Program-made: the position numbers and the translations under genes
The notes under the pieces: model-generated
Database searches by the model: none
Seen by the model: the letters and a program-made list of their open reading frames with translations, nothing else
Told to the model about the DNA's origin: nothing
In this document: in pieces, positions 1-37,809 of the stretch
How positions within the stretch are numbered: position 1 is the stretch's first letter
How the letters are laid out: every line of letters starts with the position of its first letter
Virus record (IMG/VR): IMGVR_UViG_2602041644_000008
Span: 1 to 37,809 of that record
Strand: one strand, 5' to 3'
Length of the DNA stretch: 37,809 nucleotides
Origin: a virus
Taxonomy: Duplodnaviria > Heunggongvirae > Uroviricota > Caudoviricetes

Positions 1-516
1 ATGAAATTTAAAAAATGTCTTCTGCCTGTGGCAATGTTAGCGTCATTCACTCTGGCAGGATGCCAGTCAAATGCTGATGATCATGCCGCCGATGTTTATC
101 AAACCGATCAACTGAATACCAAACAAGAAACTAAAACCGTTAATATTATTTCCATTCTTCCCGCAAAAGTTGCCGTAGACAACTCCCAAAATAAACGGAA
201 CGCACAAGCCTTCGGCGCGCTTATTGGTGCAGTCGCTGGCGGTGTAATCGGCCACAACGTGGGGTCTGGCAGCAATTCCGGAACGACGGCAGGTGCAGTT
301 GGCGGCGGAGCTGTTGGCGCGGCAGCGGGTTCTATGGTGAATGATAAAACCTTAGTGGAAGGTGTTTCTCTAACGTATAAGGAAGGCACCAAAGTGTATA
401 CCTCTACCCAGGTGGGTAAAGAGTGCCAGTTTACGACAGGTTTAGCCGTTGTTATTACCACGACGTATAACGAAACGCGTATTCAGCCAAATACGAAATG
501 TCCTGAAAAGAGCTAA
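1..516 (+). CDS. yfgH: Host outer-membrane glycine-zipper lipoprotein (YfgH-like)
   Basis: 171-aa ORF with a signal peptide ending in lipobox LTLAG|C and a Gly/Ala-rich glycine-zipper core (GALIGAVAGGVIGHNVGSGS...). I recognise the sequence as E. coli YfgH from memory. The yfgH-yfgI-guaA neighbourhood is reproduced here. Confidence 0.8.
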   Translation: MKFKKCLLPVAMLASFTLAGCQSNADDHAADVYQTDQLNTKQETKTVNIISILPAKVAVDNSQNKRNAQAFGALIGAVAGGVIGHNVGSGSNSGTTAGAVGGGAVGAAAGSMVNDKTLVEGVSLTYKEGTKVYTSTQVGKECQFTTGLAVVITTTYNETRIQPNTKCPEKS

Positions 517-531
517 TGATCAGGAGGAGTC

Positions 532-1071
532 ATGAAGAAAGTTTTTCTTTGCGCCATCTTAACCTCCTTAAGCTATCCGGCTATCGCCTCATCATTGCAG
601 GATCAACTCTCTGCTGTCGCAGAAGCGGAACAGCAAGGTAAAAATGAAGAGCAAAGGCAGCATGACGAATGGGTCGCGGAGCGCAACAGGGAAATCCAGC
701 AAGAGAAGCAACGTCGCGCAAACGCCCAGGCCGCCGCTAACAAAAGAGCGGCAACGGCAGCGGCAAATAAGAAAGCTCGTCAGGATAAACTGGACGCCGA
801 AGCCACTGCGGACAAAAAACGCGATCAAAGTTATGAAGATGAGCTACGCAGCTTAGAGATTCAGAAACAAAAACTGGCGCTGGCGAAAGAAGAAGCCCGC
901 GTTAAGCGAGAAAACGAATTTATCGATCAGGAACTGAAGCACAAAGCTGCGCAAACCGATGTGGTGCAATCTGAAGCTGACGCAAACAGGAATATGACTG
1001 AGGGCGGTCGCGATCTGATGAAAAGCGTGGGCAAAGCAGAAGAGAACAAATCGGACAGCTGGTTTAATTAA
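532..1071 (+). CDS. yfgI: Host secreted, highly charged coiled-coil protein (YfgI-like)
   Basis: 179-aa ORF with SD AGGAGGAG 5-12 nt upstream. N-terminal signal peptide (MKKVFLCAILTSLSYPAIA), then a Lys/Glu/Ala/Gln-rich helical sequence. Recalled as E. coli YfgI; sits directly after yfgH. Confidence 0.75.
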   Translation: MKKVFLCAILTSLSYPAIASSLQDQLSAVAEAEQQGKNEEQRQHDEWVAERNREIQQEKQRRANAQAAANKRAATAAANKKARQDKLDAEATADKKRDQSYEDELRSLEIQKQKLALAKEEARVKRENEFIDQELKHKAAQTDVVQSEADANRNMTEGGRDLMKSVGKAEENKSDSWFN

Positions 1072-1115
1072 TCGATGTAAGTAACTTCAAGCCTATAATT
1101 CTTGAAGATAAAAAA

Positions 1116-1141
1116 CCCTCTGTAGTAACAGAGGGTTTTGT
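1116..1141 (+). terminator. Rho-independent terminator after yfgI
   Basis: CCCTCTG-TAGTAA-CAGAGGG stem-loop followed by TTTTG, with an A-run upstream (possibly bidirectional). Confidence 0.8.
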
Positions 1142-1165
1142 TCATTCATAGTGCAGGGATCAAAA

Positions 1166-1180
1166 TCATTCCCACTCAAT
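1166..1180 (-). other. Remnant of the guaA 3' end at the host/prophage junction (att core region)
   Basis: The minus strand reads ATT GAG TGG GAA TGA (I-E-W-E-stop), matching my recollection of the GuaA C-terminus (...TIEWE). An in-frame TAA lies two codons upstream, so only the last few codons are present. Phage lysis genes start about 90 nt further on. Confidence 0.55.
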
Positions 1181-1267
1181 TATTTACGATACACATAAAC
1201 AATTGACTGATAACAACTTTCTTCCACATGATTTTCACCGTACCGTTTTATATACCGTCACCGGAAA

Positions 1268-1765
1268 TCAGTGCCACGATTTTTGCTTCTTCAGTGAATC
1301 GTATTGCTGTTCGCAGGATTCTCCTGCAATCCGATACTTTTCAGCCTCAGCTGCTGTTGCGTTGTAAACTCGGTTGCTTTCTTCAAGCATGTCGGCGAGC
1401 ACACCGATGACCTTGCTGGCTGGCGTGCCAGTGGGGAAAGATCCGGTATAGTGTTCGGCGAGTCGCTTGGTTTTGTCAAGCTCGGCGCGCAGGCTGTCAG
1501 CAGCGGCATTAGCATGCTCAGCATCAACACGCGCCACATCGATACGGGATTGTGCTTCACGTTCAATTTGTGTTTTCTCCTGATCACGTTGTGACCTGGC
1601 CTTATCATCAGCCTGTTTCTGATCTTCCTGTGCCTGCGCATACCCGGCGTCGTACTGACGACTGCCGTGTGCATTCCAGGCTACAACTCCTGATATGACC
1701 AGAACAGCAAGCATCGCCATGATAACCAACTGTTTCCAGTATGCTTTTGCGAATGCCCAGATCAT
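1268..1765 (-). CDS. i-spanin (Rz-like)
   Basis: 165 aa with an N-terminal TM helix ([18 protein letters not shown]) followed by a charged coiled-coil periplasmic domain. Start overlaps the endolysin stop. Last gene of the lysis cassette. Confidence 0.85.
1291..1539 (-). CDS. o-spanin (Rz1-like), fully embedded in the +1 frame of the i-spanin gene
   Basis: The internal Met of the 127-aa alternate-frame ORF gives [16 protein letters not shown]|C with lipobox LTAC, followed by a Pro-rich mature part ([24 protein letters not shown]). Starts at 1524 or 1515 are also possible. Confidence 0.7.
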   Translation of the reverse strand: MWRVLMLSMLMPLLTACAPSLTKPSDSPNTIPDLSPLARQPARSSVCSPTCLKKATEFTTQQQLRLKSIGLQENPANSNTIH

Positions 1766-2391
1766 ACCGCCAGCACCTTACTGGCAGTGATGTATCGCGC
1801 GCGCCGGTCATCAATGCCGTTCCGGCCACCATTGATAAGCAGAGTTACACGTGCAATATCTCCGGTATACTTCATGCAGCCTTTGCTGGAGAAGAACCAG
1901 GCCGCGCTACGAGCCGCGTATTCGTCCTGTGCCAGCAGTTCAGGATTCTCCAGCAGGTCAACTTTCAGACCGTTTCCGCAGTCACGATAGTTATTCAAAC
2001 CGGTAATCTGGATAAGCCCGCGCCCACGGTAATTCCAGCCATCGCCGGGAGCATTGTTACCCATGCGTTTGCTGTATACCAGATTTGCGATCGCGCGCTG
2101 GCGCTCAAGTGGCAATGGTGGTTCACCAGCGCGGCGCCCCAGTGCATTAGCCTGTCCCTGGGTGAGGCGTCCAGTCCGGACAAAGCTTGCCAGTCCGGTA
2201 ACGCTGTAGTTGAAATTCTCCTGCAACCTAGTGAACCCCCCAGACTCATGCCCAACTTGAGCAATAAACATTGCCTGATCTTCTGCTTTGCTGATACCAA
2301 ACTCTTTCATCGCAGAAGTTATATGCGAGAACCAGCGAGCGGCCAGCGCCTCGCTAATACCAGCAGCTCGCTGGAATTGTTTAATCTCCAT
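1762..2391 (-). CDS. Endolysin, glycoside hydrolase family 19 (chitinase-like)
   Basis: 209 aa with GH19-type motifs ([31 protein letters not shown]). Lies between the holin-like genes and the spanins. Confidence 0.85.
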
Positions 2392-2689
2392 GTTTAGACC
2401 TCGTTATTTTGAAAATCTGAACGACGTTACCGCGCGTTTTAATAACCGCAGCAAGCATGACAGCGTTGATAATGACCTCAGATAAATCCACAGCCATTGG
2501 CGTGCGTAACCAGATTGCATAGACGACACGAACTGGAATACTGGCTGCAGCAACAATCAGGAAATAAGCAAGCCATCCCCCCCATCTTCGGTGTTGTGAA
2601 CCGTTACGCCGGAAAGTGACAACGCGAATTGCTATGCCAGTACAAATAACTGCATTGGTGATAAGCAAAAAAAACTCATGCGTTACCAT
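2381..2689 (-). CDS. Holin-like small membrane protein
   Basis: 102 aa with about three hydrophobic helices and a charged C-terminus (KITRSKHGD). Overlaps the endolysin start. Confidence 0.6.
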
Positions 2690-3092
2690 CGTCTTTTCTC
2701 CCCGGAATTAACTCGCGTGGATTATCGGAACGGTGATAGAGCCAGATGCCAATTCGTACTGCGACGATTGCTGACACAAATGCGCCAGCAGAGAAAACAA
2801 TCCCTTTCTCGAAAGAGTCCTGCGTGATGGTAGGTATCAGGCTGGCTATGCCGATAAGAATTGATGCTGCTGGTTTGTAGAAAAGAAGTCCGCAGAGAAA
2901 ACTAAGCATCGACAAGAGTACGCGACGACGAATTGGGTACTCTACCGCAGAGGTAACAAAAATTACCGCGCCAGCCAAAGCTCCCAAAGCAACCTCAGGA
3001 GGCACTCCTGCTATCACCGCCGCCAGAGAACTCATGCTAAGCCACTGATTTAATGTTTCACTGGTTAGTTGAGCTGACATATTTTCCACCAT
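2676..3092 (-). CDS. Holin/antiholin-like multi-TM membrane protein
   Basis: 138 aa with about four TM segments and a charged C-terminal tail. Two close starts (MVENM; GGTGGA precedes the second ATG at 3080), as in dual-start holins. First gene of the lysis cassette. Confidence 0.6.
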   Translation of the reverse strand: MVENMSAQLTSETLNQWLSMSSLAAVIAGVPPEVALGALAGAVIFVTSAVEYPIRRRVLLSMLSFLCGLLFYKPAASILIGIASLIPTITQDSFEKGIVFSAGAFVSAIVAVRIGIWLYHRSDNPRELIPGRKDDGNA

Positions 3093-3301
3093 TTATATGC
3101 ATAACGACCCCCTAAATAGTAAAACATCATGCATGATAAACCATTTGTGGTTTTTTGTTACCCTGACATCGTCAATCCCCTGCCTTTGATGTCGATAATA
3201 AGGCTCGCCTTTTACATAACTCTGAACAGATTGCAGTACAGAAATGATTTAAAATATAGAGGCTTAGTTGAATTCCGCGCCATCAAATGGCGCGGTAGCA
3301 G

Positions 3302-3586
3302 TCAAATATAGAAATAAACACCAAAACAAACAGTAACAGGAACAACAAAGTCAAACAGGCTTCCAACATCCCATACGCGCGGATCAAAACCGCCCCACCA
3401 CGGCATGTTCATACGCTTGCCATGCCCGAACATTTCAATCCAGCGATATTCTGCCTGGGTGTGTTCACGCGCAATGAAGAACGTACAACCAGCTATCGCT
3501 CCATAAGCCCAGTTTCCGGTAAAAAGGCCAATCAGTACCTGCGAAGCCACAGCACAAAACGCATGAAGGAAAGGTGTTATATCCAT
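3302..3586 (-). CDS. Small polytopic membrane protein of unknown function (candidate surface/O-antigen modifier or exclusion factor)
   Basis: The track ORF is 3302..3649, but ATG at 3586 (MDITPFLH...) has SD AAAGGAG 6 nt upstream, giving 94 aa with about three hydrophobic segments. Lies immediately downstream of the tailspike gene. A CCGCGCCAT-CAA-ATGGCGCGG hairpin sits at 3276-3296 after the stop. Confidence 0.6.
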   Translation of the reverse strand: MDITPFLHAFCAVASQVLIGLFTGNWAYGAIAGCTFFIAREHTQAEYRWIEMFGHGKRMNMPWWGGFDPRVWDVGSLFDFVVPVTVCFGVYFYI

Positions 3587-3620
3587 TATCGCTCCTTTAA
3601 CATAAGGATAAATAAACACT

Positions 3621-5936
3621 TCATAAAATAGATTTCGTCTTTGTAACAATAATATCTACAAAATCACCTGCAGATATAGCTGATGGTACTGTATCTGCAA
3701 GAGTAATCTTTTCTGAAGAGATGTTTTGCACATCTAATAATTTATTTTCAACCCCATCCGTATATACCAATTTGACATCACTGAATGGAGGGTAATAAGT
3801 GACTGTTCCTTGGTATACATATATTTCAATGCCTGAAATTGATTTCACTACATACCTGCCCCTTACAAGATTAATTTTGAGTTCAGATAAATCGGTTTTA
3901 TAACAGGTAATTCCTGAACCAATGTTAGCCATACTAATATCAGTATCACTATAATAAGTAATTGCTTTTCCTTGTTTTAAGGTGAAGTTATCTTTGCTTT
4001 TCCTTGGCAAGGATGTGCTATTTTTGTAATATCTACCAGTTAAGCATAGCCATGAAAATGCAGTATTCGCTACATTACCACCAGAATACACAGCTAAACG
4101 AATTGCACTAACTGGAACCCCTTCATTATTAATCCTGATCTTAATGGAAGAAATGTTAGCAACAGTAGCATATCTATGGTTAGATGAATCCCATTGCATA
4201 GAAGAAGTTATTGCTTCTGTTTGTGAAGTTATGACATTCCCATCTCCATCTAATGCATACAGGTAAATGCGAAACGATGCCGTATCTGCTGAGAATGTAA
4301 ACATATCACCATTTCTTACTGGTACATCTCCAGATTCCCATAACAACCCAAAATTCCGCATAAAAGCAAACTTAGAAGAAACTAGGTGACGGATATTATA
4401 TAAACCATCTACATCTGTTTGATATGCTAATACACCAACTTCTCCATTGTTGGCACTGGATATAAATGGGGTGTTAGCATTTAAAGAAAACAATGTTACT
4501 TCATCGGATATATTTTCCTGAACATGAAATACTGCATTCCCCTTGCCATTATCAGTTACCTCTACATAAGTGTAAGGTGATGGATTGTATGGTTCATTTG
4601 TATAGTAAGGAGAACTTAACCATGAAGCCTCAATTGAGTTATTCCACGTATATTCACCAAAGTTAATTATCAACTGTTGGTTAGTTGGGGATGATGGATA
4701 TCGTTCAAAACGAAACCCGTAGAAGTAATTGTTATCACCTCTTTGAATATCAATTTTACCTGCCCCCTCCATAGTTCCACCATAAAACTTATTGTGGTTA
4801 TGATGATATGGATTATCAGCGAAAATTATATTATTCGTACGATTCAGATAAAAATAGTTTTCATTTATCCATCCGTTCTCAACTCCAAGAAAATGAATTG
4901 TATCGACCTTTTTCAGGTTAAAGGTTGAGTATGCTATTGAATAATCCGTCGATGCCACCGAAGCATTATAATTTGCATATAACTGTAAGTAGTCGCAACG
5001 CTCAATGTTTATATGCTGCCCTTTTGCCCCGATAATACGAATATCCGGTGTCGTTTCAGATGAAATACCAGAATTTCTGATAATCGTTCCGAAGTTTTGT
5101 CTTGGGTTGTTAGGGTTTGATGCATTCCCGCCAAGCAATACCCCTATTCCTGAGTGGGATATGGTAAAAACAGCATTGGTCATTTCGAGGCTGACATTAC
5201 GAAGATTTAATGTCTCCGTAATAATAAAATTACCTTCCGCTCGTAATGTTCTGGATGATTCTCGTGCATATTCTGCAGCCAGGATCAATGCAGATGTATC
5301 ATCTGTTATACCATCGCCTTTTGCCCCAAAATCGCAAACACTAACGGTGTCTCTCATCTTATCCTGGAACGTTCGGTATACTGCTCCAGAACCATACTGA
5401 ATAAACCAACCAAAACCACCAACAACCCCGGCGATTGCAGCATCGACATAATTACGCATTGAGCGATTATTTACAGCGTCCTGCTCAAGTGATGGATCTG
5501 CAAGGTTAGAAATTTTGTTTTGCTTTGCATCGTAATATTTTGCAAGCAAAGATGGTTTCATCAATGCACGTCTGAACCACCCAAAACATTGCTGGATCAG
5601 CATCGTCAGGTAGTCAAAAGCATCTTCATGCACTTCGGGGAAAAATTTTCCCTGATTGCGAAGATCTGTCTCCTGCACTACATCAAGCACACGATCTATC
5701 GTAATTCGCCAGCCAGCAGCAAGCGGAGACGGCAGAACCACTGAACCGCCACTATAAGTGCCCGCCCCAGTTACCGTATAACCGGTATCCAGAACCAATT
5801 CTGTTACGTTCCCGTTCAGGTCAGACACCTGAACAACCAGGTCTGATTTTCTGAAAATTCGAAAAGTATACGGAAACGATGTCGTAACGCCGTTACCTGT
5901 GTATTCGTTGTGGTCAACTTCGGTTGAGACCGTCAT
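3621..5936 (-). CDS. Tailspike (conserved N-terminal particle-binding domain + pectate-lyase-like beta-helix receptor domain)
   Basis: 771 aa. The N-terminus (MTVSTEVDHNEYTGNGVTTSFPYTFRIF...) is the type I recall from epsilon15/phiV10 tailspikes. Motif VCDFGAKGDGITDDTSAL is typical of Pectate_lyase_3 beta-helix tailspikes. The C-terminal two thirds are AT-rich. Confidence 0.85.
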   Translation of the reverse strand: MTVSTEVDHNEYTGNGVTTSFPYTFRIFRKSDLVVQVSDLNGNVTELVLDTGYTVTGAGTYSGGSVVLPSPLAAGWRITIDRVLDVVQETDLRNQGKFFPEVHEDAFDYLTMLIQQCFGWFRRALMKPSLLAKYYDAKQNKISNLADPSLEQDAVNNRSMRNYVDAAIAGVVGGFGWFIQYGSGAVYRTFQDKMRDTVSVCDFGAKGDGITDDTSALILAAEYARESSRTLRAEGNFIITETLNLRNVSLEMTNAVFTISHSGIGVLLGGNASNPNNPRQNFGTIIRNSGISSETTPDIRIIGAKGQHINIERCDYLQLYANYNASVASTDYSIAYSTFNLKKVDTIHFLGVENGWINENYFYLNRTNNIIFADNPYHHNHNKFYGGTMEGAGKIDIQRGDNNYFYGFRFERYPSSPTNQQLIINFGEYTWNNSIEASWLSSPYYTNEPYNPSPYTYVEVTDNGKGNAVFHVQENISDEVTLFSLNANTPFISSANNGEVGVLAYQTDVDGLYNIRHLVSSKFAFMRNFGLLWESGDVPVRNGDMFTFSADTASFRIYLYALDGDGNVITSQTEAITSSMQWDSSNHRYATVANISSIKIRINNEGVPVSAIRLAVYSGGNVANTAFSWLCLTGRYYKNSTSLPRKSKDNFTLKQGKAITYYSDTDISMANIGSGITCYKTDLSELKINLVRGRYVVKSISGIEIYVYQGTVTYYPPFSDVKLVYTDGVENKLLDVQNISSEKITLADTVPSAISAGDFVDIIVTKTKSIL

Positions 5937-6040
5937 GTTAAATCTCCAGATAGTCGCAGCACCCGTTGCGCCGCATATCTGGTTATTCTATTACCCAAAA
6001 AACCATATATGGATAGAAAGACTGTGAATATGAATAGATA

Positions 6041-6055
6041 TTACCTTTCAGGTAA
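6041..6055. promoter_or_regulatory. Operator copy (exact TTACC-N5-GGTAA)
   Basis: TTACCTTTCAGGTAA, intergenic, about 50 nt upstream of the LexA box and small antirepressor gene. Preceded by TAGATA. Confidence 0.75.
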
Positions 6056-6092
6056 TTTGCAAAACGTGCTGGATAGCAAACAAATTATTTGC

Positions 6093-6112
6093 TACTGTAT
6101 AAATATACAGTT
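6093..6112. promoter_or_regulatory. LexA (SOS) box
   Basis: TACTGTATAAATATACAGTT is a CTG-N10-CAG palindrome with an AT-rich centre, a near-perfect match to the E. coli consensus TACTG(TA)5CAGTA. It ends 5 nt before ATG 6118 and 20 nt before ATG 6133. Confidence 0.85.
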
Positions 6113-6132
6113 ATTGCATGGAGAAGATTAAG

Positions 6133-6390
6133 ATGCAGCAGTATCACTATCCACTGGAAGACGGATTTACCGAAAGGATTCACACGCCGGGAGGCGTCAG
6201 GTCACTGGTGGAGGGATCGCACTTGATGAAATTACTCCGGGATCTCGATAAGGATGGATTTAATGTCGATGGCCCACTTGCCGAACTGACTGCACTGATT
6301 AACTACGTCACCAGCTCACAGATGTCTATGCAGGATCTGCAAACACATCTCGACTATTGTGCCGAACAATTACGAAAACAAACCACATAA
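6133..6390 (+). CDS. Small LexA-controlled antirepressor candidate
   Basis: The track ORF starts at 6118. ATG 6133 has SD GGAG at 6121-6124 and leaves room for a transcript starting after the LexA box, giving 85 aa. The C-terminal 60 aa are homologous to the C-terminus of the Bro-N protein at 7536-8228. Confidence 0.65.
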   Translation: MQQYHYPLEDGFTERIHTPGGVRSLVEGSHLMKLLRDLDKDGFNVDGPLAELTALINYVTSSQMSMQDLQTHLDYCAEQLRKQTT

Positions 6391-6396
6391 AGAAAA

Positions 6397-6412
6397 GGCC
6401 GCTAGAGCGGCC
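6397..6412. terminator. Bidirectional terminator between convergent genes
   Basis: GGCCGCT-AGA-GCGGCC hairpin flanked by an A-run (left) and a T-rich tract (right). Lies between the stop of 6133-6390 (+) and the stop of 6412-7140 (-). Confidence 0.7.
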
Positions 6413-7140
6413 TATCGTTTCGCTTTGTGCTCGTCCCAGCACGTTTTGCACCATGCCATTAAGCCATCCGCATTTTGATTATTAGGGTAAAAGCTGGTTC
6501 GTTTTCTGCGGACATTACAAATTGGGCACCACTTCATATGGCGTGTATTCTTTGGACCATCGAGACACCTTGCACACCACTTAGTCAATCCATCTGGATT
6601 TTTTGACGATTTCCTGAATTTTTCATATGGAAGGTTTATTCTGCATCGCAAGCACTGCTTGCTACCACTTGAAACTCTGTTAGCTGATTCTTCTTTTGGC
6701 GGCGATACAGAAGGTATTCTTGCTGGCTCTGATACTGCCTGAGGTGCTTTTTTAGATGACTGAGACGATATGTCATCACCAGGGAATCGTCCATGATATG
6801 CCGGACGCGTTGACACTCCAGGTGGAAGCTCTGCTGTAAATGGCTTTGGCTGAATCAGTTGCCTCTCTTTTGCTAACTCCTGCTGTTTATAATATGTCTG
6901 GATTACCGCACTATCATAAGCAGGAGGTGCGGAAATATTAGGCGCATTACCTCCAGTTTTTTGAAACTGAGTAGAGGTGTGTTCTATCACCTGTGTACGA
7001 TTAATCGTTATCTCCCCATCTTCGGTCTTTATCGTTTTGTTATGATTAACGACCGTACGATCAGAGATCTTAGTCTTGTTCTGGTTGATAACATAAATAA
7101 TCACCGCAACCACACCAACAACTATCCAGAAAACTTCCAT
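6412..7140 (-). CDS. Membrane-anchored protein with two C-terminal CxxC...WCxxC zinc-ribbon repeats
   Basis: 242 aa. N-terminal TM helix (FWIVVGVVAVIIYVI) followed by Lys/Arg (N-out/C-in predicted). About 130 aa of low-complexity Pro/Ser/Gln linker. Two repeats: CLRCRINLPYEKFRKSSKNPDGLTKWCARC and CPICNVRRKRTSFYPNNQNADGLMAWCKTC. SD GAGGAAAAG. Confidence 0.8.
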   Translation of the reverse strand: MEVFWIVVGVVAVIIYVINQNKTKISDRTVVNHNKTIKTEDGEITINRTQVIEHTSTQFQKTGGNAPNISAPPAYDSAVIQTYYKQQELAKERQLIQPKPFTAELPPGVSTRPAYHGRFPGDDISSQSSKKAPQAVSEPARIPSVSPPKEESANRVSSGSKQCLRCRINLPYEKFRKSSKNPDGLTKWCARCLDGPKNTRHMKWCPICNVRRKRTSFYPNNQNADGLMAWCKTCWDEHKAKR

Positions 7141-7160
7141 TGCTTTTCCTCACAATAACA

Positions 7161-7175
7161 TTACCTTAAAGGTAA
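7161..7175. promoter_or_regulatory. Operator copy (exact)
   Basis: TTACCTTAAAGGTAA, 20 nt upstream of the start of the minus-strand Zn-ribbon gene. On the minus strand it is preceded by AGATAT (-10-like). Confidence 0.75.
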
Positions 7176-7224
7176 TATCTTGCTTTCAGGTGATCAAGCG
7201 TTAAACGCAATCAACCAAATAAGG

Positions 7225-7254
7225 TTGATTTTAATATTTCTTCGCGTTTATCAT
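7225..7254 (+). promoter_or_regulatory. Sigma70-like promoter for the antirepressor leader
   Basis: TTGATT-N18-TATCAT. The -35 hexamer is the right arm of an 8-bp inverted repeat AATCAACC-N6-GGTTGATT (7209-7230). The last T of the -10 is the first T of the operator at 7254. Confidence 0.5.
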
Positions 7255-7268
7255 TACCTTTTAGGTAA
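7254..7268. promoter_or_regulatory. Operator copy (exact)
   Basis: TTACCTTTTAGGTAA, abutting the -10-like hexamer TATCAT. Confidence 0.75.
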
Positions 7269-7381
7269 ATTTACATCGCACTCCTCTTGTGCCATAGTAA
7301 TTGGGCACTGGCAAAATCCAGTGCCGGGATTGGTCTCCCGGATTACTACAGAGGCACATATGCCGCATAAGCGGTTTTTTT
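7262..7381 (+). ncRNA. Candidate small RNA / terminated leader upstream of the Bro-N antirepressor gene
   Basis: No credible ORF. Hairpins GGCACTGG-CAAAAT-CCAGTGCC (7304-7325) and CCGGGA-TTGGTC-TCCCGG (7325-7342), then CCGC-ATAA-GCGG + T7 (7363-7381). The start is inferred from the promoter above. Confidence 0.35.
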
Positions 7382-7535
7382 ATGTGTAAAGCGCACCTAT
7401 TCTATGGTGAGCTGTGTGGGGGCACCGAAAGGTGCGCCGGGTTCCTTTGTAGCCGGTAAGACCAACTCTGCACAGTTCACCACCATCTGATTGGTCTCAG
7501 CGGTGGTGATTAACCTAACTACAAAGGTGATCGCC

Positions 7536-8228
7536 ATGAATACCAAACCTTCCATCTTTTCCTTTGAGTCATCCTGCCAGATCCGTATGTTCATGATTGA
7601 CGGAGAACCTTGGTTTGTCACCAAAGATGTGTGCAATGCTTTGAATATTGATGTTACACAAGCGAGAAAACTTGATAAAAAAGGCTGGAACAAAAAGGGG
7701 CTGTATTCAATACAGACCCCTGGTGGAATACAAGAACTATCCATCGTTTCAGAATCAGGTCTCTACATCCTTATTCTGCGTTGCAAAGAGGCAATGACAG
7801 AGGGAACGAGAGCGTTCAGATTTCTTGAATGGGTTACAGGTGAGGTTCTTCCTCAGATCCGCCGCACCGGAAGTTACATTAAAAACTCGCTCCCGCAGGA
7901 AGAACGCATAAAGATGGTTGCCGACCAGGTAGCCAACGCCACAGCATCAGCAATGATGCAGGCAATGAAGATAGAGAACAAAACCTACAGTGCCCCACTG
8001 AAGCCCGGCTACCGTAGCCTGATTCATTCTCCGTCTGGTGTTCTCGGCCTGACGGAGAACTCACTGCTGATGAATCTGCTGAACCAGTTACAGGAAGACG
8101 GGCACGATGTATCGGGCGCGGCGGCGGAGCTGACCACCATGTTCTGCTACATCGTCGGTGTGAGCAAATGCCTGCGTGATATCCAGACCCACGCGGAGTA
8201 CATCAACGACAAAGCAGGATTCTTCTGA
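7536..8228 (+). CDS. Bro-N domain antirepressor-like protein
   Basis: The track ORF starts at 7491; ATG 7536 (MNTKPSIF...) has SD AAAGGTGA, giving 230 aa. Bro-N motif FSFESSCQIRMFMIDGEPWFVTKDVCNALNI. The C-terminal 65 aa are paralogous to the small protein at 6133-6390. Confidence 0.8.
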   Translation: MNTKPSIFSFESSCQIRMFMIDGEPWFVTKDVCNALNIDVTQARKLDKKGWNKKGLYSIQTPGGIQELSIVSESGLYILILRCKEAMTEGTRAFRFLEWVTGEVLPQIRRTGSYIKNSLPQEERIKMVADQVANATASAMMQAMKIENKTYSAPLKPGYRSLIHSPSGVLGLTENSLLMNLLNQLQEDGHDVSGAAAELTTMFCYIVGVSKCLRDIQTHAEYINDKAGFF

Positions 8229-8236
8229 CGGGCGGC

Positions 8237-8256
8237 GGCACAGGGATGTGCCTTTA
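8237..8256 (+). terminator. Terminator after the Bro-N gene
   Basis: GGCACA-GGGA-TGTGCC hairpin followed by TTTAAATAATT. Confidence 0.55.
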
Positions 8257-8272
8257 AATAATTCTGTACAGA

Positions 8273-8301
8273 TTGCAGACCGGGGGTGAATAGCGTACTA
8301 T
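8273..8301 (+). promoter_or_regulatory. Sigma70-like promoter of the YafO-like cassette
   Basis: TTGCAG-N17-TACTAT. The last T of the -10 is the first T of the operator at 8301. Confidence 0.55.
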
Positions 8302-8315
8302 TACCTTAAAGGTAA
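8301..8315. promoter_or_regulatory. Operator copy (exact)
   Basis: TTACCTTAAAGGTAA, identical to the copy at 7161. Confidence 0.75.
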
Positions 8316-8357
8316 ACCTGTTTTTATTTTATACCTGTAACTTACCGGAGATTAAAG

Positions 8358-8684
8358 ATGACAAAACTTGGATTCGTGATGAGAGGTCCGGTAAGAAGCG
8401 GAACTCATGCAAAGCGTAGCAAGAGTCGTATTTTTACTGGTAAGGTTGTAGCACGTAAATCAGCTATTGGCTCGTTCAATAGTGAAAATGCGGCATTGCG
8501 CCATATTTTTATCAGCACAAAGCCAAGAGCATCCGCTGATGTGCATACAATGTCTATTCCTATCACAAAGAATATCAAGCGGATAAAAAAGCTCTCATCT
8601 GCAGAATCAAAAGAGATATCTTTCCGCCAGCTTAACTCATTAGAAACGCATATGAAGGAAGAGGAATTCGATGTTTTTGAGTGA
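8358..8684 (+). CDS. Basic 108-aa protein of unknown function; candidate partner/antitoxin of the downstream YafO-like protein
   Basis: SD GGAG 7 nt upstream. Lys/Arg-rich N-terminal two thirds and an acidic tail (EEEFDVFE). Its 3' end overlaps the next gene by 14 nt. I recognise no family. Confidence 0.6.
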   Translation: MTKLGFVMRGPVRSGTHAKRSKSRIFTGKVVARKSAIGSFNSENAALRHIFISTKPRASADVHTMSIPITKNIKRIKKLSSAESKEISFRQLNSLETHMKEEEFDVFE

Positions 8685-9183
8685 GTATAGCGGGAAGGTT
8701 ATACCTACTGGTGAGTTTAAAACTGATGACTTTCTGATTTCGCTAAAAGATGCTTTTAAACAACACTGGCGTCATGGTCATCATCCTGATCTGGGAAAAG
8801 ATACTCTTTTTGAAAGACCAGACGAAGTATTAGGCTTCCATCTCAGAAAGGTTCATGTCAATATTGGTGAATATGCATCATATTCATACTCATGTACTGA
8901 ACAGTGTTGGGATGAGTGGTCATATGGATTGATTGATGAACAAGGAAATTACAGGCCAAAACCAACCAGTAACGCATATCTCATATATGCAGTCAATGAA
9001 ATAAGAGATGCAGCCTTACTAGCTTATTGGGACCCGCCCGCACACACCAAAGCTAACGCAAAAGTTTGGATGGATTCCGTATTGAATTTCACAAAATTAT
9101 TTCATGAACGAACTAATACAGCTCCACTTAGTAGAAATGTTTATCCGTGGGATTATTCGTACAAATCCAAAAAGCCTGCATAG
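8671..9183 (+). CDS. YafO-family toxin-like protein (putative ribosome-dependent mRNA interferase) with an insertion
   Basis: 170 aa. GKDTLFERP...LRKVHVNIG and TSNAYLIYAVNEIRDAALLAYWDPPAHTKA parallel the YafO blocks FGRDALY...VAHIHL and SHLVYC...YLLIAVISPDAH, as I remember them. An extra Cys/Trp-rich segment (YSYSCTEQCWDEWSYGLIDEQGNY) lies between the blocks. Confidence 0.55.
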   Translation: MFLSEYSGKVIPTGEFKTDDFLISLKDAFKQHWRHGHHPDLGKDTLFERPDEVLGFHLRKVHVNIGEYASYSYSCTEQCWDEWSYGLIDEQGNYRPKPTSNAYLIYAVNEIRDAALLAYWDPPAHTKANAKVWMDSVLNFTKLFHERTNTAPLSRNVYPWDYSYKSKKPA

Positions 9184-9264
9184 TAGTTTTTTATGGACGA
9201 AACAAAAGTCAGTGCTACACTCATTGACGCCACATTGAGGTGGCTTATAGATGGAAATTTCACA

Positions 9265-9426
9265 ATGAAAAAAGCATTTGCTGCACTGTTCGTTTTGTTG
9301 TCTCTGGTAGCTTCAACTCAGGCCTTTGCCGGTCGTTGTCAGCACGACAGCGATACTGCCGCTGACGGCTCCCGCTGCGGTGGGCGTTCTGCGGATTCCC
9401 GCCCGGGCGGCGGTGGCATTCGTTAA
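9265..9426 (+). CDS. Secreted mini-protein (53-aa precursor, about 31-aa mature, 2 Cys, Gly/Arg/Asp-rich)
   Basis: The internal Met of track ORF 9193..9426 gives a canonical signal peptide MKKAFAALFVLLSLVASTQAFA|GRCQHDSDTAADGSRCGGRSADSRPGGGGIR. The SD is weak and the start is uncertain. Confidence 0.45.
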   Translation: MKKAFAALFVLLSLVASTQAFAGRCQHDSDTAADGSRCGGRSADSRPGGGGIR

Positions 9427-9432
9427 AAACAA

Positions 9433-9448
9433 GGCCGCGAAAGCGGCC
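9433..9448. terminator. Bidirectional terminator between convergent genes
   Basis: GGCCGC-GAAA-GCGGCC (GNRA loop), with an A-run on the left and TGTTTG on the right. Confidence 0.7.
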
Positions 9449-9455
9449 TGTTTGA

Positions 9456-10307
9456 TCACTGTGCAGTTTTCGCTGATCGATTTTCAGCTCTAAATTCAAG
9501 AACCGTTTCAATATTTCTTTCCTTCAGCATATCAATAACATTTTTATTCACTTGACTATCACTGGTTAATAACTGGTAAACGTTGCTTCTCTCTTTATCA
9601 GAGTTTTCTTTAACAGCTGCTTTGCATGCCAAATGCTTATTGAAATTTTCTACATCGCTAGTACAGGAATTTACGGCTGCTGATGAAATATCAGACGCTG
9701 AAGAAACACCATCATCCAAACGTTTTATAGCATTTTCTATACATGAGTTAAGGGAATAAACGACAACTGAGCGATACCCTTCAGACGCACACCATTCTAA
9801 ATTTCTTGAAGGATCGAGTGGTTTTACTTCGCTGGATTGAATTAACTTGTCAAAAACTGACTTATATTCAATCTGTTTTTTATCTATAGCCCATACTTCA
9901 GTAGCTGATTTATAATTCCCCGTATGCCTATTAACATCAAATCCATGTTTTATAAGCAAATCTGCCCATGAAAGATTTATTGATTCATTGTTATGAGGCC
10001 ATTTTCCTGTCAGAACCGCCCCCATAGACCCCATATATCCGCCATATGATGGTATAGCACCATGGCTCAGTAACTTCTCAGCAACCACAGGGCAATTAAT
10101 TACATAAGAGGCGTAAAGCCCATTCCATAAAGCCCCTCTATAGTAATCGCCACGATTAGGTTCTTTTAAGTCGATAGCCTTTGATAATTGTTCACACGTT
10201 TTGCATGCATCAAAGTTATCCTTATTGCATTGCAATGAACTGGCAGCTGTAGGATTTACAGAGACTATTGAAAGCACTATGCCAAAAAACAAATTTATTT
10301 TTTTCAT
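9456..10307 (-). CDS. AT-rich periplasmic protein of unknown function (possible ankyrin-like repeats)
   Basis: 283 aa with signal peptide MKKINLFFGIVLSIVSVNPTAA. Motifs EKLLSHGAIP and ADLLIKHGFDVN resemble the ankyrin LLxxGAxxN signature. Many Cys. ATG lies 2 nt after the stop of the 1129-aa gene. Confidence 0.6.
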   Translation of the reverse strand: MKKINLFFGIVLSIVSVNPTAASSLQCNKDNFDACKTCEQLSKAIDLKEPNRGDYYRGALWNGLYASYVINCPVVAEKLLSHGAIPSYGGYMGSMGAVLTGKWPHNNESINLSWADLLIKHGFDVNRHTGNYKSATEVWAIDKKQIEYKSVFDKLIQSSEVKPLDPSRNLEWCASEGYRSVVVYSLNSCIENAIKRLDDGVSSASDISSAAVNSCTSDVENFNKHLACKAAVKENSDKERSNVYQLLTSDSQVNKNVIDMLKERNIETVLEFRAENRSAKTAQ

Positions 10308-10308
10308 C

Positions 10309-13300
10309 CTATTTCATCTGCTCTTCAACTTTATTTAGTAATGGTGATATCGCCCACAGATTCTGAAAAGGTAGCATTTTACGGACAGCGTGGGTTTGCT
10401 GGCTGTCAAATTCTCCGTTAAGTACACCATTCGCAACCGTCGCGGCATCACCGCCAAGATCAAAGGTAGGACCAAGTAAAGCACCAATAGTATTACGACT
10501 CTGAAACCTTGATACCGGAGGCGCACCAAACATCGCGCCAAGACCAAACCTACCGCCGCTTATGTTCTCAACGGTATTCAGCGGCTCAGAGAGCCAGCCA
10601 AGCATTCCGCCCCGGTCGATCCCCTCTTTCACAAGGTTATTCCAGCTGTAGTCGATATCGCGACCGCTTAACTTCTGTTTCATCATATAGACCATTGAGC
10701 CAAGCGCAATCGTGCCAAGCGCACCAAGATAGAATGCAGCATCGCCCTGCTGGATACCAGATACTAGCACCCTGTTATGCTGTGCGAAGATAAACGTTTT
10801 GAACTGCGTGATCATCTTCCAGCCTTCTTTACTAAAAAACAGCGGTGTATCACCTACGCCAGGCGTTACAATCACTGAGTCTACATCTTTCAGCACTGCA
10901 GACTGGAAAATCTCTCTAGCGAAACGGTCATCCCACAGATGACTATGCCCGGTTAACAGCCCGTCCATATCCTCTCCGTGCTTCCCGAATTGCTCCCCGA
11001 TTCGGCGCAGAACATCTTCATTGATGCCGACCTGTGCCATCTTCCGCATTTCACTTTTGGAGAGCGTGCCACCAGCAGAAACTTGGCGAGCCGCGTCAAG
11101 TATCCTCGACTGCACTATCATCCCGGACCATGATTTAAGTGCGCTGTTCCACTGATTCATCAGCGTCCAGTTACCGAATTTCTGCGTCATCCAGTTCAGG
11201 CCTCGCTCAGCGGCGCTTCTCCGGCTATAGGGGTCAGTAAGATCCGCTATAGCCTTTGTACGCGTAGACAGGACATAATCAAGCCCAACGGCCATTTCTC
11301 GCAAATCCCTGGTTGCAATCTTCACTGAGTCCATATTTTTAAGCATGCTTACCATTGGTCCGAGAGATTTTCTCAGGCCATGCTGCATCATCGGTCGCAT
11401 CAGATCAGTTGCAGCGGAGACGGTCATTCCACCAAGCAAACGGAGGAAGTTAATATTCCTAGCAACTCGCCCGGCACGAACAAAGAAACTGCGTGGATCT
11501 TGAGGTGCGCCGTAAGTACCAAGCAGTCGGTCACGCATAGCCGTAATATCCCTAATATCAGCCTCCCGTTGCTTCTCAAGAGCTGCACGTCGTTTAGGTG
11601 TTTTAGCCTCTTTTATTAGCCGGGTATATTCCTCACTAACCTGACGGATTTGCTCCCCCATATCTTTACGGCCAAACTGCGCAGTCAGCTCAATTTCTGG
11701 CGCCACCTGCCGGAGATAACTTTCCATGATGTAGTTAACATCTGATTCAAGAAAATCTTCTATACGCTCATCAGGAATAAGCAGCGTTCGGCTTTTAGTG
11801 AAACCAGCCCGACCAACGAGTCTCTCTGGGATAATATCGGCTGGTACAAGCCCGGAAGGTGCGCCTATTATTTTATTCACGATCTCGTCAGCAGCGTCCT
11901 CTGCTTCCTCTCGGGATAGAGGCTCCATCTGCTTCAGTGCTCGCTCGCGGCTTGCATTCAGCCTTGTGGTTGAATTTGCCCGTTTTTGCAGTCGGCGAAG
12001 CTCAGAACGATATTTCCGTGGATTATCCAGCAACTCCATATGGCGCTGATAGACAGGAAGCTCACTCTTTGCCTGCGCTATATCATCAAGGCGAGTTTTA
12101 AGGTCAGAGCTTTCTTTCATCATTCTTGCCTGAAGTTTTTCTGATGAAGTCTCGGCCAACTCTTTTTCTATTCTTGTAAGACGCGCCTGTGTGTCAGTCT
12201 CCTGAGATATAAGCCTATTTCGTTTATCCAGTTCTTCCATGAGTAGAATTTTTTTACCAGACCATTTCTCCGCTTCAGCGATTTCACTAGCGAGAGCATC
12301 AGCGCGCAGTGCTGATTCCTCTGCAGTTTTTAGCAATGAATTTATCTTTTCAATTCGCTGACCTGCTTTGTCAGCACCTTTGGCACTAATCCCTTGTATC
12401 CAGTTGGCAATTCGCCCTCTGAATTCCGTGCGGTCGGAAAGTATCTTATCGAACTTATAAATGCGGGGAAGATAACTTTTCGCCGTCACGACATCGATAT
12501 CCTCAGGAAGGATCCCCAATTCCTGCATACGGGCTTTTGTGGTCTCAAAAATGGGGCGGATTCTGGCGGCTGCTTGTGAAACCTCAGGAATATCACTCTG
12601 ATCACCACGGCGCATAGCCATGCCAACAGCTTCATTGAAATCAATAAAGTTCATCCTCTTCACGCCGCGGGCGCTGACAGATTTGCTGTACTGCTGGTAA
12701 GCATCACGAGTAGCTTCCATCTGCTTATAAAGCATGGCGTCGTATTGCTTAATCTTAGTCTCGACTGCCGTAAACGTAGCCAACCCCTCATCATTTTTGG
12801 CGAAGAAATAGTTATTTTCGGCAAGCTGCTGGTTAATCTGACGGGAAACAAGAGATGGTGATTGCGCCAAGCGGCCAGCAGGAGTGACACTCAACGTTTT
12901 GTTAGCAAGTCCAAGTCCAGCGAGCTGTTCCTGATCGAGTGTGGTATTGAAAACCTGAGCTGCACCAATGCTTTGAGGAGAATCCATACCTCGCAAATGA
13001 TTACCTACTGAGTTAACCACTGCCTCGCGCGCGCTAGGTCCAGCAAGTAGCTGTGCACCAGCACCAAGGATCCCACCAACGAGAGCATCAACAACAACGT
13101 TCGATACGCTCTCCATCGGTGAGCGAGCTTCCTGAGTGGCCTGCAATGCGGCCTCTGAAGCAACACTGCCAGCAGCATTGGCTAAAGCAAAACGTCCGGC
13201 TGTTTCTGCAATACGACCGCCACGAACGACAGCGCCGAACGGAATAAACATAGAAATCGCATTGAATGGATCTGCTAATCTCATTGCTACAGAAGAGACT

Positions 13301-13698
13301 GTACCAGCAAATCCCAAGCCTGAATTGTATTCCATGTCAGCTCTCTGCTGATCGATTCGATGTTTAATTGCCATTGTTTCTTCAGGCGAACCGGAGTTGA
13401 TAAACGAATCTGCAAAATCTTCATAGCCTTTAATATCTGCTGCATCGTTATCAAATGGGTTATATCCTTCAACCCTGTCAAACTGACTGAAAGGAGCACT
13501 GGCAATAAAGCTACCCAGCGTGTTATCTATACGAAATGCTGCTTGTCTAGACCTTTGAACGCGTTGATCACTGGTAAATGGGTTCACAGCAGAAAGCAAA
13601 GAAGGTGTTTCCATATAGAAATTACTGTCATCAGGTGCTGCTATTTGCTGAATATCCTCGCCAAGCAACTCTTTAGGATCCTGTTCATATATCGGCAT
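10309..13698 (-). CDS. Large internal virion / DNA-ejection protein (T7 gp16 positional analogue)
   Basis: 1129 aa, last and largest of three consecutive overlapping-start genes after the tail hub. Long coiled-coil centre and Gly/Ala-rich hydrophobic stretches. Confidence 0.6.
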   Translation of the reverse strand: MPIYEQDPKELLGEDIQQIAAPDDSNFYMETPSLLSAVNPFTSDQRVQRSRQAAFRIDNTLGSFIASAPFSQFDRVEGYNPFDNDAADIKGYEDFADSFINSGSPEETMAIKHRIDQQRADMEYNSGLGFAGTVSSVAMRLADPFNAISMFIPFGAVVRGGRIAETAGRFALANAAGSVASEAALQATQEARSPMESVSNVVVDALVGGILGAGAQLLAGPSAREAVVNSVGNHLRGMDSPQSIGAAQVFNTTLDQEQLAGLGLANKTLSVTPAGRLAQSPSLVSRQINQQLAENNYFFAKNDEGLATFTAVETKIKQYDAMLYKQMEATRDAYQQYSKSVSARGVKRMNFIDFNEAVGMAMRRGDQSDIPEVSQAAARIRPIFETTKARMQELGILPEDIDVVTAKSYLPRIYKFDKILSDRTEFRGRIANWIQGISAKGADKAGQRIEKINSLLKTAEESALRADALASEIAEAEKWSGKKILLMEELDKRNRLISQETDTQARLTRIEKELAETSSEKLQARMMKESSDLKTRLDDIAQAKSELPVYQRHMELLDNPRKYRSELRRLQKRANSTTRLNASRERALKQMEPLSREEAEDAADEIVNKIIGAPSGLVPADIIPERLVGRAGFTKSRTLLIPDERIEDFLESDVNYIMESYLRQVAPEIELTAQFGRKDMGEQIRQVSEEYTRLIKEAKTPKRRAALEKQREADIRDITAMRDRLLGTYGAPQDPRSFFVRAGRVARNINFLRLLGGMTVSAATDLMRPMMQHGLRKSLGPMVSMLKNMDSVKIATRDLREMAVGLDYVLSTRTKAIADLTDPYSRRSAAERGLNWMTQKFGNWTLMNQWNSALKSWSGMIVQSRILDAARQVSAGGTLSKSEMRKMAQVGINEDVLRRIGEQFGKHGEDMDGLLTGHSHLWDDRFAREIFQSAVLKDVDSVIVTPGVGDTPLFFSKEGWKMITQFKTFIFAQHNRVLVSGIQQGDAAFYLGALGTIALGSMVYMMKQKLSGRDIDYSWNNLVKEGIDRGGMLGWLSEPLNTVENISGGRFGLGAMFGAPPVSRFQSRNTIGALLGPTFDLGGDAATVANGVLNGEFDSQQTHAVRKMLPFQNLWAISPLLNKVEEQMK

Positions 13699-16445
13699 TA
13701 TTTGCCCCCTGCGTATATATTGCTCGGAAGGTAATTGGCTGAACCATAACCGAATGGTTTGGTCAGATCTGGAGGAGTATATCCATCTTTATTGCTGAAC
13801 TGCGGCAGCGGATTGCCTTCTCTCCGCACTCTAGCCTCATCAACACGCTGTTGCTGGAACTGAATGGTTTGCCTGTACATTGGAGATGTCAGCTGATCCG
13901 GCTTGAAACGAACAGGGAGACCATTTTCTCCAATATAATTTCTCGGTTCTATCGCTCCGTTTGCGTCAGGCTGTAAAACCATAACAGCATAACTCCTATC
14001 CCTTGCCGTAAGGCCATCAGAAACAAGTATTAAGTCCGTATCACTGCGAGGACCGCCAAAGGATTTTGATTTAAGCTCGCGTTTTTCCTGCTCCCACTGC
14101 CCCTGTATCCAGTTACCAGCACCATTATTTACTCCGTACAATGCCTCAGGTGCATACTTCATAACCTCTGCTTTGCCATTAACCGTAGAAACTCCCCAGG
14201 TGGTTCTGATCATGGCATTGGTCATTTTCTCAGCCTGTTCTGCATCGCCACCTGTCTGTACAAAGTTAGCATCGTAAATTGTCTGGTAATCTCGCTGATA
14301 GGCCGCATTTGATTTTCCTGGATCGGTAATATCCGGAGACCACGAACCAAAGGAAGTCAGACTGCTGGCGTTATTTTGTGCAGCAGTTGCCCTCGCCGCG
14401 ACATATTTTTTGTCTCGCATGGCAGTGGAAAGCATCTGTTTCATTCGGTCATCCTGTTGGAACACCTGGCTGTAAGCCATATCAACAGCCTTATCCTCCG
14501 GCACTCCAGCGCGGGAATAATCGTAAACCTTGCCGTAAAATGCCATCGTACTTTTATCAAGTGTTGCCGCTGCCGCCGGATTATTATCGAATAACTGACC
14601 GTAGAATTTTGCCATCGGGACAACCAGCGCAGGATCTCTTGATGTTGCTCCACTGTTAAGCATTGTTTTAACCTGAGTTGGTATCATGCCGCTTTTAGTT
14701 GTGACGGTGACCAGTGTATTGATGCTCTGCGGATCAGATATGGAAAACGAAGGCGCGATATCCTGCGCGAAATAACGGTCTACCGCTGCCTGATTGTTTT
14801 TGTCGTTCGGGTCCAGCGGGAAGTTATTTTGCATTGAAGACACGAACCTGTTTCTTCCCTGCTGAATCTCCCACTCCCTATCCATCTCTTTAAATTTGGC
14901 CTGCATTTTCTCCCAGCGTTGCTGGTTAGCTGCAAATCCAGGAGCGTTTGGATCCTGTGGACGTAAACGTTCAAGAATGTCTTGTCGTCCTTCTGGAGTG
15001 AGGTCTTTAGCGGCACCAATGACACCTCCATATTGTATCTGCGCCTGCATATCCTTCCACTTCATAGCGCCAATGCGCGGACCATTGGCCCGGATAAAAT
15101 CGTCCTCAGAAGGTAACTTCTCAGGTTTCAATCCTTCATCAAGGGCTGAATATGCATCTTTAACTACGGTGCTAAGCTGGTCCGCATACTGCTGGCGGTA
15201 CTGATTTCTCAGCTCATTAGCCTGCCTCAATGCCTGTATTTGCATTTGAGGGCTCATAGCATCAAATGCCGCATTGCCCGTATAACGCTTAGGTGAATCA
15301 AGGTTAGTTAGACCAAGGGCTGCCGAGATACCAGTTTCAAGCTGTTCGGTGCTATAAGGCATACTGCCATTTTCGTGTTTAATAATCCCAGCACATAAAG
15401 CAGCTAGTGTCTTTGGGTTAGAGATATCAAGCTGATCATTCTCCCCAACACCAAGCTCACCACACAATGCCCTAATATAAGCATCAGTATTATTACCATC
15501 ACTAGCCGGAGCATAGCGATTAACAATCTCGCTAACGGTGTCATAGCCTTGACGCTGGTAAGACAACATATTTTTACCCAACGCGCGGATTCCATGCTCA
15601 GGGGTAGCAAACGTTGCAAAACGTCCATCGCTACCGATCTGACCTTCCCACGGGTTAGATTTGCTCGCTTCAATATTACCAGGGTTATTATTACGTAAAC
15701 CACGAGCATCCAATGAATTACCATGTGATATTGCACGACTCACACCATCAAGATCCCCTGGCTCTCCATTAACCTGAAGAAACTCGTTGTATTTTTGAGC
15801 GATATTTCCTATCCATGCTTGCTGCCCCATTTGTTCCTTGAGCTGAGTTTTCTGCTGAACACGCCACTCATCAGGAAGCCCATGCGCATCAGCGTATTGA
15901 TCAATAGATTCAAATCGCTGCTTGGCTAAATCGACAAATGCTTGGTTATCGCTATATAGCCCCGCAGACTGAGTGACAGCCAATGCATTTCCTGACAAAT
16001 ACGTTTGATCTTGGAATTGCTGAAACTGCCCAACTTCATATCGACGTGCCTGATTGTAATAAGACTGCATAGACTGCTGGAGTTGAAAGGATAATTTATT
16101 CCTTTCCTCACTTTCAGGAATTGAGCCTAATAATGCCTGAGCCCTTTCCTGCATATTTTTCATAACAGCGTCACTCTGACCAAGAGCGTTTTTACCCTGT
16201 TTAGAAATCAGCCCACTTTCAGGGTTGTTAATCTGGTCATCTGCAAATTGGTTAAATTGCAGTAACGCCTCCTGGGCCATAGCAACATTCGCTTTCTGCC
16301 TGGCTTCACCATATGCCACCGCATACTGATCTGCGACATTCGCCAGCACCTGACCTGCTTGAGGAACATCGAAGATCTGAAAACCACCGGTTTGCACACC
16401 ACGACTTTGCACCTGGCGTCCGGATGTAGTAGGAACAACAGGCAT
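13698..16445 (-). CDS. Internal virion / ejection protein with conserved NNPGNI domain (possible cell-wall-active domain)
   Basis: 915 aa. The segment RGLRNNNPGNIEASKSNPWEGQIG...FATFATPEHGIRALGKNMLSYQRQGY is a domain I recall from phage virion proteins. ATGA-type overlaps with both neighbours. Confidence 0.55.
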   Translation of the reverse strand: MPVVPTTSGRQVQSRGVQTGGFQIFDVPQAGQVLANVADQYAVAYGEARQKANVAMAQEALLQFNQFADDQINNPESGLISKQGKNALGQSDAVMKNMQERAQALLGSIPESEERNKLSFQLQQSMQSYYNQARRYEVGQFQQFQDQTYLSGNALAVTQSAGLYSDNQAFVDLAKQRFESIDQYADAHGLPDEWRVQQKTQLKEQMGQQAWIGNIAQKYNEFLQVNGEPGDLDGVSRAISHGNSLDARGLRNNNPGNIEASKSNPWEGQIGSDGRFATFATPEHGIRALGKNMLSYQRQGYDTVSEIVNRYAPASDGNNTDAYIRALCGELGVGENDQLDISNPKTLAALCAGIIKHENGSMPYSTEQLETGISAALGLTNLDSPKRYTGNAAFDAMSPQMQIQALRQANELRNQYRQQYADQLSTVVKDAYSALDEGLKPEKLPSEDDFIRANGPRIGAMKWKDMQAQIQYGGVIGAAKDLTPEGRQDILERLRPQDPNAPGFAANQQRWEKMQAKFKEMDREWEIQQGRNRFVSSMQNNFPLDPNDKNNQAAVDRYFAQDIAPSFSISDPQSINTLVTVTTKSGMIPTQVKTMLNSGATSRDPALVVPMAKFYGQLFDNNPAAAATLDKSTMAFYGKVYDYSRAGVPEDKAVDMAYSQVFQQDDRMKQMLSTAMRDKKYVAARATAAQNNASSLTSFGSWSPDITDPGKSNAAYQRDYQTIYDANFVQTGGDAEQAEKMTNAMIRTTWGVSTVNGKAEVMKYAPEALYGVNNGAGNWIQGQWEQEKRELKSKSFGGPRSDTDLILVSDGLTARDRSYAVMVLQPDANGAIEPRNYIGENGLPVRFKPDQLTSPMYRQTIQFQQQRVDEARVRREGNPLPQFSNKDGYTPPDLTKPFGYGSANYLPSNIYAGGK

Positions 16446-17020
16446 CAGTAACCTCCTATTTTGAATCGGGAGTCAGAATTCATAAAACCTGAGTTAGATA
16501 ACATTGGCGTCCCACCACTAGATGTACTTCCTTTAGAGAACGGACTCCACGTCCCACCAAACATCTGGTACGCACCGTATGCCTTCAGAGGCGCAGTGAG
16601 TAAAGTTGTTGCTGCTCCCACATTCCCCTGTTTACGGGCTGAACTGGCTTCTGCTTTATAGTTGGCAGCCTGAACCTGATAACCGTAAGCCTCGCGTTGC
16701 GCGTTATTCACCGTCGTCAGAGAATCAAGAGCGCCAAACTGGGCAGTGTCGCCAAATATATCCAGCGCGTTACCTGTAGATAAATCAGCGCCGGTAGCCC
16801 CCATTGTCGCCGCCTGTGTACCAAGCCGCTGTCGGGTCTCTCTGCGCCGTTGCTCAGCTTCAGCGTTACCTCTGTTTATTGCATCATTTGCCTGAGCTGT
16901 GGCTATATCTGCGTTCGCTTCTGCAACCTTCGAGGCATACTTTCCCTGTTGGTACTGGGTGTATGCCTGAATGCCACTCATGGCGAGCATTGCGCCACCA
17001 GCAATAACCGGATCGCACAT
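16445..17020 (-). CDS. Internal virion protein (T7 gp14 positional analogue)
   Basis: 191 aa, Ala/Gln/Gly-rich, translationally coupled within the ejection-protein block. Confidence 0.45.
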   Translation of the reverse strand: MCDPVIAGGAMLAMSGIQAYTQYQQGKYASKVAEANADIATAQANDAINRGNAEAEQRRRETRQRLGTQAATMGATGADLSTGNALDIFGDTAQFGALDSLTTVNNAQREAYGYQVQAANYKAEASSARKQGNVGAATTLLTAPLKAYGAYQMFGGTWSPFSKGSTSSGGTPMLSNSGFMNSDSRFKIGGY

Positions 17021-17484
17021 TATTTTCTCTCCATGTGAAATCTGTGGAAATTAAGACCAAGAGCACCATAAGGCGCGGCTTCTTCAAGCCTGAATCCAAG
17101 CCAGTGCAGCCATGCTTTGGCAACATGGTTTCGCTCGTCGACATAGTTTTCCAGGCGCGGATAAACTGCCAGCATCTGCTGCAATACAGGGCGGCAGTGG
17201 CGAAGAAATGTCTTCTGATATTTTTCGATACGGCTGGTTCCGACCAGCCAGGGCGTACCATTGCCACCGATCATTGACGCCGGAGATACGCCAAACATGG
17301 TTACCAGTTCTCCGTTCGCAAATCCTGACCAGGCCATAGTCGCAGTACGCAGACCAACACGCAGCGCATCTTCGGTAGTCATCAGTGATACCGCATACAG
17401 TTCGTCAATATCAGCCTGACGAACATCCGGCAAAATCATCTGAAGATGCTCTTCGGTTGCGGGAATAATTTGAACACCGATCAT
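17020..17484 (-). CDS. Small virion-module protein (T7 gp13 positional analogue)
   Basis: 154 aa. Start overlaps the tail-hub gene stop. The function call is from position only. Confidence 0.4.
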   Translation of the reverse strand: MIGVQIIPATEEHLQMILPDVRQADIDELYAVSLMTTEDALRVGLRTATMAWSGFANGELVTMFGVSPASMIGGNGTPWLVGTSRIEKYQKTFLRHCRPVLQQMLAVYPRLENYVDERNHVAKAWLHWLGFRLEEAAPYGALGLNFHRFHMERK

Positions 17485-19955
17485 CAGAATCCCCCAACAG
17501 TAAGGCGAGGAATAACGGCAAGAACAGACAGCGGCAACGGATCAAGCTGACGGATTTTTACACGTCCGTTTTTGCCCCAGTTACTGTCCAGTTTCACTTC
17601 TACTTTTCCGGTAGCATCATCAACAGGATCATCGTAGAACTCGAATTCACGCTGTGGATATTCGTACCATTTACCGCCGGGCGTAGTCGCCCAGATGCCG
17701 CGACTGGCATTCACAACCAGAGTAACGGAGGGGATCACCTGTTTTTTGTCCAGCAGCGTTTCCTGTCCGTTAATGTTGATATCCAGTGTTTCGAATTCAG
17801 CAGTTATTGGCAGGCCGATGTGCACTACAGCCCCCGGAGATTCCAGCGTGACGGCACCTCCGGAAACCACTTTCTGTGGTTCCACGTTCGCATCAGAGAG
17901 AATGTTTACGGTCTGGCCTTCAAGATGAGACAGGCCTCCAAATGTCCGGCGCGCCATCTGCCAGTTCGTGGTGGCCACATTCCTGAGGGATGGCGGGACG
18001 TTCCTGTTAGCACGAACCACTACAGCGGTGTTGCTGGTTACAGAAATAATGTCGCAACGTAATTCTTTTGACACTTCATCGCCAGTATCAGGATCAGTTC
18101 CGGTATAAGGGAACTGTAGTTGCGCGCCGACATCACTACTGGTGAAGTACGCACCACCAGAAACACTGATTGTATATTCCGCATGGTAATCCCATTCACC
18201 AGAACCACCAGTGATGGTCATCGTTCTGTCAGACGTATTTCTTCCATCATAGCTAAGGCCAGAATCAACAAAGAAAGCATCTTCATCGCTGGTAAATAAA
18301 CGGCTGGACAGTCGCTCGATGTATCTCACTGTTTGCCCGTTAACGGTTCGGTTAACGACGAAATACACCGCATCTTCATTGCCTTCGCTGATACTGCATG
18401 TGCTTTCATATTTTCCGGTACTGGATTGTGGTGCCCATGCAAAAACCTGCTGATCACGCAAATAGGTCATCACCAGTAATTTACCGTCATCACGAATGCA
18501 GAAGGCACTGGAGTAAGGGACAATCGAGAAGCACCAGTCAACAATGCTGTGCTTCTGAAAAAGATGATTGGCAAGGATGGTCAGGTCGTTCCCCTGATAG
18601 CCGTCAACATCGAATGAGTAGGCCAGATCACGGACAACGCTGCCTTTCTCCTGGACGAACAGAGCAATATTCGCCACGGCAATTGGCGGGACGTTGCTTG
18701 AGCCATTTGATCCCTGAGAGCTGAATGCAAATGATGATGGGGTTAACACTTTGTTCTGGTCGCCGGTGATGACGTACTCACCTCCGGAAGTCAGCGCCAC
18801 CAGAGAACCAACATCAATCAGGTGACGGATCTCATTAACCTGACGCCCGGCATAGGTGTAGATAATTCTGTCGTCATCCTGCGTAGGATTGCTTTTGCCA
18901 AAATCCTTATAATCCCCGGTACGGCTGGCCCAGATAGTCTGAGGGAACGCAGTCGATGCGGCGAAGTAAAGACGTTGTTGATAATAAACAACAGTGCCAG
19001 GATAACCATTAACACTGTTCCAGGCATATTTAGCCCATTTATAGCTGGCATTATCCTCGCCAACGACCTGCGAAGGGATATAGGAAATCACCTCGGCAGT
19101 TGCAGTAGTTCCATTTGCAGCAGTGATACGGGCAATGCCAAAACCACTGTGCAGATATTCCCACTCAATGCCGGTATCATCATCACCGGATCCGCCCCAG
19201 CCATCCCATGATGTGCCTTCTGTATGCGAAGGGCGCAAAGTGCCTGTTTTACCTGCTGTAACAGCGCGATAGTAGTTACTGTCTGCACGGCGAACATCGT
19301 CAATCGACGTACTCTTACTGGTTTCCCATACCGGCACTGAATCCACTGCAGGCTGTTCCAGATAGAACAATTTGCCTACCTGCTCCGAGCCAAAAATAGA
19401 GGCGCTTGCCGTTAACGTAATTGTCCCGGTGCTGGCGCTGGCATAAACCGTCACTGACTCGTCAATATTGATATCTTCAAATGGTCCGTTCTTCGTTACC
19501 ACATCAACCAGTTGCCAGTTGTCATGCGCATAGCGACGCAACTCTTTCGGCGGGTATGCCGGATGAACCAGCGTAAGCACGTCTGCGCTTTGCGTGAATT
19601 TAATTCGGAACAGATCGGCTTCAGTATATGGCGTGGCAATTTCATAAATAACATTGCTGCTGTTCAGCACCAACGCACCATCTTTGATAACGCGCATGTA
19701 CTGGTGTCCGAACTCCAGAGCATAGGTCTGAACCGTCGAGAACTGGAACGGGATCAGGCGGCATTTCCGATTTTGGTATTTGGCGGCACCGACAAAACGC
19801 GTACCAGGTCGATTCTCAACGCCGCCATACTGCCGCACGATAAAGTTATCGCACTTGCGCAATGCTACCTGGTACTTCGCCATGTCAATACGCCCGTACA
19901 ACGACGGTCCAATCTCACCACCGGCAAAACTGGGCTGGATCCAACTGATAGCCAT
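17484..19955 (-). CDS. Tail hub / nozzle protein (tail tubular protein B-like)
   Basis: 823 aa, beta-rich. Lies directly after the adaptor candidate and before the ejection proteins, as in T7-type podoviruses. Confidence 0.55.
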   Translation of the reverse strand: MAISWIQPSFAGGEIGPSLYGRIDMAKYQVALRKCDNFIVRQYGGVENRPGTRFVGAAKYQNRKCRLIPFQFSTVQTYALEFGHQYMRVIKDGALVLNSSNVIYEIATPYTEADLFRIKFTQSADVLTLVHPAYPPKELRRYAHDNWQLVDVVTKNGPFEDINIDESVTVYASASTGTITLTASASIFGSEQVGKLFYLEQPAVDSVPVWETSKSTSIDDVRRADSNYYRAVTAGKTGTLRPSHTEGTSWDGWGGSGDDDTGIEWEYLHSGFGIARITAANGTTATAEVISYIPSQVVGEDNASYKWAKYAWNSVNGYPGTVVYYQQRLYFAASTAFPQTIWASRTGDYKDFGKSNPTQDDDRIIYTYAGRQVNEIRHLIDVGSLVALTSGGEYVITGDQNKVLTPSSFAFSSQGSNGSSNVPPIAVANIALFVQEKGSVVRDLAYSFDVDGYQGNDLTILANHLFQKHSIVDWCFSIVPYSSAFCIRDDGKLLVMTYLRDQQVFAWAPQSSTGKYESTCSISEGNEDAVYFVVNRTVNGQTVRYIERLSSRLFTSDEDAFFVDSGLSYDGRNTSDRTMTITGGSGEWDYHAEYTISVSGGAYFTSSDVGAQLQFPYTGTDPDTGDEVSKELRCDIISVTSNTAVVVRANRNVPPSLRNVATTNWQMARRTFGGLSHLEGQTVNILSDANVEPQKVVSGGAVTLESPGAVVHIGLPITAEFETLDININGQETLLDKKQVIPSVTLVVNASRGIWATTPGGKWYEYPQREFEFYDDPVDDATGKVEVKLDSNWGKNGRVKIRQLDPLPLSVLAVIPRLTVGGF

Positions 19956-20560
19956 CAGGACAACCTCGCAATGGTAAACTCGTCAACCGGTGGCTGTGGT
20001 TCCTGTGATTCATTCTGGCTATGCGAGCCAGCACTCAGAATCACGCGATTGTACATATTGAGGGCAAACGTACCGAGGTCTGCCTTCCCAGTCAGCGCCA
20101 TGTTAATAGCTGCCGCAAGACGCCAGGCCAACGCCTCCATAAAAATGGCATCAAACATGTTCACATCTGAAACGCGAGAGACATACTTGAGCCATGCCTG
20201 CGGCTGGTCTGTGTAGATCAACTTTCCTGTTCCGTTGGTGTCTGCACCAACTTCGTACTGAACGCGCATTGCTGCTGTTGGATTGCGTACACCAGGAAGC
20301 ATAATTTCAGTAATGCGCAGACAATCGGACGGGTACTGGTACGCATATTCCCAGTCAGGCGGTGGATTGCTCGTATCTGCAAGCGCCACGCGTTTGGTAG
20401 CAAAGTTCCAGTCAAAATCAGAAAGCACAGCATCACGGCAGGCCTCAAAGTGCAGCGAACATTCCCCCGCTTCCTTGCTGGCTTCCGTCAGGCTGTTAAT
20501 ACTGCGGCTGTTGCCAATATTGGACAGCGCACGATTGCAGATCTCTACTACAGAGGCCAT
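19955..20560 (-). CDS. Head-tail adaptor candidate (tail tubular protein A-like)
   Basis: 201 aa. The N-terminus MASVVEICNRALSNIGNSRSINSLTEASKEA... resembles adaptor proteins of podoviruses as I recall them. SD GGAG. Confidence 0.45.
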   Translation of the reverse strand: MASVVEICNRALSNIGNSRSINSLTEASKEAGECSLHFEACRDAVLSDFDWNFATKRVALADTSNPPPDWEYAYQYPSDCLRITEIMLPGVRNPTAAMRVQYEVGADTNGTGKLIYTDQPQAWLKYVSRVSDVNMFDAIFMEALAWRLAAAINMALTGKADLGTFALNMYNRVILSAGSHSQNESQEPQPPVDEFTIARLS

Positions 20561-20582
20561 AAGTTTCTATACTCCTGCAATA

Positions 20583-20600
20583 AAGGGGCCGAAGCCCCTT
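20583..20600 (-). other. Intercistronic stem-loop in the late operon
   Basis: The minus strand reads AAGGGGC-TTCG-GCCCCTT (UUCG tetraloop) between the 114-aa gene and the adaptor gene. There is no strong U-tract, so it is likely an attenuator or stability element. Confidence 0.4.
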
Positions 20601-20616
20601 GTCTGATTCGCGAGGC

Positions 20617-20961
20617 TTACACGCCCAGTTCTTTACGCTTATCTGCGATCTTCTTGCGTAGCGTTTCGGCTTTGGCGTTATGGTGTGGCTTCTCGTTAAA
20701 GAGCAATTCGTACTCTTCACGGAGCTTATCCAGTTCACCATCATCTGACACATCGTTGATGATTTTGGTGCTGGTTGCTGCCATTGACACCTTTCCTGCA
20801 ACTTTTGCTTTTGCCTGTCTGGCTGCATCGTTAACAGGTTCCAGTGCGCTACCAGGCTCACCTTCGTATTCGATTTCTGCCCCCTCCGGCCACAGAGTGT
20901 TATGGATATGAGAGAGGCGCAGAACGCGGTATCTTGGTTTCTCACCTGACATCGATATCAC
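20617..20961 (-). CDS. Small capsid-module protein, function unknown
   Basis: The track start is GTG 20961. ATG 20952 with SD AAGGTGA gives 111 aa. Charged helical C-terminus. Confidence 0.6.
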   Translation of the reverse strand: MISMSGEKPRYRVLRLSHIHNTLWPEGAEIEYEGEPGSALEPVNDAARQAKAKVAGKVSMAATSTKIINDVSDDGELDKLREEYELLFNEKPHHNAKAETLRKKIADKRKELGV

Positions 20962-20962
20962 C

Positions 20963-21400
20963 TTAACCAGTTACTTTTGAGCGGATCGGGTACGGCGTAT
21001 TGGCATCAACATCCAGACTGATACCCGCAGTGAATTTGCCAGCCGTTAGTGGGCCAGTTGCGACGGAGTAGTTAACACGCAGATATCGCTGAACACCGGC
21101 AGGCACCTTTGCAGAAACAACTCGTTTACCTGCTGTCAGGGCGGTCTTTGCCAGTGCGCCACTATCATAAATAGTGGTCCATGAGCTGTTATTCTCACTC
21201 GTCTGCAACTGGATGTTTACAGTTGCCTCACCACTTGCCGTGGCGGCTTCGTTAACCAGCACCCAAAACTCAAGCGGATAACCCACGCCGATATCACGAC
21301 GTTTTCCGTCAATTGGACCGAGATCGATTACGTCAGTAGAAGCCGCGGTATTCGTAACCGCCTGAGCTTCGGAGAACATCAACAGTTTGTCGGTGATCAT
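20963..21400 (-). CDS. Capsid decoration/cement protein candidate
   Basis: 145 aa, beta-rich, immediately after the major capsid gene. SD GGAGAAAG. Composition resembles BPP-1 Bbp16-type cement proteins (recollection). Confidence 0.45.
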   Translation of the reverse strand: MITDKLLMFSEAQAVTNTAASTDVIDLGPIDGKRRDIGVGYPLEFWVLVNEAATASGEATVNIQLQTSENNSSWTTIYDSGALAKTALTAGKRVVSAKVPAGVQRYLRVNYSVATGPLTAGKFTAGISLDVDANTPYPIRSKVTG

Positions 21401-21415
21401 CTTCTTTCTCCATTA

Positions 21416-21435
21416 GTGGGTCTGTTACGACCCAC
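21416..21435 (-). other. Stem-loop after the major capsid gene
   Basis: GTGGGTC-N6-GACCCAC immediately downstream of the capsid stop. No U-tract. Confidence 0.4.
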
Positions 21436-21451
21436 AGGTTAATAACAGGCG

Positions 21452-22438
21452 TTACACCACGCGGGCTTCTGTTTCCAGAAGCGCATCAGTTTCACGGATT
21501 GGTACACCACGGAATGAAGTCCACCACTCGCCTTCTGTCTCTTTTACGCTGATCGCCAGAGATGTTTTCTCCAGAGATTGCAGATCAAGAGCCTGGCCTA
21601 CAGTGCGGTTCATGTAGAACACCGGGCGACCCATGCCACGATTTGGAATGCGATGCAGTGCTTTAACCATCAACTTCGCAATATTTGCGGCAGAGGATGG
21701 TTCTGAAAGATTGCTGACATCGATGTTTGCAATGCGAACAACATAACGCCAGTCACGCAGAGCAAGTCCGTTATCCCATTTGTAATGGGTACGGTAGCCT
21801 TCGTACTTGCCGCCATTAGCATCTTCCAGTGTCACCTGGCCTTTATCTTCCATCTGAATGCCAGCCTTCTGCCCTTTCGGGAAGATGCCATGCACGGTGT
21901 TTTCGCCCCACACCACTAACCAGATTGAGGTGTTATCTGTACCCGTGCCACCAGCATCAATGATGTTCTGAGCATTACCTGCAGACAGGCTGGAATAGCG
22001 GGAGGACAGTCCCATAAACTGCTGAGGGTTAACGCTGGAATCACCATAAAACAGCGTCTGCGCCATCTGCTGATTCATCGCTTCAATAAATGCGCGGTCT
22101 TCAGACAGGCGGAATTCGGCGGTATTGCCGTTCAGATCAGCCAGTGACTTATCGACTTCAGCATAGGTTTCCAGCATGCCCACGGAATCGGTTACCTGCA
22201 CTGTGGTTGATTTGCTTGGCTGTACGCCATAGTTCAGCAAACGCCAGGTAGCTGAAGGTAAACCAGAACGAATGGTGGTTTTGTGTCCGGTAGGAAGGTT
22301 CCCTTCGACAAAAGGCATATCCTGAAGGATCGGGTTAGTTTGACCGAGAAGCTCGATAATCTTATCGACTTTCCCATCTGGATCGACGCGCTTACCCCAG
22401 TCAGCCAGCGTTAGCGCAGTTAAGCCTTTAACAGCCAT
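21452..22438 (-). CDS. Major capsid protein
   Basis: 328 aa, directly after the scaffold gene. Strong SD GAGAGGAAA. Size and position are typical for an HK97-fold capsid protein. Confidence 0.8.
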   Translation of the reverse strand: MAVKGLTALTLADWGKRVDPDGKVDKIIELLGQTNPILQDMPFVEGNLPTGHKTTIRSGLPSATWRLLNYGVQPSKSTTVQVTDSVGMLETYAEVDKSLADLNGNTAEFRLSEDRAFIEAMNQQMAQTLFYGDSSVNPQQFMGLSSRYSSLSAGNAQNIIDAGGTGTDNTSIWLVVWGENTVHGIFPKGQKAGIQMEDKGQVTLEDANGGKYEGYRTHYKWDNGLALRDWRYVVRIANIDVSNLSEPSSAANIAKLMVKALHRIPNRGMGRPVFYMNRTVGQALDLQSLEKTSLAISVKETEGEWWTSFRGVPIRETDALLETEARVV

Positions 22439-22452
22439 TGTTATTTCCTCTC

Positions 22453-23148
22453 TTATTTGCCATAGAGCACTTCGGCCGCACTACGCTGGCCTTCATTACC
22501 ACCGGTGACCATGCCATCTTCAGACATCGCCTTTCCGATTTTCACGAACGTTTTGACCAGATCAGGGTGATTACCCAGCCCGGTGGTGTTCAGATATTCT
22601 TTGAGTTCAGGTGTCCCGAACTGGTCAAGCGCACGCTGTGCGGCGCTAAGGTTAGAAATCAACTTGTCGCCACCGATTTCTTTGTCAGCTTTTACATCAG
22701 CAGCCCACTGCTCGGTTGTTTTCTGCCAGGCTTCTGCCTGGCGCTGCTGAACACCTGCCAGAATCTTCGGATAAGCATCAACCAGCTTTTGCGCTTGCTC
22801 GTTGGTCAGGTTAAGTTCTCGCGCCACCGGCTCGAATTCCTTCAACGCTTCTGTATCCAGCTCTACGCCTTCGGCAGCCTGAAACTCGTACTTCTCCGGC
22901 GCACCATCCGGTTTATCGCCGTCCTTTTTTTCACCCTGCTTATCGCTTTCAGGCTTTTTGTCATCAGCAGGTTTATCGCCATCAGCAACAGGTTGCGGCT
23001 TATCACCTTCTTGTTGTGATGGATCACCAACTGGAGCATGGTTATCACCTGCAGGCGCTGACGGTTCTGACGCAGCCGGAGCTGCTCCACCATCGACTGG
23101 TTGCTCATTGCAAAGACGGCGATACAGCAAACGCTCAAATAAATTCAT
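22453..23148 (-). CDS. Scaffolding protein
   Basis: The track start is GTG 23154; ATG 23148 has SD AGGAG 5 nt upstream. Acidic/Lys-rich, low-complexity N-terminal half (DKPQPVADGDKPADDKKPESDKQGEKKDGDKPDG) and a helical C-terminal half. Lies between portal and capsid. Confidence 0.75.
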   Translation of the reverse strand: MNLFERLLYRRLCNEQPVDGGAAPAASEPSAPAGDNHAPVGDPSQQEGDKPQPVADGDKPADDKKPESDKQGEKKDGDKPDGAPEKYEFQAAEGVELDTEALKEFEPVARELNLTNEQAQKLVDAYPKILAGVQQRQAEAWQKTTEQWAADVKADKEIGGDKLISNLSAAQRALDQFGTPELKEYLNTTGLGNHPDLVKTFVKIGKAMSEDGMVTGGNEGQRSAAEVLYGK

Positions 23149-23150
23149 GA

Positions 23151-23447
23151 TCACTCCTGTTCACTGGCCTCTTTGGCCATCTTCAAATACTGTTCAGGGC
23201 AATGCGCCATAACGCGCTGAAACAGTTCCAGCGCCAGATTGCGTTGCCCCTCATTAAATGCCATTGCCATAGCGTCCATCGGTGAGATAGCGGAAAACAC
23301 ACGGCCTTTCTCCAGCACCGACCAGACAACGCGACGCCCCTGTTCACTGCTCATGACAAAGCGAATGTCATCAATTTCACGCTGCGCCATGTCACGTTGC
23401 TTACGGGCGTTTTCTTCTTTCAGTTGATCGTCTTCGTAATCTGTCAT
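23151..23447 (-). CDS. Small conserved head-module protein, function unknown
   Basis: 98 aa. Overlaps the portal stop (ATGA type) and ends at the scaffold SD. Confidence 0.6.
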   Translation of the reverse strand: MTDYEDDQLKEENARKQRDMAQREIDDIRFVMSSEQGRRVVWSVLEKGRVFSAISPMDAMAMAFNEGQRNLALELFQRVMAHCPEQYLKMAKEASEQE

Positions 23448-25123
23448 TGTGATTGCCCACCCTGACCACTAACTGCATTCGCCATAGCTGACAAAACACT
23501 CGGATCCGAAGTTTTAGCTTCGCTTAGCGTCTTGGCACCCTGTGCCGCCGCCATCCCCATCGCCATCATTTGTTGCTGCTGTTGCTGCTGTGCCCGTTGC
23601 TGGCGAGCCTGCTCAACCTGTTCCTGCGGAACAATGACGGTTGGAGACACTCCGGACATATCAGCGAATGCATCGATCGCCTGATCAACGTTGAGTTTGT
23701 CGAGAGCTTCTGGTTTCGCTTGCGCAAGTTGACCAATGAAGTTGACCGTAGACGCCAGACTGGACAGGCCGATAGACTTCTGCGCCTGAGCCATGACGGA
23801 AATGTATTCGACCTTCAGGGGCATACCTTCCATCGCGTCAGGCGGTGGCGGCAGCATGTTTTTACGCACCATCATCGAGAAAGAGCGGTCAATGAGAGGA
23901 TTAAGACATTCGTCGTTCAGACGCTCCAGAACCGGCCCCAACATCAGAAGTTTTTCTTCTTTCATTTCGATCACCGCTTCAACAGGCATCGAGCGGGTAT
24001 TGATGTTCTGCAACATCATGAACAGATCGACAAAGTAGGCGCTGTTAATGATTTGACGAGTGTCCTGAATGTCTGCTACCAAATCTGCTGTACTGGGGTT
24101 AACCAGATAAGCAGGCCTGAAGCCATCCTGACCAGTAATCTGATCGATATACGTGATGTCGCCAGGAAGAAGGGAGGCGCGCTGATTCTTGAGGGAAATC
24201 GGAGCAACCATCGGCGGATTGGTGGCTTTATCAATCAACTGCGACTTGCGCTTCTGGAGAAGCTGCAATGCCTTAACAGGTCCAAGCGCCAGCATACCCG
24301 GGCATGATGATCCATAAACATCTTCGCCGTTAACTTCCCAGCGCGGAGCCATAATTGGAAACTCATCGAATCCGGACTCACGCAACAACTTGTCGTTATC
24401 GCCACCAACCTCGTAATAAACCGATTTGAATGGCTTGTTCTTGCTATCCAGCTTCGATGTATCGCGGTCAATGTTCGGGTAAACCGAATGCATCACTTCA
24501 ATCCACTTCTCGTAGGTGCCGCTTTCCCACATGCTTTTTACGGATTCGCTGACGTTATTTAGCCCGAACTCCTGAACAAGCTGACGAACAGTCATAGAGA
24601 ACTTGCGAAAACAGGTGTCCACACTGCCACGAGGTGAGTTAGCCAGGTAGTAACTGCCTATCGGGAATGGCATTGTGCGAATGATGTCCTCGTCATCCTC
24701 CAGCACTGCCATTGCACCAGTGCTGTATGTGCCGAGGCTTCCGTATAACTGCGGCAGCGACTGATAGAGATTCGACTTATTGAACATATCGTTCATGCGG
24801 TTCTGCACCGCCTCAAGCCACAACTTAACAGGGCCATAATCCATCATTTCAGGATCTGGCGTAGCCAGGCGAAACCACGGACGCGCGGGGCTTGTGATGC
24901 CTGACATCATGCCGCTGGCGAGAGTGCGCGCCGCCATAGTCCCGGTCGAATCAATAATGCGTGTATTGCGTCGATCGTTACGGTTGACCTCAGAAGTCAG
25001 AAAGCGGGAACCACGCGGGTTGATGTAATCACTCAACTCGCGCCAGTGCGGCTCGAACGACTGACGCTCGCTTTCAAGTTGTGCGAACTGTTTGTTCAAT
25101 CGCTCTTTAGTTGTTTCCGCCAT
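23444..25123 (-). CDS. Portal protein (T7-type head-to-tail connector)
   Basis: 559 aa. The N-terminus ...RLNKQFAQLESERQSFEPHWRELSDYINPRGSRF... is typical of podovirus-type connectors. Gln-rich C-terminal tail. SD GGAG. Confidence 0.85.
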   Translation of the reverse strand: MAETTKERLNKQFAQLESERQSFEPHWRELSDYINPRGSRFLTSEVNRNDRRNTRIIDSTGTMAARTLASGMMSGITSPARPWFRLATPDPEMMDYGPVKLWLEAVQNRMNDMFNKSNLYQSLPQLYGSLGTYSTGAMAVLEDDEDIIRTMPFPIGSYYLANSPRGSVDTCFRKFSMTVRQLVQEFGLNNVSESVKSMWESGTYEKWIEVMHSVYPNIDRDTSKLDSKNKPFKSVYYEVGGDNDKLLRESGFDEFPIMAPRWEVNGEDVYGSSCPGMLALGPVKALQLLQKRKSQLIDKATNPPMVAPISLKNQRASLLPGDITYIDQITGQDGFRPAYLVNPSTADLVADIQDTRQIINSAYFVDLFMMLQNINTRSMPVEAVIEMKEEKLLMLGPVLERLNDECLNPLIDRSFSMMVRKNMLPPPPDAMEGMPLKVEYISVMAQAQKSIGLSSLASTVNFIGQLAQAKPEALDKLNVDQAIDAFADMSGVSPTVIVPQEQVEQARQQRAQQQQQQQMMAMGMAAAQGAKTLSEAKTSDPSVLSAMANAVSGQGGQSQ

Positions 25124-25137
25124 TTCAATGACTCCGG

Positions 25138-25344
25138 TTACTGACCAAGCAGCGTTTTACCGCTGGTATTAGCGGTTGATGTGTCACCCTGAGAACCGGT
25201 AAGCAGCGTAGAACTACGACCAGCAGCAGCGCGACGGCGACGTGTTTCTTCGTCGCGGGCATCAACAACGGCGGCATCCTGCTCCTGTGGTGCTGCCTGA
25301 ACTTCTGGTGTTGCAGGCACTGATGGTGAGCTACCCATGCACAT
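25138..25344 (-). CDS. Small protein preceding the portal gene, function unknown
   Basis: 68 aa, SD GGAG 8 nt upstream, Ala/Arg/Thr-rich and probably disordered. Confidence 0.55.
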   Translation of the reverse strand: MCMGSSPSVPATPEVQAAPQEQDAAVVDARDEETRRRRAAAGRSSTLLTGSQGDTSTANTSGKTLLGQ

Positions 25345-25434
25345 ATCAATGACTCCGTACGCAATTAAATTATTACCAATTTAACCACATATGATTTATT
25401 TATCGTAGATAATTGACATTTAACGCACGAGTTA

Positions 25435-25449
25435 TTACCTTTCAGGTAA
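25435..25449. promoter_or_regulatory. Operator copy (exact)
   Basis: TTACCTTTCAGGTAA, identical to the copy at 6041. A TTGACA hexamer lies at 25413-25418 on the plus strand, 16 nt upstream. Confidence 0.75.
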
Positions 25450-25771
25450 GCAAAGAGTTCATTCCGGTTATTAACCTGACTGGCTTGTCGTTAAATTGAA
25501 CAGGTGGAGTGAGCTTTTATTTTGAGCAGTACGGCGTATGGCACATGCGCCGATAGCGGTCTGGATACGTTTAAGGGGTACCCTCCCTTGCTCGGGCAAA
25601 CGAACCAGGTAGCCGGAATGTGCAAGTCGAGCGGTTTTATTCCGCGCACGGGGATTCACCATCCCGGCGATTCGGTGTGACGCCTCGGAAGAGACGAGGG
25701 TACAACGATGAGAGCATTTATGGAGCCGCGACAAAGTGTGGCGCCTTAACAGGCTAAGTGCTCTCAGCGTT
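25450..25771 (+). ncRNA. Unassigned structured noncoding segment, probably co-transcribed with the downstream tRNA
   Basis: Stops occur in all three plus-strand frames. Long-range pairing GTACCCTC (25578-85) with GAGGGTAC (25696-703). Local hairpins TTGC-UCGG-GCAA (25588-99), CGGAAT/ATTCCG (25614-19 / 25639-44), GGGAT-TCACC-ATCCC (25651-65), GGCG/CGCC (25666-69 / 25681-84) and AGAGCA/TGCTCT (25711-16 / 25759-64). I could not assign it to a known family. Confidence 0.45.
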
Positions 25772-25848
25772 GTGGCATTAGCTCAGTTGGACAGAGCAAC
25801 CGCCTTCTAAGCGGTTGGTTGCAGGTTCGAATCCTGCATGCCACGCCA
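25772..25848 (+). tRNA. tRNA-Arg (anticodon UCU, reads AGA)
   Basis: Hand-folded 77-nt cloverleaf: acceptor GTGGCAT/ATGCCAC, D arm GCTC-AGTTGGACA-GAGC, anticodon arm ACCGC-CTTCTAA-GCGGT, variable loop TGGTT, T arm GCAGG-TTCGAAT-CCTGC, discriminator G, encoded CCA. Confidence 0.9.
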
Positions 25849-25891
25849 GAATCACGCCTAAGGACCGTGATGCCAGAAGTTCCAGGTGCTT

Positions 25892-25933
25892 GGCGGTGAC
25901 AGTTTCCCTTGAAGGACTATCACCGCCCTTTTT
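25892..25933 (+). terminator. Rho-independent terminator about 45 nt after the tRNA
   Basis: GGCGGTGA...TCACCGCC stem (8 bp) followed by CTTTTT. An additional ATCACG/CGTGAT hairpin lies at 25851-25871. Confidence 0.7.
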
Positions 25934-26011
25934 ACAGCAGGACGCCATTGCGATGACTTCATGCTGTAAACCCGTACAGCCACGGAAGGCATAACTCATT
26001 GCTTCCAGTTC

Positions 26012-26035
26012 GCCCGGTTCGCCGGGCATTTTTTT
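26012..26035 (+). terminator. Strong rho-independent terminator just upstream of the Gp49-like gene
   Basis: GCCCGG-TTCG-CCGGGC followed by A and T7. Ends 11 nt before ATG 26047. Confidence 0.8.
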
Positions 26036-26046
26036 AAGGTGAGATT

Positions 26047-26403
26047 ATGAACGACCAGCAAATCGAAAAAGAAATCGTTGAGAAAGGCAAAACCGCTCCG
26101 CGAGTTACGCCTCAATATATCGAAAGCATCATTCTTGAAGAGCATTTCTTTACTGCTTATGACGGCATTCGTGCTGCCAATATGGGCGTTGGCGATACGT
26201 GGACAGCGCATAAATCTACAGACCTCCTTACTTTCTGCGTACTGGTGCTGAAGAATGGCTTCACCGTCACCGGAGAGAGCGCATGTGCAAGCCCGGAAAA
26301 CTTTGATGCAGAAATTGGTCGGAAGATTGCCAGGCAGAATGCTGTAAACAAAATCTGGATGCTTGAAGGTTACTTGCTGAAGCAGAAGTTAAGCGAGCAA
26401 TAA
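26047..26403 (+). CDS. Gp49-like phage protein (N4 gp49 / Sf6 gp66 family), function unknown
   Basis: 118 aa, SD AAGGTGAG. The block NGFTVTGESACASPENFDAEIGRKIARQNAVNKIWMLEGYLLKQ matches my recollection of that family. Confidence 0.7.
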   Translation: MNDQQIEKEIVEKGKTAPRVTPQYIESIILEEHFFTAYDGIRAANMGVGDTWTAHKSTDLLTFCVLVLKNGFTVTGESACASPENFDAEIGRKIARQNAVNKIWMLEGYLLKQKLSEQ

Positions 26404-26407
26404 CACC

Positions 26408-26419
26408 GTGACATGTCAC
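26408..26419. repeat. 12-bp perfect palindrome GTGACATGTCAC, copy 1
   Basis: Lies between the Gp49-like stop and its terminator. The 14-mer CGTGACATGTCACA is identical to the copy at 28672-28685. Confidence 0.7.
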
Positions 26420-26423
26420 AAAC

Positions 26424-26452
26424 AGCCAGCCTATGAGCTGGCTTTGTTTTAT
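26424..26452 (+). terminator. Terminator after the Gp49-like gene
   Basis: AGCCAGC-N6-GCTGGCT followed by TTGTTTTAT. Confidence 0.7.
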
Positions 26453-26493
26453 CCTCACCAGAGGATATCAACGACATTATCCCCACCAGCGGA

Positions 26494-27969
26494 TTAAGCA
26501 TAGGGATCGTAATCTGTAATGGCCTTGCCTTGCTGGTTCTGCTGACCTGGAATTCGCAGACGCTTCGACACAGGGAAAGCAAACGTCAGCAATAGCGCAT
26601 CGCCTTTACCCGGCGAACGCCCAAGCCGCTCCTTGATATCTTCCTTCGGTTCGATAACGATTTTACCGTCCACTCGAACTTTGTACTCTGCCGCCGACAG
26701 GTCGTCCGCTGTTTCCTGGTCATCAAGCATCCCGCCCAGCCTCAGCCATGTCTTGCATGAGTTGAACATCTCCCCACGCTTGTTGAGCATCTGCGGGTCA
26801 GTAGACGCGCCACCGAACGGAACAAGTTGCCATGTGCGCCCCCAACCGTCACCGATTGACTTCAGACCGGTACCGTAACCAAAGTCGATGAACACTGCGT
26901 CAGCCTGATACAGGTCTTCAAAGTCAGCGATACGCTTCGCCATAATCAGATCGTCGGTAGTCTTGTTGCCAGTCCACAGCACCTTACTGTGTAGCCCCTG
27001 CCGCAGGTATATCACCGCGTCATCAACGCCTGAATATGCCGGGTCAACACCGATTATCACCGGAGCATGCGCCACCTGCGCAGCGGTTACCACCCGTTTC
27101 ATTGCCTCATCAGTAAGACCGGTAGGGATAAACTGCAATTCAGATGCATCAGGGAATATGCCGCGCACACGGATTTTAACGAAGTCGCTGTCTTCCCCGT
27201 AGTCATCAACCCATTTCTGCAACTGCTGTTTGTTAGTGCCTTCCACCGTCCGGCTGTCAATCTGCGCAGTTTTCCAGCGGTGTTTATATTTGCGGAAACA
27301 TTCGCGGAAACGCCCGGTGTTACGTGTAGGGTTTCCGAACGCCACCCAGATAATCTCAGTGTCTTCGTCCGTAAGCGCACCCTCAGCAACTTCCCACACC
27401 AGATCCGCAATGTTCGACGCTTCATCGAATACCACGATGATGCGTTTGCGCTCGTTGTGTAGTCCGGCGAATGCCTCAGTGTTGTGCTCAGACCAGGGTA
27501 TTGCGTCAGCCCGCCACCGCTTGTCGTGCCCAGGGTCATTGCTGTACATCGCGGTAGCGGTACAGGTAAACCAGTCTTTCGTGATAGCAAGGTTAGACCA
27601 CTTGATAATTTCCGGCCAGGTCTTCGTTCGTAGCTGGTTGTCGGTGTTAGCGGTCACCACAACCTTACAATCCTCGCAAGTGGACATGCCCCAGTTGATC
27701 AGCATTGAGATGAATGCGGATTTACCAATACCGTGACCAGAAGCGCGTGCCAGCATAAGCGGCTGATAGCGCGTCTCTGGATTCTGCAGGTGATCACGTA
27801 TCTCTCGGAACGCATCAGCCTGCCACTGACGTGGGCCGGTGGCATGTGCCAGTTCAGTCCCCTCTTCCCCCCACGGGAACGCATAGAGAGCATAGCCAAG
27901 CGGATCGTGAGTGAACCCTGCAATATCCTCGATCAACTGCTCTTCAGGAGATAACGCTGTATCTGTCAC
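26494..27969 (-). CDS. Terminase large subunit
   Basis: 491 aa. ATPase-like N-terminal half (ARASGHGIGKSAF Walker-A-like; IIVVFDEAS Walker-B-like). ATGA overlap with the small-subunit gene. Confidence 0.85.
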   Translation of the reverse strand: MTDTALSPEEQLIEDIAGFTHDPLGYALYAFPWGEEGTELAHATGPRQWQADAFREIRDHLQNPETRYQPLMLARASGHGIGKSAFISMLINWGMSTCEDCKVVVTANTDNQLRTKTWPEIIKWSNLAITKDWFTCTATAMYSNDPGHDKRWRADAIPWSEHNTEAFAGLHNERKRIIVVFDEASNIADLVWEVAEGALTDEDTEIIWVAFGNPTRNTGRFRECFRKYKHRWKTAQIDSRTVEGTNKQQLQKWVDDYGEDSDFVKIRVRGIFPDASELQFIPTGLTDEAMKRVVTAAQVAHAPVIIGVDPAYSGVDDAVIYLRQGLHSKVLWTGNKTTDDLIMAKRIADFEDLYQADAVFIDFGYGTGLKSIGDGWGRTWQLVPFGGASTDPQMLNKRGEMFNSCKTWLRLGGMLDDQETADDLSAAEYKVRVDGKIVIEPKEDIKERLGRSPGKGDALLLTFAFPVSKRLRIPGQQNQQGKAITDYDPYA

Positions 27970-28562
27970 TGATTACCATCCTGACGTTCTTTGAGTCGCT
28001 TCCTGGCTGCCGCTATGCGATCAGCAATTGTCACATTCACATTAACATCCAGGCGTTCTTTGAACGCGTTGACATCAACATGCTTACCAATCAGCTCAAG
28101 GTTCTTCACCTTGTCAGGCCATTTAATTTTTTTGAGGATTGTCTCTATCGAATCCTCGTTCATGTTCATGATGGTCGATGACAGATCAAAGCCACTAAGC
28201 GTAGTGCGCCAGATTTTCGGCCACTCACGGATTGGTTTAAGGCTCCCATCGTCGTTGAGGATGTCGATCACGTCCATCTGGTCGATCTCCACCAGGCGCA
28301 TGAGAACGTAATCAGCACTGACGCGCATTCGTTTGTTGCGCTCCTCCATCAACTCGGCAATCCGTTTTTGAATGCGTTCATCGCGCATCATGACACTGGC
28401 TTTAACTGCCGCTGTATTTGGGGAGAATCCTGCGTTAATCGCTGCCTGAGTTTGGTTTTCAGGCGTTTTGATGTATGACTGGCAATAAGCCTCCTGCATT
28501 GTTGTTAGTGGCTTAAATTGCGTTGATTTGCGTTTATAGGTTTTAGGTTCAGCAGGCATCAT
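27966..28562 (-). CDS. Terminase small subunit
   Basis: The track ORF extends to 28640, but that extension contains a terminator hairpin and two operator copies. ATG 28562/28559 (MMPAEPKTYKRK...) follows SD GGTGG. The HTH-like segment QEAYCQSYIKTPENQTQAAINAGFS is typical of Terminase_2-type small subunits. Confidence 0.75.
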   Translation of the reverse strand: MMPAEPKTYKRKSTQFKPLTTMQEAYCQSYIKTPENQTQAAINAGFSPNTAAVKASVMMRDERIQKRIAELMEERNKRMRVSADYVLMRLVEIDQMDVIDILNDDGSLKPIREWPKIWRTTLSGFDLSSTIMNMNEDSIETILKKIKWPDKVKNLELIGKHVDVNAFKERLDVNVNVTIADRIAAARKRLKERQDGNQ

Positions 28563-28576
28563 AACCACCGTGGTAA
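28562..28576. promoter_or_regulatory. Operator-like copy (1 mismatch) over the terS SD/start codon
   Basis: TAACCACCGTGGTAA, 18 bp centre-to-centre from the exact copy at 28580. Confidence 0.5.
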
Positions 28577-28579
28577 TAG

Positions 28580-28594
28580 TTACCGTTGTGGTAA
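28580..28594. promoter_or_regulatory. Operator copy (exact) in the terminase leader
   Basis: TTACCGTTGTGGTAA, about 20 nt upstream of the terS start. Confidence 0.7.
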
Positions 28595-28600
28595 TAGTAC

Positions 28601-28631
28601 CATGCAAAATAAAGCCGCCATAGTTGGCGGC
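28601..28631 (-). terminator. Rho-independent terminator in the late-operon leader
   Basis: The minus strand reads GCCGCCA-ACTA-TGGCGGC followed by TTTATTTTG. It lies between the palindrome at 28673 and terS. Confidence 0.7.
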
Positions 28632-28672
28632 AGTATTCAAAATCCATCAAATTCATCATGCATAATCTACTC

Positions 28673-28684
28673 GTGACATGTCAC
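28673..28684. repeat. 12-bp perfect palindrome GTGACATGTCAC, copy 2
   Basis: Overlaps the TGA stop of the 115-aa gene, about 40 nt upstream (minus-strand sense) of the leader terminator. Confidence 0.7.
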
Positions 28685-29028
28685 ACTATTAATTTCGTTT
28701 CATGCCAGCCTTTAGTCACCCAGCATTGCGAGTCACCATTACACGGGCATGAATTAACGGGAACTCTCTCGCCGCACTTACCGCAAAGTTTTCTGCTGAT
28801 CGATTTTATACGCCCGCGCACACGTGCATCATCCTGGCGGATCAGCAGCGCGATGTACTCGGCCATTTCATAGGGATCGCGACCAGGGCGCCGGGCGGCG
28901 CAGTTCCGCGCCAGCATTTCCTGCTCCTGCTTATCCAGCACCAGTTCAATTTTGCGCTCACCGGCGGCGGACTGCCGAGCGCGCTGCGCGGCTTTGCGTT
29001 CTGCGGGGGATTTAGCCACGAATCGCAC
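28681..29028 (-). CDS. Small basic protein with C-terminal Cys cluster; candidate late-gene regulator
   Basis: 115 aa with a GTG start. Arg/Ala-rich N-terminus (KSPAERKAAQRARQSAAGERK) and C-terminal CGKCGERVPVNSCPCNGDSQC. Last gene before the late leader. Confidence 0.55.
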   Translation of the reverse strand: MRFVAKSPAERKAAQRARQSAAGERKIELVLDKQEQEMLARNCAARRPGRDPYEMAEYIALLIRQDDARVRGRIKSISRKLCGKCGERVPVNSCPCNGDSQCWVTKGWHETKLIV

Positions 29029-29134
29029 TCCACGCCAGATTGATTAATGACTCCCAGGCAATATAAACCCGGATACCAGCAGCCAGGCCGAAACCAATCA
29101 CCATGGCATAAAGCAGAGCGTTGCACTTGTTCAT
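29012..29134 (-). CDS. Unlisted 40-aa single-TM peptide ORF
   Basis: ATG overlaps the TAA of the DUF551 gene (TAATG). Sequence MNKCNALLYAMVIGFGLAAGIRVYIAWESLINLAWSAIRG. Below the ORF-track size cutoff; no independent support. Confidence 0.35.
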   Translation of the reverse strand: MNKCNALLYAMVIGFGLAAGIRVYIAWESLINLAWSAIRG

Positions 29135-29904
29135 TACTTCACCTCCTGCGGTGGTTCCGGTAGCGGCATCCAGTGGGTTGCTTGCTCAATACCATTACCC
29201 GGCTTAATCGTTGCATCTCCGCGCCGAAAGGTGCTTCCGGTATAGCGTGCGGAGCATATTAGCGGTTCAACCAGAGAGCTATCGAAATTCACCGAAATAA
29301 GCACGTTCTGGCCCTTTTCAGGCATTCGCTCACTACAGCTTATCCAACCATCCGGAGTTACCGGAGTTGGTCCATCGAATTCGGGCATGTCAGGACCTTT
29401 TCTGATAGCTTTAGCCAGCTCCAGCGGGTCATCGTAAAGCCAGTCGCCAGTTTGTGGGTGATTTGCTTCTGCAAGCTGCGCAGCCCATTCAAGACCATCT
29501 TTTTGACCTTGGAGATAATCAAGTGGCAACTCTTCATGATTACTTGCAGGTTCGGCACCATGAAGCATGGCGGCGCGGCAGGCGTTCCAGCCTCTCACCT
29601 CTGCAATAGCGGCAACAGCATCAACCGCGTACATGCTAAGAGGATTAGGCATTGGTTTTTCTTCCGGTACTACTGGCACTGGAGGGGTGGCGTAGAGTGG
29701 AACTCCTCCCCCTCCACCAGAAAATTCATTGCGAGCGTTATACTCACGACCATCTGCGTCATCACGCATCCACGCCACCGCTTCTGCTTCCAGCGATGCC
29801 AGTGCGATTTCATAAGCCCGACGCTCAATATTGTCTCGGACGTCCAGGCTGCCTATACGCTCTCTGATTTCTTTAATCAGTTCTTTGTCGGTTAAAGTGG
29901 TCAT
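29134..29904 (-). CDS. DUF551-domain protein
   Basis: 256 aa. The C-terminal WISCSERMPEKGQNVLIS...ATHWMPLPEPP is the DUF551 signature common in enterobacterial prophage early regions. Confidence 0.7.
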   Translation of the reverse strand: MTTLTDKELIKEIRERIGSLDVRDNIERRAYEIALASLEAEAVAWMRDDADGREYNARNEFSGGGGGVPLYATPPVPVVPEEKPMPNPLSMYAVDAVAAIAEVRGWNACRAAMLHGAEPASNHEELPLDYLQGQKDGLEWAAQLAEANHPQTGDWLYDDPLELAKAIRKGPDMPEFDGPTPVTPDGWISCSERMPEKGQNVLISVNFDSSLVEPLICSARYTGSTFRRGDATIKPGNGIEQATHWMPLPEPPQEVK

Positions 29905-30434
29905 GCTGCGTTTCCTTCTTTCTTATTAACAATTACACCGTCATATATTTCATTAAGGTGTCCTCTTAGCTCCATGCGCCTTAATGCAGATAACATGTAA
30001 TCGCATTCAACCTGCTTATTCCCAGTAAATGGCTTATCGTCAGGATTACCCCAACAGCAATTACCCCTGGGCCATCCATGTACTTTCCGTACTCTTCCGT
30101 TAACAACGTGAAGTAATCCCCAGCCGGGAGGTAAATCCTCAACTGAAATAATTTCCGGCTCACTAATAAAGAATCGCCAGTCGCCCATGCCAAGTGAGGG
30201 ATTTTTACGGAAACGCTTTTTTCTATCTGCCAACAAGTCAGCACGAGAACACTTCGCCTCTATCAGGCATGATGCTGAATTTCTGAATCCCATAGCATCT
30301 GGCTGTTCTCCGGTACTGGTTACAGCAACAAAGCGGTCATGAAAGCAAACCTTGAACCCGTTGCGCTTAAGGAACTTGTACGCAATCTGACAGAGTTCGT
30401 GGTGTGTTAACGCCATATCACTTTCCTTTCCCAT
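29901..30434 (-). CDS. PD-(D/E)XK-type nuclease-fold protein
   Basis: 177 aa; a more likely start is ATG 30416 after AAGGAAAG. Motif ...GEQPDAMGF...CLIEAKCSRADL has the D...ExK arrangement. Confidence 0.5.
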   Translation of the reverse strand: MGKESDMALTHHELCQIAYKFLKRNGFKVCFHDRFVAVTSTGEQPDAMGFRNSASCLIEAKCSRADLLADRKKRFRKNPSLGMGDWRFFISEPEIISVEDLPPGWGLLHVVNGRVRKVHGWPRGNCCWGNPDDKPFTGNKQVECDYMLSALRRMELRGHLNEIYDGVIVNKKEGNAA

Positions 30435-30452
30435 GTTGTCATGTGTTAGTCC

Positions 30453-30716
30453 TTATCCTGCTGTGCTTTCAACTGATGAGGGGAATAAAATCTTTTCATC
30501 AAATCCGGCATTCATATCATGGACAGCAACACACCAATCCATCGACGAACGATTATCAAGAGCCTCCATGATTTCATCCATGCGGCGCAGGTCATACAGG
30601 TAAATGCTTTTATCGCCAATGGTGTAAAAACCAATTTTTTTCGGTGATGGGCAGCGATCAAGAACGTCCTGTAATTCGCTCAACCATGCTTGTTCTTTTT
30701 TTGTCAAAGTTGCCAT
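30453..30716 (-). CDS. Hypothetical early protein
   Basis: 87-aa ORF in operon context, 1 nt after the upstream stop. Confidence 0.55.
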   Translation of the reverse strand: MATLTKKEQAWLSELQDVLDRCPSPKKIGFYTIGDKSIYLYDLRRMDEIMEALDNRSSMDWCVAVHDMNAGFDEKILFPSSVESTAG

Positions 30717-30717
30717 A

Positions 30718-31212
30718 TCACTCTCCTTTGATGCGAATGCCAGTGGTACTCATTCTCCTGATTTCCCAGAGCACACGAGGAACACCACCGTTTCCGACCG
30801 GATCGCGCTTACTCCGCATGGCGACGCTTGATTCCGCCCAGCTTTTTCTTGGAGGAAGCTCTTTCACACGAACAAAACCAGCTGCGCGAAGAGATGCTCC
30901 TGATTCATCTGCCTGGGTGTACGTAATACAACGTTGATAACCCATAGCCTTTGCTGCCCGCCAGACAGCACCATAAAGCGCGCTGTTAGCGTTGCGTTCT
31001 CCTGTGGTACATGTGCGATTTACTTCAAGCGTTAATCCATCGTCCAAATGTCGTGCAACAGGTCGACCAGCTGTCGCCACACCTATCAATTCTCCGGCAT
31101 TATTTCTCAGACCAATGCTGAATTTATGCCCCACTGGTGGTTTATTGTGTCGGTGGTGCTGTGCGATAAATTCCTGCGCCGCTTTCAGCGTTATAGGTGA
31201 AATGACCATCAC
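30718..31212 (-). CDS. GNAT-like (acetyltransferase-fold) early protein
   Basis: 164 aa. The pattern AQEFIAQHHRHNKPPVGHKFSIG...LIGVATAGRPVARHLDDG...LEVNRTC...ALYGAVWRAAKAMGY recalls a phage-associated GNAT-related family. Not verified. Confidence 0.45.
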   Translation of the reverse strand: MMVISPITLKAAQEFIAQHHRHNKPPVGHKFSIGLRNNAGELIGVATAGRPVARHLDDGLTLEVNRTCTTGERNANSALYGAVWRAAKAMGYQRCITYTQADESGASLRAAGFVRVKELPPRKSWAESSVAMRSKRDPVGNGGVPRVLWEIRRMSTTGIRIKGE

Positions 31213-31901
31213 TCAGACTCCTCCTTGATGCCAGCGGCGCGGGAATCATTCCATCGCTTTACTTCTTCACGAATTACGTCAATGCATTCTTTCGAATCCA
31301 TTAGGTAATCTTCATCAAAAAGACGTTCCTGTTCGTTTTCTATCGCAACAATGATTGCTTCAACTAATTTTTGTGCCTGAGAATCACTTTCTAACTCTGC
31401 AATGCGCTTCTCTGCGGCTTCCAACTTCTCGCGCATATCGTCAACGTACTCGACCAGAGAACCGCCAGCAGGAATTTCGCACTCCTCGACCAGTTGGAAG
31501 TAGATATCAGCTGCGGCCCGTGTGTTGCTATGCCTAGCGTCGCCCATCTCACCTTCACGAAGAGCATCGCGTTCGGCGGTAAGATTGGCTATTTTGCTGT
31601 CTTTGCCTTCCAGCTCAACGCGCAGCTTCCCTACCGTTAGCGCAATATCCTCGTTCTCCTGATCGCGGGATTTGATGTATTGCTGGTTCCTTTCCCGTTC
31701 ATCCAGTAGTGCCAAAGCAACCTTTGGATTAAAGGCAGCAATAAATTCAGCGTTGTTTTTCAGAACGTGTTGCGCAATGGCCTGACCACTTAGTCGGACC
31801 TTATAACCACGTGCGCCACGGTGTGGTTTATATGAGTCCCAGTCTCCCCACGTTGCTTTTTCTGCCTTTTCACGCAGTGCCTGATAGTTAATGTTGGTCA
31901 T
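31209..31901 (-). CDS. Ead/Ea22-like coiled-coil protein
   Basis: 230 aa. NAEFIAAFNPKVALALLDE and long coiled-coil segments are typical of Ea22-like prophage proteins. Confidence 0.65.
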   Translation of the reverse strand: MTNINYQALREKAEKATWGDWDSYKPHRGARGYKVRLSGQAIAQHVLKNNAEFIAAFNPKVALALLDERERNQQYIKSRDQENEDIALTVGKLRVELEGKDSKIANLTAERDALREGEMGDARHSNTRAAADIYFQLVEECEIPAGGSLVEYVDDMREKLEAAEKRIAELESDSQAQKLVEAIIVAIENEQERLFDEDYLMDSKECIDVIREEVKRWNDSRAAGIKEESE

Positions 31902-31902
31902 A

Positions 31903-32202
31903 TCACATCACCCTGAAGCCGTTGCATTTACGTAAAAAATCGCAGATATAGCCCTTCATTTTTTCGTGCCAATCTCGATCATTCCCATTGCACCAACCAT
32001 CAGGTGGAGTCCAGTTTTCTATCAGAGCAGCCATTTTCTTTGCTTTCGCCGGAGTAGCTGTTGCGGTATCGCAGTAATGACGAGTGTCAACCAACGTATC
32101 CATACCATCGATATCAAGTACGCAAAACCATGTGTGATTCGGAATTCCTACAGGTGGTATTTGTTGCCCACGTCGACGTTTATCAATAAGATATACACTC
32201 AC
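31903..32202 (-). CDS. Hypothetical early protein
   Basis: 99-aa ORF tightly packed in the operon. Confidence 0.55.
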   Translation of the reverse strand: MSVYLIDKRRRGQQIPPVGIPNHTWFCVLDIDGMDTLVDTRHYCDTATATPAKAKKMAALIENWTPPDGWCNGNDRDWHEKMKGYICDFLRKCNGFRVM

Positions 32203-32768
32203 TGGTTACCTCCTTTGCGAAGCTCTGCGGCGATATCTTCGAGAACGCCATCAGAGAATGAGCGGTCAAAATCGCCTTCCGGCGCATTAGCCATAAACTC
32301 AGTAGAGGTAAGAATCATCCGGGCAATATCCGCGGCGTTCTTCGCAGTATCATCAATAAAACCAGCTTCCCAGGCAGCCAGCATTCTGTTCGCCACAAAG
32401 TAAGCGCCCTCCTTGCGTGCTTCAGTCTTCACTTCAGCTAGGAAAGCATCGGTGGCTGGAATGGGCTTTTGTGGTGATATAGCAATGCGAATTGTCTCAA
32501 GGTCTGGAGCTGTTTCCGCTGTTGGCACCTTGATATAACCCGTCTGCACCCCATTCATGATGAACCTGCGACGGTCATCACATATCGCCTTAAGCCCCGC
32601 ATTCTCCGCTGCCAGCGCATTAGCACGCACCAGTTGCACTTCCAGTTGCGTTGCCAAATCGCTGATCAGCTTTGTCACACTGCGCATATCAACGGCACCA
32701 CATTCTGCTTTCAGTTCCGAAGCCATCTCATGCCCGGCGGCAACTAACCCTTTGATATTACTTTCCAT
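32199..32768 (-). CDS. Hypothetical early protein
   Basis: 189-aa ORF, SD GAGGGTAAAG. Confidence 0.6.
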   Translation of the reverse strand: MESNIKGLVAAGHEMASELKAECGAVDMRSVTKLISDLATQLEVQLVRANALAAENAGLKAICDDRRRFIMNGVQTGYIKVPTAETAPDLETIRIAISPQKPIPATDAFLAEVKTEARKEGAYFVANRMLAAWEAGFIDDTAKNAADIARMILTSTEFMANAPEGDFDRSFSDGVLEDIAAELRKGGNQ

Positions 32769-32829
32769 CTTTACCCTCGCTTATCCACATAACTTATTGA
32801 TTACACTGATAACTAAAAAGATCGTCGAT

Positions 32830-33174
32830 TCAGAACTCTTCGATGTTCCAGCCACCACCTGCTTTCTTTGGCTTAACCGTTACCCCGATGATTCGGAACG
32901 GATACTGATCTGCGGCGACTTTGGTTTTCACCCTGGCGTCGTCGGTCCAGAAACCTTTCACTTCGTGCAGTTCCATCTCGCCGGTGGCGAGCATCACAGC
33001 AAAATCGGGCGTATAGAACGTGTTGTCAGCTAACCGCAACTTGATACCCTCGAATCGATACCAGGCGATTTCCCCTGCACGTTTACGCTGCTCAAGGTGC
33101 TGGCAATACGCAGATTCTGTTTTGTTCATCTGGCCTGTTTTGAGTCGACCAAGAGCCTGCATCTGTTTTCTCAT
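32830..33174 (-). CDS. DUF1064-type putative nuclease/resolvase
   Basis: 114 aa. YTPDFAVML...ELHEVKG is the PD-(D/E)XK-like core of DUF1064 proteins. Confidence 0.65.
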   Translation of the reverse strand: MRKQMQALGRLKTGQMNKTESAYCQHLEQRKRAGEIAWYRFEGIKLRLADNTFYTPDFAVMLATGEMELHEVKGFWTDDARVKTKVAADQYPFRIIGVTVKPKKAGGGWNIEEF

Positions 33175-33177
33175 GAT

Positions 33178-33192
33178 TTACCCATGAGGTAA
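33178..33192. promoter_or_regulatory. Operator copy (exact) abutting the DUF1064 start codon
   Basis: TTACCCATGAGGTAA; ends 4 nt from ATG 33174 (minus strand). Confidence 0.7.
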
Positions 33193-33233
33193 TTAAAAAC
33201 CACATAAGACACGAAATCAATAGATCTTAGAAC

Positions 33234-33261
33234 ATTTTATTACCTAGCAGGTAATTATCAA
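33234..33261 (-). promoter_or_regulatory. Near-consensus internal early promoter with an exact operator copy (33240-33254) filling its spacer
   Basis: The minus strand reads TTGATA-N16-TAAAAT, and the 16-nt spacer contains TTACCTGCTAGGTAA. A weak GCGC-GATA-GCGC + T7 hairpin lies just upstream at 33270-33289. Confidence 0.65.
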
Positions 33262-33291
33262 GACGTAAAAAAATGCGCTATCGCGCTGGTA

Positions 33292-34092
33292 TTACTTGAT
33301 AAATCCTGCCGCCTTTCCCCGCCTGTATTCCTCCATCAGCCACTGCGCCGGTGTTATTCCCCCCAGGGTAGCGGCGTTAGGCATACACCCGAAACTTCGC
33401 CCTGGTGGATGGTAAACGCCTCTCCCTGTGTCCGGAGGCGTACTCATGGGTTCTGGCTTTGCCTGTATGCTGATCACCGGATCGGGTATCTGCTGTCCGG
33501 AAGCCACCTTTTTCGCCCAATCATCAAGCAGCCTGCGCGCGTGTTTCTCAACCTCAATCTCGCTAAGCTGGCGCTGATACATTGCACGGCGGGTATCACA
33601 TACGACCCAGTACATAACCGGATGCCGCCACGGGAATCTTTCGGGACCACCAGGATATAAACTTTTTTCCTTGCTGTACCGGTGAAACTCCGCCATCACA
33701 TCGTCAATGGTGACGCCAAGAACCATCTTGCTGTCTTTACACCACTTGATAAATTGCCCTGGCGACGGCCAGAACGGAGATTCACTGGCGCGGGCGTGGC
33801 GCATACCAGCAGAAACCTGTTCACGGGTTCGGATCCCCCCTTCGGCAAACGCAGCAATCCACTGCTGTTTTGCAGCAACTTCCTGCTCTGGCGTCTTCAG
33901 GTTGGTTACCACTGCCGCCGGAAACAGTTGTTTCAACTGTTTGAAAAGGGCATCAACAAGCCTCTCTGCTGACATGTTCACTACGTTGTCATTGTTGGTG
34001 TACTGATGCTCATAACCTGACATGCGAGAAAGGGCTTCTCCGTCACGGTTTTGTATCGCGGTAAAAACGTTGTTCACAAGAAATCCTCCCAT
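33292..34092 (-). CDS. Lambda P-like replication protein (helicase loader)
   Basis: 266 aa. The alternative start GTG 34077 has SD GGAGGA and a GTGA overlap with the O-like stop. The block QQWIAAFAEGGIRTREQVSAGMRHARASESPFWPSPGQFIKWCK parallels lambda P RRQWVLAFRENGITTMEQVNAGMRVARRQNRPFLPSPGQFVAWCR. Confidence 0.85.
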   Translation of the reverse strand: MGGFLVNNVFTAIQNRDGEALSRMSGYEHQYTNNDNVVNMSAERLVDALFKQLKQLFPAAVVTNLKTPEQEVAAKQQWIAAFAEGGIRTREQVSAGMRHARASESPFWPSPGQFIKWCKDSKMVLGVTIDDVMAEFHRYSKEKSLYPGGPERFPWRHPVMYWVVCDTRRAMYQRQLSEIEVEKHARRLLDDWAKKVASGQQIPDPVISIQAKPEPMSTPPDTGRGVYHPPGRSFGCMPNAATLGGITPAQWLMEEYRRGKAAGFIK

Positions 34093-34889
34093 GCTTCAGG
34101 GCTGTTCCAGTGCGGAACGTTGTTATCAGGTAATGTTGATTGCTTCTGTCTGCTAATCTGCAGCCGCCTTGCCAGCTTCTGCTCCCACTGTGCCTGATGG
34201 TATGCCCTACCCTCAGCCATCCAGTAAATTCTGAACTCTGCAAGTTCCTGTGCCGTTGGCAGACTGTCCAGGTAGATCCCCTGCAATGAGCTTTTCCGAA
34301 GAAAGTCATCTGATGGCTGCCATTGTTCATGCATGACAAATTTGCCTAATTGCCCTGGCCCACCAGGAGGAACAAAGTTATTCATCACGGCGTTGTTTGC
34401 GCCGGGGTCATGATGCACAGAATCCCCGTTTTTTGTCCTGCTCTCCCTCTCTTGGTTAAATGACTGGTTATATGACTGGTTCTGGATCCCGTTTTTGGGA
34501 TCATTCAACATCCCGTTTTTGGGATCATTCAACATCCCGTTTTTGGGTATATTCCCGTTTTCGGGAACATTACCGTTTTCGGGTTCATTACCCCCTTCCC
34601 GGTTGCCTTTAATGTTCCCGTTTTTGGTTATATTAAGAGAGAAAACCCGCACTCTTTTCGTCGCTCCCTTTCTCTCTCCGGTATCTGAAATAAGCCCCAT
34701 TTTCATGAGCGATATAAGCCCGGCCTGCACGGTTTTTTTATTCAGGCAAGTGTCTTTAACGAGGCGTTCTATGCTGGGGTAGCAGAGGTTATATTCATCG
34801 GCTCTGTCAGCCATCGAGAGCAGTATGAGCTTTAATGACGAGCTACCTGGATCTGTCTCCCAGGCCCAATCTGTTGCATGTCTGCTCAT
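34074..34889 (-). CDS. Replication initiator (O-like functional analogue; N-terminal winged HTH)
   Basis: 271 aa, SD GGAG. N-terminal wHTH (LKLILLSMADRADEYNLCYPSIERLVKDTCLNKKTVQAGLISL). The central repeat-encoded NGN/PKNG segment coincides with DNA iterons. Lies directly upstream of the P-like gene. Confidence 0.75.
   Translation of the reverse strand: MSRHATDWAWETDPGSSSLKLILLSMADRADEYNLCYPSIERLVKDTCLNKKTVQAGLISLMKMGLISDTGERKGATKRVRVFSLNITKNGNIKGNREGGNEPENGNVPENGNIPKNGMLNDPKNGMLNDPKNGIQNQSYNQSFNQERESRTKNGDSVHHDPGANNAVMNNFVPPGGPGQLGKFVMHEQWQPSDDFLRKSSLQGIYLDSLPTAQELAEFRIYWMAEGRAYHQAQWEQKLARRLQISRQKQSTLPDNNVPHWNSPEAWEDFL
34460..34629. repeat. Origin-like iteron array inside the initiator gene
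   Basis: TCCCGTTTTTGGGA-type units start at 34487, 34511, 34535, 34553, 34571, (34589 degenerate) and 34616, with spacings of 24, 24, 18, 18, 18 and 27 bp. A tandem ATGACTGGTT x2 lies at 34460-34482. Confidence 0.8.
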
Positions 34890-34904
34890 GATTAATCTCC
34901 GCTA

Positions 34905-35105
34905 TCAGCTTGAATGTTGTGGGGAGGAATTAATCATGATCTGCTTAATCTCTGCCCTGATACGACGGTTTGATTCCATGGTGCACTCAACACAGTGTCC
35001 GTTGTAAACCCAGCGTTCACTGTCATGTCCGTGCTTACATGGTTTTCCGGTGTAGTAGCGTTTAAGTCCGCGCTTTGCGGCATCAATACGTGTAATGATT
35101 TCCAT
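34905..35105 (-). CDS. Small Cys/His protein, function unknown
   Basis: The track ORF starts at 35174, but its N-terminal extension is hydrophobic junk across a promoter region. The start MEIITRIDAAKRGLKRYYTGKPCKHGHDSERWVYNGHCVECT... gives 66 aa with a putative zinc-binding motif. Confidence 0.5.
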   Translation of the reverse strand: MEIITRIDAAKRGLKRYYTGKPCKHGHDSERWVYNGHCVECTMESNRRIRAEIKQIMINSSPQHSS

Positions 35106-35185
35106 GGTAAGCCCTGTTATTAGTATTGGGATTACGGTCATTTTGTGCTGACACAAAAAAAAGATCAACCACATTTGGTTATTTA

Positions 35186-35200
35186 TTACCTTTGAGGTAC
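35186..35200. promoter_or_regulatory. Operator-like copy (1 mismatch)
   Basis: TTACCTTTGAGGTAC, immediately downstream (minus-strand sense) of the post-cro terminator. Confidence 0.45.
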
Positions 35201-35206
35201 GAATAG

Positions 35207-35233
35207 ATATGAAAAGACCGCCGGGTGGCGGTC
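35207..35233 (-). terminator. Rho-independent terminator after the cro-like gene
   Basis: The minus strand reads GACCGCC-ACCC-GGCGGTC followed by TTTTCATATC. Confidence 0.7.
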
Positions 35234-35255
35234 TACAGAGGGTTGTAGCTGGATA

Positions 35256-35486
35256 TCATGAGTAGAAGAAGTATGCCAGTTCTGCTTTTGAGTGCAGCCA
35301 TTGTCTTGATTTACAGGCTTTAAAAAGCCCATTCATCAATACCTTACCTGGCATTTTGCGCTTACCTGTTAAGTGAGTCTGGATATAGTGACTCGTCGTT
35401 CCGGCTTCCTGTGCGAAGGCTTCACGCTCATCCGGAGTAAGTGCAAGCCAGTGCTTTTTGAAATCGAAATGTCCGTTATCGCTCAT
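35256..35486 (-). CDS. Cro-like HTH regulator (first gene of the rightward early operon)
   Basis: 76 aa, divergent from the repressor gene across a three-operator region. HTH-like AQEAGTTSHYIQTHLTG. Confidence 0.65.
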   Translation of the reverse strand: MSDNGHFDFKKHWLALTPDEREAFAQEAGTTSHYIQTHLTGKRKMPGKVLMNGLFKACKSRQWLHSKAELAYFFYS

Positions 35487-35522
35487 AGCTATTGCCTGAT
35501 ATTTATTTCAGATAATAAATAT

Positions 35523-35537
35523 TCACCTATAAGGTAA
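35523..35537. promoter_or_regulatory. Operator-like copy (1 mismatch) in the switch region
   Basis: TCACCTATAAGGTAA. Lies in the spacer of a minus-strand TTGATT...GAATAT promoter-like pair. Confidence 0.55.
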
Positions 35538-35553
35538 CAAAAATCAAGGATAG

Positions 35554-35568
35554 TTACCCATGAGGTGC
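35554..35568. promoter_or_regulatory. Operator-like copy (2 mismatches) in the switch region
   Basis: TTACCCATGAGGTGC. Its left 13 nt are identical to the copy at 33178. It is 17 bp centre-to-centre from 35571. Confidence 0.45.
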
Positions 35569-35570
35569 AT

Positions 35571-35585
35571 TTACCTGTTGGGTAA
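35571..35585. promoter_or_regulatory. Operator copy (exact) in the switch region
   Basis: TTACCTGTTGGGTAA. Overlaps a plus-strand TTTACC-N18-TAAATT promoter-like pair facing the repressor gene. Confidence 0.7.
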
Positions 35586-35640
35586 TATTGCTTTAAATTG
35601 AATCATCTTCTGATTCAGATATGAGGCGATTTTCCAGAAA

Positions 35641-36225
35641 ATGAAAAGTATCCAGGACGTCCGCAGGCAAAATCTCAACGACTTGATCGACCGTGAATTC
35701 AATGGTGTTCAGACGCGGATGGCTGAAAAACTTGGAACTCAGGCAAATCTGGTAAACCGCTGGGCTCTTGGCAAGAAGGTTATCGGCGACCAGGTTGCGC
35801 GAAAAATTGAAGCTGCCGCCAATAAACCCCGTAACTGGCTTGATATCGATCGCTCGCTTTCTCAGGAAGGTTTTCAGCCTGTCGGACCAAGCGACATTGG
35901 TCAACTGGCGGCTCACAACCTGGAACGCTGGATGAGCGAAAGCCGCGACCTTTCAACGCAGGGAAAACTTCACCGCGCATCCGGCGTCGCCCAGGTAACA
36001 ATCAGCCGCCTGTTAAACAATGAGGTCAGCGTTTCCATTTCCACCCTGGAGAATGTTGCATCCGCATTTGGGCGTCACGGATATGAATTACTGATTCACC
36101 CGCACGACCCCGCGACTATCAACTATGACCGCTCGCGCTACGCATTGTTACCTGAAACAGAGAAGGCAAAGATCGAAAGTTACATTGAATTTGTCATCAA
36201 CCAGAACGAAAAAAACAAACAATAA
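35641..36225 (+). CDS. Prophage repressor candidate with two HTH domains and no S24 peptidase domain
   Basis: 194 aa. The N-terminal HTH ends in ARKIEAAANKPRNWLD (CI/C2-like). The second is XRE-type (LHRASGVAQVTISRLLNNEVSVSISTLENVASAFG). No Ser/Lys autocleavage module is recognisable. Divergent from cro; a strong terminator follows. Confidence 0.7.
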   Translation: MKSIQDVRRQNLNDLIDREFNGVQTRMAEKLGTQANLVNRWALGKKVIGDQVARKIEAAANKPRNWLDIDRSLSQEGFQPVGPSDIGQLAAHNLERWMSESRDLSTQGKLHRASGVAQVTISRLLNNEVSVSISTLENVASAFGRHGYELLIHPHDPATINYDRSRYALLPETEKAKIESYIEFVINQNEKNKQ

Positions 36226-36246
36226 AATCATATTTTTCAGTAAGTA

Positions 36247-36270
36247 AGCCGCCTTCTGGCGGCTTTTTTA
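36247..36270 (+). terminator. Terminator after the repressor gene
   Basis: AGCCGCC-TTCT-GGCGGCT followed by TTTTTTA. Confidence 0.85.
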
Positions 36271-36282
36271 TTGCCTATTTGA

Positions 36283-36297
36283 TTACCTAACGGGTAA
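36283..36297. promoter_or_regulatory. Operator copy (exact), upstream of the early-left promoter
   Basis: TTACCTAACGGGTAA, 20 nt upstream of TTGACA. Confidence 0.7.
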
Positions 36298-36316
36298 TTT
36301 TTTTAACTCATATCTA

Positions 36317-36345
36317 TTGACATCAAACCAGATACGCATAATTAT
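36317..36345 (+). promoter_or_regulatory. Early-left (PL-like) promoter
   Basis: TTGACA-N17-AATTAT, bracketed by operator copies at 36283 and 36345. Confidence 0.55.
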
Positions 36346-36359
36346 TACCTCAACGGTAA
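36345..36359. promoter_or_regulatory. Operator copy (exact) at the -10/+1 of the early-left promoter
   Basis: TTACCTCAACGGTAA. Confidence 0.7.
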
Positions 36360-36378
36360 CAGACCGAGGTAACAAGTT

Positions 36379-36531
36379 ATGCAGTGGAAAATCATCAACG
36401 GTTGGTACTGCGTTACTGCATGCGGATTCATGAGCTGGAAGTTCCGCACCTTACAGGAAGGCATTAAGTGGGCTTTCGTCAGCAAAGAAGCTCGCGATGT
36501 GGCCAACGATAACGAGATATGGGAGGGCTGA
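36379..36531 (+). CDS. Unlisted 50-aa ORF, first gene of the early-left operon
   Basis: SD GAGGT 8 nt upstream of the ATG. Sequence MQWKIINGWYCVTACGFMSWKFRTLQEGIKWAFVSKEARDVANDNEIWEG. The stop lies 2 nt before the next start. Below the track size cutoff. Confidence 0.5.
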   Translation: MQWKIINGWYCVTACGFMSWKFRTLQEGIKWAFVSKEARDVANDNEIWEG

Positions 36532-36533
36532 TA

Positions 36534-36833
36534 ATGAACGTTAATCAGCAGAAAAATCTTCAAAAAATCATGCTGGCATTCGACAAGGACTACCGCCTGT
36601 CAGAACAGCTATATGACCGACAAGTTGAACTGATTGAGAGTATCCGGCTTCATCAACTGGCATCAACTTTCGACGTTGTAACAGTTAAAGGCGTTCGCCA
36701 GGAAGTACTGGAGGCCGCTAAAGACAGTCCAGAGTTCGAAGAACTGATGGATTCCTACCGGCGCGAGGCAATGGCAATTATCGCCCGCTGGGATCTGGCT
36801 GATCAGCTTGATGGGCAGAGGGACGCGGCATGA
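36534..36833 (+). CDS. Hypothetical early-left protein
   Basis: The track start is 36519. ATG 36534 follows SD GGGAGGG by 7 nt, giving 99 aa. Confidence 0.6.
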   Translation: MNVNQQKNLQKIMLAFDKDYRLSEQLYDRQVELIESIRLHQLASTFDVVTVKGVRQEVLEAAKDSPEFEELMDSYRREAMAIIARWDLADQLDGQRDAA

Positions 36834-37036
36834 AACCAACACTCCTCTCATTGCTGCGAGGTGGAAAACACAGCATCCGAGATATGGCAAAGATTCTTGG
36901 TATCTCAAGATCGAAGGTTTCTTGGTTCATCGCTGAGCTTGAACGTCGCAAATGGGTAGAGGTAACCAGGAGCGCAATATATTTCCACGATGGAACCAGA
37001 TCCAACAAGCAGAACGAATACAAGGTTAAGTTATGA
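36830..37036 (+). CDS. Small winged-helix DNA-binding protein
   Basis: 68 aa. SIRDMAKILGISRSKVSWFIAELERRKWVEV looks like an HTH/wHTH. ATGA overlaps on both sides. Confidence 0.55.
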   Translation: MKPTLLSLLRGGKHSIRDMAKILGISRSKVSWFIAELERRKWVEVTRSAIYFHDGTRSNKQNEYKVKL

Positions 37037-37578
37037 ATACTGGCATCTATTTCGACATCAGCAATGAGGACTACCACGCCGGTGACGGCGTGAGTAAGTC
37101 GCAACTAGACATGGTTGCCAAGAATCCGGCGCTTCTTAAATGGGTTCAGGCAGCACCAGAAGACGAAGAGAAAAAGTCTGCACTGGATATGGGAACCGCA
37201 TTGCACTGTCTGCTTCTGGAGCCTGGAGAGTTCGACAAACGCTTCATTGTTTCACCGAAATTCGATCGTCGGACGAAACAAGGTAAAGCTGACGAAGAGG
37301 CATTTCTTCGTGATGTGGCGGATATGGGGATTACGGTACTTGATGCCGAGCAGTGGCGGAAACTGGAGCTGATGCGTGATAGCGCAATGGCTCACCCGGC
37401 GGCACGCTGGATGCTGGAAGCACCTGGTTACTGCGAAGCATCAATGTACTGGAACGATGAAGATACTGGTGAGTTGTGCCGCATTCGTCCAGACAAATGG
37501 CTGAACGAGCACAACGTGATCGTCGACGTGAAAAAGGTTGCAGATATGGACCGTTTTGCATGTCAACGCCACGATGTT

Positions 37579-37581
<3 letters not shown>
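37033..37581 (+). pseudogene. RecE-like PD-(D/E)XK exonuclease gene, 3'-truncated by IS insertion
   Basis: The N-terminal FDISNEDYHAGDGVSKSQL and the nuclease core IRPDKW...VIVDVKK match the DUF3799/exodeoxyribonuclease VIII-like family as I recall it. The reading frame ends in a TGA (37579-81) that belongs to the terminal TG... of the IS element. Confidence 0.65.

Positions 37582-37809
<228 letters not shown>

Follow-up and report, generated by a model that had tools for sequence, protein, structure and literature searches.

Dispersed 17-bp palindromes in an Escherichia coli prophage are predicted operators of its Rep immunity repressor

The 37,809-nucleotide stretch of DNA analyzed here (the window) represents an E. 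coli prophage that belongs to the phiV10/epsilon15 group (Uetakevirus). Dispersed through it are copies of a 17-bp palindrome, ATTACC-N5-GGTAAT, which are very probably operators for Rep (35641..36225, plus strand), the immunity repressor that the prophage itself encodes and that is of the epsilon15/SPC32H type. The link between Rep and the 17-mer is predicted from GenBank annotation and comparative evidence. The regulatory layout is solid and largely known already; a dispersed network of this kind, described in a first-pass annotation of the window, is not novel, such sites having been annotated in the sister phage epsilon15. The support added here comes from the rank of the motif as top palindrome across seven genomes, the drift of its central pentamer, the presence of its half-site in unrelated phages, the 62-bp operator pairs, and a cassette resembling P1 immI.

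Abundance and conservation of the palindrome

A regular-expression search of the whole window returned the 11 exact copies of TTACC-N5-GGTAA that the first-pass annotation had listed, starting at 6041, 7161, 7254, 8301, 25435, 28580, 33178, 33240, 35571, 36283, and 36345; the corresponding 17-mers, by which sites are numbered below, start one base earlier. Dinucleotide-shuffled windows averaged 0.01 copies and never contained more than 1. The proposed extension to ATTACC-N5-GGTAAT holds at 11/11 sites with 0-1 mismatch, and the degenerate copies named earlier are present, with 17-mer starts at 28561 (1 mismatch), 35185 (2 mismatches), 35522 (TTCACC...GGTAAC), and 35553 (GTTACC...GGTGCA). It had also been claimed that every exact copy is intergenic, and all 11 are indeed non-coding in a window that is 7.9% non-coding (P about 7e-13), according to a curated gene map in which the terS, Bro-N, and ant ATG codons lie at 28559, 7536, and 6133 (PGAP and related annotations). 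When all 5-mer hyphenated palindromes were counted de novo, TTACC-N5-GGTAA ranked first with 11 copies, followed by the same sites read in a shifted register (7) and by unrelated palindromes (at most 2).

Each site can fold into a hairpin of 5-8 bp (−3.3 to −6.3 kcal/mol). This folding potential would suit a structural hairpin or terminator, one form of the idea that the motif has no phage-specific reader and is a generic host repeat or a host transcription-factor site; we find that idea hardly credible. The 15.3 kb of adjoining E. coli chromosome contains zero exact copies, and none of the 11 sites was called terminator-like in scans of those regions. The half-sites are fixed without compensatory changes while the loop drifts. 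Site positions are conserved syntenically in E. coli, Salmonella, Enterobacter, and Klebsiella phages. In a species-wide scan, the paired module was found only with Rep, Cro, or gp55 homologs in Enterobacterales, and isolated other matches were consistent with chance.

The epsilon15 record (AY150271.2) carries seven features labeled "protein_bind / repressor / lysogeny" with the same 17-mer in syntenic places, the matching ones being the terS leader, the head-operon leader, the ant/tailspike gap, OL, and the gap after the replication genes. In each of seven Uetakevirus genomes the motif outranks every other palindrome, with 8-11 exact copies per genome, even though Rep identity (42-78%) falls to 42-45%. 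In 79-80 viral contigs with an identical Rep, the half-sites and the −35 and −10 hexamers are invariant, and the central pentamer has up to 16-23 variants. Nine further Enterobacterales species, from eight genera, have prophages with the 62-bp operator pair, and Rep homologs (38-75% identity) adjoin it at seven loci in six of these nine species.

Rep, a protein of 194 aa with two HTH domains, matches SPC32H Rep over its full length (PDB 5D50, E 4e-42) and is 100% identical to the Rep proteins of phiV10, ZX5 (ORF21), and EC.W1-9; its N-terminal stretch NLVNRW shows no variation across the genus. The Cro-like protein (78%) and a gp55-like protein (81%) are conserved at least as well as Rep, and within the genus conservation alone cannot single out the binder. 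Outside the genus, the cI protein of Pseudomonas phage PseuP_224 combines a Rep-like N-terminus with an S24 peptidase in one fusion protein, and the only four ATTACC-N4-GGTAAT sites in that phage all flank cI, neither neighboring gene product of which resembles the Cro-like protein of the window. In Moraxella phage Mcat9, an altered helix (SQLSQY) accompanies altered repeats, TTTACY-N5-RGTAAA. As judged from these sequences, the half-site tracks the Rep-type N-terminal domain into unrelated Pseudomonas and Moraxella phages. We infer binding of Rep to the motif from this combination of sequence, conservation, synteny, and homology, each of which is observed.

The immunity region and the paired operators

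Three sites lie between the divergent rep and cro-like genes. The operator nearest rep, TTTACCTGTTGGGTAAT (35570..35586), overlaps the −35 hexamer of a possible rep promoter, TTTACC-18-TAAATT, and has the same sequence in 80/80 viral contigs. Abutting it is the degenerate middle operator, GTTACCCATGAGGTGCA (35553..35569), of which epsilon15 and SPC32H have an exact counterpart at 17-bp spacing. The operator nearest cro, also degenerate, TTCACCTATAAGGTAAC (35522..35538), lies within the spacer of a PR-like promoter, for which the minus-strand candidates are TTGTTA-17-TATTAT and TTGATT-18-AATATT. The Cro-like small regulator of 76 aa (35256..35486, minus strand) matches phrog_35, "transcriptional repressor" (E 2.6e-12), and its gene is followed by a terminator at 35234-35215. 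Just 3′ of this terminator is a further degenerate site of uncertain function with 2 mismatches, ATTACCTTTGAGGTACG (35185..35201), which phiV10, Tyrion, and EC.W1-9 keep as CGTACC...GGTAAT.

The Cro-like protein, alone or sharing with Rep, might itself be the main reader, in which case the sites would serve down-regulation in the lytic phase and not lysogenic silencing. Its 78% identity to epsilon15 gp39 fits the unchanged motif, its PHROG match is to a repressor family, Cro homologs accompany the motif in every Enterobacterales locus that includes OR, and repressor and Cro share operators in lambda. We nevertheless regard this reading as improbable: the same half-sites surround the Rep-type cI of PseuP_224 with no Cro-like look-alike flanking it, the sites are credited to the repressor in the epsilon15 annotation, and overexpression of Rep alone (ORF21) shuts off the lysis genes in ZX5, where endolysin and holin transcripts fall by >99.9% (PMC9782041).

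Downstream of rep, two exact operators bracket a PL-like promoter of the early-left operon, TTGACA-17-AATTAT (36317..36345, plus strand; 10/12 consensus matches), both hexamers of which are kept in five genomes; a gp39 homolog starts at 36379. The upstream OL operator, ATTACCTAACGGGTAAT (36282..36298), is centered at about −61 of PL, and its half-sites are unchanged in 79 viral contigs that differ at its center. The downstream one, ATTACCTCAACGGTAAC (36344..36360), 62 bp away, spans about −7 to +9, a repressor geometry. A second pair follows the replication genes. Internal operator A (33239..33255) fills the spacer of a minus-strand promoter, TTGATA-16-TAAAAT (33261-33234; 10/12), an architecture kept in seven genomes and likewise of repressor geometry, and internal operator B (33177..33193), 62 bp from A, ends 2 nt 5′ of the ATG (33174) of a DUF1064 gene. 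PL and the internal promoter thus have a common layout, Op-18-(−35)-21-Op, with operators 62 bp apart center to center.

Operators at other transcription units

The terS leader contains an exact operator (28579..28595), homologous to the annotated epsilon15 site 12-27, and a second one with 1 mismatch (28561..28577) that covers the SD directly 5′ of the terS ATG (28559). An intrinsic terminator (28614..28631, minus strand) separates them from the gene of the gp55-like protein (28681-29028), which is termed a transcriptional regulator and is 81% conserved relative to epsilon15. This conservation and name, together with sites preceding terS, the head operon, and the tailspike gene, and in relatives the lysis operon too, would fit a motif that marks the heads of late operons as the target of the gp55-like regulator. 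That is very improbable: the best sites, at PL and OR, cover +1 or a spacer, as expected of a repressor and not of an activator, and the PseuP_224 cI locus has the half-sites without a gp55-like gene.

An operator (25434..25450) homologous to the annotated epsilon15 site 2931-2947 separates the minus-strand head operon from the plus-strand tRNA-Arg/gp03 unit (tRNA-Arg at 25772-25848); it overlaps the −10 of a conserved promoter, TTGACA(25413)-17-TACCTT. The divergent ant/tailspike gap contains another (6040..6056), homologous to the annotated epsilon15 site 19895-19911, which occupies the spacer of TTGCAA-16-TATCTA, a weak match in the leftward direction. The putative ant −35 hexamer, TGGATA, is 13 bp downstream of this operator, and direct occlusion of the ant promoter by the bound operator is therefore unlikely. 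The putative ant −10 is overlapped by a perfect LexA box, CTGTATAAATATACAG (6095..6110, plus strand), kept in six genomes. The small antirepressor Ant (6133..6390, plus strand), a homolog of SPC32H Ant named ant in KC911856, shares 87% identity with the SPC32H protein and 84% with epsilon15 gp19.

The remaining sites adjoin accessory genes. One (7160..7176) precedes the ATG of the minus-strand gene 6412-7140 by 20 bp. The first-pass annotation placed "both antirepressor genes" under the operators, a label that is off: 6412-7140 encodes a Zn-ribbon protein, and the type of antirepressor characterized in this phage family is the small Ant with its LexA box. A putative second antirepressor is the Bro-N domain protein (7536..8228, plus strand; Pfam Bro-N, E 2.4e-13; BRO-N protein in PGAP). 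It belongs to a cassette with an isrK-like sRNA (7305-7381, plus strand; Rfam RF01394, 74.7 bits) and a C4 antisense RNA (7400-7487, plus strand; RF01695, 78.2 bits), headed by an operator (7253..7269) at about −7 to +9 of TTGATT-18-TATCAT (7225-7254; 9/12). An isrK-C4-ant cassette with the operator occurs in Uetakevirus genomes only, and the VT2-Sakai cassette is without it. The last operator (8300..8316) is upstream of the gene pair 8358-9183, encoding a 108-aa protein and a YafO-like protein.

Stereotyped placement relative to promoters had also been proposed, and the promoter matches bear this out in part. The matches at PL and the internal promoter are strong, and TTGCAG-17-TACTAT at 8301 reaches 7/12 only. 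Promoter-like matches as a class show no excess over shuffles, and a convincing sigma-70 promoter was not found at the terS leader, at 8300, at 7160, or in the head-gene direction at 25434. In part, the recurring −10 placement is a product of the operator sequence, which has AT at its start and TAAT at its end.

Some of the sites outside the immunity region (the terS-leader pair, 35185, and 7160) could act as roadblocks or insulators, Rep bound just 3′ of a terminator stopping read-through into lytic operons in the manner of stoperators and not by blocking initiation. Four sites or pairs lie directly 3′ of intrinsic terminators or hairpins (36246-36265 before 36282, 35234-35215 before 35201, the hairpin after the replication gene before 33255, and 28631-28614 before 28595), and at terS the promoter-like GTGACA-18-CATGAT is upstream of the terminator, with no credible promoter between terminator and operators. 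However, the sites are palindromic and so carry no orientation information, and at other places the motif plainly lies over core promoter elements; we think a roadblock role unlikely, though worth weighing at these sites.

Predicted circuit and related systems

In the circuit that we propose for Rep, its N-terminal HTH domain would read the half-site ATTACC, and two such domains would occupy one 17-bp palindrome. Rep is described as a tetramer on DNA in papers that cite Kim et al. 2016 (PMC9638917), so one tetramer could hold two operators. It may clamp the promoters bracketed by 62-bp pairs, PL and the internal promoter after the replication genes; the clamp is a candidate model only, the 62-bp loop being short. 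Single or adjacent sites would head the terS leader, the head-operon/tRNA-Arg gap, the ant/tailspike gap, the Zn-ribbon gene, the isrK-C4-Bro cassette, and the YafO-like pair, the promoter targeted at each being likewise a prediction. In the lysogen, Rep would directly keep most lytic and accessory units off. That the accessory genes would act in the lytic phase only, as proposed in the first-pass annotation, is conjecture. Induction would proceed via the LexA-controlled Ant, which would strip Rep from DNA, so that all units would be released together.

Epsilon15 is the closest system, with an identical 17-mer, matching dispersed positions, and the same genus and gene order, although its Rep is just 42% identical to that of the window. 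The accessory cassettes of the window add further sites (7160, 7253, and 8300), OL contains two sites in the window and three in epsilon15, and the site that epsilon15 has upstream of the lysis operon is missing from the window; the OR sites are left unannotated in the epsilon15 record. Binding sites of the epsilon15 repressor (gp38) were reportedly described by Kropinski et al. 2007. Likewise, a Rep-Ant switch in SPC32H was reportedly described by Kim and Ryu 2013 and Kim et al. 2016 (PDB 5D50, 5D4Z). SPC32H shares the full-length Rep homology, the 87% identical Ant, the LexA box on the ant promoter region, and the same operator motif in the same places, but differs in host and in its tailspike/conversion module, and the C-terminal half of its Rep has diverged while Ant is conserved.

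The first-pass annotation proposed one repressor acting on many transcription units, in the manner of P1 and not of two-operator lambda, and the epsilon15 annotation, the matching Rep, and half-site tracking favor this. The C1 regulon of P1 includes many dispersed operators, among them Op51 at the immI c4-icd-ant operon. The analogy is stronger than was then apparent, as site 7253 heads the isrK-C4-Bro cassette much as in immI: both phages have one primary repressor, scattered operators, and a C4 antisense RNA and antirepressor cassette behind one operator. In P1 the operators are asymmetric 17-mers to which C1, a protein unrelated to Rep, binds as a monomer, whereas the sites of the window are palindromes for an XRE-type HTH protein and the trigger would be the LexA-controlled small Ant. 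As in lambdoid phages, three operators separate the divergently oriented rep and cro genes, OL/PL is downstream of rep, and terminators separate the units; unlike in lambdoid phages, operators extend beyond OL and OR, induction would be by antirepressor, and Rep has no S24 autocleavage domain.

The parallel drawn earlier with mycobacteriophage stoperators fails, the sites here being palindromic and few, and several overlapping strong or conserved promoter elements. Cluster A stoperators are asymmetric, orientation-biased, and present in dozens of copies. Streptomyces phage phiC31 has conserved 17-bp inverted repeats, like the sites of the window. One immunity repressor with many intergenic site copies is common to these systems, but their proteins are unrelated to Rep, and the best-defined sites of the window, those at PL, OR, and the internal promoter, lie over core promoter elements.

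Distribution of the probable operators

A pattern search of the whole window for TTACC-N5-GGTAA, the core of the 17-mer ATTACC-N5-GGTAAT, returned 11 exact copies against a mean of 0.01 in dinucleotide-shuffled controls, recovering every position listed in the first-pass annotation and none additional. Sites are labeled by the start of either the core or the 17-mer, which is one lower. With up to two mismatches allowed in the 17-mer, there were 16 matches against 1.3 expected, including degenerate copies at 28561 and 35185, and two weaker copies (35522 and 35553) adjoin the exact site at 35570. The degenerate neighbors previously proposed were thus all found, and the total is 11 exact cores and four degenerate copies. 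When all 5-mer hyphenated palindromes with spacers of 0-12 bp were counted without bias, the motif ranked first in the window with 11 copies; a shifted register of the same sites gave 7, and unrelated palindromes gave at most 2. On a curated gene map with start codons taken from related annotations (terS ATG, 28559; Bro-N ATG, 7536; ant ATG, 6133), 7.9% of the window is noncoding, and the claim that every exact copy is intergenic was borne out, with 11/11 in this fraction (P about 7e-13). Nine intergenic gaps bear sites, seven of them beyond OL and OR, the operators on either side of rep. A reading of the motif as a host repeat was rejected.

The window is 96-98% identical to phiV10, phiv142-3, EC.W1-9, ZX5, and TL-2011b and is a prophage of the phiV10/epsilon15 group, genus Uetakevirus. 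Related prophages are present in 569 of 5,426 complete E. coli genomes, about 10%, and phages of this family are employed for O157 typing and as reporters. Host sequence from the E. coli chromosome (yfgH, yfgI) occupies bases 1-1163, and the phage portion opens with the lysis genes. The host DNA flanking the lysis-gene side of the prophage is consistent with integration near guaA, which has been reported for ZX5 (PMC9782041).

The record of the sister phage epsilon15 (AY150271.2) contains seven features annotated as "protein_bind, repressor, lysogeny" with the sequence ATTACC-N5-GGTAAT. They are found before terS, before the head operon, in the gap between gp19 and the tailspike gene, at three places downstream of the repressor gene, and after the replication genes, which match the window sites at 28580, 25435, 6041, 36283/36345, and 33178/33240. 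The scan of relatives proposed in the first-pass annotation found syntenic sites in epsilon15 and other Uetakevirus genomes, and in the window all syntenic positions are occupied: the terS leader, the head leader, the ant/tailspike gap, OL, OR, and the pair after the replication genes. Because the epsilon15 record annotates the same 17-mer at matching places, the motif and its dispersal were already on record, and, as judged from sequence, dispersed operators of this kind are already known for epsilon15. The sites are not annotated in phiV10-type GenBank records, and full-text literature searches with the motif string, and with epsilon15 or phiV10 plus "operator", returned no text describing them. 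The site that relatives carry upstream of the lysis operon was sought in the window, where only a lone GGGTAAC half-site is left.

Selection on the sites and the candidate binding protein

An IMG/VR scan with an alignment of Rep, the 194-aa repressor encoded at 35641-36225, yielded 80 loci. Since Rep is 100% identical in all of them, the set was useless for covariation, and it was reused for phylogenetic footprinting. Across 79-80 viral contigs, neither the half-sites nor the terminator stems showed any variation, nor did the −35 and −10 of PL. At the first OL site, the central pentamer occurred in 16 variants, and one of the internal sites had 23; the sequence immediately outside the operators varied too. 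The variable operators lie at +642 and about −2401 from the rep start in otherwise near-identical prophages (L012-L091). Among 70 exact sites from seven genomes, the center was A or T in 132 of 140 strand-symmetrized counts, and the outer flank was A/T-biased. A palindrome of this kind could also be read as a hairpin or terminator, a reading that we rejected because the half-sites are fixed, the loop is free, and there is no compensatory change; the conservation pattern fits a protein site instead. A late-activator reading was also rejected.

Residues 1-190 of Rep match the SPC32H Rep (PDB 5D50, E 4e-42), making it a full-length homolog, and Rep has the layout of this type: about 195 aa, with an N-terminal DNA-binding HTH and a C-terminal HTH/tetramerization domain. 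It is an XRE/HTH_3-type protein that is 100% identical to Rep of phiV10, EC.W1-9, and ZX5, and a domain search for peptidase S24 found no match in it. It aligns with the Reps of epsilon15, SPC32H, Tyrion, and Klebsiella, and NLVNRW is invariant across the genus. Overexpression of ZX5 Rep abolished free phage and lowered endolysin and holin transcripts by >99.9% (PMC9782041). According to passages in two papers citing Kim et al. 2016 (PMC9638917; PMC9986798), Rep binds palindromic DNA as a tetramer, pairing DNA-binding domains that belong to different dimers, and tetrameric Ant frees Rep from DNA. The small antirepressor Ant of the window (6133-6390) is 87% identical to SPC32H Ant, and its gene sits under a perfect LexA box, CTGTATAAATATACAG (6095-6110), that is kept in six genomes. 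The sites probably form a Rep regulon, in which Rep would occupy them and repress neighboring promoters.

Seven genomes share the motif without change, and their Rep identity falls to 42-45%. The 76-aa Cro-like protein (35256-35486, minus strand) and the gp55-like regulator (28681-29028) are conserved too, at 78% and 81%, respectively. Because both are as conserved as the motif, conservation within the genus cannot name the binder, and the question could be resolved only outside it, via two phages. In PseuP_224 (L008), a lambda-like Pseudomonas siphophage of 43 kb, the cI N terminus is 39% identical to that of Rep and is fused to an S24 peptidase. The genome contains only four ATTACC-N4-GGTAAT sites (10906, 10932, 11768, and 11807), which flank cI, two per side, with half-sites as in the window and a spacer of 4 bp rather than 5. 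No product resembling the window Cro-like protein is encoded on either side of cI. In Moraxella phage Mcat9, the N terminus is more diverged, SQLSQY replaces NLVNRW, and the repeats that flank the gene, TTTACY-N5-RGTAAA, are altered versions related to the motif. The invariant NLVNRW, PseuP_224, and Mcat9 are three comparative lines that point to the Rep N-terminal domain as the reader of the motif. A protein search with the N-terminal 73 aa of Rep recovered close or truncated relatives only.

Promoter geometry and probable operator pairs

PL (36317-36345) is near-consensus, TTGACA-17-AATTAT, with one operator at about −7 to +9 and another centered near −61; the OL operators start at 36282 and 36344. 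After the replication genes, an internal promoter on the minus strand (33255 down to 33177) repeats the PL layout: operator, 18 bp, −35, 21 bp, operator. The same region holds a second promoter-like pair, TTGATA-16-TAAAAT, with an operator as its spacer, and internal operator B ends 2 nt ahead of the next start codon. OR consists of three sites (35522, 35553, and 35570) at spacings of 17 and 31 bp, the cro-proximal one lying in the PR spacer. Elsewhere, operator 25434 overlaps the −10 of a conserved TTGACA promoter directed toward tRNA-Arg, and operator 6040, located 13 bp upstream of a putative ant −35 hexamer, occupies the spacer of a weak tailspike promoter directed leftward. The terS leader runs from the gp55-like stop through a promoter-like GTGACA-18-CATGAT, a strong terminator, and two abutting operators to the terS ATG. 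No promoter fits downstream of the terminator in this leader, so a roadblock role is possible, and the operator pair could act there as a transcription block. The stereotyped promoter placement claimed in the first-pass annotation is convincing at PL, the internal promoter, and PR only; extending it to all sites went too far, because several of the matches are weak and the sequence at either end of the operator (AT... and ...TAAT) itself resembles part of a −10 hexamer.

Several leaders near the operators have features of their own. Between operator 25434 and the first head gene, a leader of roughly 85 nt (25345-25433) is almost invariant among phages of E. coli, Salmonella, and Enterobacter, and its conservation far exceeds that of the sequence on the opposite side of the operator. 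This leader, which includes a single GGTAAT half-site, may function as a late promoter or as an RNA element. The tailspike leader has, 50 bp from operator 6040, an invariant GGTAATAGAAT block (5985-5995, minus strand) with a good −10 hexamer (TAGAAT) and a single half-site. For the ORF at 34905-35174 (minus strand; longest form 89 aa), an internal ATG at 35105 is the probable start, and coverage by the PHROG profile and by phiV10 gp42 is limited to the last 66 aa. That start would lengthen the gap around degenerate site 35185.

Operator pairs with a center-to-center distance of 62 bp occur twice per genome, one Klebsiella pair of 63 bp being the exception. When one genome per bacterial species was scanned for two sites at a distance of 62 bp, the pair was detected in nine further Enterobacterales species, from Citrobacter, Pseudocitrobacter, Klebsiella, Kluyvera, Buttiauxella, Erwinia, Pseudescherichia, and Superficieibacter. 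Each of these Enterobacterales loci has a Rep, Cro, or gp55 homolog, with Rep homologs of 38-75% identity at seven loci (six species); the isolated non-enteric matches have none of the three. Three to four copies of TTACC-N5-GGTAA at spacings of 62 bp or shorter in a Chitinophagales MAG (L101; 2554, 2616, and 2678) and in Viridibacillus (L109; 2921-3007), with no homolog of Rep, Cro, or gp55 close by, may be unrelated tandem repeats.

We infer that a single Rep tetramer holds both operators of a 62-bp pair. The proposed mechanism is that the tetramer would clamp the module of operator, 18 bp, −35, 21 bp, and operator, which occurs at two places per genome and is shared by at least eight other genera of Enterobacterales, and that ATTACC half-site specificity would have been frozen while the remainder of Rep diverged to about 40% identity. 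If true, phages of E. coli, Salmonella, Klebsiella, Enterobacter, and Citrobacter would potentially be cross-immune at the operator level, and incoming accessory cassettes, among them isrK-C4-Bro and the YafO-like pair, would come under lysogenic control merely through the gain of one operator at the module boundary. The joint reading of tetrameric clamp, frozen half-site, cross-immunity, and cassette capture by one operator is tentative, and we consider it possible rather than probable.

Accessory cassettes and known regulatory layouts

Between operator 7253 and the Bro-N gene sit a sRNA like the Hfq-binding isrK (7305-7381, plus strand; Rfam 74.7 bits) and a C4 antisense RNA (7400-7487, plus strand; Rfam 78.2 bits). 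This arrangement can be likened to the immI c4-ant unit of P1, which is positioned behind a C1 operator. The isrK-C4 cassette is also found in Stx phage VT2-Sakai, without the motif and with a different upstream control region, the homology starting just past the operator; Tyrion and phiV10 have the operator at the cassette edge. Its absence from the one and presence in the others suggest that the operator is the boundary where a mobile cassette joins the control of the resident repressor. Operator 8300 lies ahead of the 108-aa/YafO-like gene pair, and operator 7160 ahead of a Zn-ribbon gene (6412-7140), whose product is not an antirepressor. The earlier statement that both antirepressor genes are controlled was therefore wrong for 6412-7140 and missed the real Ant gene. 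It is plausible that the accessory genes are expressed in the lytic phase only.

The likeness to the P1 C1 regulon drawn in the first-pass annotation holds, with operators of one repressor spread over many operons, one of them an immI-like c4/ant unit. P1 operators, however, are asymmetric 17-bp sites read by a C1-family repressor, whereas the window sites are perfect palindromes and Rep is of another type. The analogy to mycobacteriophage stoperators fails. Those are asymmetric, number dozens per genome, are oriented with transcription, and lie away from promoters, whereas the window sites are palindromic and few (11 to 15), and the best-defined ones are at promoters, several over the −35, −10, or +1 of strong promoters. 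The tripartite OR between divergent rep and cro-like genes, together with OL, resembles the lambdoid CI/Cro switch. In the lambdoid design, operators are confined to OL and OR and the repressor has an S24 autocleavage domain, whereas the window has sites in further gaps and Rep lacks an S24 match.

As a discovery, the dispersed motif adds little, since the epsilon15 sites were annotated earlier and the SPC32H repressor-antirepressor switch has already been studied. The additions of the present analysis are the 62-bp module, operator constancy across genera, half-site tracking of the N-terminal domain, the footprint data, and the isrK-C4 cassette link. The motif is a ready map of the Rep regulon for the prophage family, predicting which accessory genes are silent in lysogens, and supplies exact sequences for use in EMSA, ChIP, and reporter experiments. 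With the 62-bp pairs, the way in which the unusual tetrameric SPC32H-type repressor engages DNA could be tested simply, and the shared operator across host genera makes cross-immunity a testable question.

Three other elements were noticed. A second conserved palindrome, GTGACATGTCAC, is found at 26408-26419 and 28673-28684 in the window and in 1-4 copies per Uetakevirus genome, mostly at or just past operon 3′ ends (after terL, the last structural gene, and the gp55-like gene); at 28684, a possible late promoter takes its −35-like GTGACA from this palindrome. Within the DnaT-like replication gene (34074-34889, minus strand), a direct repeat in tandem, TGGGATCATTCAACATCCCGTTTTTGGG, at 34496-34515 and 34520-34539, looks like the iterons of an origin inside an initiator gene, by analogy with lambda O. 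Outside the window, 5/5 relatives examined (L001, 26869; L002, 26881; L004, 26959; L005, 28567; L006, 34243) have a conserved degenerate copy, ATTACC(T/C)TAAAGGTATA, some 58 bp ahead of the integrase start, and this copy overlaps the annotated integrase-binding site of epsilon15 (AY150271.2).

Follow-up and report, generated by a model that had tools for sequence, protein, structure and literature searches.

Antirepression in Salmonella phage SPC32H, involving Ant, Rep and LexA, was reportedly worked out by Kim and Ryu in 2013 (J Virol 87:11775) and by Kim et al. in 2016 (PNAS 113:E2480), with the structures PDB 5D50 and 5D4Z. The immI region of phages P1 and P7, comprising the c4 antisense RNA, icd and ant1/2, is said to have been described by Citron and Schuster in 1990. 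P1 C4 is processed from a precursor by RNase P; its direct target is a small upstream ORF, icd, the translation of which is coupled to that of ant. The Bro network of domain-swapping proteins was reportedly delineated by Iyer, Koonin and Aravind in 2002. For SPC32H, two secondary summaries report that antirepression is LexA-controlled (PMC7380047, PMC9638917), and the latter describes Ant as tetrameric. In P1, c4, icd and ant form an operon controlled by C1, and full repression of ant requires C4 (PMC8198154). In the case of Gifsy-1, the short IsrK RNA switches on the translation of the antirepressor AnrP in trans, and AnrP induces the prophage (Hershko-Shalev et al. 2016, PMC4825925); the output studied there was AntQ toxicity.

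In this study we analyzed a stretch of viral DNA of 37,809 nucleotides, referred to as the window. Positions 6040 to 8316 probably form an immI-like antirepression region in an E. coli prophage of the epsilon15/phiV10 type (Uetakevirus), in which two antirepressors, Ant1 and Ant2, share one repressor-binding module and are placed behind different gates (Table 1). All parts are of known kinds, and only their combination appears to be new.

Table 1. Sequence features of the antirepression region and of the rep locus
Feature	Position	Strand	Remarks
Palindrome ATTACCTTTCAGGTAAT, putative Rep operator 5' of ant	6040-6056		17 bp; abuts -35-like TTGCAA (6057-6062)
LexA (SOS) box TACTGTATAAATATACAGTT	6093-6112		consensus match; conserved in relatives
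ant (Ant1), 85 aa	6133-6390	+	SPC32H Ant orthologue by homology and synteny
GC-rich hairpin, likely bidirectional terminator	6396-6413		between the convergent ant and 6412-7140 genes; terminator-like site in scan
242-aa ORF	6412-7140	-	hydrophobic N-terminal segment, Cys-rich C-terminus
Palindrome ATTACCTTAAAGGTAAT, putative Rep operator	7160-7176		divergent region between 242-aa ORF and isrK
Palindrome ATTACCTTTTAGGTAAA, putative Rep operator	7253-7269		directly abuts -35 of isrK promoter
P_isrK, promoter-like	7270-7298	+	TTTACA, 17 nt, CATAGT, TG upstream of -10; ends 6 nt before isrK 5' end; conserved in relatives
isrK-type RNA (RF01394)	7305-7381	+	74.7 bits (gathering score 50)
a1 UUGGUCU	7330-7336	+	within isrK; complementary to C4
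b1 CUACAGAGG	7346-7354	+	within isrK; complementary to C4
C4 antisense RNA (RF01695)	7400-7487	+	78.2 bits (gathering score 45); full model 1-87
C4 b' CCUUUGUAG	7444-7452	+	loop of hairpin 2
C4 a' AGACCAA	7459-7465	+	3' single-stranded stretch
a2 target UUGGUCU	7491-7497	+	complementary to C4 a'
b2 target CUACAAAGG	7519-7527	+	complementary to C4 b'; overlaps Bro-N gene Shine-Dalgarno AAGGUG (7524-7529)
broN::ant (Ant2), 230 aa	7536-8228	+	Bro-N 16-106, helical linker, Ant module ~149-226
Palindrome ATTACCTTAAAGGTAAA	8300-8316		downstream of Ant2; overlaps TACTAT, the -10-like element of a possible promoter of ORFs 8358-9183 (site read by sequence inspection)
Palindromes flanking rep	35570-35586, 36282-36298, 36344-36360		operator pattern
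rep, 194 aa, SPC32H Rep homologue	35641-36225	+	two HTH-type domains; palindromes on either side

The ant gene and its LexA box

The LexA box upstream of a small ORF was found exactly where the original prediction had placed it. It agrees with the 20-nt consensus in 18 positions (two mismatches) and has a perfect CTGT-N8-ACAG core. At up to three mismatches it is the sole such site in the window, with none expected from shuffled sequences; two further CTGT-N8-ACAG cores in the window are both without the AT-rich centre. The ORF is also as predicted, coding for 90 aa from position 6118 (6118-6390) or for 85 aa from the ATG at 6133. The latter start agrees with the 86-aa SPC32H Ant and is preceded by a GGAG Shine-Dalgarno sequence (6120-6123) located 9 nt upstream. 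With phmmer, residues 7-90 of the 90-aa form were aligned with residues 3-86 of PDB 5D50 chain E (E 1.4e-47), the identity to SPC32H in tblastn was ~88%, and the synteny of ant beside the tailspike gene is that of SPC32H_020. In Pfam, Ant1 had no match of the DinI or Tum type, and the promoter scan gave no sigma-70 promoter above its threshold for ant.

The phage operator predicted at position 6041 is present as a palindrome, the true start of which lies one base upstream. Operator and LexA box occupy identical positions, base for base, in SPC32H, TL-2011b, and phiV10; the SPC32H counterpart of the LexA box is TACTGTATGTTTATACAGTG. Judged from these genomes, the combination of the two sites upstream of the small gene, which had been put forward as part of a new circuit, characterizes the phage group as a whole and is not new. 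LexA-controlled antirepression by Ant is likewise already characterized in SPC32H.

Rep and its putative operators

As predicted, the candidate repressor contains two HTH domains, which in Pfam correspond to HTH_3 at residues 106-147 and a weaker YdaS-like HTH-type match at residues 21-61. An S24 peptidase domain, which RecA-cleavable repressors of the lambda CI or LexA type carry at the C-terminus with a Ser/Lys dyad, was not found by Pfam at E values up to 0.01. Rep was aligned over its full length with 5D50_A (phmmer, residues 1-190, E 4e-42), and its C-terminal domain matched 5D4Z, the tetramerization and Ant-binding domain of Rep (E 4e-20). It is 100% identical to phiV10 Rep and shows 42% identity to SPC32H Rep (C-terminal domain 40%), although Ant1 shows 88%. 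In view of this divergence, binding between the cognate Ant1 and Rep is plausible but not guaranteed.

In a lysogen, host LexA would occupy the SOS box; DNA damage would then lead to LexA cleavage and synthesis of Ant1. By the mechanism shown for SPC32H, Ant1 would bind the non-cleavable Rep, break its DNA-binding tetramer and thereby free the lytic promoters. This route from the SOS response via Ant1 to inactivation of a non-cleavable repressor is supported by the orthology to the characterized SPC32H Ant and Rep. The predicted dependence of induction on an antirepressor thus gains support from SPC32H and not from the analogy to Gifsy prophages and 186 Tum that had been offered for it.

With up to two mismatches allowed, 16 copies of the palindrome ATTACC-N5-GGTAAT were counted, compared to 1.26 expected, and several copies flank rep; SPC32H contains 12 such palindromes, grouped around rep. 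We presume that Rep binds to these sites. At the ant and isrK promoters the putative operators abut the -35 element, centred near -44, and leave the core promoter itself uncovered. That Rep represses these two promoters is an assumption.

This part of the locus resembles SPC32H in the length of Ant1 and its place, flanked by the tail genes on one side and the divergent tailspike gene on the other, in the operator and LexA box, in a homologous Rep that has two HTH-type regions but lacks an S24 domain, and in the palindromes around rep. Unlike the window, SPC32H is without the Bro-N paralogue, isrK, and C4, and the two Rep proteins are just 42% identical.

An isrK-C4 leader upstream of ant2

For the larger paralogue, nothing but operators and a structured leader had been predicted. 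Such a leader is indeed present (fold z-score -4.6), but its two Rfam matches above the gathering scores identify it as isrK followed by a C4 RNA that pairs with the ribosome-binding site. The isrK RNA ends in an intrinsic terminator (7362-7381), found by the scan at 7362-7375 with a subsequent T run. The pair of isrK and C4 precedes the Bro-N::Ant gene in all eight relatives carrying that gene, and the operator abutting the -35 element (GGTAAA followed directly by TTTACA) is kept in seven of eight related loci. Across eight phage loci, a1, a', and a2 as well as b1, b', and b2 showed three-way covariation with at least five allele classes, and in cross-matrices of duplex stability the cognate duplexes were the strongest. 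Phages with 98-100% identical Rep (the window, phiV10, TL-2011b, and HEMP4) have three C4 allele classes.

These features point to a P1/P7 c4-type riboregulated antirepressor cassette formed by isrK, C4, and broN::ant (7253-8228). Transcription from the promoter beside the putative Rep operator would yield isrK, and read-through of the isrK terminator would yield C4 RNA together with the Ant2 mRNA. C4 would pair with a2 by its a' segment and with b2 by its b' segment, and since b2 covers the Shine-Dalgarno sequence of the Bro-N gene, we propose that translation of Ant2 is blocked by C4. As the short IsrK carries the decoys a1 and b1, it could titrate C4 and turn Ant2 on, like IsrK does for AnrP in Gifsy-1. 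We infer the direction of the RNA regulation in this cassette. Ant2 would then be RNA-gated and not simply derepressed, and loss of Rep alone should not release it.

As in P1 and P7, a C4-family RNA (RF01695) is co-transcribed with an antirepressor from a promoter beside an operator of the primary repressor, its a' and b' segments pair with upstream a1/b1 and downstream a2/b2 copies, of which the downstream copy lies at a ribosome-binding site, and the a/b alleles vary among phages with a common primary repressor. Differences from P1/P7 are that the target is the Shine-Dalgarno sequence of the antirepressor gene itself, that no conserved icd-like ORF is present, that a terminated isrK-type sRNA takes the upstream position, that the antirepressor consists of Bro-N and an SPC32H-Ant module, and that the window phage has a LexA-controlled antirepressor, whereas P1 has Coi. 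The isrK-orf45(STnc1160)-anrP arrangement of Gifsy-1 is similar in that isrK with its terminator is followed, after read-through, by a structured RNA and an antirepressor-like gene, but an orf45-type ORF with translational coupling to the antirepressor is not conserved here. In the leaders of the eight loci, no conserved icd/orf45-like coupling ORF was found: the leader ORFs comprise 2-45 codons in differing frames and end 21-84 nt before the ant2 start, except for one locus in which the ORF runs in frame into ant2. Therefore, the coupling mechanisms of Gifsy-1 and P1 are not transferable one to one.

Since the a/b alleles differ between phages that have an identical Rep, the most likely contribution of the cassette is a second immunity specificity, comparable to that between P1 and P7. 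If a superinfecting relative brought in a non-cognate C4 allele, its Ant2 could be made and could overcome the resident Rep. In addition, the cassette would offer an SOS-independent route of induction.

The feed-forward design originally predicted would instead have Rep repress both ant promoters, such that the SOS response yields a little Ant1, Rep leaves its operators, and strong synthesis of Ant1 and Ant2 locks induction in. Conserved putative Rep operators do adjoin both promoters (6040; 7160 and 7253), and the P1 immI operon is likewise controlled by C1 (PMC8198154). However, C4 is transcribed together with the Ant2 mRNA and would block the ribosome-binding site of the latter, so that derepression alone should not suffice for Ant2, and both operators abut the -35 element (~-44 from the isrK 5' end) outside the core promoter. 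Moreover, C4 is useful only if it is present in the lysogen, which argues that P_isrK is on there, and PisrK is active in Gifsy-1 lysogens (PMC4825925); SPC32H, finally, works with Ant1 alone, without Ant2. Taking these points together, we regard the amplifier as rather unlikely. A modified form, in which a burst of isrK on derepression out-titrates C4, could exist because only the read-through transcripts contain C4; plain derepression as the source of Ant2 is opposed by C4.

A probable repressor-binding module shared by Ant1 and Ant2

The predicted C-terminal similarity of the two proteins was borne out by BLASTP, which aligned Ant1 with the C-terminus of Ant2 over 78 aa without gaps (42% identity, E 5e-17). 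The Ant2 C-terminus also matched 5D50_E (E 9.2e-14), and the N-terminal part was assigned to Bro-N (PF02498, residues 16-106, E 2e-13, 51.2 bits versus a cut-off of 25.6). PHROG matches of Ant2 were phrog_130 ("anti-repressor Ant") and phrog_450. In an AF2 model of Ant2, residues 150-230 had pLDDT values of 84-96 and the N-terminal half values below 50; a Foldseek search with this model did not retrieve 5D50, an outcome that does not speak against the assignment given the poorly modelled N-terminal half.

A profile search among 1.84 billion representatives yielded only 61 proteins, mostly stand-alone forms of ~85-130 aa, plus C-terminal fusions. Besides Bro-N, the module is fused to AntA, P22_AR_N, Phage_pRha, and ORF6N domains, a result supporting the predicted idea of a shared and shuffled module. 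In all E. coli phages with 98-100% identical Rep, the Ant2 module is 100% identical, whereas the Bro-N domain is only 53-61% identical. The identities of module and Rep C-domain were 78% and 73% for Tyrion and 54% and 44% for Kp4865-1, a trend that comprises three classes only and is inseparable from overall divergence. Conserved polar positions that the Ant1 family has in common with the fused modules are H17, S29, D41, E51, Q70, and H72 in one comparison (A2) and D188, G189, E198, and H219 in another (A3). From the homology of the module and its complete identity wherever Rep is identical, we infer that Ant2 binds Rep.

It is also conceivable that Ant2 does not act as an antirepressor of its own Rep, its Ant-like C-terminus merely serving oligomerization, and that the Bro-N protein regulates by binding DNA, takes part in host takeover or anti-defence, or acts as an antirepressor directed against other prophages. 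The fold does have an oligomerization function, as SPC32H Ant is reported to be tetrameric (PMC9638917), and the Ant2 module is just 42% identical to Ant1. The Bro network comprises domain-swapping proteins whose roles are diverse and mostly untested (PMC10111431), and P22 Ant and the Gifsy antirepressors target the repressors of other prophages (PMC7380047; PMC3121763). We nevertheless consider such a role unlikely: conservation extends to polar positions and is not confined to the hydrophobic core, the module is constant where Rep is the same, in contrast to the N-terminal domain and the RNA cassette, which are swapped, module identity declines alongside Rep C-domain identity (with the qualification given above), and C4/isrK cassettes classically accompany antirepressors (PMC4825925; PMC8198154). 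That the Bro-N cassette is a decaying remnant without present function in the prophage is highly improbable, since despite the split of the phiV10 gene into p23 and p22, the altered -35 element of the phiV10 isrK promoter, an interruption of ~0.6 kb of the gene in several phage records, and the complete lack of the cassette in SPC32H, the ORF in the window is intact (230 aa) and shares 99% identity with its counterpart in the isolated phage EC.W1-9. In addition, the scores of the two RNAs clearly exceed the Rfam gathering thresholds, all three a sites and b sites are mutually consistent, and in ~99 complete E. coli genomes this arrangement recurs over at least 80% of its extent with ~97-98% identity.

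Returning to two antirepressors directed against Rep, we tentatively propose that phiV10-like E. coli prophages use one repressor-binding module with the SPC32H Ant fold twice against the same Rep, once as a stand-alone protein under LexA and once fused to exchangeable Bro-network N-domains under isrK/C4, with the a/b alleles of the latter diversifying and Rep remaining constant. If this holds true, these podoviruses would have a P1/P7-like bipartite immunity, in which phages with the same repressor are heteroimmune through RNA alleles, and an sRNA-triggered, SOS-independent induction would be added. It would also give a first structural handle on the binding targets of the variable C-termini of Bro/AntA/Rha "antirepressors". 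The exchange of N-terminal domains on a common C-terminal module and the presence of isrK and C4 beside a Bro-N gene are known from the Bro network (PMC10111431; APSE phages, PMC7313666). Unlike there, the swapped C-terminal module of the window can be traced to a solved structure with a known partner (SPC32H Ant and Rep), and the fused proteins thereby obtain a specific predicted target.

An accessory gene and more distant systems

The 242-aa ORF between the two antirepressor genes corresponds to phrog_6762 of unknown function (E 1e-150), with weak matches to endonuclease VII/Lar-like zinc ribbons and Stc1. It is an inserted accessory gene, missing from phiV10 and SPC32H, and apparently takes no part in the switch.

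186 Tum, N15 AntC, and Gifsy GfoA/GftA (PMC3121763) share with Ant1 the principle of a non-cleavable repressor and a small binder controlled by an SOS box, which is a functional analogy only; neither the Pfam scan nor the profile search revealed a sequence relation of Ant1 to 186 Tum-type antirepressors, the C-terminal half of which is DinI-like. In the P22 immI region (mnt, arc, ant, and sar RNA), the antirepressor region likewise adjoins the tailspike gene, but the P22 repressor is RecA-cleavable, and the window is without sar, arc, and mnt. In TL-2011b, a protein combining P22_AR_N with the Ant module is encoded beside a sar RNA match.

The Rep-Ant pair of the window corresponds to the SPC32H system

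As originally predicted, the 194-aa repressor (Rep) contains an HTH_3 domain (residues 106-147) and a second HTH-type match (residues 21-61), and no S24 peptidase domain. Over its whole length Rep matched chain A ("Repressor") of PDB entry 5D50 with an E value of 4e-42, and its C-terminal half matched 5D4Z; the first of these entries is the complex of Rep with Ant and the second the C-terminal domain of Rep, both of Salmonella phage SPC32H. A PDB sequence search with the product of the small gene ant (Ant1) gave a single match, 5D50 chain E ("Anti-repressor protein," E value of 1.4e-47). Homology of Ant1 to Tum or Gifsy proteins found no support in a Pfam scan or in the module profile search.

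The LexA box upstream of ant was found where it had been predicted (Table). It matches the consensus TACTGTATATATATACAGTA except for two positions of low information and was the sole site with three or fewer mismatches in 37.8 kb, whereas none occurred in 100 shuffles. The ORF behind the box reads 90 aa from position 6118, and its second ATG gives 85 aa, in line with the predicted 85 to 90 aa; the latter start is preceded by GGAG 9 nt upstream and agrees with the start of the homologues. The predicted operator 5′ of the gene was also present, beginning at 6040 instead of 6041. In the window, 16 sites of this ATTACC-N5-GGTAAT palindrome were counted versus 1.26 expected, an approximately 13-fold enrichment. 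A promoter scan gave nothing above threshold for ant or for the tailspike gene. By inspection, we propose as candidate ant promoter either TTGCAA and ACAAAT spaced by 17 nt or a −10 element inside the LexA box.

Features of the window bearing on the antirepressor genes and their surroundings
Feature	Position	Strand	Details
Tailspike gene	3621..5936	-	
Putative operator 5′ of ant	6040-6056		
TTGCAA of candidate ant promoter	6057-6062		
LexA box	6093-6112		TACTGTATAAATATACAGTT
ORF behind LexA box	6118..6390		90 aa
ant (Ant1)	6133-6390		85 aa
242-aa ORF	6412-7140	-	phrog_6762, unknown function
Further palindromes	7160, 7253, 8300-8316		
isrK	7305-7381		RF01394; 74.7 bits (gathering score 50)
a1	7330-7336		UUGGUCU; loop of second isrK hairpin; complementary to a′
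b1	7346-7354		CUACAGAGG; pairs with b′, one G-U pair
C4	7400-7487		RF01695; 78.2 bits (gathering score 45)
b′	7444-7452		CCUUUGUAG; loop of C4 hairpin 2
a′	7459-7465		AGACCAA; single-stranded stretch after C4 hairpin 2
a2	7491-7497		UUGGUCU; just 3′ of C4; complementary to a′
b2	7519-7527		CUACAAAGG; complementary to b′; overlaps Shine-Dalgarno AAGGUG, 6 nt before Bro-N gene ATG
Bro-N gene (Ant2)	7536..8228		230 aa
ORF	8358..8684	+	phrog_5933
ORF	8671..9183	+	phrog_1651
Tail/ejection-protein genes	9456 onward	-	
tRNA gene	25772-25845	+	Rfam, 73 bits
Palindromes around rep	35570, 36282, 36344		
rep (Rep)	35641..36225		194 aa
Last ORF	37621-37800	-	

The ant gene of SPC32H (SPC32H_020) occupies the same slot beside the divergently transcribed tailspike gene, and in an alignment of the intergenic regions neither the 17-bp palindrome nor the LexA box shifts in position among the window, SPC32H, TL-2011b, and phiV10. 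SPC32H carries this palindrome 12 times, in a cluster around rep, and lacks isrK, C4, and the Bro-N gene. For Salmonella prophages, a review (PMC7380047, citing Kim and Ryu, 2013) describes that LexA self-cleavage leads to formation of Ant, which inhibits the lytic repressor by protein-protein interaction. According to a structural paper (PMC9638917), Rep is tetrameric when bound to palindromic DNA, and Ant, itself a tetramer, engages two Rep dimers and disrupts the Rep tetramer. Homology and shared sites thus show that SOS entry via a LexA-boxed mini-antirepressor was the right reading, yet one already established in the close relative SPC32H. The pairing of operator and LexA box, put forward as the new element, is not new, since SPC32H has the same signature.

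The operator half-sites ATTACC/GGTAAT are alike although the Rep N-terminal domains of the window and two further phage sequences (L003, 33739-34335, and L013) are just 54 to 56% identical. Between the window and SPC32H, identity is 88% for Ant1 but only 40% for the Rep C-terminal domain, to which Ant1 presumably binds. Either the surface that Ant contacts is small and conserved, or the two genes recombine independently of each other.

An isrK-C4 leader precedes the Bro-N gene

The second antirepressor gene had been described as carrying only operators plus a structured leader. The leader was confirmed; "only" needs revision, as the leader is an isrK/C4 riboregulator lying immediately 5′ of the Bro-N gene. 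A promoter-like sequence (TTTACA-17-CATAGT, with a TG upstream of the −10 element) stops 6 nt short of the isrK 5′ end, and a promoter/terminator scan showed that isrK is closed by an intrinsic terminator. The order isrK-C4-Bro-N was kept in eight of eight relatives examined, those named being TL-2011b, phiV10, Tyrion, HEMP4, and the Klebsiella phages ST512-KPC3phi13.3, ST11-OXA245phi3.2, and Kp4865-1.

Two C4 segments, a′ and b′, each have a target 3′ of C4 and a further copy in isrK (Table). Side-by-side reading of eight loci revealed that the three copies of a change together, and likewise those of b. The a variants were UUGGUCU, UUGGCGU, and UUGAGAC, the b variants CUACAAAGG, CUAAAAGG, CUAAGCGG (isrK copy CUAAACGG), and CUAAGUGG, and at least five a/b combinations occurred among the eight loci. 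The window phage and EC.W1-9 combine UUGGUCU with CUACAAAGG, TL-2011b combines UUGGCGU with CUAAAAGG, and HEMP4 combines UUGGCGU with CUAAGUGG; Rep is essentially the same in all of these phages. In RNAduplex cross-matrices the cognate pairs were the most stable, with b′/b2 duplexes of −9.0 to −11.5 kcal/mol compared to −2.4 to −6.4 kcal/mol for most non-cognate ones. The exception was the b allele of TL-2011b and phiV10, whose cognate duplex reached only −5.6 kcal/mol, no better than some non-cognate ones, so that the contrast for b is weak there. The three-way covariation is strong comparative evidence for a predicted pairing of C4 with the ribosome-binding site of the Bro-N gene and for decoy target copies in isrK. 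The series of C4 alleles on an identical Rep represents a natural experiment on RNA-based heteroimmunity outside P1/P7.

The wiring of this leader RNA is the classical P1/P7 c4 design. In P1, a C1-controlled operon comprises c4, icd, and ant, and full repression of the secondary antirepressor requires C4 RNA (PMC8198154). In Gifsy-1, read-through of IsrK transcripts yields an isrK-orf45-anrP mRNA that is translationally silent, the short IsrK switches translation on in trans, and AnrP induces the prophage (PMC4825925). Unlike the coupling via icd in P1 and orf45 in Gifsy-1, the target here is the antirepressor gene's own Shine-Dalgarno sequence. Such a coupling step is absent here because the small leader ORFs are conserved neither in frame nor in length among the relatives, and an icd/orf45-like ORF was therefore rejected. 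The ORFs concerned (window 7382-7490) comprise 25 codons right after the isrK terminator and 28 codons from a conserved AUGG in the C4 5′ stem. In ST11-OXA245phi3.2, the ATG inside C4 shares its reading frame with the Bro-N gene.

Proposed gating of the two antirepressors

We rank first, with high confidence, the reading that Ant1 is the SOS trigger. In second place and with moderate confidence, Ant2 would be an RNA-gated second antirepressor for immI-type anti-immunity and SOS-independent induction. The locus sits between the tailspike gene and the tail/ejection-protein genes, the genomic place occupied by the immI region of phage P22. The original prediction was a feed-forward loop in which Rep represses both promoters and derepression simply drives amplification; this ranks third, with lower confidence. 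Against such a simple version, the palindrome at the isrK promoter ends exactly at the start of the −35 element, with its center at about −44 from the isrK 5′ end, and the same geometry of about −44 holds for ant if TTGCAA-17-ACAAAT is its promoter, in which case the LexA box would start at about +1. We infer that a site at −44 need not repress, by comparison with where lambda CI sits at OR2 with respect to PRM. The −10/+1 region is where a repressor classically binds, and the palindrome overlaps it at an early promoter-like site 3′ of rep. Moreover, silencing of Ant2 in the lysogen requires that C4 be made there, and in lysogens of Gifsy-1 PisrK is active (PMC4825925). A feed-forward contribution would be possible if a surge of terminated IsrK out-titrated C4. 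For the Bro-N paralogue, the claim of a new circuit has to be revised owing to isrK/C4. Overall, the locus combines the SPC32H antirepression system with a c4/isrK-gated antirepressor of the Bro network, both of known kinds.

The Ant module is shared and shuffled

The predicted common C-terminal module of Ant1 and Ant2 was borne out by pairwise alignment (BLASTP, 42% identity over 78 ungapped residues, E value of 5e-17). Ant2 contains a Bro-N domain (PF02498, 51 bits), and its C-terminus (residues 149-225) directly matched 5D50 chain E (E value of 9.2e-14). An AlphaFold2 model of Ant2 was confident for the C-terminal module, whereas the pLDDT of the N-terminal half stayed below 50 owing to the small number of Bro-N sequences in the alignment; a Foldseek search of the PDB with this model gave meaningless SH2/p85 matches and did not recover 5D50. 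This outcome does not count against the module homology, which is argued from the sequences.

A module profile retrieved only 61 proteins from 1.84 billion representative proteins. Most were stand-alone proteins of about 85 to 130 aa, and several longer ones carried the module C-terminally, with Bro-N, AntA, Phage_pRha, or ORF6N at the N-terminus. A word-indexed homologue search with Ant1 gave close relatives of about 86 aa only and no fusions. The fusions to several N-domains support the idea of a shuffled module and extend the known picture slightly: domain swapping in the Bro network with nearby isrK/C4 immunity RNAs has been described for satellites and APSE phages (PMC10111431, PMC7313666), so the principle is known. 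That the swapped module is the SPC32H Ant fold seems not to have been described before within the literature searched; this search, which covered few subscription-journal papers, found no earlier Bro-N::Ant fusion or C4 alleles in phiV10-like phages. With this fold linked to the C-terminal parts of Bro-N, AntA, P22_AR_N, Rha, and ORF6N proteins, an opaque protein network gains a testable target.

In E. coli phages with a Rep 98 to 100% identical, the module (residues 149-230) was 100% identical, the Bro-N domain 53 to 61% identical, and the C4 alleles differed. Split-query tblastn revealed a sharp mosaic joint between N-domain and module, which argues for swapping of promoter, isrK, C4, target, and N-domain as one cassette on a fixed, Rep-matched module. 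The identities of module and Rep C-domain fall together (78% and 73% in Tyrion, 54% and 44% in Kp4865-1), a trend over three classes that is not separable from overall divergence.

TL-2011b has a third antirepressor gene encoding P22_AR_N plus the Ant module (314 aa; L009 31060-32244 and L001 6509-7693, both TL-2011b), with a module 96% identical to residues 149-230 of Ant2. It is adjoined by an Rfam sar RNA match (L001 7455-7522) and by a 55-aa ORF with no Pfam match, whose product we take to be Arc/Mnt-like. In TL-2011b the module thus occurs in copies gated by LexA, by C4, and apparently by sar. HEMP4 has, beside its own Bro-N::Ant gene, a second fusion of AntA and Ant module (218 aa; L012 about 1603-2260, minus strand), with a module 99% identical to that of the window.

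In phiV10, a frameshift splits the Bro-N::Ant gene into p23 (194 aa) and p22, and the −35 element of the isrK promoter is replaced within a longer palindrome, AGTGCTTATATTTACC-GCAAA-GGTAAATATAAGCACT (L002 3510-3570); the Bro-N cassette may be decaying in this type phage. In six phage records (KM389435, KM389252, KM389360, PP350014, KP869107, and KP869108), Bro-N::Ant matched in two pieces over about 1.1 to 1.3 kb instead of 0.69 kb, pointing to some 0.6 kb of inserted DNA within the gene.

Genomic setting and occurrence

The window covers most of an E. coli podovirus prophage of the epsilon15/phiV10 type (genus Uetakevirus). Region 5900-8400 was 95% identical to TL-2011b over 85% of its length, 98% identical to EC.W1-9, and in part 91.5% identical to phiV10, and the first 25 kb showed the same match pattern. 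Part of region 6000-8330 is contained in 541 of 5,426 complete E. coli genomes (~10%), and 99 complete genomes contain at least 80% of it at about 97 to 98% identity. RefSeq E. coli genomes list Ant1 as "hypothetical protein," and its families, PHROG 450 and 15539, carry the label "unknown function," an annotation gap despite functional and structural work on SPC32H Ant in 2013 and 2016. These findings overturn nothing in current understanding; a LexA-boxed ant in E. coli genomes predicts SOS inducibility of the prophage, and the relatives include TL-2011b, from an EHEC outbreak strain.

The tRNA gene lies between the structural and terminase regions, and a tRNA-Arg is annotated at the corresponding place in SPC32H. 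The last ORF presumably encodes the C-terminus of an IS21-family IstB helper protein, a resemblance which suggests that the early (recE-like) region is interrupted by an IS element. Wedged between the two antirepressor genes, the 242-aa ORF is variable or absent in relatives; its product carries a hydrophobic helix at the N-terminus and, at the C-terminus, a Cys-rich repeat that gave weak matches to endonuclease VII/Lar-like zinc-ribbon and Stc1, and the ORF starts shortly downstream of the palindrome at 7160. The region 3′ of Ant2 (8272-9183, plus strand) contains two ORFs, the second with a weak YafO-toxin-like Pfam match (E value of 9.5e-4). They are preceded by a promoter-like TTGCAG-17-TACTAT that is overlapped by the palindrome at 8300-8316, and may form a further, putatively Rep-controlled accessory operon.

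Follow-up and report, generated by a model that had tools for sequence, protein, structure and literature searches.

The locus examined here raises the question of what the long structured leader in front of a Bro-N antirepressor gene does, and how that gene is kept silent in the prophage. The window, i.e. the whole stretch of DNA analyzed, comprises 37,809 nt of a tailed-phage genome (IMG/VR record IMGVR_UViG_2602041644_000008) and represents an epsilon15/phiV10/TL-2011b-like prophage (genus Uetakevirus). The gene in question (7536–8228, plus strand) encodes a protein of 230 aa with a Pfam Bro-N domain (E-value 2e-13), whose homologs in TL-2011b and phiV10 carry annotations as anti-immunity or antirepressor proteins. 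Overexpressing a Bro-N antirepressor in ZX5, a related phage, pushed the latter towards lysis (PMC9782041); an antisense RNA or sRNA is mentioned nowhere in the ZX5 paper. An initial annotation, made from the letters of the window, had described positions 7176–7535 as a structured, terminated leader with a repeated loop motif and its complement, had likened it to the RNA-controlled antirepressors of the phages P1/P7 (c4), N15 and P22 (sar), and had suggested an Rfam scan including the C4 family and a covariation analysis of related leaders as checks. Our analysis indicates that the leader is very probably a P1-type immI module, which would place ant under antisense-RNA control in this epsilon15/phiV10-like (Uetakevirus) prophage. 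By analogy with the characterized systems, the antirepressor is most likely kept untranslated by the products of two small-RNA genes that belong to known families, one for an IsrK-type RNA and the other for a P1-type C4 RNA.

Distribution and genomic context of the leader

The leader (7141–7560) shares 86% identity with TL-2011b and 98% with phage EC.W1-9. It is present in 482 of 5,426 complete E. coli genomes (about 9%) as well as in phiV10, TL-2011b, and related phages, and the only annotation under it in those 482 genomes is the Bro-N gene. More distant matches, with 69–72% DNA identity, were found in plasmids of P1 size and in one phage record of that size. The interval from the promoters to the ATG at 7536 contains no conserved ORF. 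A coding leader (ORFs 7180–7389, 7301–7459 and 7404–7490) was considered and rejected; the ORF that overlaps the C4 RNA varies in length among relatives, in agreement with the initial view that no credible ORF precedes the antirepressor.

That the leader is structured was confirmed as well. Its fold (7305–7545) has a z-score of −5.1 against dinucleotide shuffles, and its helices covary across relatives (see below). An Rfam scan of the whole window at curated thresholds gave three matches, two of which, isrK and C4, lie inside the 7176–7535 feature, both on the plus strand. Matches to lysM-TM7, FtrA, CRISPR-DR57 and the L20 leader in the same region were far below their thresholds and were dismissed. 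On the minus strand, a scan for promoters and terminators detected no site resembling either between 7100 and 7600. These data bear on the proposed resemblance to P22. Shared with P22 would be the RNA control of an antirepressor gene that sits among late genes, close to the one for the tailspike. The sar RNA of P22, however, is read from the strand opposite to ant and spans the arc-ant junction. In contrast to sar, both RNAs predicted here are encoded on the same strand as ant, and the locus does not resemble sar.

Two operator-like palindromes flank or interrupt the promoter region. The perfect palindrome ATTACCTTAAAGGTAAT (7160–7176) has the leader promoters on one side and a divergent minus-strand gene (ATG at 7140) on the other. 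Two plus-strand promoters were predicted by consensus match only, an upstream sigma-70-like promoter at 7225–7254 (TTGATT, 18-nt spacer, TATCAT) and a downstream promoter at 7270–7298 (TTTACA, 17-nt spacer, TG-n-CATAGT). The second palindrome, ATTACCTTTTAGGTAAA (7253–7269), overlaps the −10 hexamer of the former and abuts the −35 hexamer of the latter. The predicted start of the downstream promoter, near 7305, coincides with the first base of the IsrK model. The −35 and −10 hexamers of this promoter are placed at a conserved distance across our family alignment (A1, see below), and the −10 of P1c4, an annotated promoter of P1, is as far from hairpin 1 as the −10 here. The upstream promoter is the positional counterpart of P2c4, the C1-controlled promoter of P1. 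Sites of the form ATTACC-N5-GGTAAT, including those at 7160 and 7253, occur about 12 times in the window versus 0.21 times expected, and several of them cluster around an ORF for an HTH_3 repressor-like protein (35641–36225, 194 aa). At the place of the 7253–7269 palindrome, phiV10 has the equivalent site TTTACC-N5-GGTAAA. This distribution suggests that the prophage repressor binds the ATTACC-N5-GGTAAT palindromes. Transcription of the RNA/ant unit would then probably be controlled by this repressor, in parallel to the role of the operator Oc4 in P1.

An IsrK-type RNA and a C4 RNA in the leader

The segment 7305–7381 (plus strand) matches the Rfam family isrK (RF01394) with 74.7 bits, compared to a threshold of 50, over the full length of the model (positions 1–77). 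As in other members of this family, two 5′ hairpins are followed by a Rho-independent terminator, and the segment has its own predicted promoter. Its fold has a z-score of −2.8 relative to dinucleotide shuffles. In hairpin 1 (7305–7311/7318–7324), six of the seven pairs changed on both sides across relatives; this is the hairpin GGCACTGG/CCAGTGCC that had been recognized, with correct positions, at 7304–7311/7318–7325. Hairpin 2 (7325–7329/7336–7340), with four of five pairs changed on both sides, corresponds to the stem CCGGGA/TCCCGG, which is real although its coordinates had been given one position too high (7325–7342 instead of 7324–7329/7336–7341). The intrinsic terminator consists of a stem-loop at 7362–7375 plus a T7 run extending to 7381; the terminator scan thus recovered the structure initially written as CCGC-ATAA-GCGG + T7 in the form GCCGC-ATAA-GCGG(T) plus T7 (7362–7381). 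In a permissive scan, the c4-a1b1 model (RF03163), which Rfam lists separately from isrK, matched 7292–7344 with 38.3 bits and so stayed below its family threshold of 46.7. Since the c4-a1b1 model spans the same two hairpins as isrK, the two models describe a common element, of which the copy described here is closer to the isrK seed.

Downstream of the terminator, positions 7400–7487 (plus strand) match the C4 antisense RNA family (RF01695) with 78.2 bits (threshold 45, E-value 7.5e-14), again over the full length of the model (positions 1–87). The minimum-energy fold of this segment is identical to the Rfam structure and has a z-score of −5.6 against dinucleotide shuffles. A long closing helix, helix P1 (7405–7421/7466–7482), encloses two hairpins, P2 (7422–7426/7431–7435) and P3 (7436–7440/7453–7457). 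Compensatory changes on both sides affected 12 of 16 pairs in helix P1 and all five pairs in P2, while P3 could not vary because it was fixed in the pattern used to collect the relatives and is invariant by design. As expected for C4, the element is located upstream of an antirepressor gene (Bro-N, ATG at 7536), with no icd-like ORF between them. Based on the annotated ends of P1 c4, the mature C4 RNA is predicted to comprise 7406–7484, about 79 nt. Instead of the single species of roughly 120 nt envisaged in the initial annotation, the leader would thus give rise to two RNAs of about 77 and 79 nt. With both families scoring well above their thresholds and arranged in the same order in P1 and the Salmonella prophage Gifsy-1 (see below), the proposed likeness to P1/P7 c4 was upheld.

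Pairing sites on the RNAs and on the antirepressor mRNA

The C4 RNA presents two short elements for intermolecular pairing: b′ (CCUUUGUAG, 7444–7452) in the loop of P3 and a′ (AGACCAA, 7459–7465) in a single-stranded joint. Both have an upstream and a downstream partner, all on the plus strand. In the IsrK-type RNA, a1 (UUGGUCU, 7330–7336) in the loop of hairpin 2 is complementary to a′ at 7/7 positions, and b1 (CUACAGAGG, 7346–7354) is complementary to b′ at 9/9 positions including one G-U pair. On the ant mRNA, a2 (UUGGUCU, 7491–7497) matches a′ at 7/7 positions and is displayed in the 6-nt loop of the a2 hairpin (7477–7509), which is built from an outer stem (7477–7484/7502–7509) and an inner stem (7487–7490/7497–7500). 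Farther downstream, b2 (CUACAAAGG, 7519–7527) pairs with b′ at 9/9 positions, b′ being its exact reverse complement, and overlaps the Shine-Dalgarno sequence AAGGUG (7524–7529), which ends 6 nt before the ATG. The complementarity of a′ and b′ to downstream sites, with b2 over the ribosome site, and to upstream sites a1 and b1 is characteristic of the C4 family. The window contains no other C4 targets, UUGGUCU and CUACAAAGG being confined to the positions given above.

The a elements were in part visible in the initial annotation, which had assigned them the opposite roles. It had noted the repeat GATTGGTCTC at 7328–7337 and a second copy, whose position is 7489–7498 and not 7490–7499; these are the only two copies in the 37.8-kb window (7328 and 7489). 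The hairpin CACCACC/GGTGGTG proved to be a genuine and conserved structure that presents the second copy of the motif, located at 7478–7484/7502–7508 rather than 7479–7509. Likewise, AGACCAA is present at 7459–7465 as described, where it forms the a′ element of C4, and this 7-mer has five further occurrences in the window and is not rare by itself. The repeated loop had been taken for the regulator. In fact, the UUGGUCU loops are the targets a1 and a2, and AGACCAA is the antisense element a′. The pairing of b′ with b2 over the ribosome site, and also with b1, had escaped notice altogether, and b′/b2 is the functionally decisive pairing.

Covariation of structures and pairing specificities

A search of viral contigs with a C4-core pattern yielded 120 loci with 91 distinct sequences and 37 combinations of specificities, built from 34 different b′ (loop) and 11 different a′ (joint) elements. 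Because the pattern fixes GCCGG, CCGGT and CCAAC, P3 and four of the a′ bases are invariant in this sample, which represents one sub-family. The 37 specificity types were aligned with MAFFT (alignment A1). Across A1, the intramolecular helices were 89% paired, compared to 36–42% in slid controls, and 30 of 44 pairs had changed on both sides. In the a2 hairpin, 86% of the cells were paired and all 12 pairs had changed on both sides. For both sets, none of 500 shuffles reached the observed value; the shuffle controls ignore phylogeny, for which the slid and cross-specificity controls compensate only partly. The covariation analysis thus supports the helices of the leader, with one exception. The pairing GCGCACCT/AGGTGCGC at 7391–7398/7430–7437, which had been listed among the hairpins, is contained in the sequence as given, but is unsupported as a conserved structure: 50.9% of its cells were paired versus 47.9% in shuffles, and it competes with helix P2 of C4.

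The intermolecular pairings were assessed using anchors that are independent of complementarity, namely CCAA on the C4 side and UUGG on the target side. The three variable a′ bases were fully complementary to a2 at 33 of 34 loci, as opposed to 0.8% between different specificities, and to a1 at 33 of 36 loci (2.3% between different specificities). Mean duplex energies calculated with RNAduplex showed the same preference of C4 for its own targets over foreign ones, with −22.7 versus −13.4 kcal/mol for the downstream and −21.5 versus −15.2 kcal/mol for the upstream sites. Column-based counts on A1 gave a covariation score of 0.37 versus 0.12 in shuffles, despite some register slips. A permutation test with trimmed a′ queries of 5–6 nt did not distinguish own from foreign targets. 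The b′ loop covaries with both b1 and b2, so that the covariation is three-way. A telling example is phiV10, whose leader is 81% identical to the one studied here and yet has UUGGCGU/ACGCCAA/UUGGCGU as a1/a′/a2 and CUAAAAGG/CCUUUUAG/CUAAAAGG as b1/b′/b2; in each set, the three sites have thus changed in concert. Moreover, the a and b alleles reassort. The b′ loop of the window was found elsewhere together with the a′ element ACGCCAA, and its a′ element was found elsewhere with another b′ loop.

Other properties of the locus are also widespread in the family. Typically, b2 runs into GGAG(G), and in most types an ATG follows 5–9 nt past the matched stretch. What comes after b2 differs among loci: it can be the gene of an antirepressor (Bro-N, Rha or P22-type) or of a small Tad2-like protein, or else a short ORF of unknown type. 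A Pfam search with P1 Icd and with two small downstream ORFs from other loci gave no match.

Comparison with P1

In P1, C4 is a stable RNA of about 77 nt that is cut from a precursor by RNase P and represses ant in trans. The annotated order of elements in P1 is Oc4, P2c4, P1c4, a1, b1, c4, a2, b2, icd and ant. The same order is observed here, where an operator-like palindrome and tandem promoters are followed by a terminated RNA (a1, b1), C4 (b′, a′), the a2 hairpin, b2 over the Shine-Dalgarno sequence, and the Bro-N ATG at 7536. The agreement extends to the positions within the RNAs: in the P1 sequence, a1 forms the loop of the second hairpin with b1 after it, b′ is the P3 loop and a′ the following joint, a2 comes after C4, and b2 runs into the icd ribosome site. 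Rfam models matched P1 with 68.8 bits for C4, 51.0 bits for c4-a1b1 and a weaker 35.1 bits for isrK that includes a terminator-like hairpin; the C4 score is higher in our window (78.2 bits) than in P1. Judged by the Rfam matches, the order of elements and the identity of the leaders, the module is homologous to the P1 c4 system, a relationship that the initial annotation had been unable to demonstrate.

The two systems also differ in several respects. In P1, b2 covers the ribosome site of icd and the expression of ant follows icd translation, whereas here b2 lies over the ribosome site of the antirepressor itself and icd is absent. The Bro-N antirepressor is unrelated to P1 Ant, the a and b sequences are different, and the phage is a podovirus-type prophage of roughly 39 kb, in contrast to the 94-kb plasmid prophage P1.

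Comparison with Gifsy-1

The isrK-orf45-anrP region of Gifsy-1 has the same two-RNA arrangement. Directly upstream of anrP, we obtained matches of 79.3 bits to isrK, 48.1 bits to c4-a1b1 and 69.0 bits to C4, and the anrP Shine-Dalgarno sequence is inside b2 (AUCACCGGAGG). The IsrK residues G28 and G31 belong to a1 (UUGGCGU), and their partners C162 and C159 to a′ (ACGCCAA). The published compensatory mutations G28A/C162U and G31A/C159U (Hershko-Shalev et al., PMC4825925) are therefore direct evidence of a1/a′ pairing in a homolog. Furthermore, the conserved AUGG with which C4 opens at its 5′ end provides the first AUG of orf45 (nt 107), the ‘helix d-II’ of that study (PMC4825925) is helix P1 of C4, and the stable processed RNA STnc1160, encoded downstream of IsrK, matches C4 in its position. 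Both IsrK and STnc1160 are reportedly highly transcribed from Gifsy-1 of Salmonella strain D23580 under all 17 conditions examined. The Gifsy-1 RNA gene isrJ, located after anrP, had no match in the Rfam scan of our whole window. The co-occurrence of C4 and isrK beside Bro-N genes has already been noted for APSE phages.

IsrK supplied in trans raised anrP translation about 140-fold in Gifsy-1 (PMC4825925), and Hfq binding and trans activation of antirepressor translation by IsrK are known only for this prophage (PMC4825925). The authors explain the activation through orf45, which is translationally coupled to anrP, and not through C4 (PMC4825925). Their study does not cite P1 c4, and its model is accordingly built around orf45.

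An equivalent small protein would have to be encoded here by the 28-codon ORF 7404–7490, the counterpart of orf45, whose translation would control ant by coupling. Family members do retain the AUG at 7404, at the 5′ end of C4, and in Gifsy-1 orf45 is reportedly translated and required for full activation (PMC4825925). The ORF starting at the AUG of C4 has 45 codons in Gifsy-1 and ends in an ATGA overlap with the start of anrP, whereas its stop in our window (7488–7490) is 45 nt before the ant ATG. There is consequently no start/stop overlap like the ATGA of Gifsy-1, and coupling cannot apply in that form. Across relatives, the length of the ORF ranges from 5 to >190 codons, and both layouts are represented within the family. 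In addition, the AUGG is part of helix P1 of C4, which evolves by compensatory changes. We thus regard control through a small protein as very improbable.

Proposed control of antirepressor translation

The model that we favor starts from the family membership, structures, complementarities, three-way covariation and ribosome-site overlap observed at this locus and its relatives. Transcription would begin at the tandem promoters beside the operator-like palindrome, with the main start predicted near 7305. Most transcripts would stop at the intrinsic terminator (7362–7381) and yield the IsrK-type RNA of about 77 nt, which displays a1 and b1. Read-through transcripts would contain C4 (mature about 7406–7484), which, by homology, would be cut out of the leader. 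As C4 lies downstream of a good terminator, its supply would depend on read-through. On the ant mRNA, a′ (AGACCAA) and b′ (CCUUUGUAG) of C4 would pair with a2 (7491–7497) and b2 (7519–7527), respectively. The b′/b2 duplex would cover the Shine-Dalgarno sequence, so that the antirepressor would not be translated and lysogeny would stay stable; this translational repression, any Rho-dependent polarity, and the processing of C4 are adopted from the related systems by analogy.

The IsrK-type RNA offers the same two sites and could pair with C4 instead, whether in trans as a separate molecule or, within a read-through transcript, in cis. At higher levels of this RNA, the ribosome site of ant would become free, similar to the effect of IsrK overexpression on anrP in Gifsy-1. 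Competition of the IsrK-type RNA with the ant mRNA for C4 is the simplest reading of the a1b1 element, and we consider it roughly as likely as not. Mutating a1 in cis increased basal expression in Gifsy-1 (PMC4825925), an effect that a pure decoy does not predict.

One alternative is that the leader acts purely in cis and that a switch between alternative folds, with a1b1 paired to a′b′ or with separate hairpins, sets the translation of ant without any diffusible RNA. The minimum-energy fold predicted for the whole leader does pair a1/a′ and b1/b′ in cis, which matches the silent ‘structure A’ of Gifsy-1 (PMC4825925). Furthermore, the a2 hairpin and helix P1 of C4 share a strand, which forms the 5′ arm of the former and the 3′ side of the latter, so that these two folds are mutually exclusive. 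However, the terminator separates a1b1 from C4, so that most of the a1b1 RNA would be a separate molecule, and the covariation of a2/b2 with C4 requires an interaction of which a cis-only leader makes no use. The c4 RNA of P1 is reportedly trans-acting as well, a property said to have been described by Citron and Schuster in 1990. IsrK, for its part, acts in trans in Gifsy-1 (PMC4825925). Hence, exclusive control in cis seems highly unlikely to us.

A second alternative concerns the terminator. The small RNA that controls the antirepressor of N15 is CA and not CB, the name given in the initial annotation. As proposed for the system described here, the CI RNA of P4 (seqA/seqC) and CA of N15 are small RNAs processed from a leader that pair with upstream and downstream sites and keep lytic or anti-immunity genes off (discussed in part in PMC4825925). 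They act by premature transcription termination, whereas in the present case the ribosome site is covered throughout the family, which speaks for a block of translation. If C4 functioned as in P4 and N15, it would pair with a1/b1 on the nascent transcript and alter termination at 7362–7381, and the block of the ribosome site would be secondary. This idea draws on the position of b1, which ends only 7 nt before the terminator stem, on the presence of a terminator after b1 in 31 of the 37 family types, and on the covariation of a1/b1 with C4, which is as tight as that of a2/b2. The authors of the Gifsy-1 study also raise termination, pointing to the CI RNA of P4 with its sites seqA/seqC as an analogous case (PMC4825925). 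On the other hand, termination control leaves the constant overlap of b2 with the Shine-Dalgarno sequence unexplained, and in P1, a2 and b2 are annotated as sites of translational repression. When STnc1160 was expressed constitutively along with IsrK in the Gifsy-1 study, growth arrest was intensified rather than weakened (PMC4825925). Termination as the primary mechanism is hence improbable in our assessment, and it could be an additional layer of control on top of the translational block by C4.

Implications

The leader is a real but ordinary feature, an unannotated member of a known phage immunity system, and the knowledge of how such systems work is unchanged by this finding. What our analysis contributes is a probable function for an unannotated leader and a link between the literature on P1 c4 and that on Gifsy-1 IsrK, neither of which refers to the other. 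Three points appear modestly new: that the isrK and c4-a1b1 models describe one element, that orf45/STnc1160 of Gifsy-1 corresponds to C4, and that the two-site specificities are very diverse and reassort, with at least 34 b alleles and 11 a alleles combining independently in our sample.

A wider reading can tentatively be derived from these points. IsrK and the a1b1 part of c4 would be one thing, a terminated decoy that titrates C4, and the widespread pair of IsrK and C4 would be self-contained, acting as an antisense/anti-antisense toggle on early genes, including those for antirepressors. The two-site address would then represent a heteroimmunity code at the RNA level, and the mechanism ascribed to ‘orf45’ in Gifsy-1 would mostly be that of C4. 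We rate the chances of this reading as a little below even.

For the Uetakevirus prophages, the results show how the Bro-N antirepressor is probably kept silent. The linked a and b alleles could, in addition, serve to predict cross-regulation among co-resident prophages.

Operator-like palindromes and neighboring genes

The palindrome ATTACC-N5-GGTAAT was found at about 12 sites in the window, compared to 0.21 sites expected by chance. These sites, each 17 bp long (at 6040, 7160, 7253, 8300, 25434, 33177, 33239, 35185, 35522, 35570, 36282, and 36344), are scattered ahead of several genes and cluster around a gene encoding an HTH_3 repressor-like protein (35641–36225). They look like the operator set of the prophage repressor, and the C1 operators of phage P1 are likewise spread over the genome.

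The perfect palindrome at 7160 is located just upstream of the start codon of a gene (6412–7140, minus strand) that is divergent from the leader preceding the Bro-N antirepressor. The encoded 242-aa protein is hydrophobic at its N-terminus and rich in Cys in the C-terminal half, and showed a weak match to the Stc1 zinc domain that was below the cut-off. A hairpin (AATCAACC/GGTTGATT; 7209–7230, plus strand) followed by a T-rich run has a terminator-like score, and it overlaps the −35 element of the upstream leader promoter (7225–7254, plus strand). The palindrome at 8300 is followed on its 3′ side by two overlapping ORFs of 108 aa (8358–8684) and 170 aa (8671–9183), the latter with a weak match to the YafO toxin (E-value ~1e-3, below the Pfam cut-off). 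The region 8300–9183 could be an accessory or toxin-like cassette under the control of the repressor. The prophage also carries a tRNA-Arg gene (anticodon TCT; 25772–25848), about 340 bp downstream of the palindrome at 25434; a tRNA-Arg is found near the isrK locus in Gifsy-1 as well.

The isrK and c4-a1b1 families and their annotation

In all three phages compared, the Rfam families isrK (RF01394) and c4-a1b1 (RF03163) matched the same two hairpins, which are located at 7305–7344 in the window, 918–1012 in P1 (L124), and 34240–34329 in Gifsy-1 (L125). RF03163 belongs to clan CL00128, and RF01394 is without a clan. The two families appear to be a single element that was entered twice in Rfam. 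The C4 match in Gifsy-1 coincides with “orf45” and the processed RNA STnc1160.

No RNA gene is annotated at the leader in phiV10 (DQ126339; L122, 3054–3133), EC.W1-9, TL-2011b, or the E. coli RefSeq genomes. Some public records cover the IsrK/C4 region with a “hypothetical protein” or with a note on similarity, and a terminator is the sole annotation there in the phiV10 record.

Genes downstream of C4 modules in other phages

Rha-family or P22-type antirepressors were found at other C4 loci. In two viral contigs of 93 kb (L005) and 90 kb (L054), similar in size to P1 (94.8 kb), a gene for an 85-aa protein directly follows b2, the C4 target site over the Shine-Dalgarno sequence. The Pfam scan covered the L005 copy of this pair, which matched a Tad2-like (Thoeris anti-defence 2) family with 27.7 bits (cut-off 25). 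Judged from these sequences, anti-defence genes may also be under C4-type control.

Follow-up and report, generated by a model that had tools for sequence, protein, structure and literature searches.

The window analysed here, a stretch of 37,809 nucleotides from an epsilon15/phiV10-like temperate podophage of E. coli, carries a two-gene cassette that we judge, with moderate confidence, to be a type II toxin-antitoxin (TA)-like moron of epsilon15/phiV10-like phages, in which a predicted toxin of the YafO type would be neutralised by the protein encoded just upstream of it and the pair as a whole would be gated by the phage repressor. The features of the locus are listed in Table 1.

Table 1. 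Positions of the cassette, its putative control elements and neighbouring features in the window
Feature	Position	Strand	Basis or remark
Putative sigma-70 promoter (-35 TTGCAG, 8273-8278; 17-nt spacer; -10 TACTAT, 8296-8301)	8273..8301	+	
Phage operator TTACCTTAAAGGTAA, palindromic half-sites TTACC-N5-GGTAA	8301..8315	.	Shares 1 nt, the final base, with the -10 element
108-aa partner ORF (phrog_5933), putative antitoxin	8358..8684	+	ORF and RBS; always upstream of and overlapping the toxin gene
C-terminal module of the partner, ~34-35 residues, KRIKKLSSAESKEISFRQLNSLETHMKEEEFDVFE, proposed toxin-binding tail	8577..8681	+	Gap-free, C-terminus-anchored alignment across partner types
170-aa YafO-like toxin ORF (phrog_1651), RelE/BECR fold by model	8671..9183	+	
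Insertion relative to classical YafO, residues ~64-102, conserved W80 and W83	8860..8976	+	Alignments; gap in YafO in hhalign
Small signal-peptide protein, 53 aa (ATG 9265) or 77 aa (9193)	9193..9426	+	Matches to phrog_3117 and phrog_14503
Bidirectional intrinsic terminator, ends the transcription unit	9432..9449	.	Scan, minus strand
194-aa phage repressor, presumed trans-acting factor for the operator	35641..36225	+	PHROG transcriptional regulator and repressor families

A conserved gene pair in a moron slot

An earlier, sequence-only reading of this DNA had described two overlapping open reading frames, and both were found, on the same strand and with the 14-nt overlap it claimed, each behind a Shine-Dalgarno-like motif read from the sequence (GGAG at 8347-8350 for the 108-aa ORF and GAGGA at 8661-8665 for the 170-aa ORF). 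Overlap and gene order are kept in Salmonella and Serratia prophages and in IMG/VR loci, the overlap being 14 nt in all loci of type A, to which the window belongs, whereas the sister types have overlaps of 11 nt or 26 nt, or a 2-nt gap. Across ~90 related phage loci a small partner gene precedes every YafO-like gene, and the sister toxin clades have upstream partners of their own (168-aa toxins with partners of 139-175 aa, 181-aa toxins with partners of 59 aa, and toxins of 151-175 aa with partners of 62 aa). The survey yielded ~40 distinct partner-toxin pairs. This is the arrangement of type II TA systems: two small, adjacent and co-directional genes in one operon, conserved as a unit.

The cassette is inserted between a gene for a Bro-N antirepressor-like protein and the terminator, whose plus-strand RNA has a folding energy of -17.5 kcal/mol (z -2.96) and is followed by GUUU. 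Its GC content is 39.6% vs 47.8% for the window and the corresponding slot of phiV10 is empty, which together mark it as a moron. The small signal-peptide gene, downstream of the slot, belongs to the phage backbone; it adjoins different cassettes in TL-2011b and EC.W1-9 and is probably co-transcribed with the cassette.

A YafO-like protein with a predicted RelE-type fold

The 170-aa protein had been called a YafO-like toxin on account of the blocks GKDTLFERP, KVHVNIG, TSNAYLIYA and LLAYWDPPAH, all of which are present in it, and the assignment is supported by profile-profile comparison, by a RelE-superfamily fold and by the RefSeq name of the protein, "YafO family toxin", so that the YafO identity is not new. 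Scored by itself against Pfam PF13957, the protein reached 19.7 bits (E = 9.5e-4), under the 25-bit gathering score, and pairwise BLAST with E. coli YafO was not significant; NCBIfam and PADLOC returned no meaningful match. Where the Pfam check thus fell short, hhalign matched the profile of the phage toxin family, built from 32 sequences without YafO, to that of 25 classical YafO sequences (88% probability; E = 3.1e-6; 109 columns). The match spans YafO positions 15-130 of 138 and shows homology with genuine YafO along the greater part of that protein. PF13957 was matched at E < 0.01 by 12 of the 13 aligned members of the phage family, and precomputed PF13957 matches exist for some orthologs and sister proteins of the toxin. 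Polar residues that are near-invariant in both the phage family and YafO are D44, H62, T99/S100, Y106 and H125.

An AF2 model of the toxin (pLDDT 92.3, pTM 0.87), obtained with a 63-sequence alignment where 17 close homologs alone gave a pLDDT of 54, shows the RelE-like alpha/beta fold of the RelE/ParE (BECR-fold) superfamily. Foldseek returned nothing significant from the PDB (best match HigB2, E = 0.73) or from BFVD, and PDB searches found no solved relative of YafO. We regard the 170-aa protein as a divergent homolog of YafO as judged from aligned sequences, and as a member of the RelE superfamily by its modelled fold; its activity would most likely be mRNA cleavage with a block of translation. 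PF13957 has been placed among the BECR-fold toxins with antitoxin-first gene order, in agreement with the present assignment, and the ribosome dependence of YafO is disputed (PMC11980606).

Between the YafO-type blocks lies the insertion that had been described as Cys/Trp-rich. The insertion itself (NIGEYASYSYSCTEQCWDEWSYGLIDEQGNYRPKPTSNA) is genuine, is missing from E. coli YafO and is modelled confidently, with a helix at residues 77-83; with two Cys and two Trp, its description is somewhat generous.

A basic partner with a shared acidic tail

The upstream protein had been read as strongly basic with an acidic tail and as unlike YafN/Phd, RHH or AbrB antitoxins, and our data agree on both counts. 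Its pI is 10.6 overall, 12.0 for residues 1-80 (net charge +16) and 4.5 for residues 81-108 (net charge -5). It had no match in Pfam, NCBIfam, PADLOC or the PDB, profile search of the PDB included, where the best-ranked entry, ribosomal protein L18, stood at noise level (E = 0.21). When the partner profile was run in a deep HMMER search of 1.84 billion representative proteins, it retrieved a family of 12 members, all of 89-116 aa, and gave no link to known families. No RHH, HTH, AbrB or Phd domain was detected in the partner sequences scanned, whatever their type, and the combination of DNA-binding domain and autoregulation that marks antitoxins was not found, the only palindrome of the promoter being the phage operator; the basic N-terminal part may hold a novel DNA-binding fold. 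Nor did the protein resemble antitoxins such as YafN (Phd/YefM type), the cognate partner of YafO: BLAST with YafN gave no alignment, a shuffle test gave z = 1.2, and the partner tails, when compared by hhalign with an alignment of 33 YafN sequences, had E values of 0.085-0.9. A likeness noticed by eye between the partner C-terminus (EISFRQLNSLETHMKEEEFDVFE) and YafN (EITRRAEQYLNDMTDDDFNDFKE) was rejected on these same figures.

The acidic C-terminal tail is the sole part common to the partner types in the ~90 loci. In-register hhalign of the tails matched type A with type B2 (90.6% probability, E = 1.3e-6), B1 (E = 4.9e-5) and B3 (E = 1.4e-4), while the tail of the 59-aa partner type was marginal (E ~0.01 against B1-B3 and 0.83 against type A). 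The tail follows the toxin clade and the N-terminal part is swapped, as between loci L039 and L045, in which the toxins are 97% and the tails 100% identical and the N-terminal parts 24%. Such tracking and swapping give the partner an antitoxin-like modular layout, and part of the co-inheritance of tail and toxin could come from physical linkage alone. We infer from these alignments that the partner would act as a neutralising antitoxin via its tail.

A modest putative promoter at a conserved phage operator

The pair had been assigned a good promoter whose -10 element abuts an exact operator copy. The promoter elements and their 17-nt spacer are present, but "good" overstates the case on sequence alone, because TTGCAG-N17-TACTAT agrees with the sigma-70 consensus at 7 of 12 positions and was not listed by a consensus promoter scan. 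The operator is exact, its 15-mer being identical to the copy at 7161. Exact TTACC-N5-GGTAA sites number 11 in the window, and exact plus one-mismatch sites 16, vs 0.67 expected, a count reached in 0 of 100 shuffles. Loci L004-L011, like most of 80 IMG/VR loci, keep the operator upstream of the pair, its half-sites conserved around at least 12 different spacers; of the loci with an operator anywhere, almost all have one ahead of the cassette, against a background of 0.32 sites per kb. The pattern TTGnnn-N17-TAnnAT keeps its register to the operator in otherwise unrelated upstream sequences of related loci. An exact operator thus overlaps the promoter of the unit, as in a repressor regulon, and the conserved half-sites, variable spacers and kept register support the proposal that a promoter weak by consensus is operator-controlled.

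Operators also flank the gene of the 194-aa repressor (at 35523, 35571, 36283 and 36345), a protein that corresponds to phiV10p40 (194 aa, "putative transcriptional repressor, two HTH motifs") by size, position and annotation. From the enrichment of the motif and the sites around this gene, the 194-aa protein is presumed to be the repressor that reads it. In phiV10, which is without the cassette, the repressor gene is likewise flanked by the motif. For epsilon15, the genome paper reportedly gives the operator as ATTACC…GGTAAT. The alternative that the operator is the partner's own binding site was rejected, since the motif is also found at early promoters and in the cassette-free phiV10. The Bro-N gene upstream of the pair is itself behind operators, and the hairpin after it is weak (z -0.48), so that read-through is possible; as the pair has a single operator, the lysogen may also show some basal or read-through expression.

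Proposed mechanism and competing explanations

In the model that we favour, the low-GC pair would encode a RelE/ParE (BECR-fold) toxin of the YafO branch that cuts mRNA and stops translation, and the overlapping upstream gene would supply its neutralising partner, whose conserved acidic tail of ~34 residues would bind the toxin and whose basic, fast-evolving N-terminal part would be an exchangeable module. No reliance on classical antitoxin autoregulation is apparent. One operator for the phage repressor would cover the -10 element and start region of a modest sigma-70 promoter, which suggests that the pair is largely silent in the lysogen; on infection or induction it would be expressed with the antirepressor-like genes of the region. 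The sequence-only reading had likewise pictured the pair as off in the lysogen and firing on derepression, and had suggested a host-shutoff or competition role; we take both the timing and the role as predictions. Strict repression brings a logical difficulty, in that with a labile antitoxin, shut-off of the operon when lysogeny is established would set the toxin free. We offer as a tentative extension, possible but hardly the expected outcome, that the loci are interchangeable repressor-gated YafO-like cassettes whose neutraliser consists of a C-terminal "plug" with swapped N-terminal modules, and that they serve as a lytic- or infection-phase weapon and not in addiction or defence. The wiring of the operon to the prophage repressor, and not to the antitoxin, is what suggests such a weapon, for host shutoff, lysis commitment or inter-phage competition; the swapped N-terminal parts could be sensor or targeting modules.

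Much of the architecture would suit a conventional prophage type II TA, addiction or defence module active in the lysogen, serving abortive infection or prophage stabilisation, with the operator dampening expression or being incidental. The antitoxin-first order, the overlapping genes and the RelE-fold toxin fit it, as do the single operator, the weak but real-looking promoter and the possible upstream read-through; the hypervariable N-terminal part of the partner recalls arms-race modules, and yafO-like pairs of prophages have been put forward as candidates for defence (PMC9836087). We nevertheless consider it rather unlikely, since the operator keeps its place over the -10 and start region in several cassette types and with at least 12 spacer variants, which favours genuine control by the repressor; moreover, the upstream gene is also behind operators, PADLOC had no match and none of the partners showed a DNA-binding domain that could serve autoregulation. 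Less probable again is that the genes do not form a neutralisation pair, the YafO-like protein being an early or lytic host-takeover RNase assisted by a basic accessory factor or chaperone that binds nucleic acid or ribosomes. The strong basicity of the partner, the lack of an antitoxin-type domain in it, its noise-level resemblance to L18 and an operator context that predicts lytic-phase expression alongside antirepressor-like genes speak for this, but the element common to the partner types is the acidic tail, which adjoins the toxin gene and co-varies with the toxin clade as is typical of cognate neutralising segments, and gene order and overlap are those of antitoxin-first RelE-family modules (PMC11980606).

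The resemblance to YafO might, finally, be superficial and the 170-aa protein have no part in RNA cleavage. Its Pfam score is below threshold, BLAST and Foldseek are not significant and, to our knowledge, no catalytic residue of YafO has been defined experimentally; yet the hhalign match covers nearly all of YafO, and the His, Asp and Tyr residues common to both families are nearly invariant, so that we hold this explanation to be highly improbable.

Significance

YafO is among the least understood RelE-superfamily toxins, and the phage clade, with its confident model, defined insertion and short partner tail, offers a tractable system for mapping neutralisation of the YafO type. If the pair is gated by the prophage repressor and not by the antitoxin, it would be a type II-like pair that is on in the lytic phase and, if this is true, a concrete and testable example of a TA module that a phage employs for attack or for timing. 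The naming of the toxin is already known, whereas the 108-aa partner is unannotated; as the cassette was found in 69 of 5,426 complete genomes of E. coli, and prophages of other Enterobacterales carry it too, the partner family merits an annotation name.

Comparison with known systems

The closest known relative is YafN-YafO of E. coli (dinB-yafN-yafO-yafP operon; PF13957), whose toxin is homologous to the phage toxin by profile-profile comparison and whose antitoxin gene also comes first. The yafNO genes are reportedly under LexA, in work attributed to Singletary et al. in 2009; a stress-relieved repressor would thus hold the promoter off in both cases, LexA for yafNO and, we propose, the phage repressor here. 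The two systems differ in that the phage toxin is longer (170 aa vs 132 aa), with the ~35-residue insertion and additional strands at both termini, in that the phage partner is not of the Phd/YefM type to which YafN belongs, in the spacing of the genes (14-nt overlap vs yafN and yafO 2 nt apart) and in that the phage pair is a phage moron, unlike yafNO in its E. coli setting. HigB2 of Vibrio cholerae (PDB 5mje/5ja9), HigB1, RelE, YoeB and YafQ are more distant, with at most 14% identity to the phage toxin, and the insertion is missing from HigB2 and the other ribosome-dependent mRNases of the RelE superfamily. HigB2 is presumably a member of the HigB and HigB-like Pfam families, whose antitoxins are of the HTH type. 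The gene order of those families is toxin-first (PMC11980606).

Within phages, gp45/gp44 of TL-2011b and WYA78249/WYA78250 of EC.W1-9 are sister cassettes with toxins of the same family (33% and 47% identity, respectively), each with an upstream partner and an upstream operator. The TL-2011b pair occupies the same slot, whereas that of EC.W1-9 lies elsewhere, in another slot and on the opposite strand; their partners, of 59 aa and 139 aa, have unrelated N-terminal parts, and the EC.W1-9-type partner has the C-terminal tail motif in common with the 108-aa partner. In position, between the tailspike and ejection-protein genes, the cassette corresponds to the immI-type regions of temperate podophages (P22 ant/arc/mnt; Bro-N antirepressors), and both the P22 region and the window have Ant-like neighbour genes. 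That a repressor keeps these genes off in the lysogen is established for P22 and is proposed here for the window, where control apparently runs through the operators of the primary immunity repressor, whereas P22 immI is controlled by Mnt and Arc; and the cargo of the window, unlike that of the P22 immI-type region, is a TA-like pair.

The gene pair and its YafO-like toxin

The sequence-only reading had described two open reading frames overlapping by 14 nt, the second encoding a YafO-like toxin, and both frames are present as described (table of features). The Pfam match of the 170-aa protein to YafO_toxin (PF13957) was sub-threshold (E = 9.5e-4; 19.7 bits, short of the gathering score of 25), and BLAST against E. 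coli K-12 YafO returned nothing significant. We used hhalign to compare an alignment of 32 phage-type sequences, YafO excluded (A4), with one of 25 classical YafO proteins of 132-134 aa (A5), and obtained a probability of 88% (E = 3.1e-6); the 109 aligned columns reach from position 15 to position 130 of the 138 in YafO. As judged from these profiles, the relationship to YafO is real at the family level, which upholds the toxin claim. RefSeq/PGAP agrees: this same protein, and orthologs 66-82% identical to it, carry the name 'type II toxin-antitoxin system YafO family toxin', and the gene upstream is labelled 'hypothetical protein'. Since that name is already in place, the identification is correct and not new; yafO-like genes in prophages were also noted earlier (PMC9836087).

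Most of the extra length relative to YafO is due to an insertion (residues ~64-102) that holds the conserved W80 and W83. In the joint alignment of 63 sequences, F29 and Y106 are invariant, and G36, P39, G42, D44, H62, T99, S100, L104, A124, H125 and F144 nearly so, making the two conserved histidines, the aspartate and the tyrosine plausible catalytic candidates. AF2 gave a pLDDT of 54 with a shallow alignment and of 92.3 (pTM 0.87) with the 63-sequence alignment. Foldseek with this model found no significant match, the top-ranked structure being HigB2, and PDB sequence searches found no solved YafO-family structure. In the literature PF13957 is classed as a BECR-fold RelE/ParE family in which the antitoxin gene comes before the toxin gene (PMC11980606). 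The modelled fold agrees with this, and the predicted placement of the phage toxin clade beside HigB2 is new here.

The transcription unit probably runs from ~8302 through partner, toxin and a small signal-peptide gene to a terminator. Whatever cassette occupies the slot, the small gene is kept downstream of it, and the two are likely co-transcribed.

Features in and around the cassette
Feature	Position (strand)	Product	Remarks
Tailspike gene	3621..5936		close to cassette
Small Ant-like gene	6118-6390 (+)	90 aa	homologous to C-terminal domain of the Bro-N/Ant-like protein (phrog_450, phrog_15539); own upstream operator at 6041
Accessory gene	6412-7140 (-)	242 aa	hydrophobic N-terminus; Cys-rich endonuclease VII/Stc1-like C-terminal repeats (phrog_6762); operators at 7161 and 7254
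Bro-N/Ant-like gene	7491..8228		flanks cassette on one side
Promoter	8273-8301		TTGCAG-N17-TACTAT
Operator	8301-8315		TTACCTTAAAGGTAA
Partner	8358..8684	108 aa	Shine-Dalgarno-like motif
Toxin	8671..9183	170 aa	Shine-Dalgarno-like motif
Small secreted/membrane protein gene	9193-9426 (+)	53 aa from ATG 9265	MKKAFAALFVLLSLVASTQAFA signal; Gly/Arg-rich tail
Terminator	9432-9449		strong, bidirectional; end of transcription unit
Signal-peptide protein gene	9456-10307 (-)	283 aa	GC 36.9%; matches phrog_6118 (function unknown)
Two operator-like sites	28562-28594		TAACCACCGTGGTAA, TTACCGTTGTGGTAA; just 18 nt apart
Repressor gene	35641..36225	194 aa	operators on both flanks

A partner family with a conserved tail

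The partner, read from sequence as an unrecognised basic protein with an acidic tail, is indeed so: its pI is 10.6, with a net charge of +16 over residues 1-80 and -5 over the last 28. It had no match in Pfam, NCBIfam, PADLOC or the PDB, no similarity to YafN was found, and its sole match was PHROG 5933, a family of unknown function. Searching 1.84 billion representative proteins with the family profile (HMMER) retrieved 12 relatives, all of 89-116 aa. The family is conserved at both ends, with MTKLGFVMRG.V..R..KRRK.R at the N-terminus and IS...S.ELSFRMLNSLEDRMKEEEFDVFE at the C-terminus, and variable in the middle.

We compared 8 loci obtained by exact-protein look-ups and 80 IMG/VR loci found with the toxin profile, nearly all of the latter on ~40 kb contigs or pieces thereof. 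A small co-directional gene precedes the toxin in every clade, and a search for known domains in partners of all types found none.

Toxin clades and their partners
Toxin	Partner (type)	Junction
170 aa	104-120 aa (A, as in the window)	14-nt overlap
167-171 aa	113-175 aa (B1)	14-nt overlap
168 aa	139-175 aa (B2, B3)	11-nt overlap
181 aa	59 aa (C)	26-nt overlap
151-175 aa	62 aa (D)	2-nt gap

When anchored at the C-terminus, the final 40 residues of the partners all align in gap-free register with a common pattern (φ-K/P-x-φ-S/T-x-x-E-x-x-x-φ-S-R/F-x-φ…E..φ….F/Y-D/E-x-x-E). Local hhalign of the tails (A-B2, 90.6% probability, E = 1.3e-6; A-B1, E = 4.9e-5; A-B3, E = 1.4e-4; B2-B3, 98%) supports in-register homology among types A, B1, B2 and B3, type C being marginal (E ~0.01 against B1-B3 and 0.83 against A). 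Between loci L039 and L045 the toxins are 97%, the tails 100% and the N-parts 24% identical; for L035 and L036 the values are 76%, 86% and 11%. In these comparisons the tail follows the toxin while the remaining partner sequence is replaced. What is new here is the definition of a partner family, so far unannotated, in which the tail is conserved and the N-parts are exchanged.

A probable immunity operator at the cassette promoter

The pair had been assigned a good promoter whose -10 touches an exact operator copy. The operator is present: the final T of the promoter is its first base, and the 15-mer recurs unchanged at 7161. The window has 11 exact TTACC-N5-GGTAA palindromes, this site among them. 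Exact and one-mismatch operators number 16, where chance would give 0.67, and all of 100 shuffles fell short of 16. The promoter elements are present too, but 'good' is too strong on sequence alone, with 7/12 consensus positions and no entry in the promoter scan output.

An exact or one-mismatch operator lies upstream of the pair's first gene at all 8 look-up loci and at nearly all operator-containing IMG/VR loci, about 45-75 nt from the partner start codon in types A and C; background density in the compared loci is 0.32 sites per kb. The half-sites are conserved across loci, with at least 12 different spacers. Five IMG/VR loci have no operator anywhere, hence none upstream of the cassette, and presumably come from phages of different immunity specificity. 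The divergent sequences that directly adjoin the operator on its upstream side retain TTGnnn-N17-TAnnAT in constant register (TTGCAG/TACTAT, TTGGCG/TAAGAT, TTGCAT/TAATAT, TTGCAA/TAATAT, TTGCGT/TAATAT, TTGACG/CAAAAT), which argues that the promoter is real, if modest, and that the operator covers its -10 and start site. The Bro-N gene has an equivalent layout at 7225-7254. Because operators flank the repressor gene and also occur in phiV10, including at a paired 62-nt spacing, they are part of the phage circuit rather than of the cassette; the consistent placement of cassettes behind the immunity operator is new here.

Some operators come in pairs whose starts are exactly 62 nt apart (33178/33240 and 36283/36345 in the window; 31953/32015 and 35070/35132 in the phiV10 record), which suggests that binding is cooperative or that the promoter architecture is fixed. 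The two sites at 28562-28594 follow closely on the stop codon of ORF 28681..29028 and are near the 5' end of another ORF, 27966..28640, which is on the minus strand and starts at 28640. When window positions 8273-8315 were compared with the upstream regions of loci L004, L064 and L065, one upstream promoter half (…ttgcagac.gggggtgaatagcgtacta) preceded both the type-A cassette of the window and the type-C cassette of TL-2011b-like loci, and a second, unrelated half (…cattggcggtgtgacgtagattcgcgtaaga) likewise preceded both types. From these sequences the operator seems to be a mosaic junction where promoter halves and cassettes recombine.

Phage setting

The window covers most of the genome of an E. 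coli temperate podophage or prophage of the epsilon15/phiV10-like (Uetakevirus-type) kind, and the DNA around the cassette matches Escherichia phages EC.W1-9, TL-2011b, phiv142-3, ZX5 and phiV10. Ejection-protein genes on the opposite strand form the other flank. The low GC of the cassette (39.6% vs 47.8% for the window) fits the expectation for a moron; in phiV10 the slot is empty, the Bro-N gene being followed by a 29-aa ORF and a terminator. Among 5,426 complete E. coli genomes, 69 carry the cassette.

In EC.W1-9 the equivalent slot (L002 4900-5752) holds a 108-aa protein and a 167-aa DUF2335 membrane protein, likewise downstream of an operator (TTACCCGATTGGTAA), so the slot takes unrelated operator-gated pairs. 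The 6412-7140 region is a second operator-controlled accessory slot, occupied in EC.W1-9 by a type B2 YafO-like pair (L002 3274..3693 and 2778..3284, minus strand). The 283-aa gene, without a match in Pfam or PADLOC, is probably another moron adjoining the cassette.

Discussion

Our observations concern gene structure, sequence homology, toxin fold, the modular make-up of the partner and the conservation of operators; from them we infer a series of steps: repression, firing, coupled translation, tail binding and mRNA cleavage. In a lysogen, repressor on 8301-8315 would hold the operon low, and the promoter would fire upon infection or upon induction, the latter possibly aided by the neighbouring Ant-like genes behind the same operators. 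Partner and toxin would be produced by coupled translation, the acidic tail of the partner would bind the YafO-like RNase, and free toxin would cleave mRNA and lower translation. Host shutoff, commitment to lysis and exclusion of competitors are all candidate purposes.

If the partner is a labile antitoxin, repression at the establishment of lysogeny would release the toxin, a difficulty for this model that either leaky repression, a stable partner or a small dose would avoid. Leaky control is also part of a less likely alternative, a conventional toxin-antitoxin or defence module expressed in the lysogen. The hairpin that separates the Bro-N gene from the cassette is weak (z -0.48) and may let some transcripts read through; the promoter further upstream, from which these would come, is also operator-controlled. 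It is less probable still that the partner is a basic accessory protein cooperating with the toxin rather than its antidote. The tail is inherited with the toxin, perhaps in part because it is physically linked to the toxin gene, so that tail-toxin binding is a step we infer. That the 170-aa protein has no real relation to YafO is very improbable, the sub-threshold Pfam score standing beside a family-level alignment.

Type II antitoxins are expected to combine a short toxin-binding segment with another domain. The partners have the same modular layout, but differ in that their other domain is unrecognisable and freely exchanged.

Follow-up and report, generated by a model that had tools for sequence, protein, structure and literature searches.

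Why would a set of RNA genes read on the plus strand sit between the terminase and portal genes of a phage whose flanking late genes are read on the minus strand? The window analysed here (the whole stretch of DNA, 37,809 nucleotides) is an epsilon15/phiV10-like (Uetakevirus) genome. The layout of its cassette is common to relatives, and a plus-strand RNA-rich cassette is kept in phiV10, O157 typing phage 9, SPN1S, Tyrion and Klebsiella relatives. An initial annotation had described an oppositely oriented, RNA-rich unit between the terminase and portal genes. All sequence features that it listed were found where it had placed them (Table 1), and the unit proved coherent, with a promoter-like hexamer and a repeated operator. 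The minus-strand orientation claimed for the flanking late genes was confirmed for the putative terL gene, the gp3-like ORF and the portal gene. The analysis established the anatomy of the cassette, the structure and strand of its principal RNA, the distribution of that RNA family and the family membership of the cargo gene. Whether the whole amounts to an operator-controlled accessory operon between the head-morphogenesis and terminase genes of a Uetakevirus, with immediate-early timing and with RNAs as its main products, is in our estimate an even call.

Anatomy and control elements of the cassette

Table 1. Positions of the cassette features and flanking genes in the window.
Feature	Position	Strand	Basis or remark
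Portal gene	23444-25123	minus	PF12236, E 2e-186
Small gp3-like ORF	start 25344	minus	sequence
-35-like hexamer TTGACA	25413-25418	plus	read from sequence
Operator-like palindrome TTACCTTTCAGGTAA	25435-25449		TTACCT-N3-AGGTAA repeat
Lineage-specific 5' leader, ~81 nt	25450-25531	plus	kept only in E. coli Uetakevirus relatives
Structured RNA, 5' domain	25532-25701	plus	covariance model R1 and covariation
Helix P1	25532-36/25548-52	plus	5' domain
Pseudoknot PK1	25541-46:25618-23	plus	5' domain
Helix P2, variable hairpin enclosed	25560-63/25606-09	plus	5' domain
Helix P4	25651-55/25661-65	plus	5' domain
Pseudoknot PK2	25657-60:25674-77	plus	5' domain
Helix P5	25683-87/25695-99	plus	5' domain
P6, long closing helix	25702-25773 (25702-20 with 25755-73)	plus	inverted repeat I1
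tRNA-Arg(UCU), CCA encoded	25772-25848	plus	ARAGORN, anticodon TCT; RF00005
Hairpin GAATCACG...CGTGAT	25849-25874	plus	by eye
Intrinsic terminator T1	25892-25933	plus	hairpin GGCGGTGACAGT...ACTATCACCGCC, then CTTTTT
sRNA-like segment between T1 and T2	25931-26011	plus	inverted repeat I2, fold z-score -3.0
Intrinsic terminator T2, GCCCGG-TTCG-CCGGGC then T run	26012-26035	plus	terminator scan; conserved
RBS AAGGTGAG and Acb4-family (Gp49-like) gene	26036-26403, ORF 26047-26403	plus	PF13876
Terminator T3, cargo gene/putative terL boundary	26424-26450 (hairpin 26424-26443)		scan: plus strand
Putative terL ORF	end 26494	minus	phiV10 homolog annotated terminase large subunit

The -35-like hexamer is followed 17 nt downstream by TACCTT, which overlaps the operator; this plus-strand promoter at 25413 is absent from the promoter-scan output because its -10 element is weak. 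The exact operator reported at 25435 was borne out: with this one included, the window contains 12 TTACCT-N3-AGGTAA sites, of which 6 are exact and 6 deviate at a single position, where chance would give 0.02. The palindrome at 25435 is identical to the site at 6041, and several of the 12 adjoin promoter-like hexamers. In the epsilon15 record, a 'repressor' protein_bind feature is annotated in the corresponding intergenic region, between gp3 and the truncated RNA copy. The depositors placed repressor and IHF sites of this divergent region on the gp3/portal strand, and the alternative raised in the initial annotation, a separate promoter for the portal block, fits for that reason. The operator-bearing divergent region upstream of gp3 likewise suggests that the portal block may have its own promoter.

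The three plus-strand terminators that had been noted each consist of a G+C-rich hairpin and a T run, and are predicted to be intrinsic. The T1 motif GGCGGT...ACCGC(C/T)CTTTTTACA is common to Uetakevirus and lambdoid modules, with stem changes that look compensatory by eye. At T3, the phiV10 record annotates a minus-strand terminator after the putative terL gene, and T3 is possibly bidirectional. The segment between T1 and T2, conserved in Uetakevirus-type cassettes, comprises a long ACAGCA/TGCTGT hairpin (25931-25970), a second hairpin and CATTGCTTCCAGT at 25997-26009. Its identification as RyhB (RF00057) was rejected at 18.1 bits (gathering score 55, E 2.1), the model alignment covering only an exact ATTGCTTCCAGT core run and the terminator. 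The hairpin directly after the tRNA resembles, by eye, the one directly after P6 in BUCT708, which was aligned there to RprA stem-loop 2; it is not drawn in the minimum-free-energy fold of 25849-26042. The RprA model (RF00034) had no match in the window. On the RNA tails after P6 it gave 50.2 bits in BUCT708 and 40.8 bits in LLS (threshold 70), and these RprA-like tails both carry terminators and hold AUUGCUGUGUGUAGUCUU, an exact match to the model consensus.

The tRNA-Arg(UCU) gene, also present in phiV10, SPN1S and many IMG/VR contigs, was recovered as annotated by ARAGORN and by the Rfam tRNA model (73.2 bits versus a gathering score of 29). The codon supplementation proposed for it is plausible: AGA and AGG occur at 7.9 and 5.8 per 1000 codons in the window, jointly 23% of Arg codons and several-fold above E. 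coli K-12 values. They cluster in the long ORFs of the 3.6-20 kb region and in shorter ones outside it, but are nearly missing from the portal gene, the putative large terminase gene and neighbouring head-region ORFs.

The Gp49-like plus-strand ORF with its own terminator was likewise upheld, and its match to PF13876 (Phage_gp49_66) reached 118.7 bits (cut-off 27, E 1.6e-34). PF13876 is the family of Acb4 anti-CBASS sponges, in which all eight homologs tested bound 3'3'-cGAMP, and the activity of SPO1 Acb4 is detectable early in infection (PMC11722364). The cargo profile matched PDB 9e4w_A (E 3.3e-5) and aligned to the conserved core of SPO1 Acb4. With an AF2 model of the cargo protein (pLDDT 80.7), the top 13 Foldseek PDB matches were all 9e4w chains (probability 1.00, TM 0.41-0.55). 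Identity to SPO1 Acb4 is ~23%, and the cargo protein differs from it by an added N-terminal helix and a variable insert. Pfam, profile and fold matches together place the cargo protein in the Acb4 anti-CBASS family, and binding of the ligand is predicted. Relatives carry Tad2-like genes (PF11195, E 3e-24 and 2e-12) at this position, and sister cassettes also HNH and unknown genes. Judged by this gene content, counter-defence genes are exchanged at the cassette, which makes it a place to look for new ones. Neither this exchange nor the Acb4 family of the cargo, nor the large family of the noncoding RNA described below, had been noted in the initial annotation.

A double-pseudoknotted RNA on the plus strand

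The initial annotation had assigned about 320 nt of structured noncoding sequence to the region ahead of the tRNA. This holds for 25532-25773, which encodes a conserved structured RNA of 242 nt made of a double-pseudoknotted 5' domain and the long arm P6, but not for 25450-25531, a leader of close relatives only that is drawn as a hairpin in the minimum-free-energy structure. Covariance model R1 matched at 25525-25713 with 152 bits (E about 1e-45). In the 5' domain, 97.0% of alignment cells are paired, against 25-47% in slid controls, and double changes occur at 12 of 32 pairs (137 cells), a level reached in 0 of 500 shuffles. For P6 the paired fraction is 92.8% (63.5% or less in slid controls), and 9 of 18 pairs have compensatory changes. 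The tip of P6 is variable and differs widely in length among phages, while the helix ends on the two bases with which the tRNA-Arg begins. A near-invariant U-G pair and many G-U pairs fit the plus strand only; from these and the compensatory changes, the structured RNA lies on the plus strand. It also contains long invariant single-stranded stretches that are conserved across unrelated phages.

A protein-coding reading was rejected: domain lengths modulo three are spread 28/18/15 over 61 copies, and the frequent compensatory pair changes and strand-specific G-U pairs contradict it as well. With lengths showing no preference for multiples of three, the relatives do not show the structured RNA as a conserved minus-strand gene, the finding that had been named as counting against the unit. 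A stop-free minus-strand frame occurs in 39 of the 61 copies, as expected for a short G+C-rich stretch, and the 'hypothetical proteins' drawn over the RNA in several public phage records are probably spurious. Searches with 4227 Rfam 15 models returned no match to 25450-25771 at the gathering threshold or at E <= 10, and homologs from seven loci (P1, mEp460, SPN1S, Tyrion and others) returned none at E <= 0.5. The Pas sRNAs and svsR were rejected as the same RNA, since they lie at different loci. In a literature search whose coverage did not include the P1 genome paper, the RNA was found described nowhere.

Homologs are present in 1,840 of 5,426 complete E. coli genomes and annotated in none of them. 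The RNA also occurs in phage P1, Shiga-toxin phages and the epsilon15 group, and the family is so far restricted to Enterobacterales phages. Roughly one in three complete E. coli genomes thus holds a double-pseudoknotted RNA that has no pipeline annotation and no Rfam model, a wide gap in what is recorded for some of the best-studied phages; model R1 can annotate thousands of prophages. The 5' domain and P6 occur together in Uetakevirus and lambdoid phages, the 5' domain without P6 in phage P1, and P6 with the downstream part, but no 5' domain, in phage LLS. Because copies ~80% identical are found in three unrelated phage types and 5' domain and P6 are combined in modular fashion, the structured RNA behaves like a gene.

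In lambdoid carriers the RNA heads the early-left operon, in the order cI, cI terminator, OL/PL, RNA, terminators and early-left genes, and it is followed by ParB-like, DUF2303/yfdQ or xis-int genes. Many lambdoid phages thus carry it in the place of lambda's nutL and N. In phage P1 the 5' domain lies directly ahead of ban and after tRNA-Ile, where it looks, by this placement, more like an mRNA leader, having no terminator or tRNA 3' of the domain. R1 gave one match per locus and no second intact copy, in the window or in lambdoid loci spanning cro, cII and O. An apparent tandem copy in L026 was rejected as a decayed recombination remnant with another phage's leader. In lambdoid copies, a conserved GTTGTGG junction is followed by a cloverleaf-like fold; as a tRNA-like element after the mEp460 copy this fold was rejected, being negative with ARAGORN and the Rfam tRNA model and no better in energy than shuffled sequences.

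Possible functions of the structured RNA

In the reading that we prefer, the prophage repressor would leave the operator overlapping the -10 element and host RNA polymerase would start near 25445. The first sequences transcribed would be the ~81-nt leader, the 242-nt structured RNA, the tRNA-Arg(UCU) and the sRNA-like segment bracketed by two intrinsic terminators. These RNAs would be the main products. They are probably processed, stable RNAs, with RNase P setting the 3' end of the structured RNA by its cut at the tRNA 5' end. Since the neighbours of the structured RNA are other RNA genes, with the tRNA 5' end abutting P6, it would have defined ends. Once freed, the RNA would work in trans, its most likely role being to bind and tie up a conserved host protein or small molecule at an early stage of the lytic cycle, while the tRNA-Arg would aid decoding of AGA-rich phage genes. 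Transcripts reading through T1 and T2 would express the cargo, an Acb4-family sponge blocking CBASS signalling. In this scheme we infer the timing, promoter activity and transcript ends, and likewise the cut by RNase P, the action in trans and the binding partner of the RNA. Against it stand the viability of epsilon15 with a truncated copy, by which the RNA can be dispensed with under laboratory conditions at least, the leader-like placement in phage P1, and the reliance of the cargo gene on read-through of T1 and T2. Altogether, we give about equal weight to this scheme, an immediate-early, operator-controlled RNA and counter-defence operon with the RNAs as main products and the structured RNA acting in trans, being right or wrong. 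A further reading, in which the 5' domain is highly expressed as an immediate-early decoy or aptamer and captures part of the host's immunity, such as a second-messenger nucleotide, a sensor of defence or a nuclease, is rather improbable; such a decoy would do as an RNA what the Acb4 and Tad2 sponges of the same cassette do as proteins. If it acts in trans, the RNA is a candidate effector of host takeover or immune evasion beside proven sponge families.

The main rival to trans action holds that the RNA is a put-like processive antiterminator or anti-Rho leader in cis, whose nascent fold stays on RNA polymerase and whose targets would be the cargo gene past T1 and T2, the early-left genes of lambdoid phages and ban in phage P1. 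Wherever it occurs, the RNA reads in the same direction as the genes that follow it, and in the Uetakevirus and lambdoid contexts it starts ~60-110 nt past repressor-controlled promoters. In >20 lambdoid immunity types it lies just past cI (HTH_3 plus Peptidase_S24), and no N-like gene was recognised by Pfam among the neighbouring ORFs checked. Intrinsic terminators follow the RNA, although a count of terminator enrichment is uninformative here, the upstream control also holding cI terminators. In the window, the cargo RBS lies one base past the T run of T2 and leaves no promoter room, so the cargo gene depends on read-through of T1 and T2, a dependence better explained by a cis antiterminator. 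The invariant unpaired nucleotides and two pseudoknots would also fit specific binding of a macromolecule, and put-type RNA antitermination was proposed for the N-less lambdoid phage LLS by Casjens and co-authors (PMC12315714).

Several observations speak against such a role, which we regard as unlikely. Neither HMM nor covariance model found similarity to HK022 put (nhmmer gave chance matches only, E > 0.6, and R1 nothing in HK022 20-34 kb), and the RNA measures 170-240 nt against about 70 nt for put. Each phage has a single intact copy, and the rightward operon has none, whereas put and nut act in both early operons. In the N-less phage LLS a terminator-rich leader of the same sort is present without the 5' domain, and the generalisation that all N-less lambdoid phages use the structured RNA was rejected on this ground. 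In six sister cassettes the gene after T2 has a promoter of its own that bears an operator (ATGACC, 17 nt, TATAAT), so the RNA unit can stand alone. Epsilon15 keeps T2 and the cargo gene with a truncated RNA copy. In phage P1 no terminator lies between the domain and ban. A lambda-type nut site was rejected too: the boxA-like TGCTCTC is the 3' strand of P6, covaries with its partner and is replaced by unrelated sequences in other members, with no N-like gene nearby. If the RNA does act in cis, it would be a second, unrelated class of RNA antiterminator, with a bearing on early-left expression without N.

A processing or stability scaffold without a function of its own was also considered. The RNA would then serve RNase P/RNase E maturation of the tRNA or sRNA, or protect from decay, shielding downstream RNA such as the ban mRNA of phage P1 from 5'-end-dependent degradation. 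This is consistent with an RNA that abuts a tRNA (window, SPN1S), follows one (phage P1) or precedes tRNA-like or RprA-like RNAs, and that would form the 5' end of the ban mRNA after tRNA-Ile processing. However, a 240-nt double-pseudoknotted leader is more than a tRNA requires, no tRNA lies near the RNA at about 37 of 60 IMG/VR loci, and the long invariant single-stranded stretches exceed the needs of a stabilising hairpin. A pure scaffold is thus very unlikely.

Convergent or antisense interference of the plus-strand unit with minus-strand late transcription, tuning the head genes, was the mechanism put forward in the initial annotation; late read-through antisense to the unit is an interpretation, not an observation. 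The unit does sit between two minus-strand late blocks, its hairpins and tRNA would face antisense read-through, and the epsilon15 depositors annotated a minus-strand RNase III site across the truncated RNA copy. Against this, the RNA family also occurs without opposing late genes, in the lambdoid early-left operon and the ban operon of phage P1, and it is the plus-strand fold that the covariation and G-U pairs show to be under selection. The possibly bidirectional T3 splits the putative terL gene from the unit, and the portal block may have the promoter of its own suggested above. No antisense or convergent effect on the head genes needs to be assumed, and we consider this mechanism highly improbable. 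The least probable reading is a riboswitch-like sensor, with the 5' domain as an aptamer whose ligand, a metabolite or nucleotide signal, would set transcription into downstream genes: the pseudoknots and invariant junction nucleotides are aptamer-like and the RNA is a 5' leader with terminators downstream, but these lie >100 nt off with a tRNA between and no overlap with the conserved domain, the P6 tip is variable with no conserved alternative pairing seen, the 3' contexts are quite different, and no Rfam riboswitch matched.

Comparison with known systems

The put RNA of HK022, of about 70 nt with two stem-loops, acts in cis through the zinc-binding domain of the RNA polymerase beta' subunit. 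Like putL and putR, the structured RNA is promoter-proximal under repressor control and, in lambdoid phages, is followed by terminators with no N recognised nearby; unlike them it is three times larger, pseudoknotted, single-copy and found also by tRNAs in non-lambdoid phages. T4 species 1 and 2 (rnaC, rnaD), GOLLD and ROOL are likewise structured phage RNAs of unknown function that cluster with tRNAs, and they are matured together with their tRNAs. The structured RNA differs from them in size and fold, in having no Rfam match and in standing under direct repressor control. The P4 CI RNA and the P1/P7 C4 RNA are regulatory RNAs that RNase P cuts from an early leader. They share with the structured RNA temperate enterobacterial phages as hosts and, in the processing predicted here, excision from the leader of a repressor-linked operon, where a tRNA-like junction would set one end. 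The structured RNA is much larger, pseudoknotted and has no identified complementary target boxes, and the C4 model matches elsewhere in the window, at a true C4/isrK pair (7305-7487, Rfam).

At the level of the cassette, phage anti-defence clusters and moron cassettes resemble it in placing a fixed platform (promoter, leader and RBS) before interchangeable accessory genes, whereas the platform here consists mostly of RNA genes, with two intrinsic terminators before the cargo. Its control resembles the dispersed operators of P1 C1, as here too one predicted operator sequence is repeated at several promoters genome-wide.

Cassette layout and fold of the structured RNA

The window matches Uetakevirus genomes (epsilon15/phiV10 group). 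Its interval from the gp3-like gene to the putative large-terminase gene measures 1,149 bp and was 98% identical to a fragment of phage Phi05_1387. Identity was ~91% with phiV10 and with O157 typing phages 9 and 10, whose records show the same cassette order. Every feature that the initial annotation had listed for this unit (promoter hexamer, palindrome, tRNA, terminators, hairpin and ORF) was borne out in the sequence. All positions are collected in the table.

Positions of the cassette features, the helices of the structured RNA and the operator palindromes
Feature	Position	Strand	Remark
TTGACA hexamer	25413-25418	+	read from sequence
Operator palindrome TTACCTTTCAGGTAA	25435-25449		read from sequence
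P1	25532-25536 with 25548-25552
P2	25560-25563 with 25606-25609		variable hairpin inside
P4	25651-25655 with 25661-25665
P5	25683-25687 with 25695-25699		conserved loop GAAGAGA
Pseudoknot PK1			P1 loop GCACAT with ATGTGC
Pseudoknot PK2			P4 loop CACC with GGTG
P6	25702-25720 with 25755-25773		long helix closing the domain
tRNA-Arg(UCU)	25772-25848	+
Terminator T1	25892-25933	+
ACAGCA/TGCTGT hairpin	25931-25970	+
Terminator T2	26012-26035	+	strong
Third terminator	26424-26443		terminator scan
118-aa ORF (cargo)	26047-26403	+	PF13876 match, E 1.6e-34
Palindrome sites, whole window	6041, 7161, 7254, 8301, 25435, 33178, 33240, 35186, 35523, 35571, 36283, 36345

The structure of the 5' domain of the RNA was taken from two alignments (A2 and A3). 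Standard pairs occupied 97.0% of cells in the 61 distinct sequences, against 25-47% in a control in which the 3' partners were slid by 1-3 columns. Both sides had changed at 12 of the 32 pairs (137 cells), values that none of 500 shuffles reached, and a MAFFT-only alignment gave the same covariation picture. In six sequences, a C-G pair of PK2 has switched to A-U, which backs this pseudoknot. Both strands of the predicted PK1 are invariant and hence show no covariation, and one of them lies within the 19-mer used for sequence collection. In P6, the tip of which differs widely in length among phages, covariation was strong: 92.8% of cells were paired and 9 of 18 pairs were compensatory. G-U pairs are also frequent in the 5' domain, and one U-G pair is nearly invariant. 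Because these would be A-C mismatches on the opposite strand, the fold belongs to the plus strand, as the noncoding insert had originally been read.

Domain lengths showed no preference for multiples of three (28, 18 and 15 of 61 modulo 3), and a protein-coding reading was rejected on these lengths. ORFs drawn over the RNA or the adjacent tRNA are not the same from record to record. Hypothetical proteins on either strand that overlap one or the other are found in phiV10 (PhiV10p04, L001 3434-3685), mEp460 (mEp460_037, L004 2443-2811), L132 (mEp390_036, 3011-3253), Ayreon (L131 3061-3180) and Tyrion (L007 2211-2372), where L-numbers denote homologous loci; these are probably spurious gene calls. 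Two further complementarities, of leader CATTCCGGTTA (25460-25470) to invariant TAGCCGGAATG (25610-25620) and, partly, of invariant CCCGGCGATTCGG (25663-25675) to the T2 stem (26014-26026), are not conserved in other phage types and are probably due to chance.

The structured RNA had no match in Rfam 15 at the gathering threshold or at E <= 10, and no description of it was found in the literature, with sequence strings among the queries. Among the parts of the cassette, the Acb4-family gene, the tRNA and the terminators are of known kinds, and so is the moron-like architecture. The structured RNA represents a new family without a described relative, unusually abundant and present in classic model phages.

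Spread and genomic settings of the RNA

A sensitive DNA search with 25531-25775 returned counterparts 79-83% identical in phages that are not related to Uetakevirus, among them lambdoid phages (mEp460, cdtI, Ayreon, 2H10, Stx2c phages and some Stx2a phages), P1-type phages (P1, P7, D6 and SJ46), Klebsiella and Enterobacter phages, and one phage deposited as a Stenotrophomonas phage. The invariant 19-mer GGTAGCCGGAATGTGCAAG matched at least 120 IMG/VR contigs, which yielded 111 distinct cores. It also occurred in 24 GTDB species representatives, all but two of them Enterobacterales, from 13 genera (Kosakonia, Citrobacter, Klebsiella and Erwinia among them). The remaining two, L143 and L155, are MAGs labelled Oscillospiraceae/Bacillota with the exact 19-mer (in L155 the RNA reaches a full score, 179.5 bits), and probably represent misbinned or contaminating enterobacterial phage DNA. 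By BLAST, the RNA was present in 1,840 of 5,426 complete E. coli genomes; among the matches listed, one lay over a hypothetical protein and all others over either no annotation or the neighbouring tRNA-Arg.

The family was found in three settings. In Uetakevirus, the RNA comes after a promoter with operator, in the interval that parts the terminase genes from the gp3/portal block. It is accompanied by tRNA-Arg in SPN1S and has no tRNA in Tyrion and one Klebsiella phage. Only its first third is left in epsilon15 (L005 2453-2584, 42.6 bits), again without tRNA, in a stretch for which the depositors' annotation is an opposite-strand RNase III site. Lambdoid phages of more than 20 immunity types have, in this order, cro and cII on the opposite strand, then a cI-like repressor (HTH_3 and Peptidase_S24), the cI terminator, operators with PL, the RNA, terminators and early-left genes (ParB-like, DUF2303/yfdQ, or xis-int directly). 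In the P1 group, the RNA lies without P6 inside the C1-controlled ban operon, right after tRNA-Ile and 85 nt before ban. Among 60 IMG/VR loci, about 14 have tRNA-Arg immediately downstream, 7 have a tRNA immediately upstream (anticodon CAT; tRNA-Ile in the P1 annotation) and the others have none nearby, so that tRNA adjacency is common and not obligatory. In one locus, L026, the 5' domain gives two cmsearch hits (4793-4964 and 3986-4159, locus minus strand), which lie ~800 nt from each other and flank a gene on the opposite strand. Mutations at otherwise invariant positions and a 5' flank characteristic of a different immunity type make the second copy look like a remnant of recombination.

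The tRNA, the downstream RNAs and the cargo slot

In 39 long ORFs of the window, AGA and AGG occur at 7.9 and 5.8 per 1000 codons, several times the E. coli K-12 values, and jointly provide 23% of Arg codons. Codon supplementation by the AGA-decoding tRNA, as initially proposed, is thus plausible in general, but not for the head genes specifically, where these codons hardly occur: the portal, the putative large terminase and neighbouring ORFs (20963-25123, 26494-28568) contain no AGA and three AGG codons in all. Both codons are frequent in long ORFs at 3.6-20 kb (3621-5936, 9456-19955) and in several shorter ORFs elsewhere, a contrast between modules that suggests different codon regimes or origins.

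T1 (GGCGGT...ACCGC(C/T)CTTTTTACA) is common to Uetakevirus and lambdoid copies, with stem changes that look compensatory by eye, and is followed by a long hairpin and the second terminator. The T1-T2 segment is conserved across Uetakevirus cassettes. Just before T2, CATTGCTTCCAGT (25997-26009) mostly matches the conserved core of the RyhB model; this is a lead and not membership, since the model scores only 18.1 bits on the segment (E 2.1), and the likeness may reflect a seed mimic or mere chance. In other phages, the RNA after P6 ends in an RprA-like tail with AUUGCUGUGUGUAGUCUU, an exact match to the RprA model consensus, and a terminator. These tails score 50.2 bits in BUCT708 (L008 2131-2250) and 40.8 bits in LLS (L159 31893-32029, minus strand), both below the gathering score of 70; they lie in the PL leader of lambdoid phages and may be phage mimics of a host sRNA. 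In mEp460 (L004 2741-2870), P6 is followed by a cloverleaf-like fold, its 5' strand beginning at a conserved GTGG, with GUGGUG paired to CACCAC and D-like and T-like arms; tRNA finders rejected this sequence. Some P1-like phages (RCS47, JL22) have a copy with 96% identity near plp, roughly where P1 has tRNA-Asn and tRNA-Thr.

The cargo family, PF13876, is Acb4; SPO1 Acb4, which acts early in infection, and all eight homologs tested bind 3'3'-cGAMP (Chang and co-authors, PMC11722364). A profile search aligned the window protein with the conserved core of PDB 9e4w (E 3.3e-5), and the 13 best PDB fold matches of its AlphaFold model (mean pLDDT 80.7) were all Acb4 chains (probability 1.00, TM 0.41-0.55). 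In sister cassettes, the gene after T2 is another Acb4 allele, a Tad2-like gene with anti-Thoeris domains (PF11195, E 3e-24 and 2e-12; L093, L104, L082), an HNH endonuclease gene (L158) or an uncharacterised gene (L124, L033, L074, L007, L080, L058). This variety marks the slot as an exchange site for counter-defence genes, and the uncharacterised genes are candidate new anti-defence genes. The cargo RBS in the window begins one base past the T2 T-run, and the gene would thus be transcribed by read-through. In six other variants, a separate promoter (ATGACC, 17 nt, TATAAT) with its own overlapping operator comes after T2, which indicates that the RNA part is able to form a transcription unit complete in itself.

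Proposed products of the cassette and its predicted repressor control

We give an even chance to the view that the cassette is an immediate-early RNA and counter-defence operon, with the RNAs themselves as products, because the structured RNA behaves as a mobile gene, its unit can stand alone, and its flanks, namely the 5' end of the tRNA or a tRNA-like junction together with T1, would define the RNA ends. The main rival is that the structured RNA acts in cis as an antiterminator like put of HK022. Two terminators precede the promoterless cargo gene, and the RNA is PL-proximal in lambdoid carriers in which no N-like gene was found among the neighbouring ORFs checked. Even so, we consider this function rather unlikely, as there is one RNA copy per phage, it lacks any similarity to put, and variants have separate promoters after T2. 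The truncated RNA of epsilon15 also speaks against it, as does phage LLS, which was reported to lack N and for which its authors suggested a put-like mechanism (PMC12315714). No 5' domain was found in LLS. This phage still carries a helix resembling P6, together with the long hairpin and the RprA-like RNA, so that the 5' domain can be separated as a module from the P6/downstream part. Lower ranks go to the scaffold, riboswitch and antisense readings, and an antisense effect on the head genes is not required. The putative terL gene is parted from the unit by a hairpin for which terminator annotations exist on either strand, and the operator lies in a divergent region that could also drive the portal block.

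The promoter of the cassette would be under phage repressor control. TTACCT-N3-AGGTAA has 12 copies in the window, six of them exact and six with a single mismatch, versus 0.02 expected. The sites are grouped near the C4/isrK immunity RNAs and other promoter-like sequences, and several adjoin -35/-10-like hexamers. Judged by this count, the palindrome is a genuine repeated operator, and its copies would imply dispersed repressor control, with one site upstream of the portal block. An isrK-like RNA (74.7 bits) lies beside a C4 antisense RNA (78.2 bits) at 7305-7487 (plus strand), directly downstream of the palindromes at 7161 and 7254; lambdoid phage mEp460 carries the same pair (L004 206-394). 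By its predicted elements, the pair with its operators is a P1-type immI antirepressor control module in Uetakevirus. The C1 operators of P1 are likewise dispersed, and the palindromes of the window show a similar scatter.

Follow-up and report, generated by a model that had tools for sequence, protein, structure and literature searches.

A new family of structured non-coding RNA in the repressor-controlled early operons of temperate enterobacterial phages

What is the helix-dense stretch that lies immediately upstream of a tRNA gene in the phage record IMGVR_UViG_2602041644_000008? In this DNA of 37,809 nucleotides, called the window hereafter, the original prediction had placed an unassigned plus-strand non-coding RNA at positions 25450-25771, directly 5' of the tRNA. 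Comparison with homologues supports such a fold, and the tRNA proved to be a tRNA-Arg(TCT) at 25772-25848; the conserved unit upstream of it is a folded non-coding RNA of about 245 nt that spans positions 25531-25777 on the plus strand. The limits thus had to be moved. Conservation has a sharp 5' limit at 25531, the point where homology with the lambdoid and P1 copies begins, and a 3' limit at 25777, running into the first bases of the tRNA, whereas the first ~80 nt of the predicted stretch are a promoter-proximal leader. The stretch had also been described as G+C-rich relative to its flanks, which holds for positions 25531-25771 (0.573, compared with 0.295 for 25345-25449), but positions 25450-25530 reach only 0.407.

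With Rfam 15 at the gathering threshold, the whole window matched only C4, isrK and tRNA, and none of these matches lay over the ~245-nt RNA. When the RNA alone and the region 25300-26060 were searched at E ≤ 10, no family matching the RNA was found. The models included tmRNA, RNase P, 6S, riboswitches, ribozymes, GOLLD, ROOL, C4, DicF and STnc100, and the RNA fitted none of them; the Rfam search named as a check in the original prediction thus agreed with its statement that no known family could be recognised. We also searched the literature with conserved sequence words of the RNA and retrieved, from the library searched, no paper carrying its sequence; a preprint on Pas/STnc100 describes different prophage sRNAs. 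The ~245-nt RNA is a new RNA family, of a general kind that is already known.

Two alignments were used to examine the fold: an unfitted MAFFT alignment of 27 diverse sequences (A1) and a set of 115 distinct sequences (A2). In A1, 96.5% of the cells were paired and 21 pairs had changed on both sides, none of 500 shuffles being as good, while controls in which one arm was slid by 1-3 columns gave 27-45% paired. In A2, changes on both sides were seen in 29 of 43 pairs. The helices are therefore kept by compensatory changes, above the level of the controls. Many G-U pairs are conserved in both alignments, meaning that the plus strand is the folded one. Folding of the single sequence left the strand undecided since z was the same both ways (-2.5), and the evidence that the fold is not due to chance is the comparative one. 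The check for covariation and periodicity that had been proposed earlier gave compensatory changes with neither three-base periodicity nor a conserved frame: no reading frame is open across the family (59 representatives), and the lengths of the variable segments lack a bias towards multiples of three.

About 40 nucleotides of the 245-nt RNA are invariant. Its layout is that of an invariant pseudoknotted 5' domain of ~170 nt (P1, P2, P4 with its pseudoknot, and P5) and, 3' of it, the long P6/P7 hairpin, which is modular and contains a hypervariable insert. The elements are:

25532..25552, + strand: P1 hairpin, 25532-39 with 25545-52, invariant loop GGCAC (25540-44)
25556..25613, + strand: P2 helix, 25556-57 and 25560-63 with 25606-09 and 25612-13, enclosing a variable cap
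25614..25628, + strand: junction CGGAAUGUGCAAGUC, overlapping a 19-nt invariant block
25631..25645, + strand: P3, small variable hairpin, GCGG/CCGC pairing predicted from the window sequence alone
25651..25677, + strand: P4, 25651-54 with 25662-65, and the pseudoknot, P4 loop CACC (25657-60) with GGUG (25674-77), conserved GGCGAU between
25683..25699, + strand: P5 hairpin CCUCG-GAAGAGA-CGAGG, conserved loop GAAGAGA (25688-25694)
25701-06 with 25769-74, + strand: P6, 3' strand overlapping the first tRNA bases
25707-20 with 25755-68, + strand: P7, forming with P6 a ~20-bp stem around the hypervariable insert 25721-54

P1 covaries at alignment columns 6/18, where G-C and A-U are exchanged, and at columns 4/20, where G-U, G-C, A-U and C-G are all found. 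For this reason we retained the nested model and rejected the default fold of RNAalifold, which puts a long-range helix of GGCACAU with AUGUGC in place of P1. GCAC of the P1 loop could also pair with the invariant GUGC at 25620-23, a candidate second pseudoknot with both sides invariant. P2 shows no mismatches; one of its pairs is C-G in 16 sequences and U-A in 11, and another is G-C in 25 and A-U in 2. The variable cap inside it (25564-25605) ranges from 26 to 50 nt across homologues and includes the UCGG tetraloop hairpin that had been predicted, which does exist, at 25588-25599, but belongs to this variable part. The 19-nt block GGTAGCCGGAATGTGCAAG (25608-25626) is identical in 27/27 diverse aligned homologues, and the exact 19-mer GGTAGCCGGAATGTGCAAG is present in at least 120 viral contigs. 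At the P3 position, sequence and length (19-32 nt) vary in all homologues.

In P4, three of the four pairs have changed on both sides, and a pair of the pseudoknot is C-G in 57 sequences and A-U in 24, without a mismatch. P5 has such changes in 3/5 pairs (A1) or 4/5 (A2) while its loop is conserved, and this is the GGAA-containing loop noticed at the outset. For P6/P7 the figures are 10/20 pairs (A1) and 18/20 (A2), and P7 includes the 6-bp stem 25711-16/25759-64 of the original prediction. A long-range helix proposed at the same time, 25578-85 with 25696-703, fared less well: it is present in the single-sequence MFE fold and lacks comparative support, since its 5' arm lies in the variable cap, absent from many homologues, and its 3' arm is taken up by P5 and P6, which covary. 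The P7 insert measures from ~35 to 110 nt among homologues and comes as discrete alleles that are swapped between scaffolds; hairpins of the P6/P7 type also occur as free-standing modules in related leaders.

Around the RNA, the window contains the following features:

25413..25441, + strand: putative early promoter, TTGACA (25413-18), 17-nt spacer, TACCTT (25436-41)
25448..25530, + strand: promoter-proximal leader, outside the conserved core, remnant of a P6/P7-type hairpin module
25772..25848, + strand: tRNA-Arg(TCT) (ARAGORN; Rfam tRNA, 73 bits)
25849..25933, + strand: terminated small RNA-like unit ending the cassette, predicted hairpin 25892-25927 followed by a U run
26012..26035, + strand: second intrinsic terminator (terminator scan), before a 118-aa ORF
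26047-26403: 118-aa ORF, Phage_gp49_66 family (Pfam PF13876, E = 1.6e-34)

The promoter was read from the sequence, and transcription would start near 25448. A consensus promoter scan made no call at 25413-25441 because the -10 sequence is weak; a like arrangement, TTGACC...TTATTACCTTT, is found upstream of the Klebsiella-type copy L105. The remnant in the leader gave a weak partial match to our model R1 (9 bits, 25453-25518). Cleavage by RNase P at the 5' end is a general step of tRNA maturation, and the 5' processing site of the tRNA would set the 3' end of the RNA. The unit at 25849-25933 aligns with a segment at the same relative position in mEp460 and UTI89, and for the corresponding hairpin of the near-identical phage copy L002 the terminator scan, which does not list the window itself, gave about -23 kcal/mol. 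Its identity with DicF was rejected, the Rfam match being weak and sub-threshold (14.7 bits). Other carriers have other neighbours. In P1-like phages the RNA begins 14 nt after a tRNA, called tRNA-Met(CAT) by ARAGORN and tRNA-Ile in the P1 record, and downstream of the lambdoid copies comes a module whose closing stem (GUGGUGA...UCACCAC) resembles a tRNA acceptor stem. This module is weakly related to the prophage sRNA family STnc100; with a sub-threshold 33.4 bits, it was not accepted as STnc100. The cassette, including the downstream terminator, moves between phage groups as one unit.

Copies of the RNA are present in 1840 of 5426 complete E. coli genomes (~34%), the UPEC strain UTI89 being one of the carriers. 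E. coli and its phages form the most closely studied bacterial system, yet the RNA is unannotated in these 34% of complete genomes. The carriers are Uetakeviruses, N-less lambdoid phages (including Stx phages) and P1-like phage-plasmids. In exact-word scans the RNA was confined to Enterobacterales and their phages, apart from one phage whose recorded host is Stenotrophomonas. Exact 17-mer matches in genome contigs beyond Enterobacterales were discarded: their number is close to the chance expectation and all but one are without other motifs. The exception, a Bacillota MAG contig (L184), also has TGGCACATG.

The original prediction had not described the genomic setting. In three unrelated phage groups the RNA lies in the leader of an early operon that is under repressor control and gives the first transcript after derepression. 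Each phage carries a single copy, always in the sense direction of that operon, and the rightward operon has none; the RNA was found only in repressor-controlled operons of repressor-bearing phages and not in clearly virulent ones. Lambdoid and Uetakevirus copies lie near the 5' end of the early transcript, and in 48 of 95 non-identical contexts a same-strand repressor gene with HTH and Peptidase_S24 domains lies 113-306 nt upstream of the RNA. In lambdoid phages the RNA starts ~40 nt past an operator-flanked pL-like promoter, and a strong terminator follows further downstream. The repressor gene of mEp460 is closed by a terminator of its own, and two TTGC-N7-GCAA operators, common to the cI-cro region, flank a promoter-like sequence ~40 nt upstream of the RNA; by these sequence features its position is that of a pL leader. 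P1 and P7 have their copies inside the C1-controlled ban operon, that of P1 being separated from the promoter by ~2.4 kb that include three ORFs, and from ban by 75 nt, with only weak terminators downstream. In epsilon15 the depositors annotated repressor sites and IHF sites at the equivalent upstream position, and the RNA, the tRNA and the first terminator have all been lost. The RNA is thus accessory in Uetakeviruses, since epsilon15 is viable without it, only one small ORF lying downstream there. Some copies consist of the 5' domain alone, directly before an ORF, and some lie 30-75 nt before a start codon.

What might such an RNA do? We tentatively favour, as plausible though short of probable, a cis-acting leader that makes RNA polymerase resist termination, in the manner of HK022 put but outside the put family. 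The nascent RNA would fold on leaving RNA polymerase, and its invariant core would act in cis on the elongation complex, which would then read through the long untranslated leader, past its strong intrinsic terminator(s) and any termination by Rho, into the early genes. This would be RNA-mediated processive antitermination, like that of HK022 put or of the rrn boxA leader, possibly with the use of Nus factors, and in the Uetakevirus copy tRNA 5' processing would afterwards free the RNA from the transcript. The position suits this reading, the RNA being located where lambdoid phages keep key early control devices (nutL/N, putL). A sense-strand terminator was found at 113 of 127 loci, with a median end at +405 nt from the RNA start and many values of about -20 kcal/mol; counting against it, the antisense control strand had terminator-like hairpins at 90 of the 127. 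The stretch of mEp460 from the cassette terminator to the 11-gene early-left operon has no promoter-like site by the consensus scan, no N-type antiterminator is annotated in that operon, and among the first downstream genes of nine contexts no PHROGs antiterminator family was matched. Nus dependence was reported for the mEp phage collection (PMC11893012). In P7 the conserved 3' strand (GUGCUCUUUCC or GUGCUCUCAGC; GUGCUCU(U/C)) resembles a boxA core, and in lambdoid copies a GC-rich hairpin follows it at 12-14 nt. In three family members a canonical or near-canonical boxA-like GCUCUUUAA(C/U/A)A comes after the 5' domain and replaces P6/P7.

Several observations argue against antitermination. 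The likeness to boxA is short, and the strand concerned is base-paired in P7. Each phage has one copy and none in the rightward operon, compared with putL and putR in HK022; the P1 copy is far from its promoter (~2.4 kb) and only weak terminators follow it; epsilon15 lives without the RNA; and the RNA is three times the size of put and far more conserved in sequence. The downstream terminator, which belongs to the same mobile cassette, may also simply end an RNA-only transcription unit.

The comparison with put deserves some detail. put prevents termination through binding to the zinc-binding domain of the RNA polymerase beta-prime subunit. HK022 put sites are ~70 nt long with two stem-loops, putL lies just downstream of the repressor-controlled pL, there is no N antiterminator, terminators come further on, and put works without a dedicated protein factor (PMC9378689). 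The RNA described here is likewise a cis-encoded structured sense RNA whose lambdoid copies occupy the position of putL. It differs in its ~245 nt, in having five or more helices (P1, P2, P4, P5, P6 and P7) and at least one pseudoknot, and in its number, put having one copy in each of two early operons whereas lambdoid carriers have a single pL-proximal copy per phage. Moreover, put is factor-independent, whereas the carriers from the mEp collection were reported Nus-dependent. Model R1 was run with filters off against positions 24000-34500 of HK022, 10.5 kb taken to span the immunity region, in which the put sites, known to be downstream of pL and pR (PMC9378689), were not located; the best score was 11.6 bits, for a generic hairpin, and no homology to put was seen in this stretch. 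HK022 is also absent from the BLAST match lists for the RNA. With nut and the rrn leader the RNA shares the place in an early-operon leader. Its P7 3' strand has a boxA-like core, next to which a hairpin stands in the lambdoid copies, whereas sequences close to a canonical boxA are present in three members only. Unlike nut, it has no cognate N-type arginine-rich protein that we could find (mEp460 operon; nine contexts), and nothing in the nut and rrn signals, which consist of short motifs, either linear or hairpins, corresponds to the 170-nt invariant pseudoknotted domain. If the RNA is an antiterminator, it explains early-left expression in a large group of N-less lambdoid prophages, provides a second, structurally unrelated case of RNA-mediated processive antitermination, and offers a handle on the induction of Stx phages.

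The strongest alternative, possible although we hold it to be on the unlikely side, is a stable processed RNA acting in trans, as one gene of a mobile RNA-only cassette made of the structured RNA, a tRNA or tRNA-like module and a small terminated RNA. Its release would be due to RNase P at the adjoining tRNA or, in P1, to processing of a tRNA 3' end, and RNase III might also cut within the 20-bp P6/P7 stem. Early in infection the invariant core would then bind a conserved host factor or RNA and serve, for instance, as a decoy, a sponge or a regulator. The arrangement lends itself to this: in Uetakeviruses the RNA runs at its 3' end into the start of tRNA-Arg, its 5' end lies 14 nt past a tRNA in P1-like phages, the lambdoid copies precede the acceptor-like-stemmed module weakly related to STnc100, and the cassette has its own terminator and is mobile as a unit between phage groups. 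The accessory nature of the RNA in Uetakeviruses and the exchange of discrete P7 insert alleles between scaffolds point the same way. On the other hand, the generic search for a tRNA-acceptor-like stem after the RNA scored 0.89 on its own shuffled control, copies reduced to the 5' domain before an ORF look more like a cis leader, and the RNA was found only in repressor-controlled operons of repressor-bearing phages. We also compared the P7 insert of the window with the rest of the prophage: the longest complementary exact match was 9 nt, and most shuffled inserts gave 9-11 nt. For exact matches complementarity is thus not above chance, and an antisense role of the variable insert like that of c4 or P4 CI RNA was rejected.

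There are precedents for release from prophage early operons, DicF and c4 RNAs being produced in this way, and DicF (Qin dicB operon), c4 of P1/P7 and P4 CI RNA are, like the RNA studied here, non-coding RNAs within repressor-controlled phage operons. From these operons they are excised by RNase P, RNase III or RNase E. In P1, a dicF-like region, tRNAs and the ~245-nt RNA all lie in the ban leader. These RNAs are antisense regulators of 50-90 nt with known targets, whereas the ~245-nt RNA is larger and pseudoknotted, its complementarity to the phage is at the chance level, and it gives no match with the C4 or DicF models of Rfam. The C4 RNA that Rfam identifies in the window lies at another place.

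Self-cleavage provides another, very unlikely, explanation, that of a new ribozyme cutting the early transcript beside tRNAs, either to separate RNA modules or to leave a protective 5'-OH on the downstream message. Phage genomes commonly encode self-cleaving ribozymes, some of them beside phage tRNAs, and here a highly conserved core with nested pseudoknots and variable peripheral hairpins adjoins tRNAs in two phage groups. Nevertheless, no Rfam ribozyme family was matched at E ≤ 10, no cleavage-site architecture is recognisable, the ~170-nt core exceeds most small self-cleaving classes, and most copies are without a nearby tRNA. If the RNA acts in trans or as a ribozyme, a new phage-host interaction is involved.

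A wider proposal, rather doubtful at this stage, would be that the RNA represents a new class of RNA machine in temperate enterobacterial phages: an RNA-only antiterminator unlike put that recruits Nus/boxA, or a ribozyme, or a decoy for a host factor. It would be the first product made on derepression of Stx phages, P1-like phage-plasmids and Uetakeviruses, and the exchangeable P7 insert would be a swappable specificity or cargo module. Large prophage RNAs had been invoked from the start, by comparison with GOLLD and ROOL. These RNAs are ~500-800 nt long, are found mainly in Firmicutes and also in other phyla, and assemble into multimeric RNA cages. The comparison stands in the loose sense of a structured prophage RNA with some copies beside tRNA genes; it goes no further, as the ~245-nt RNA has a fraction of their size, is essentially limited, in exact-word scans, to Enterobacterales and their phages, and is not matched by their Rfam models.

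The RNA could also be thought a mere leader or processing domain of a tRNA precursor, aiding the expression or maturation of the adjoining tRNA, as the original prediction had considered. Wherever a Uetakevirus copy is accompanied by a tRNA, this is a tRNA-Arg immediately downstream of the RNA, with P6 extending into the acceptor stem. The link with tRNA is not general, and such a role is still less likely than self-cleavage, because most copies, those of lambdoid phages, have no tRNA within reach, and in P1-type copies the tRNA precedes the RNA, which has lost P6/P7; besides, conservation of the 5' domain does not depend on the presence of a tRNA. Further down comes a riboswitch-like leader sensing a ligand or signal and tuning early transcription, or translation of the next gene, to the state of the host. 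An invariant, pocket-like pseudoknotted core in a 5' leader, at times 30-75 nt before a start codon, would fit, but the expression platform is not conserved (a hairpin module, a tRNA, an ORF or boxA follows the core according to context), the terminator is 100-250 nt further with other RNA modules between, and no Rfam riboswitch matched.

Finally, the minus-strand small protein that is annotated for mEp460_037 and for phiV10 is practically impossible as an explanation: the plus strand has no long ORF and the only long one is, as first noted, an antisense 87-aa ORF with a TTG start (25471-25734), and several database records carry ORF annotations across the region, but the frame of this ORF is stop-free in only 17 of the 59 representatives, no frame is conserved, variable lengths have no three-fold bias, and conservation takes the form of blocks and compensatory pairs. 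The ORF annotations of mEp460_037, mEp390_036, Tyrion gp54 and the phiV10 hypothetical protein are thereby corrected as spurious.

Comparison across phages strongly supports a genuine new family of structured RNA, of a familiar general kind (phage early-leader RNA), at positions 25531 to 25777 of the window (plus strand). Rfam gave nothing on this element at gathering thresholds over the whole window, nor at E≤10 with a 761-nt stretch or the element alone; GOLLD and ROOL did not match it, and none of ten conserved sequence words was found in any paper of the literature searched. The prophage that makes up the window is a Uetakevirus of the epsilon15/phiV10 type, and the 551 nt surrounding the element are 98.9% identical to phiV10 and the O157 typing phages (BLAST). 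The locus is organized as follows.

Features around the element
23444-25123, minus: portal gene, upstream of the element
25138-25344, minus: small ORF, upstream of the element, after the portal gene
After the small minus-strand ORF, upstream of the element: AT-rich gap (G+C 0.30)
25413-25441: promoter-like site TTGACA-17-TACCTT, inside the AT-rich gap
25772-25848, plus: tRNA-Arg(TCT) (ARAGORN and Rfam)
25892-25927, plus: hairpin of intrinsic terminator 1, downstream of tRNA-Arg
26012-26035, plus: intrinsic terminator 2, downstream of tRNA-Arg
3' of both terminators: 118-aa ORF, Phage_gp49_66 family
3' of the 118-aa ORF: large-terminase gene, convergent

Three kinds of homologue were retrieved by BLAST. 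Full-length copies are found in Uetakeviruses of E. coli, Klebsiella, Salmonella and Enterobacter. Lambdoid phages, including cdtI, mEp460, Stx2c and Stx2a phages, 1720a-02, mEp390 and a phage recorded on Stenotrophomonas, carry a block of about 83% identity that starts sharply at 25531 and ends at the tRNA start. The first ~165 nt of this block are present in phages P1, P7, D6, SJ46 and RCS47 and in hundreds of P1-like plasmids. A match to the 175-nt core is present in 1840 of 5426 complete E. coli genomes, and in the 60 records listed no feature is annotated beneath it; the invariant 19-mer GGTAGCCGGAATGTGCAAG is found in at least 120 IMG/VR contigs. In species-representative genomes all real matches but one belong to Enterobacterales, and the remaining exact 17-mer matches lack companion motifs and are about as numerous as expected by chance. 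The RNA is common yet unannotated in E. coli, phage P1 and Stx phages, which makes experimental follow-up worthwhile. Each phage has one copy; when the whole window and 24.5 kb of mEp460 (both early operons) were searched at full sensitivity, no second one was found. A single viral contig (L032) contains two tandem copies ~800 nt apart (3938-4153 and 4734-4958, minus strand); the second has substitutions at positions invariant elsewhere and is probably decaying.

When the 149 copies were dereplicated to 59 representatives (<93% identity), no reading frame was open across the family on either strand. In the window, the ORF search bore out the original prediction that long ORFs are absent from the plus strand and that the only one is antisense with a TTG start; this ORF is 87 aa long, and its frame is stop-free in 17 of the 59 representatives. 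The alignment is made of invariant blocks and length-hypervariable spacers with obvious compensatory changes, and two variable segments (26-50 nt and 19-32 nt) show no preference for multiples of three. These sequence comparisons indicate that the element is an RNA and not a protein. Given the lack of any conserved frame, the ORFs that public records place over it (mEp460_037, mEp390_036, Tyrion gp54 and the phiV10 'hypothetical protein') are probably spurious.

A plain MAFFT alignment, comprising 27 diverse sequences, served to define the helices.

Fold of the element in the window
25532-39 / 25545-52, plus: helix P1, loop GGCAC
25556-63 / 25606-13, plus: helix P2, enclosing a variable cap
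Within 25608-25628, plus: invariant junction, CCGGAAUGUGCAAG
25631-45, plus: P3, variable hairpin
25651-54 / 25662-65, plus: helix P4
25657-60 / 25674-77, plus: pseudoknot, CACC of the P4 loop with GGUG
25683-87 / 25695-99, plus: helix P5, loop GAAGAGA
25701-06 / 25769-74, plus: helix P6
25707-20 / 25755-68, plus: helix P7, enclosing a hypervariable insert (25721-54)

In this alignment standard pairs made up 96.5% of the cells, with changes on both sides at 21 of 51 pairs; none of 500 column shuffles matched the observed value on any measure, and controls with one arm slid were 27-45% paired. A covariance model of the element (R1) matched 100 of 100 viral contigs, and 115 distinct sequences from its matches showed double changes at 29 of 43 pairs. 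The pseudoknot pair was C-G in 57 sequences, A-U in 24 and unpaired in none. More than one tenth of the paired cells are G-U, which would be A-C mismatches on the opposite strand; it is therefore the plus strand that folds. Single-sequence folding gave z of about −2.5 on both strands and did not discriminate between them, and we regard the comparative evidence as decisive. A second pseudoknot, between GCAC of the P1 loop and an invariant GUGC, is possible; neither of its two sides varies. The default RNAalifold fold, which has this pairing in place of P1, is overruled by the covariation of P1. A stem predicted originally (25711-16/25759-64) proved to be part of P7. The long-range helix 25578-85/25696-703, also proposed, was rejected, though present in the MFE fold, because it draws on the cap, which is not conserved, and competes with two helices that covary, P5 and P6.

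The copies of phages P1 and P7 end after helix P5, and mEp390-type copies differ in their 3' part. The P6/P7 unit, often preceded by a P5-like hairpin, consists of ACAAC, a long conserved stem, a variable loop and GUUGUGG. It is also free-standing in the same leaders, beside tRNAs and terminators: directly 3' of tRNA-Thr in phage P7 and of tRNA-Ser in D6, twice in the ban leader of phage P1, downstream of the core in mEp390, and in other cases immediately 3' of terminators.

Free P6/P7-type modules (coordinates of the homologous loci)
L009: 907-975 and 1115-1208
L007: 1207-1300 and 1464-1561
L010: 101-194 and 426-538
L015: 2283-2384
L013: 2322-2425

These free modules, whose 3' strand is boxA-like, might function as RNase III sites or as punctuation; a P6/P7-type remnant lies at 25453-25518 of the window. 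Despite its hypervariability, the P7 insert falls into discrete alleles that recur on otherwise different scaffolds; one of them is found in the window, in mEp460 and in a copy from Klebsiella. Several alleles bear T-arm-like GGUUCGAUUCC hairpins, in which ARAGORN called no tRNA. At three loci (L094, at ~3362, L038 and L051), a small hairpin and a canonical or near-canonical boxA-like sequence (UGCUCUUUAACAAUC, AGCUCUUUAAUAA and GCUCUUUAAAAAUC) replace P6/P7 immediately downstream of the 5' domain.

In 48 of 95 non-identical contexts the RNA is preceded on its strand, 113-306 nt upstream, by a gene for an HTH+Peptidase_S24 (cI/LexA-type) repressor. In mEp460 this gene ends in a terminator of its own, a pair of TTGC-N7-GCAA operators (found in the cI-cro region as well) flanks a promoter-like sequence, and the RNA starts ~40 nt beyond; this order puts the RNA first in the pL transcript. 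The epsilon15 record has depositor-annotated repressor sites and IHF sites where the window promoter lies. In phages P1 and P7 the element is in the C1-controlled ban operon, 75 nt before ban and 14 nt after a tRNA called Met(CAT) by ARAGORN and tRNA-Ile in the P1 record.

Most lambdoid copies have no nearby tRNA. Lambdoid copies have, 3' of the RNA, a module whose closing stem is acceptor-like and 7 bp long (GUGGUGA...CCGG-loop-CCGG-UCACCAC), with a hairpin just ahead of the stem's 3' strand (L001 3241-3370; L007 1558-1677). Its relative in phage P1 scores 33.4 bits (threshold 47) to Rfam STnc100; STnc100/PasD are described in a 2026 preprint as prophage sRNAs associated with tRNA-like sequences. 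Next comes a small RNA-like unit with a strong terminator (UGCUUUGGCGGUNNCAGUUU...ACCGCYCUUUUU; L001 3340-3440, L191 ~3840-3945), which aligns with the unit after the window tRNA-Arg (25849-25933, plus). The latter scores only 14.7 bits to DicF, and any relation to DicF is therefore unproven. What moves is therefore a ~400-nt RNA cassette with a strong terminator at its end. A sense-strand terminator was present at 113 of 127 loci (the median distance between the start of the RNA and the terminator end being 405 nt), terminator-like hairpins being also frequent in the antisense control (90 of 127). In epsilon15 (L008 1550-1720) hairpin P1 is kept together with the beginning of P2, then the sequence jumps to the 3' side of terminator 1; this natural deletion of RNA core, tRNA and terminator 1 means that the cassette is dispensable in that phage group. 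In Tyrion, an int-alpA RNA (L006 2900-2964, plus; Rfam 44 bits, threshold 35.8) lies downstream of the cassette. A second short unit of the window (25959-26035, plus), closed by the terminator at 26012-26035, has only weak, chance-level Rfam matches (RyhB 18 bits, anti-hemB 13.5 bits) and may be another small RNA or a mere terminator leader.

As to function, we tentatively favor a cis-acting role, in which the element would act in antitermination from the early leader. Its position is that of HK022 putL (PMC9378689), and in mEp460 a terminator of −21 kcal/mol separates pL from the 11-gene early-left operon, with no promoter-like site found by consensus scan between terminator and operon. An N-type protein was neither annotated in mEp460 nor detected among the first downstream genes in nine contexts, and the mEp phage collection is reported to be Nus-dependent (PMC11893012). 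The boxA-like core in the 3' strand of P7, and the three members with a boxA-like sequence instead of P6/P7, point the same way. However, the RNA is large, extremely conserved in sequence, single-copy, far from the promoter in phage P1 and dispensable in epsilon15, and the terminator is part of the cassette. The element may work like HK022 put but is set apart from it by size, architecture, sequence and copy number (best R1 match in HK022 24000-34500, 11.6 bits); nor does it qualify as a nut site, since no N-type protein turned up in mEp460 or the nine contexts and the boxA-like strand lies within a helix. The c4, CI and DicF RNAs are likewise embedded in early operons, but the resemblance goes no further. 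The main rival, somewhat less likely, is a stable RNA freed by processing and acting in trans; in its favor are the adjoining processing sites (tRNA or tRNA-like), the terminator that the cassette itself carries and a mobility like that of a moron. Against it, no complementary target of the window P7 insert (25721-25754) was found in the prophage. That the element is a ribozyme is improbable, that it serves only as a tRNA leader even more so, and we give least credit to a riboswitch-like role.

Elsewhere in the window, Rfam placed isrK (74.7 bits) and C4 antisense RNA (78.2 bits) side by side at 7305-7487 (plus), a P1-type immI immunity module inside a Uetakevirus prophage; the same pair adjoins the Rha/antirepressor genes in mEp460, 1720a-02 and the UTI89 prophage.
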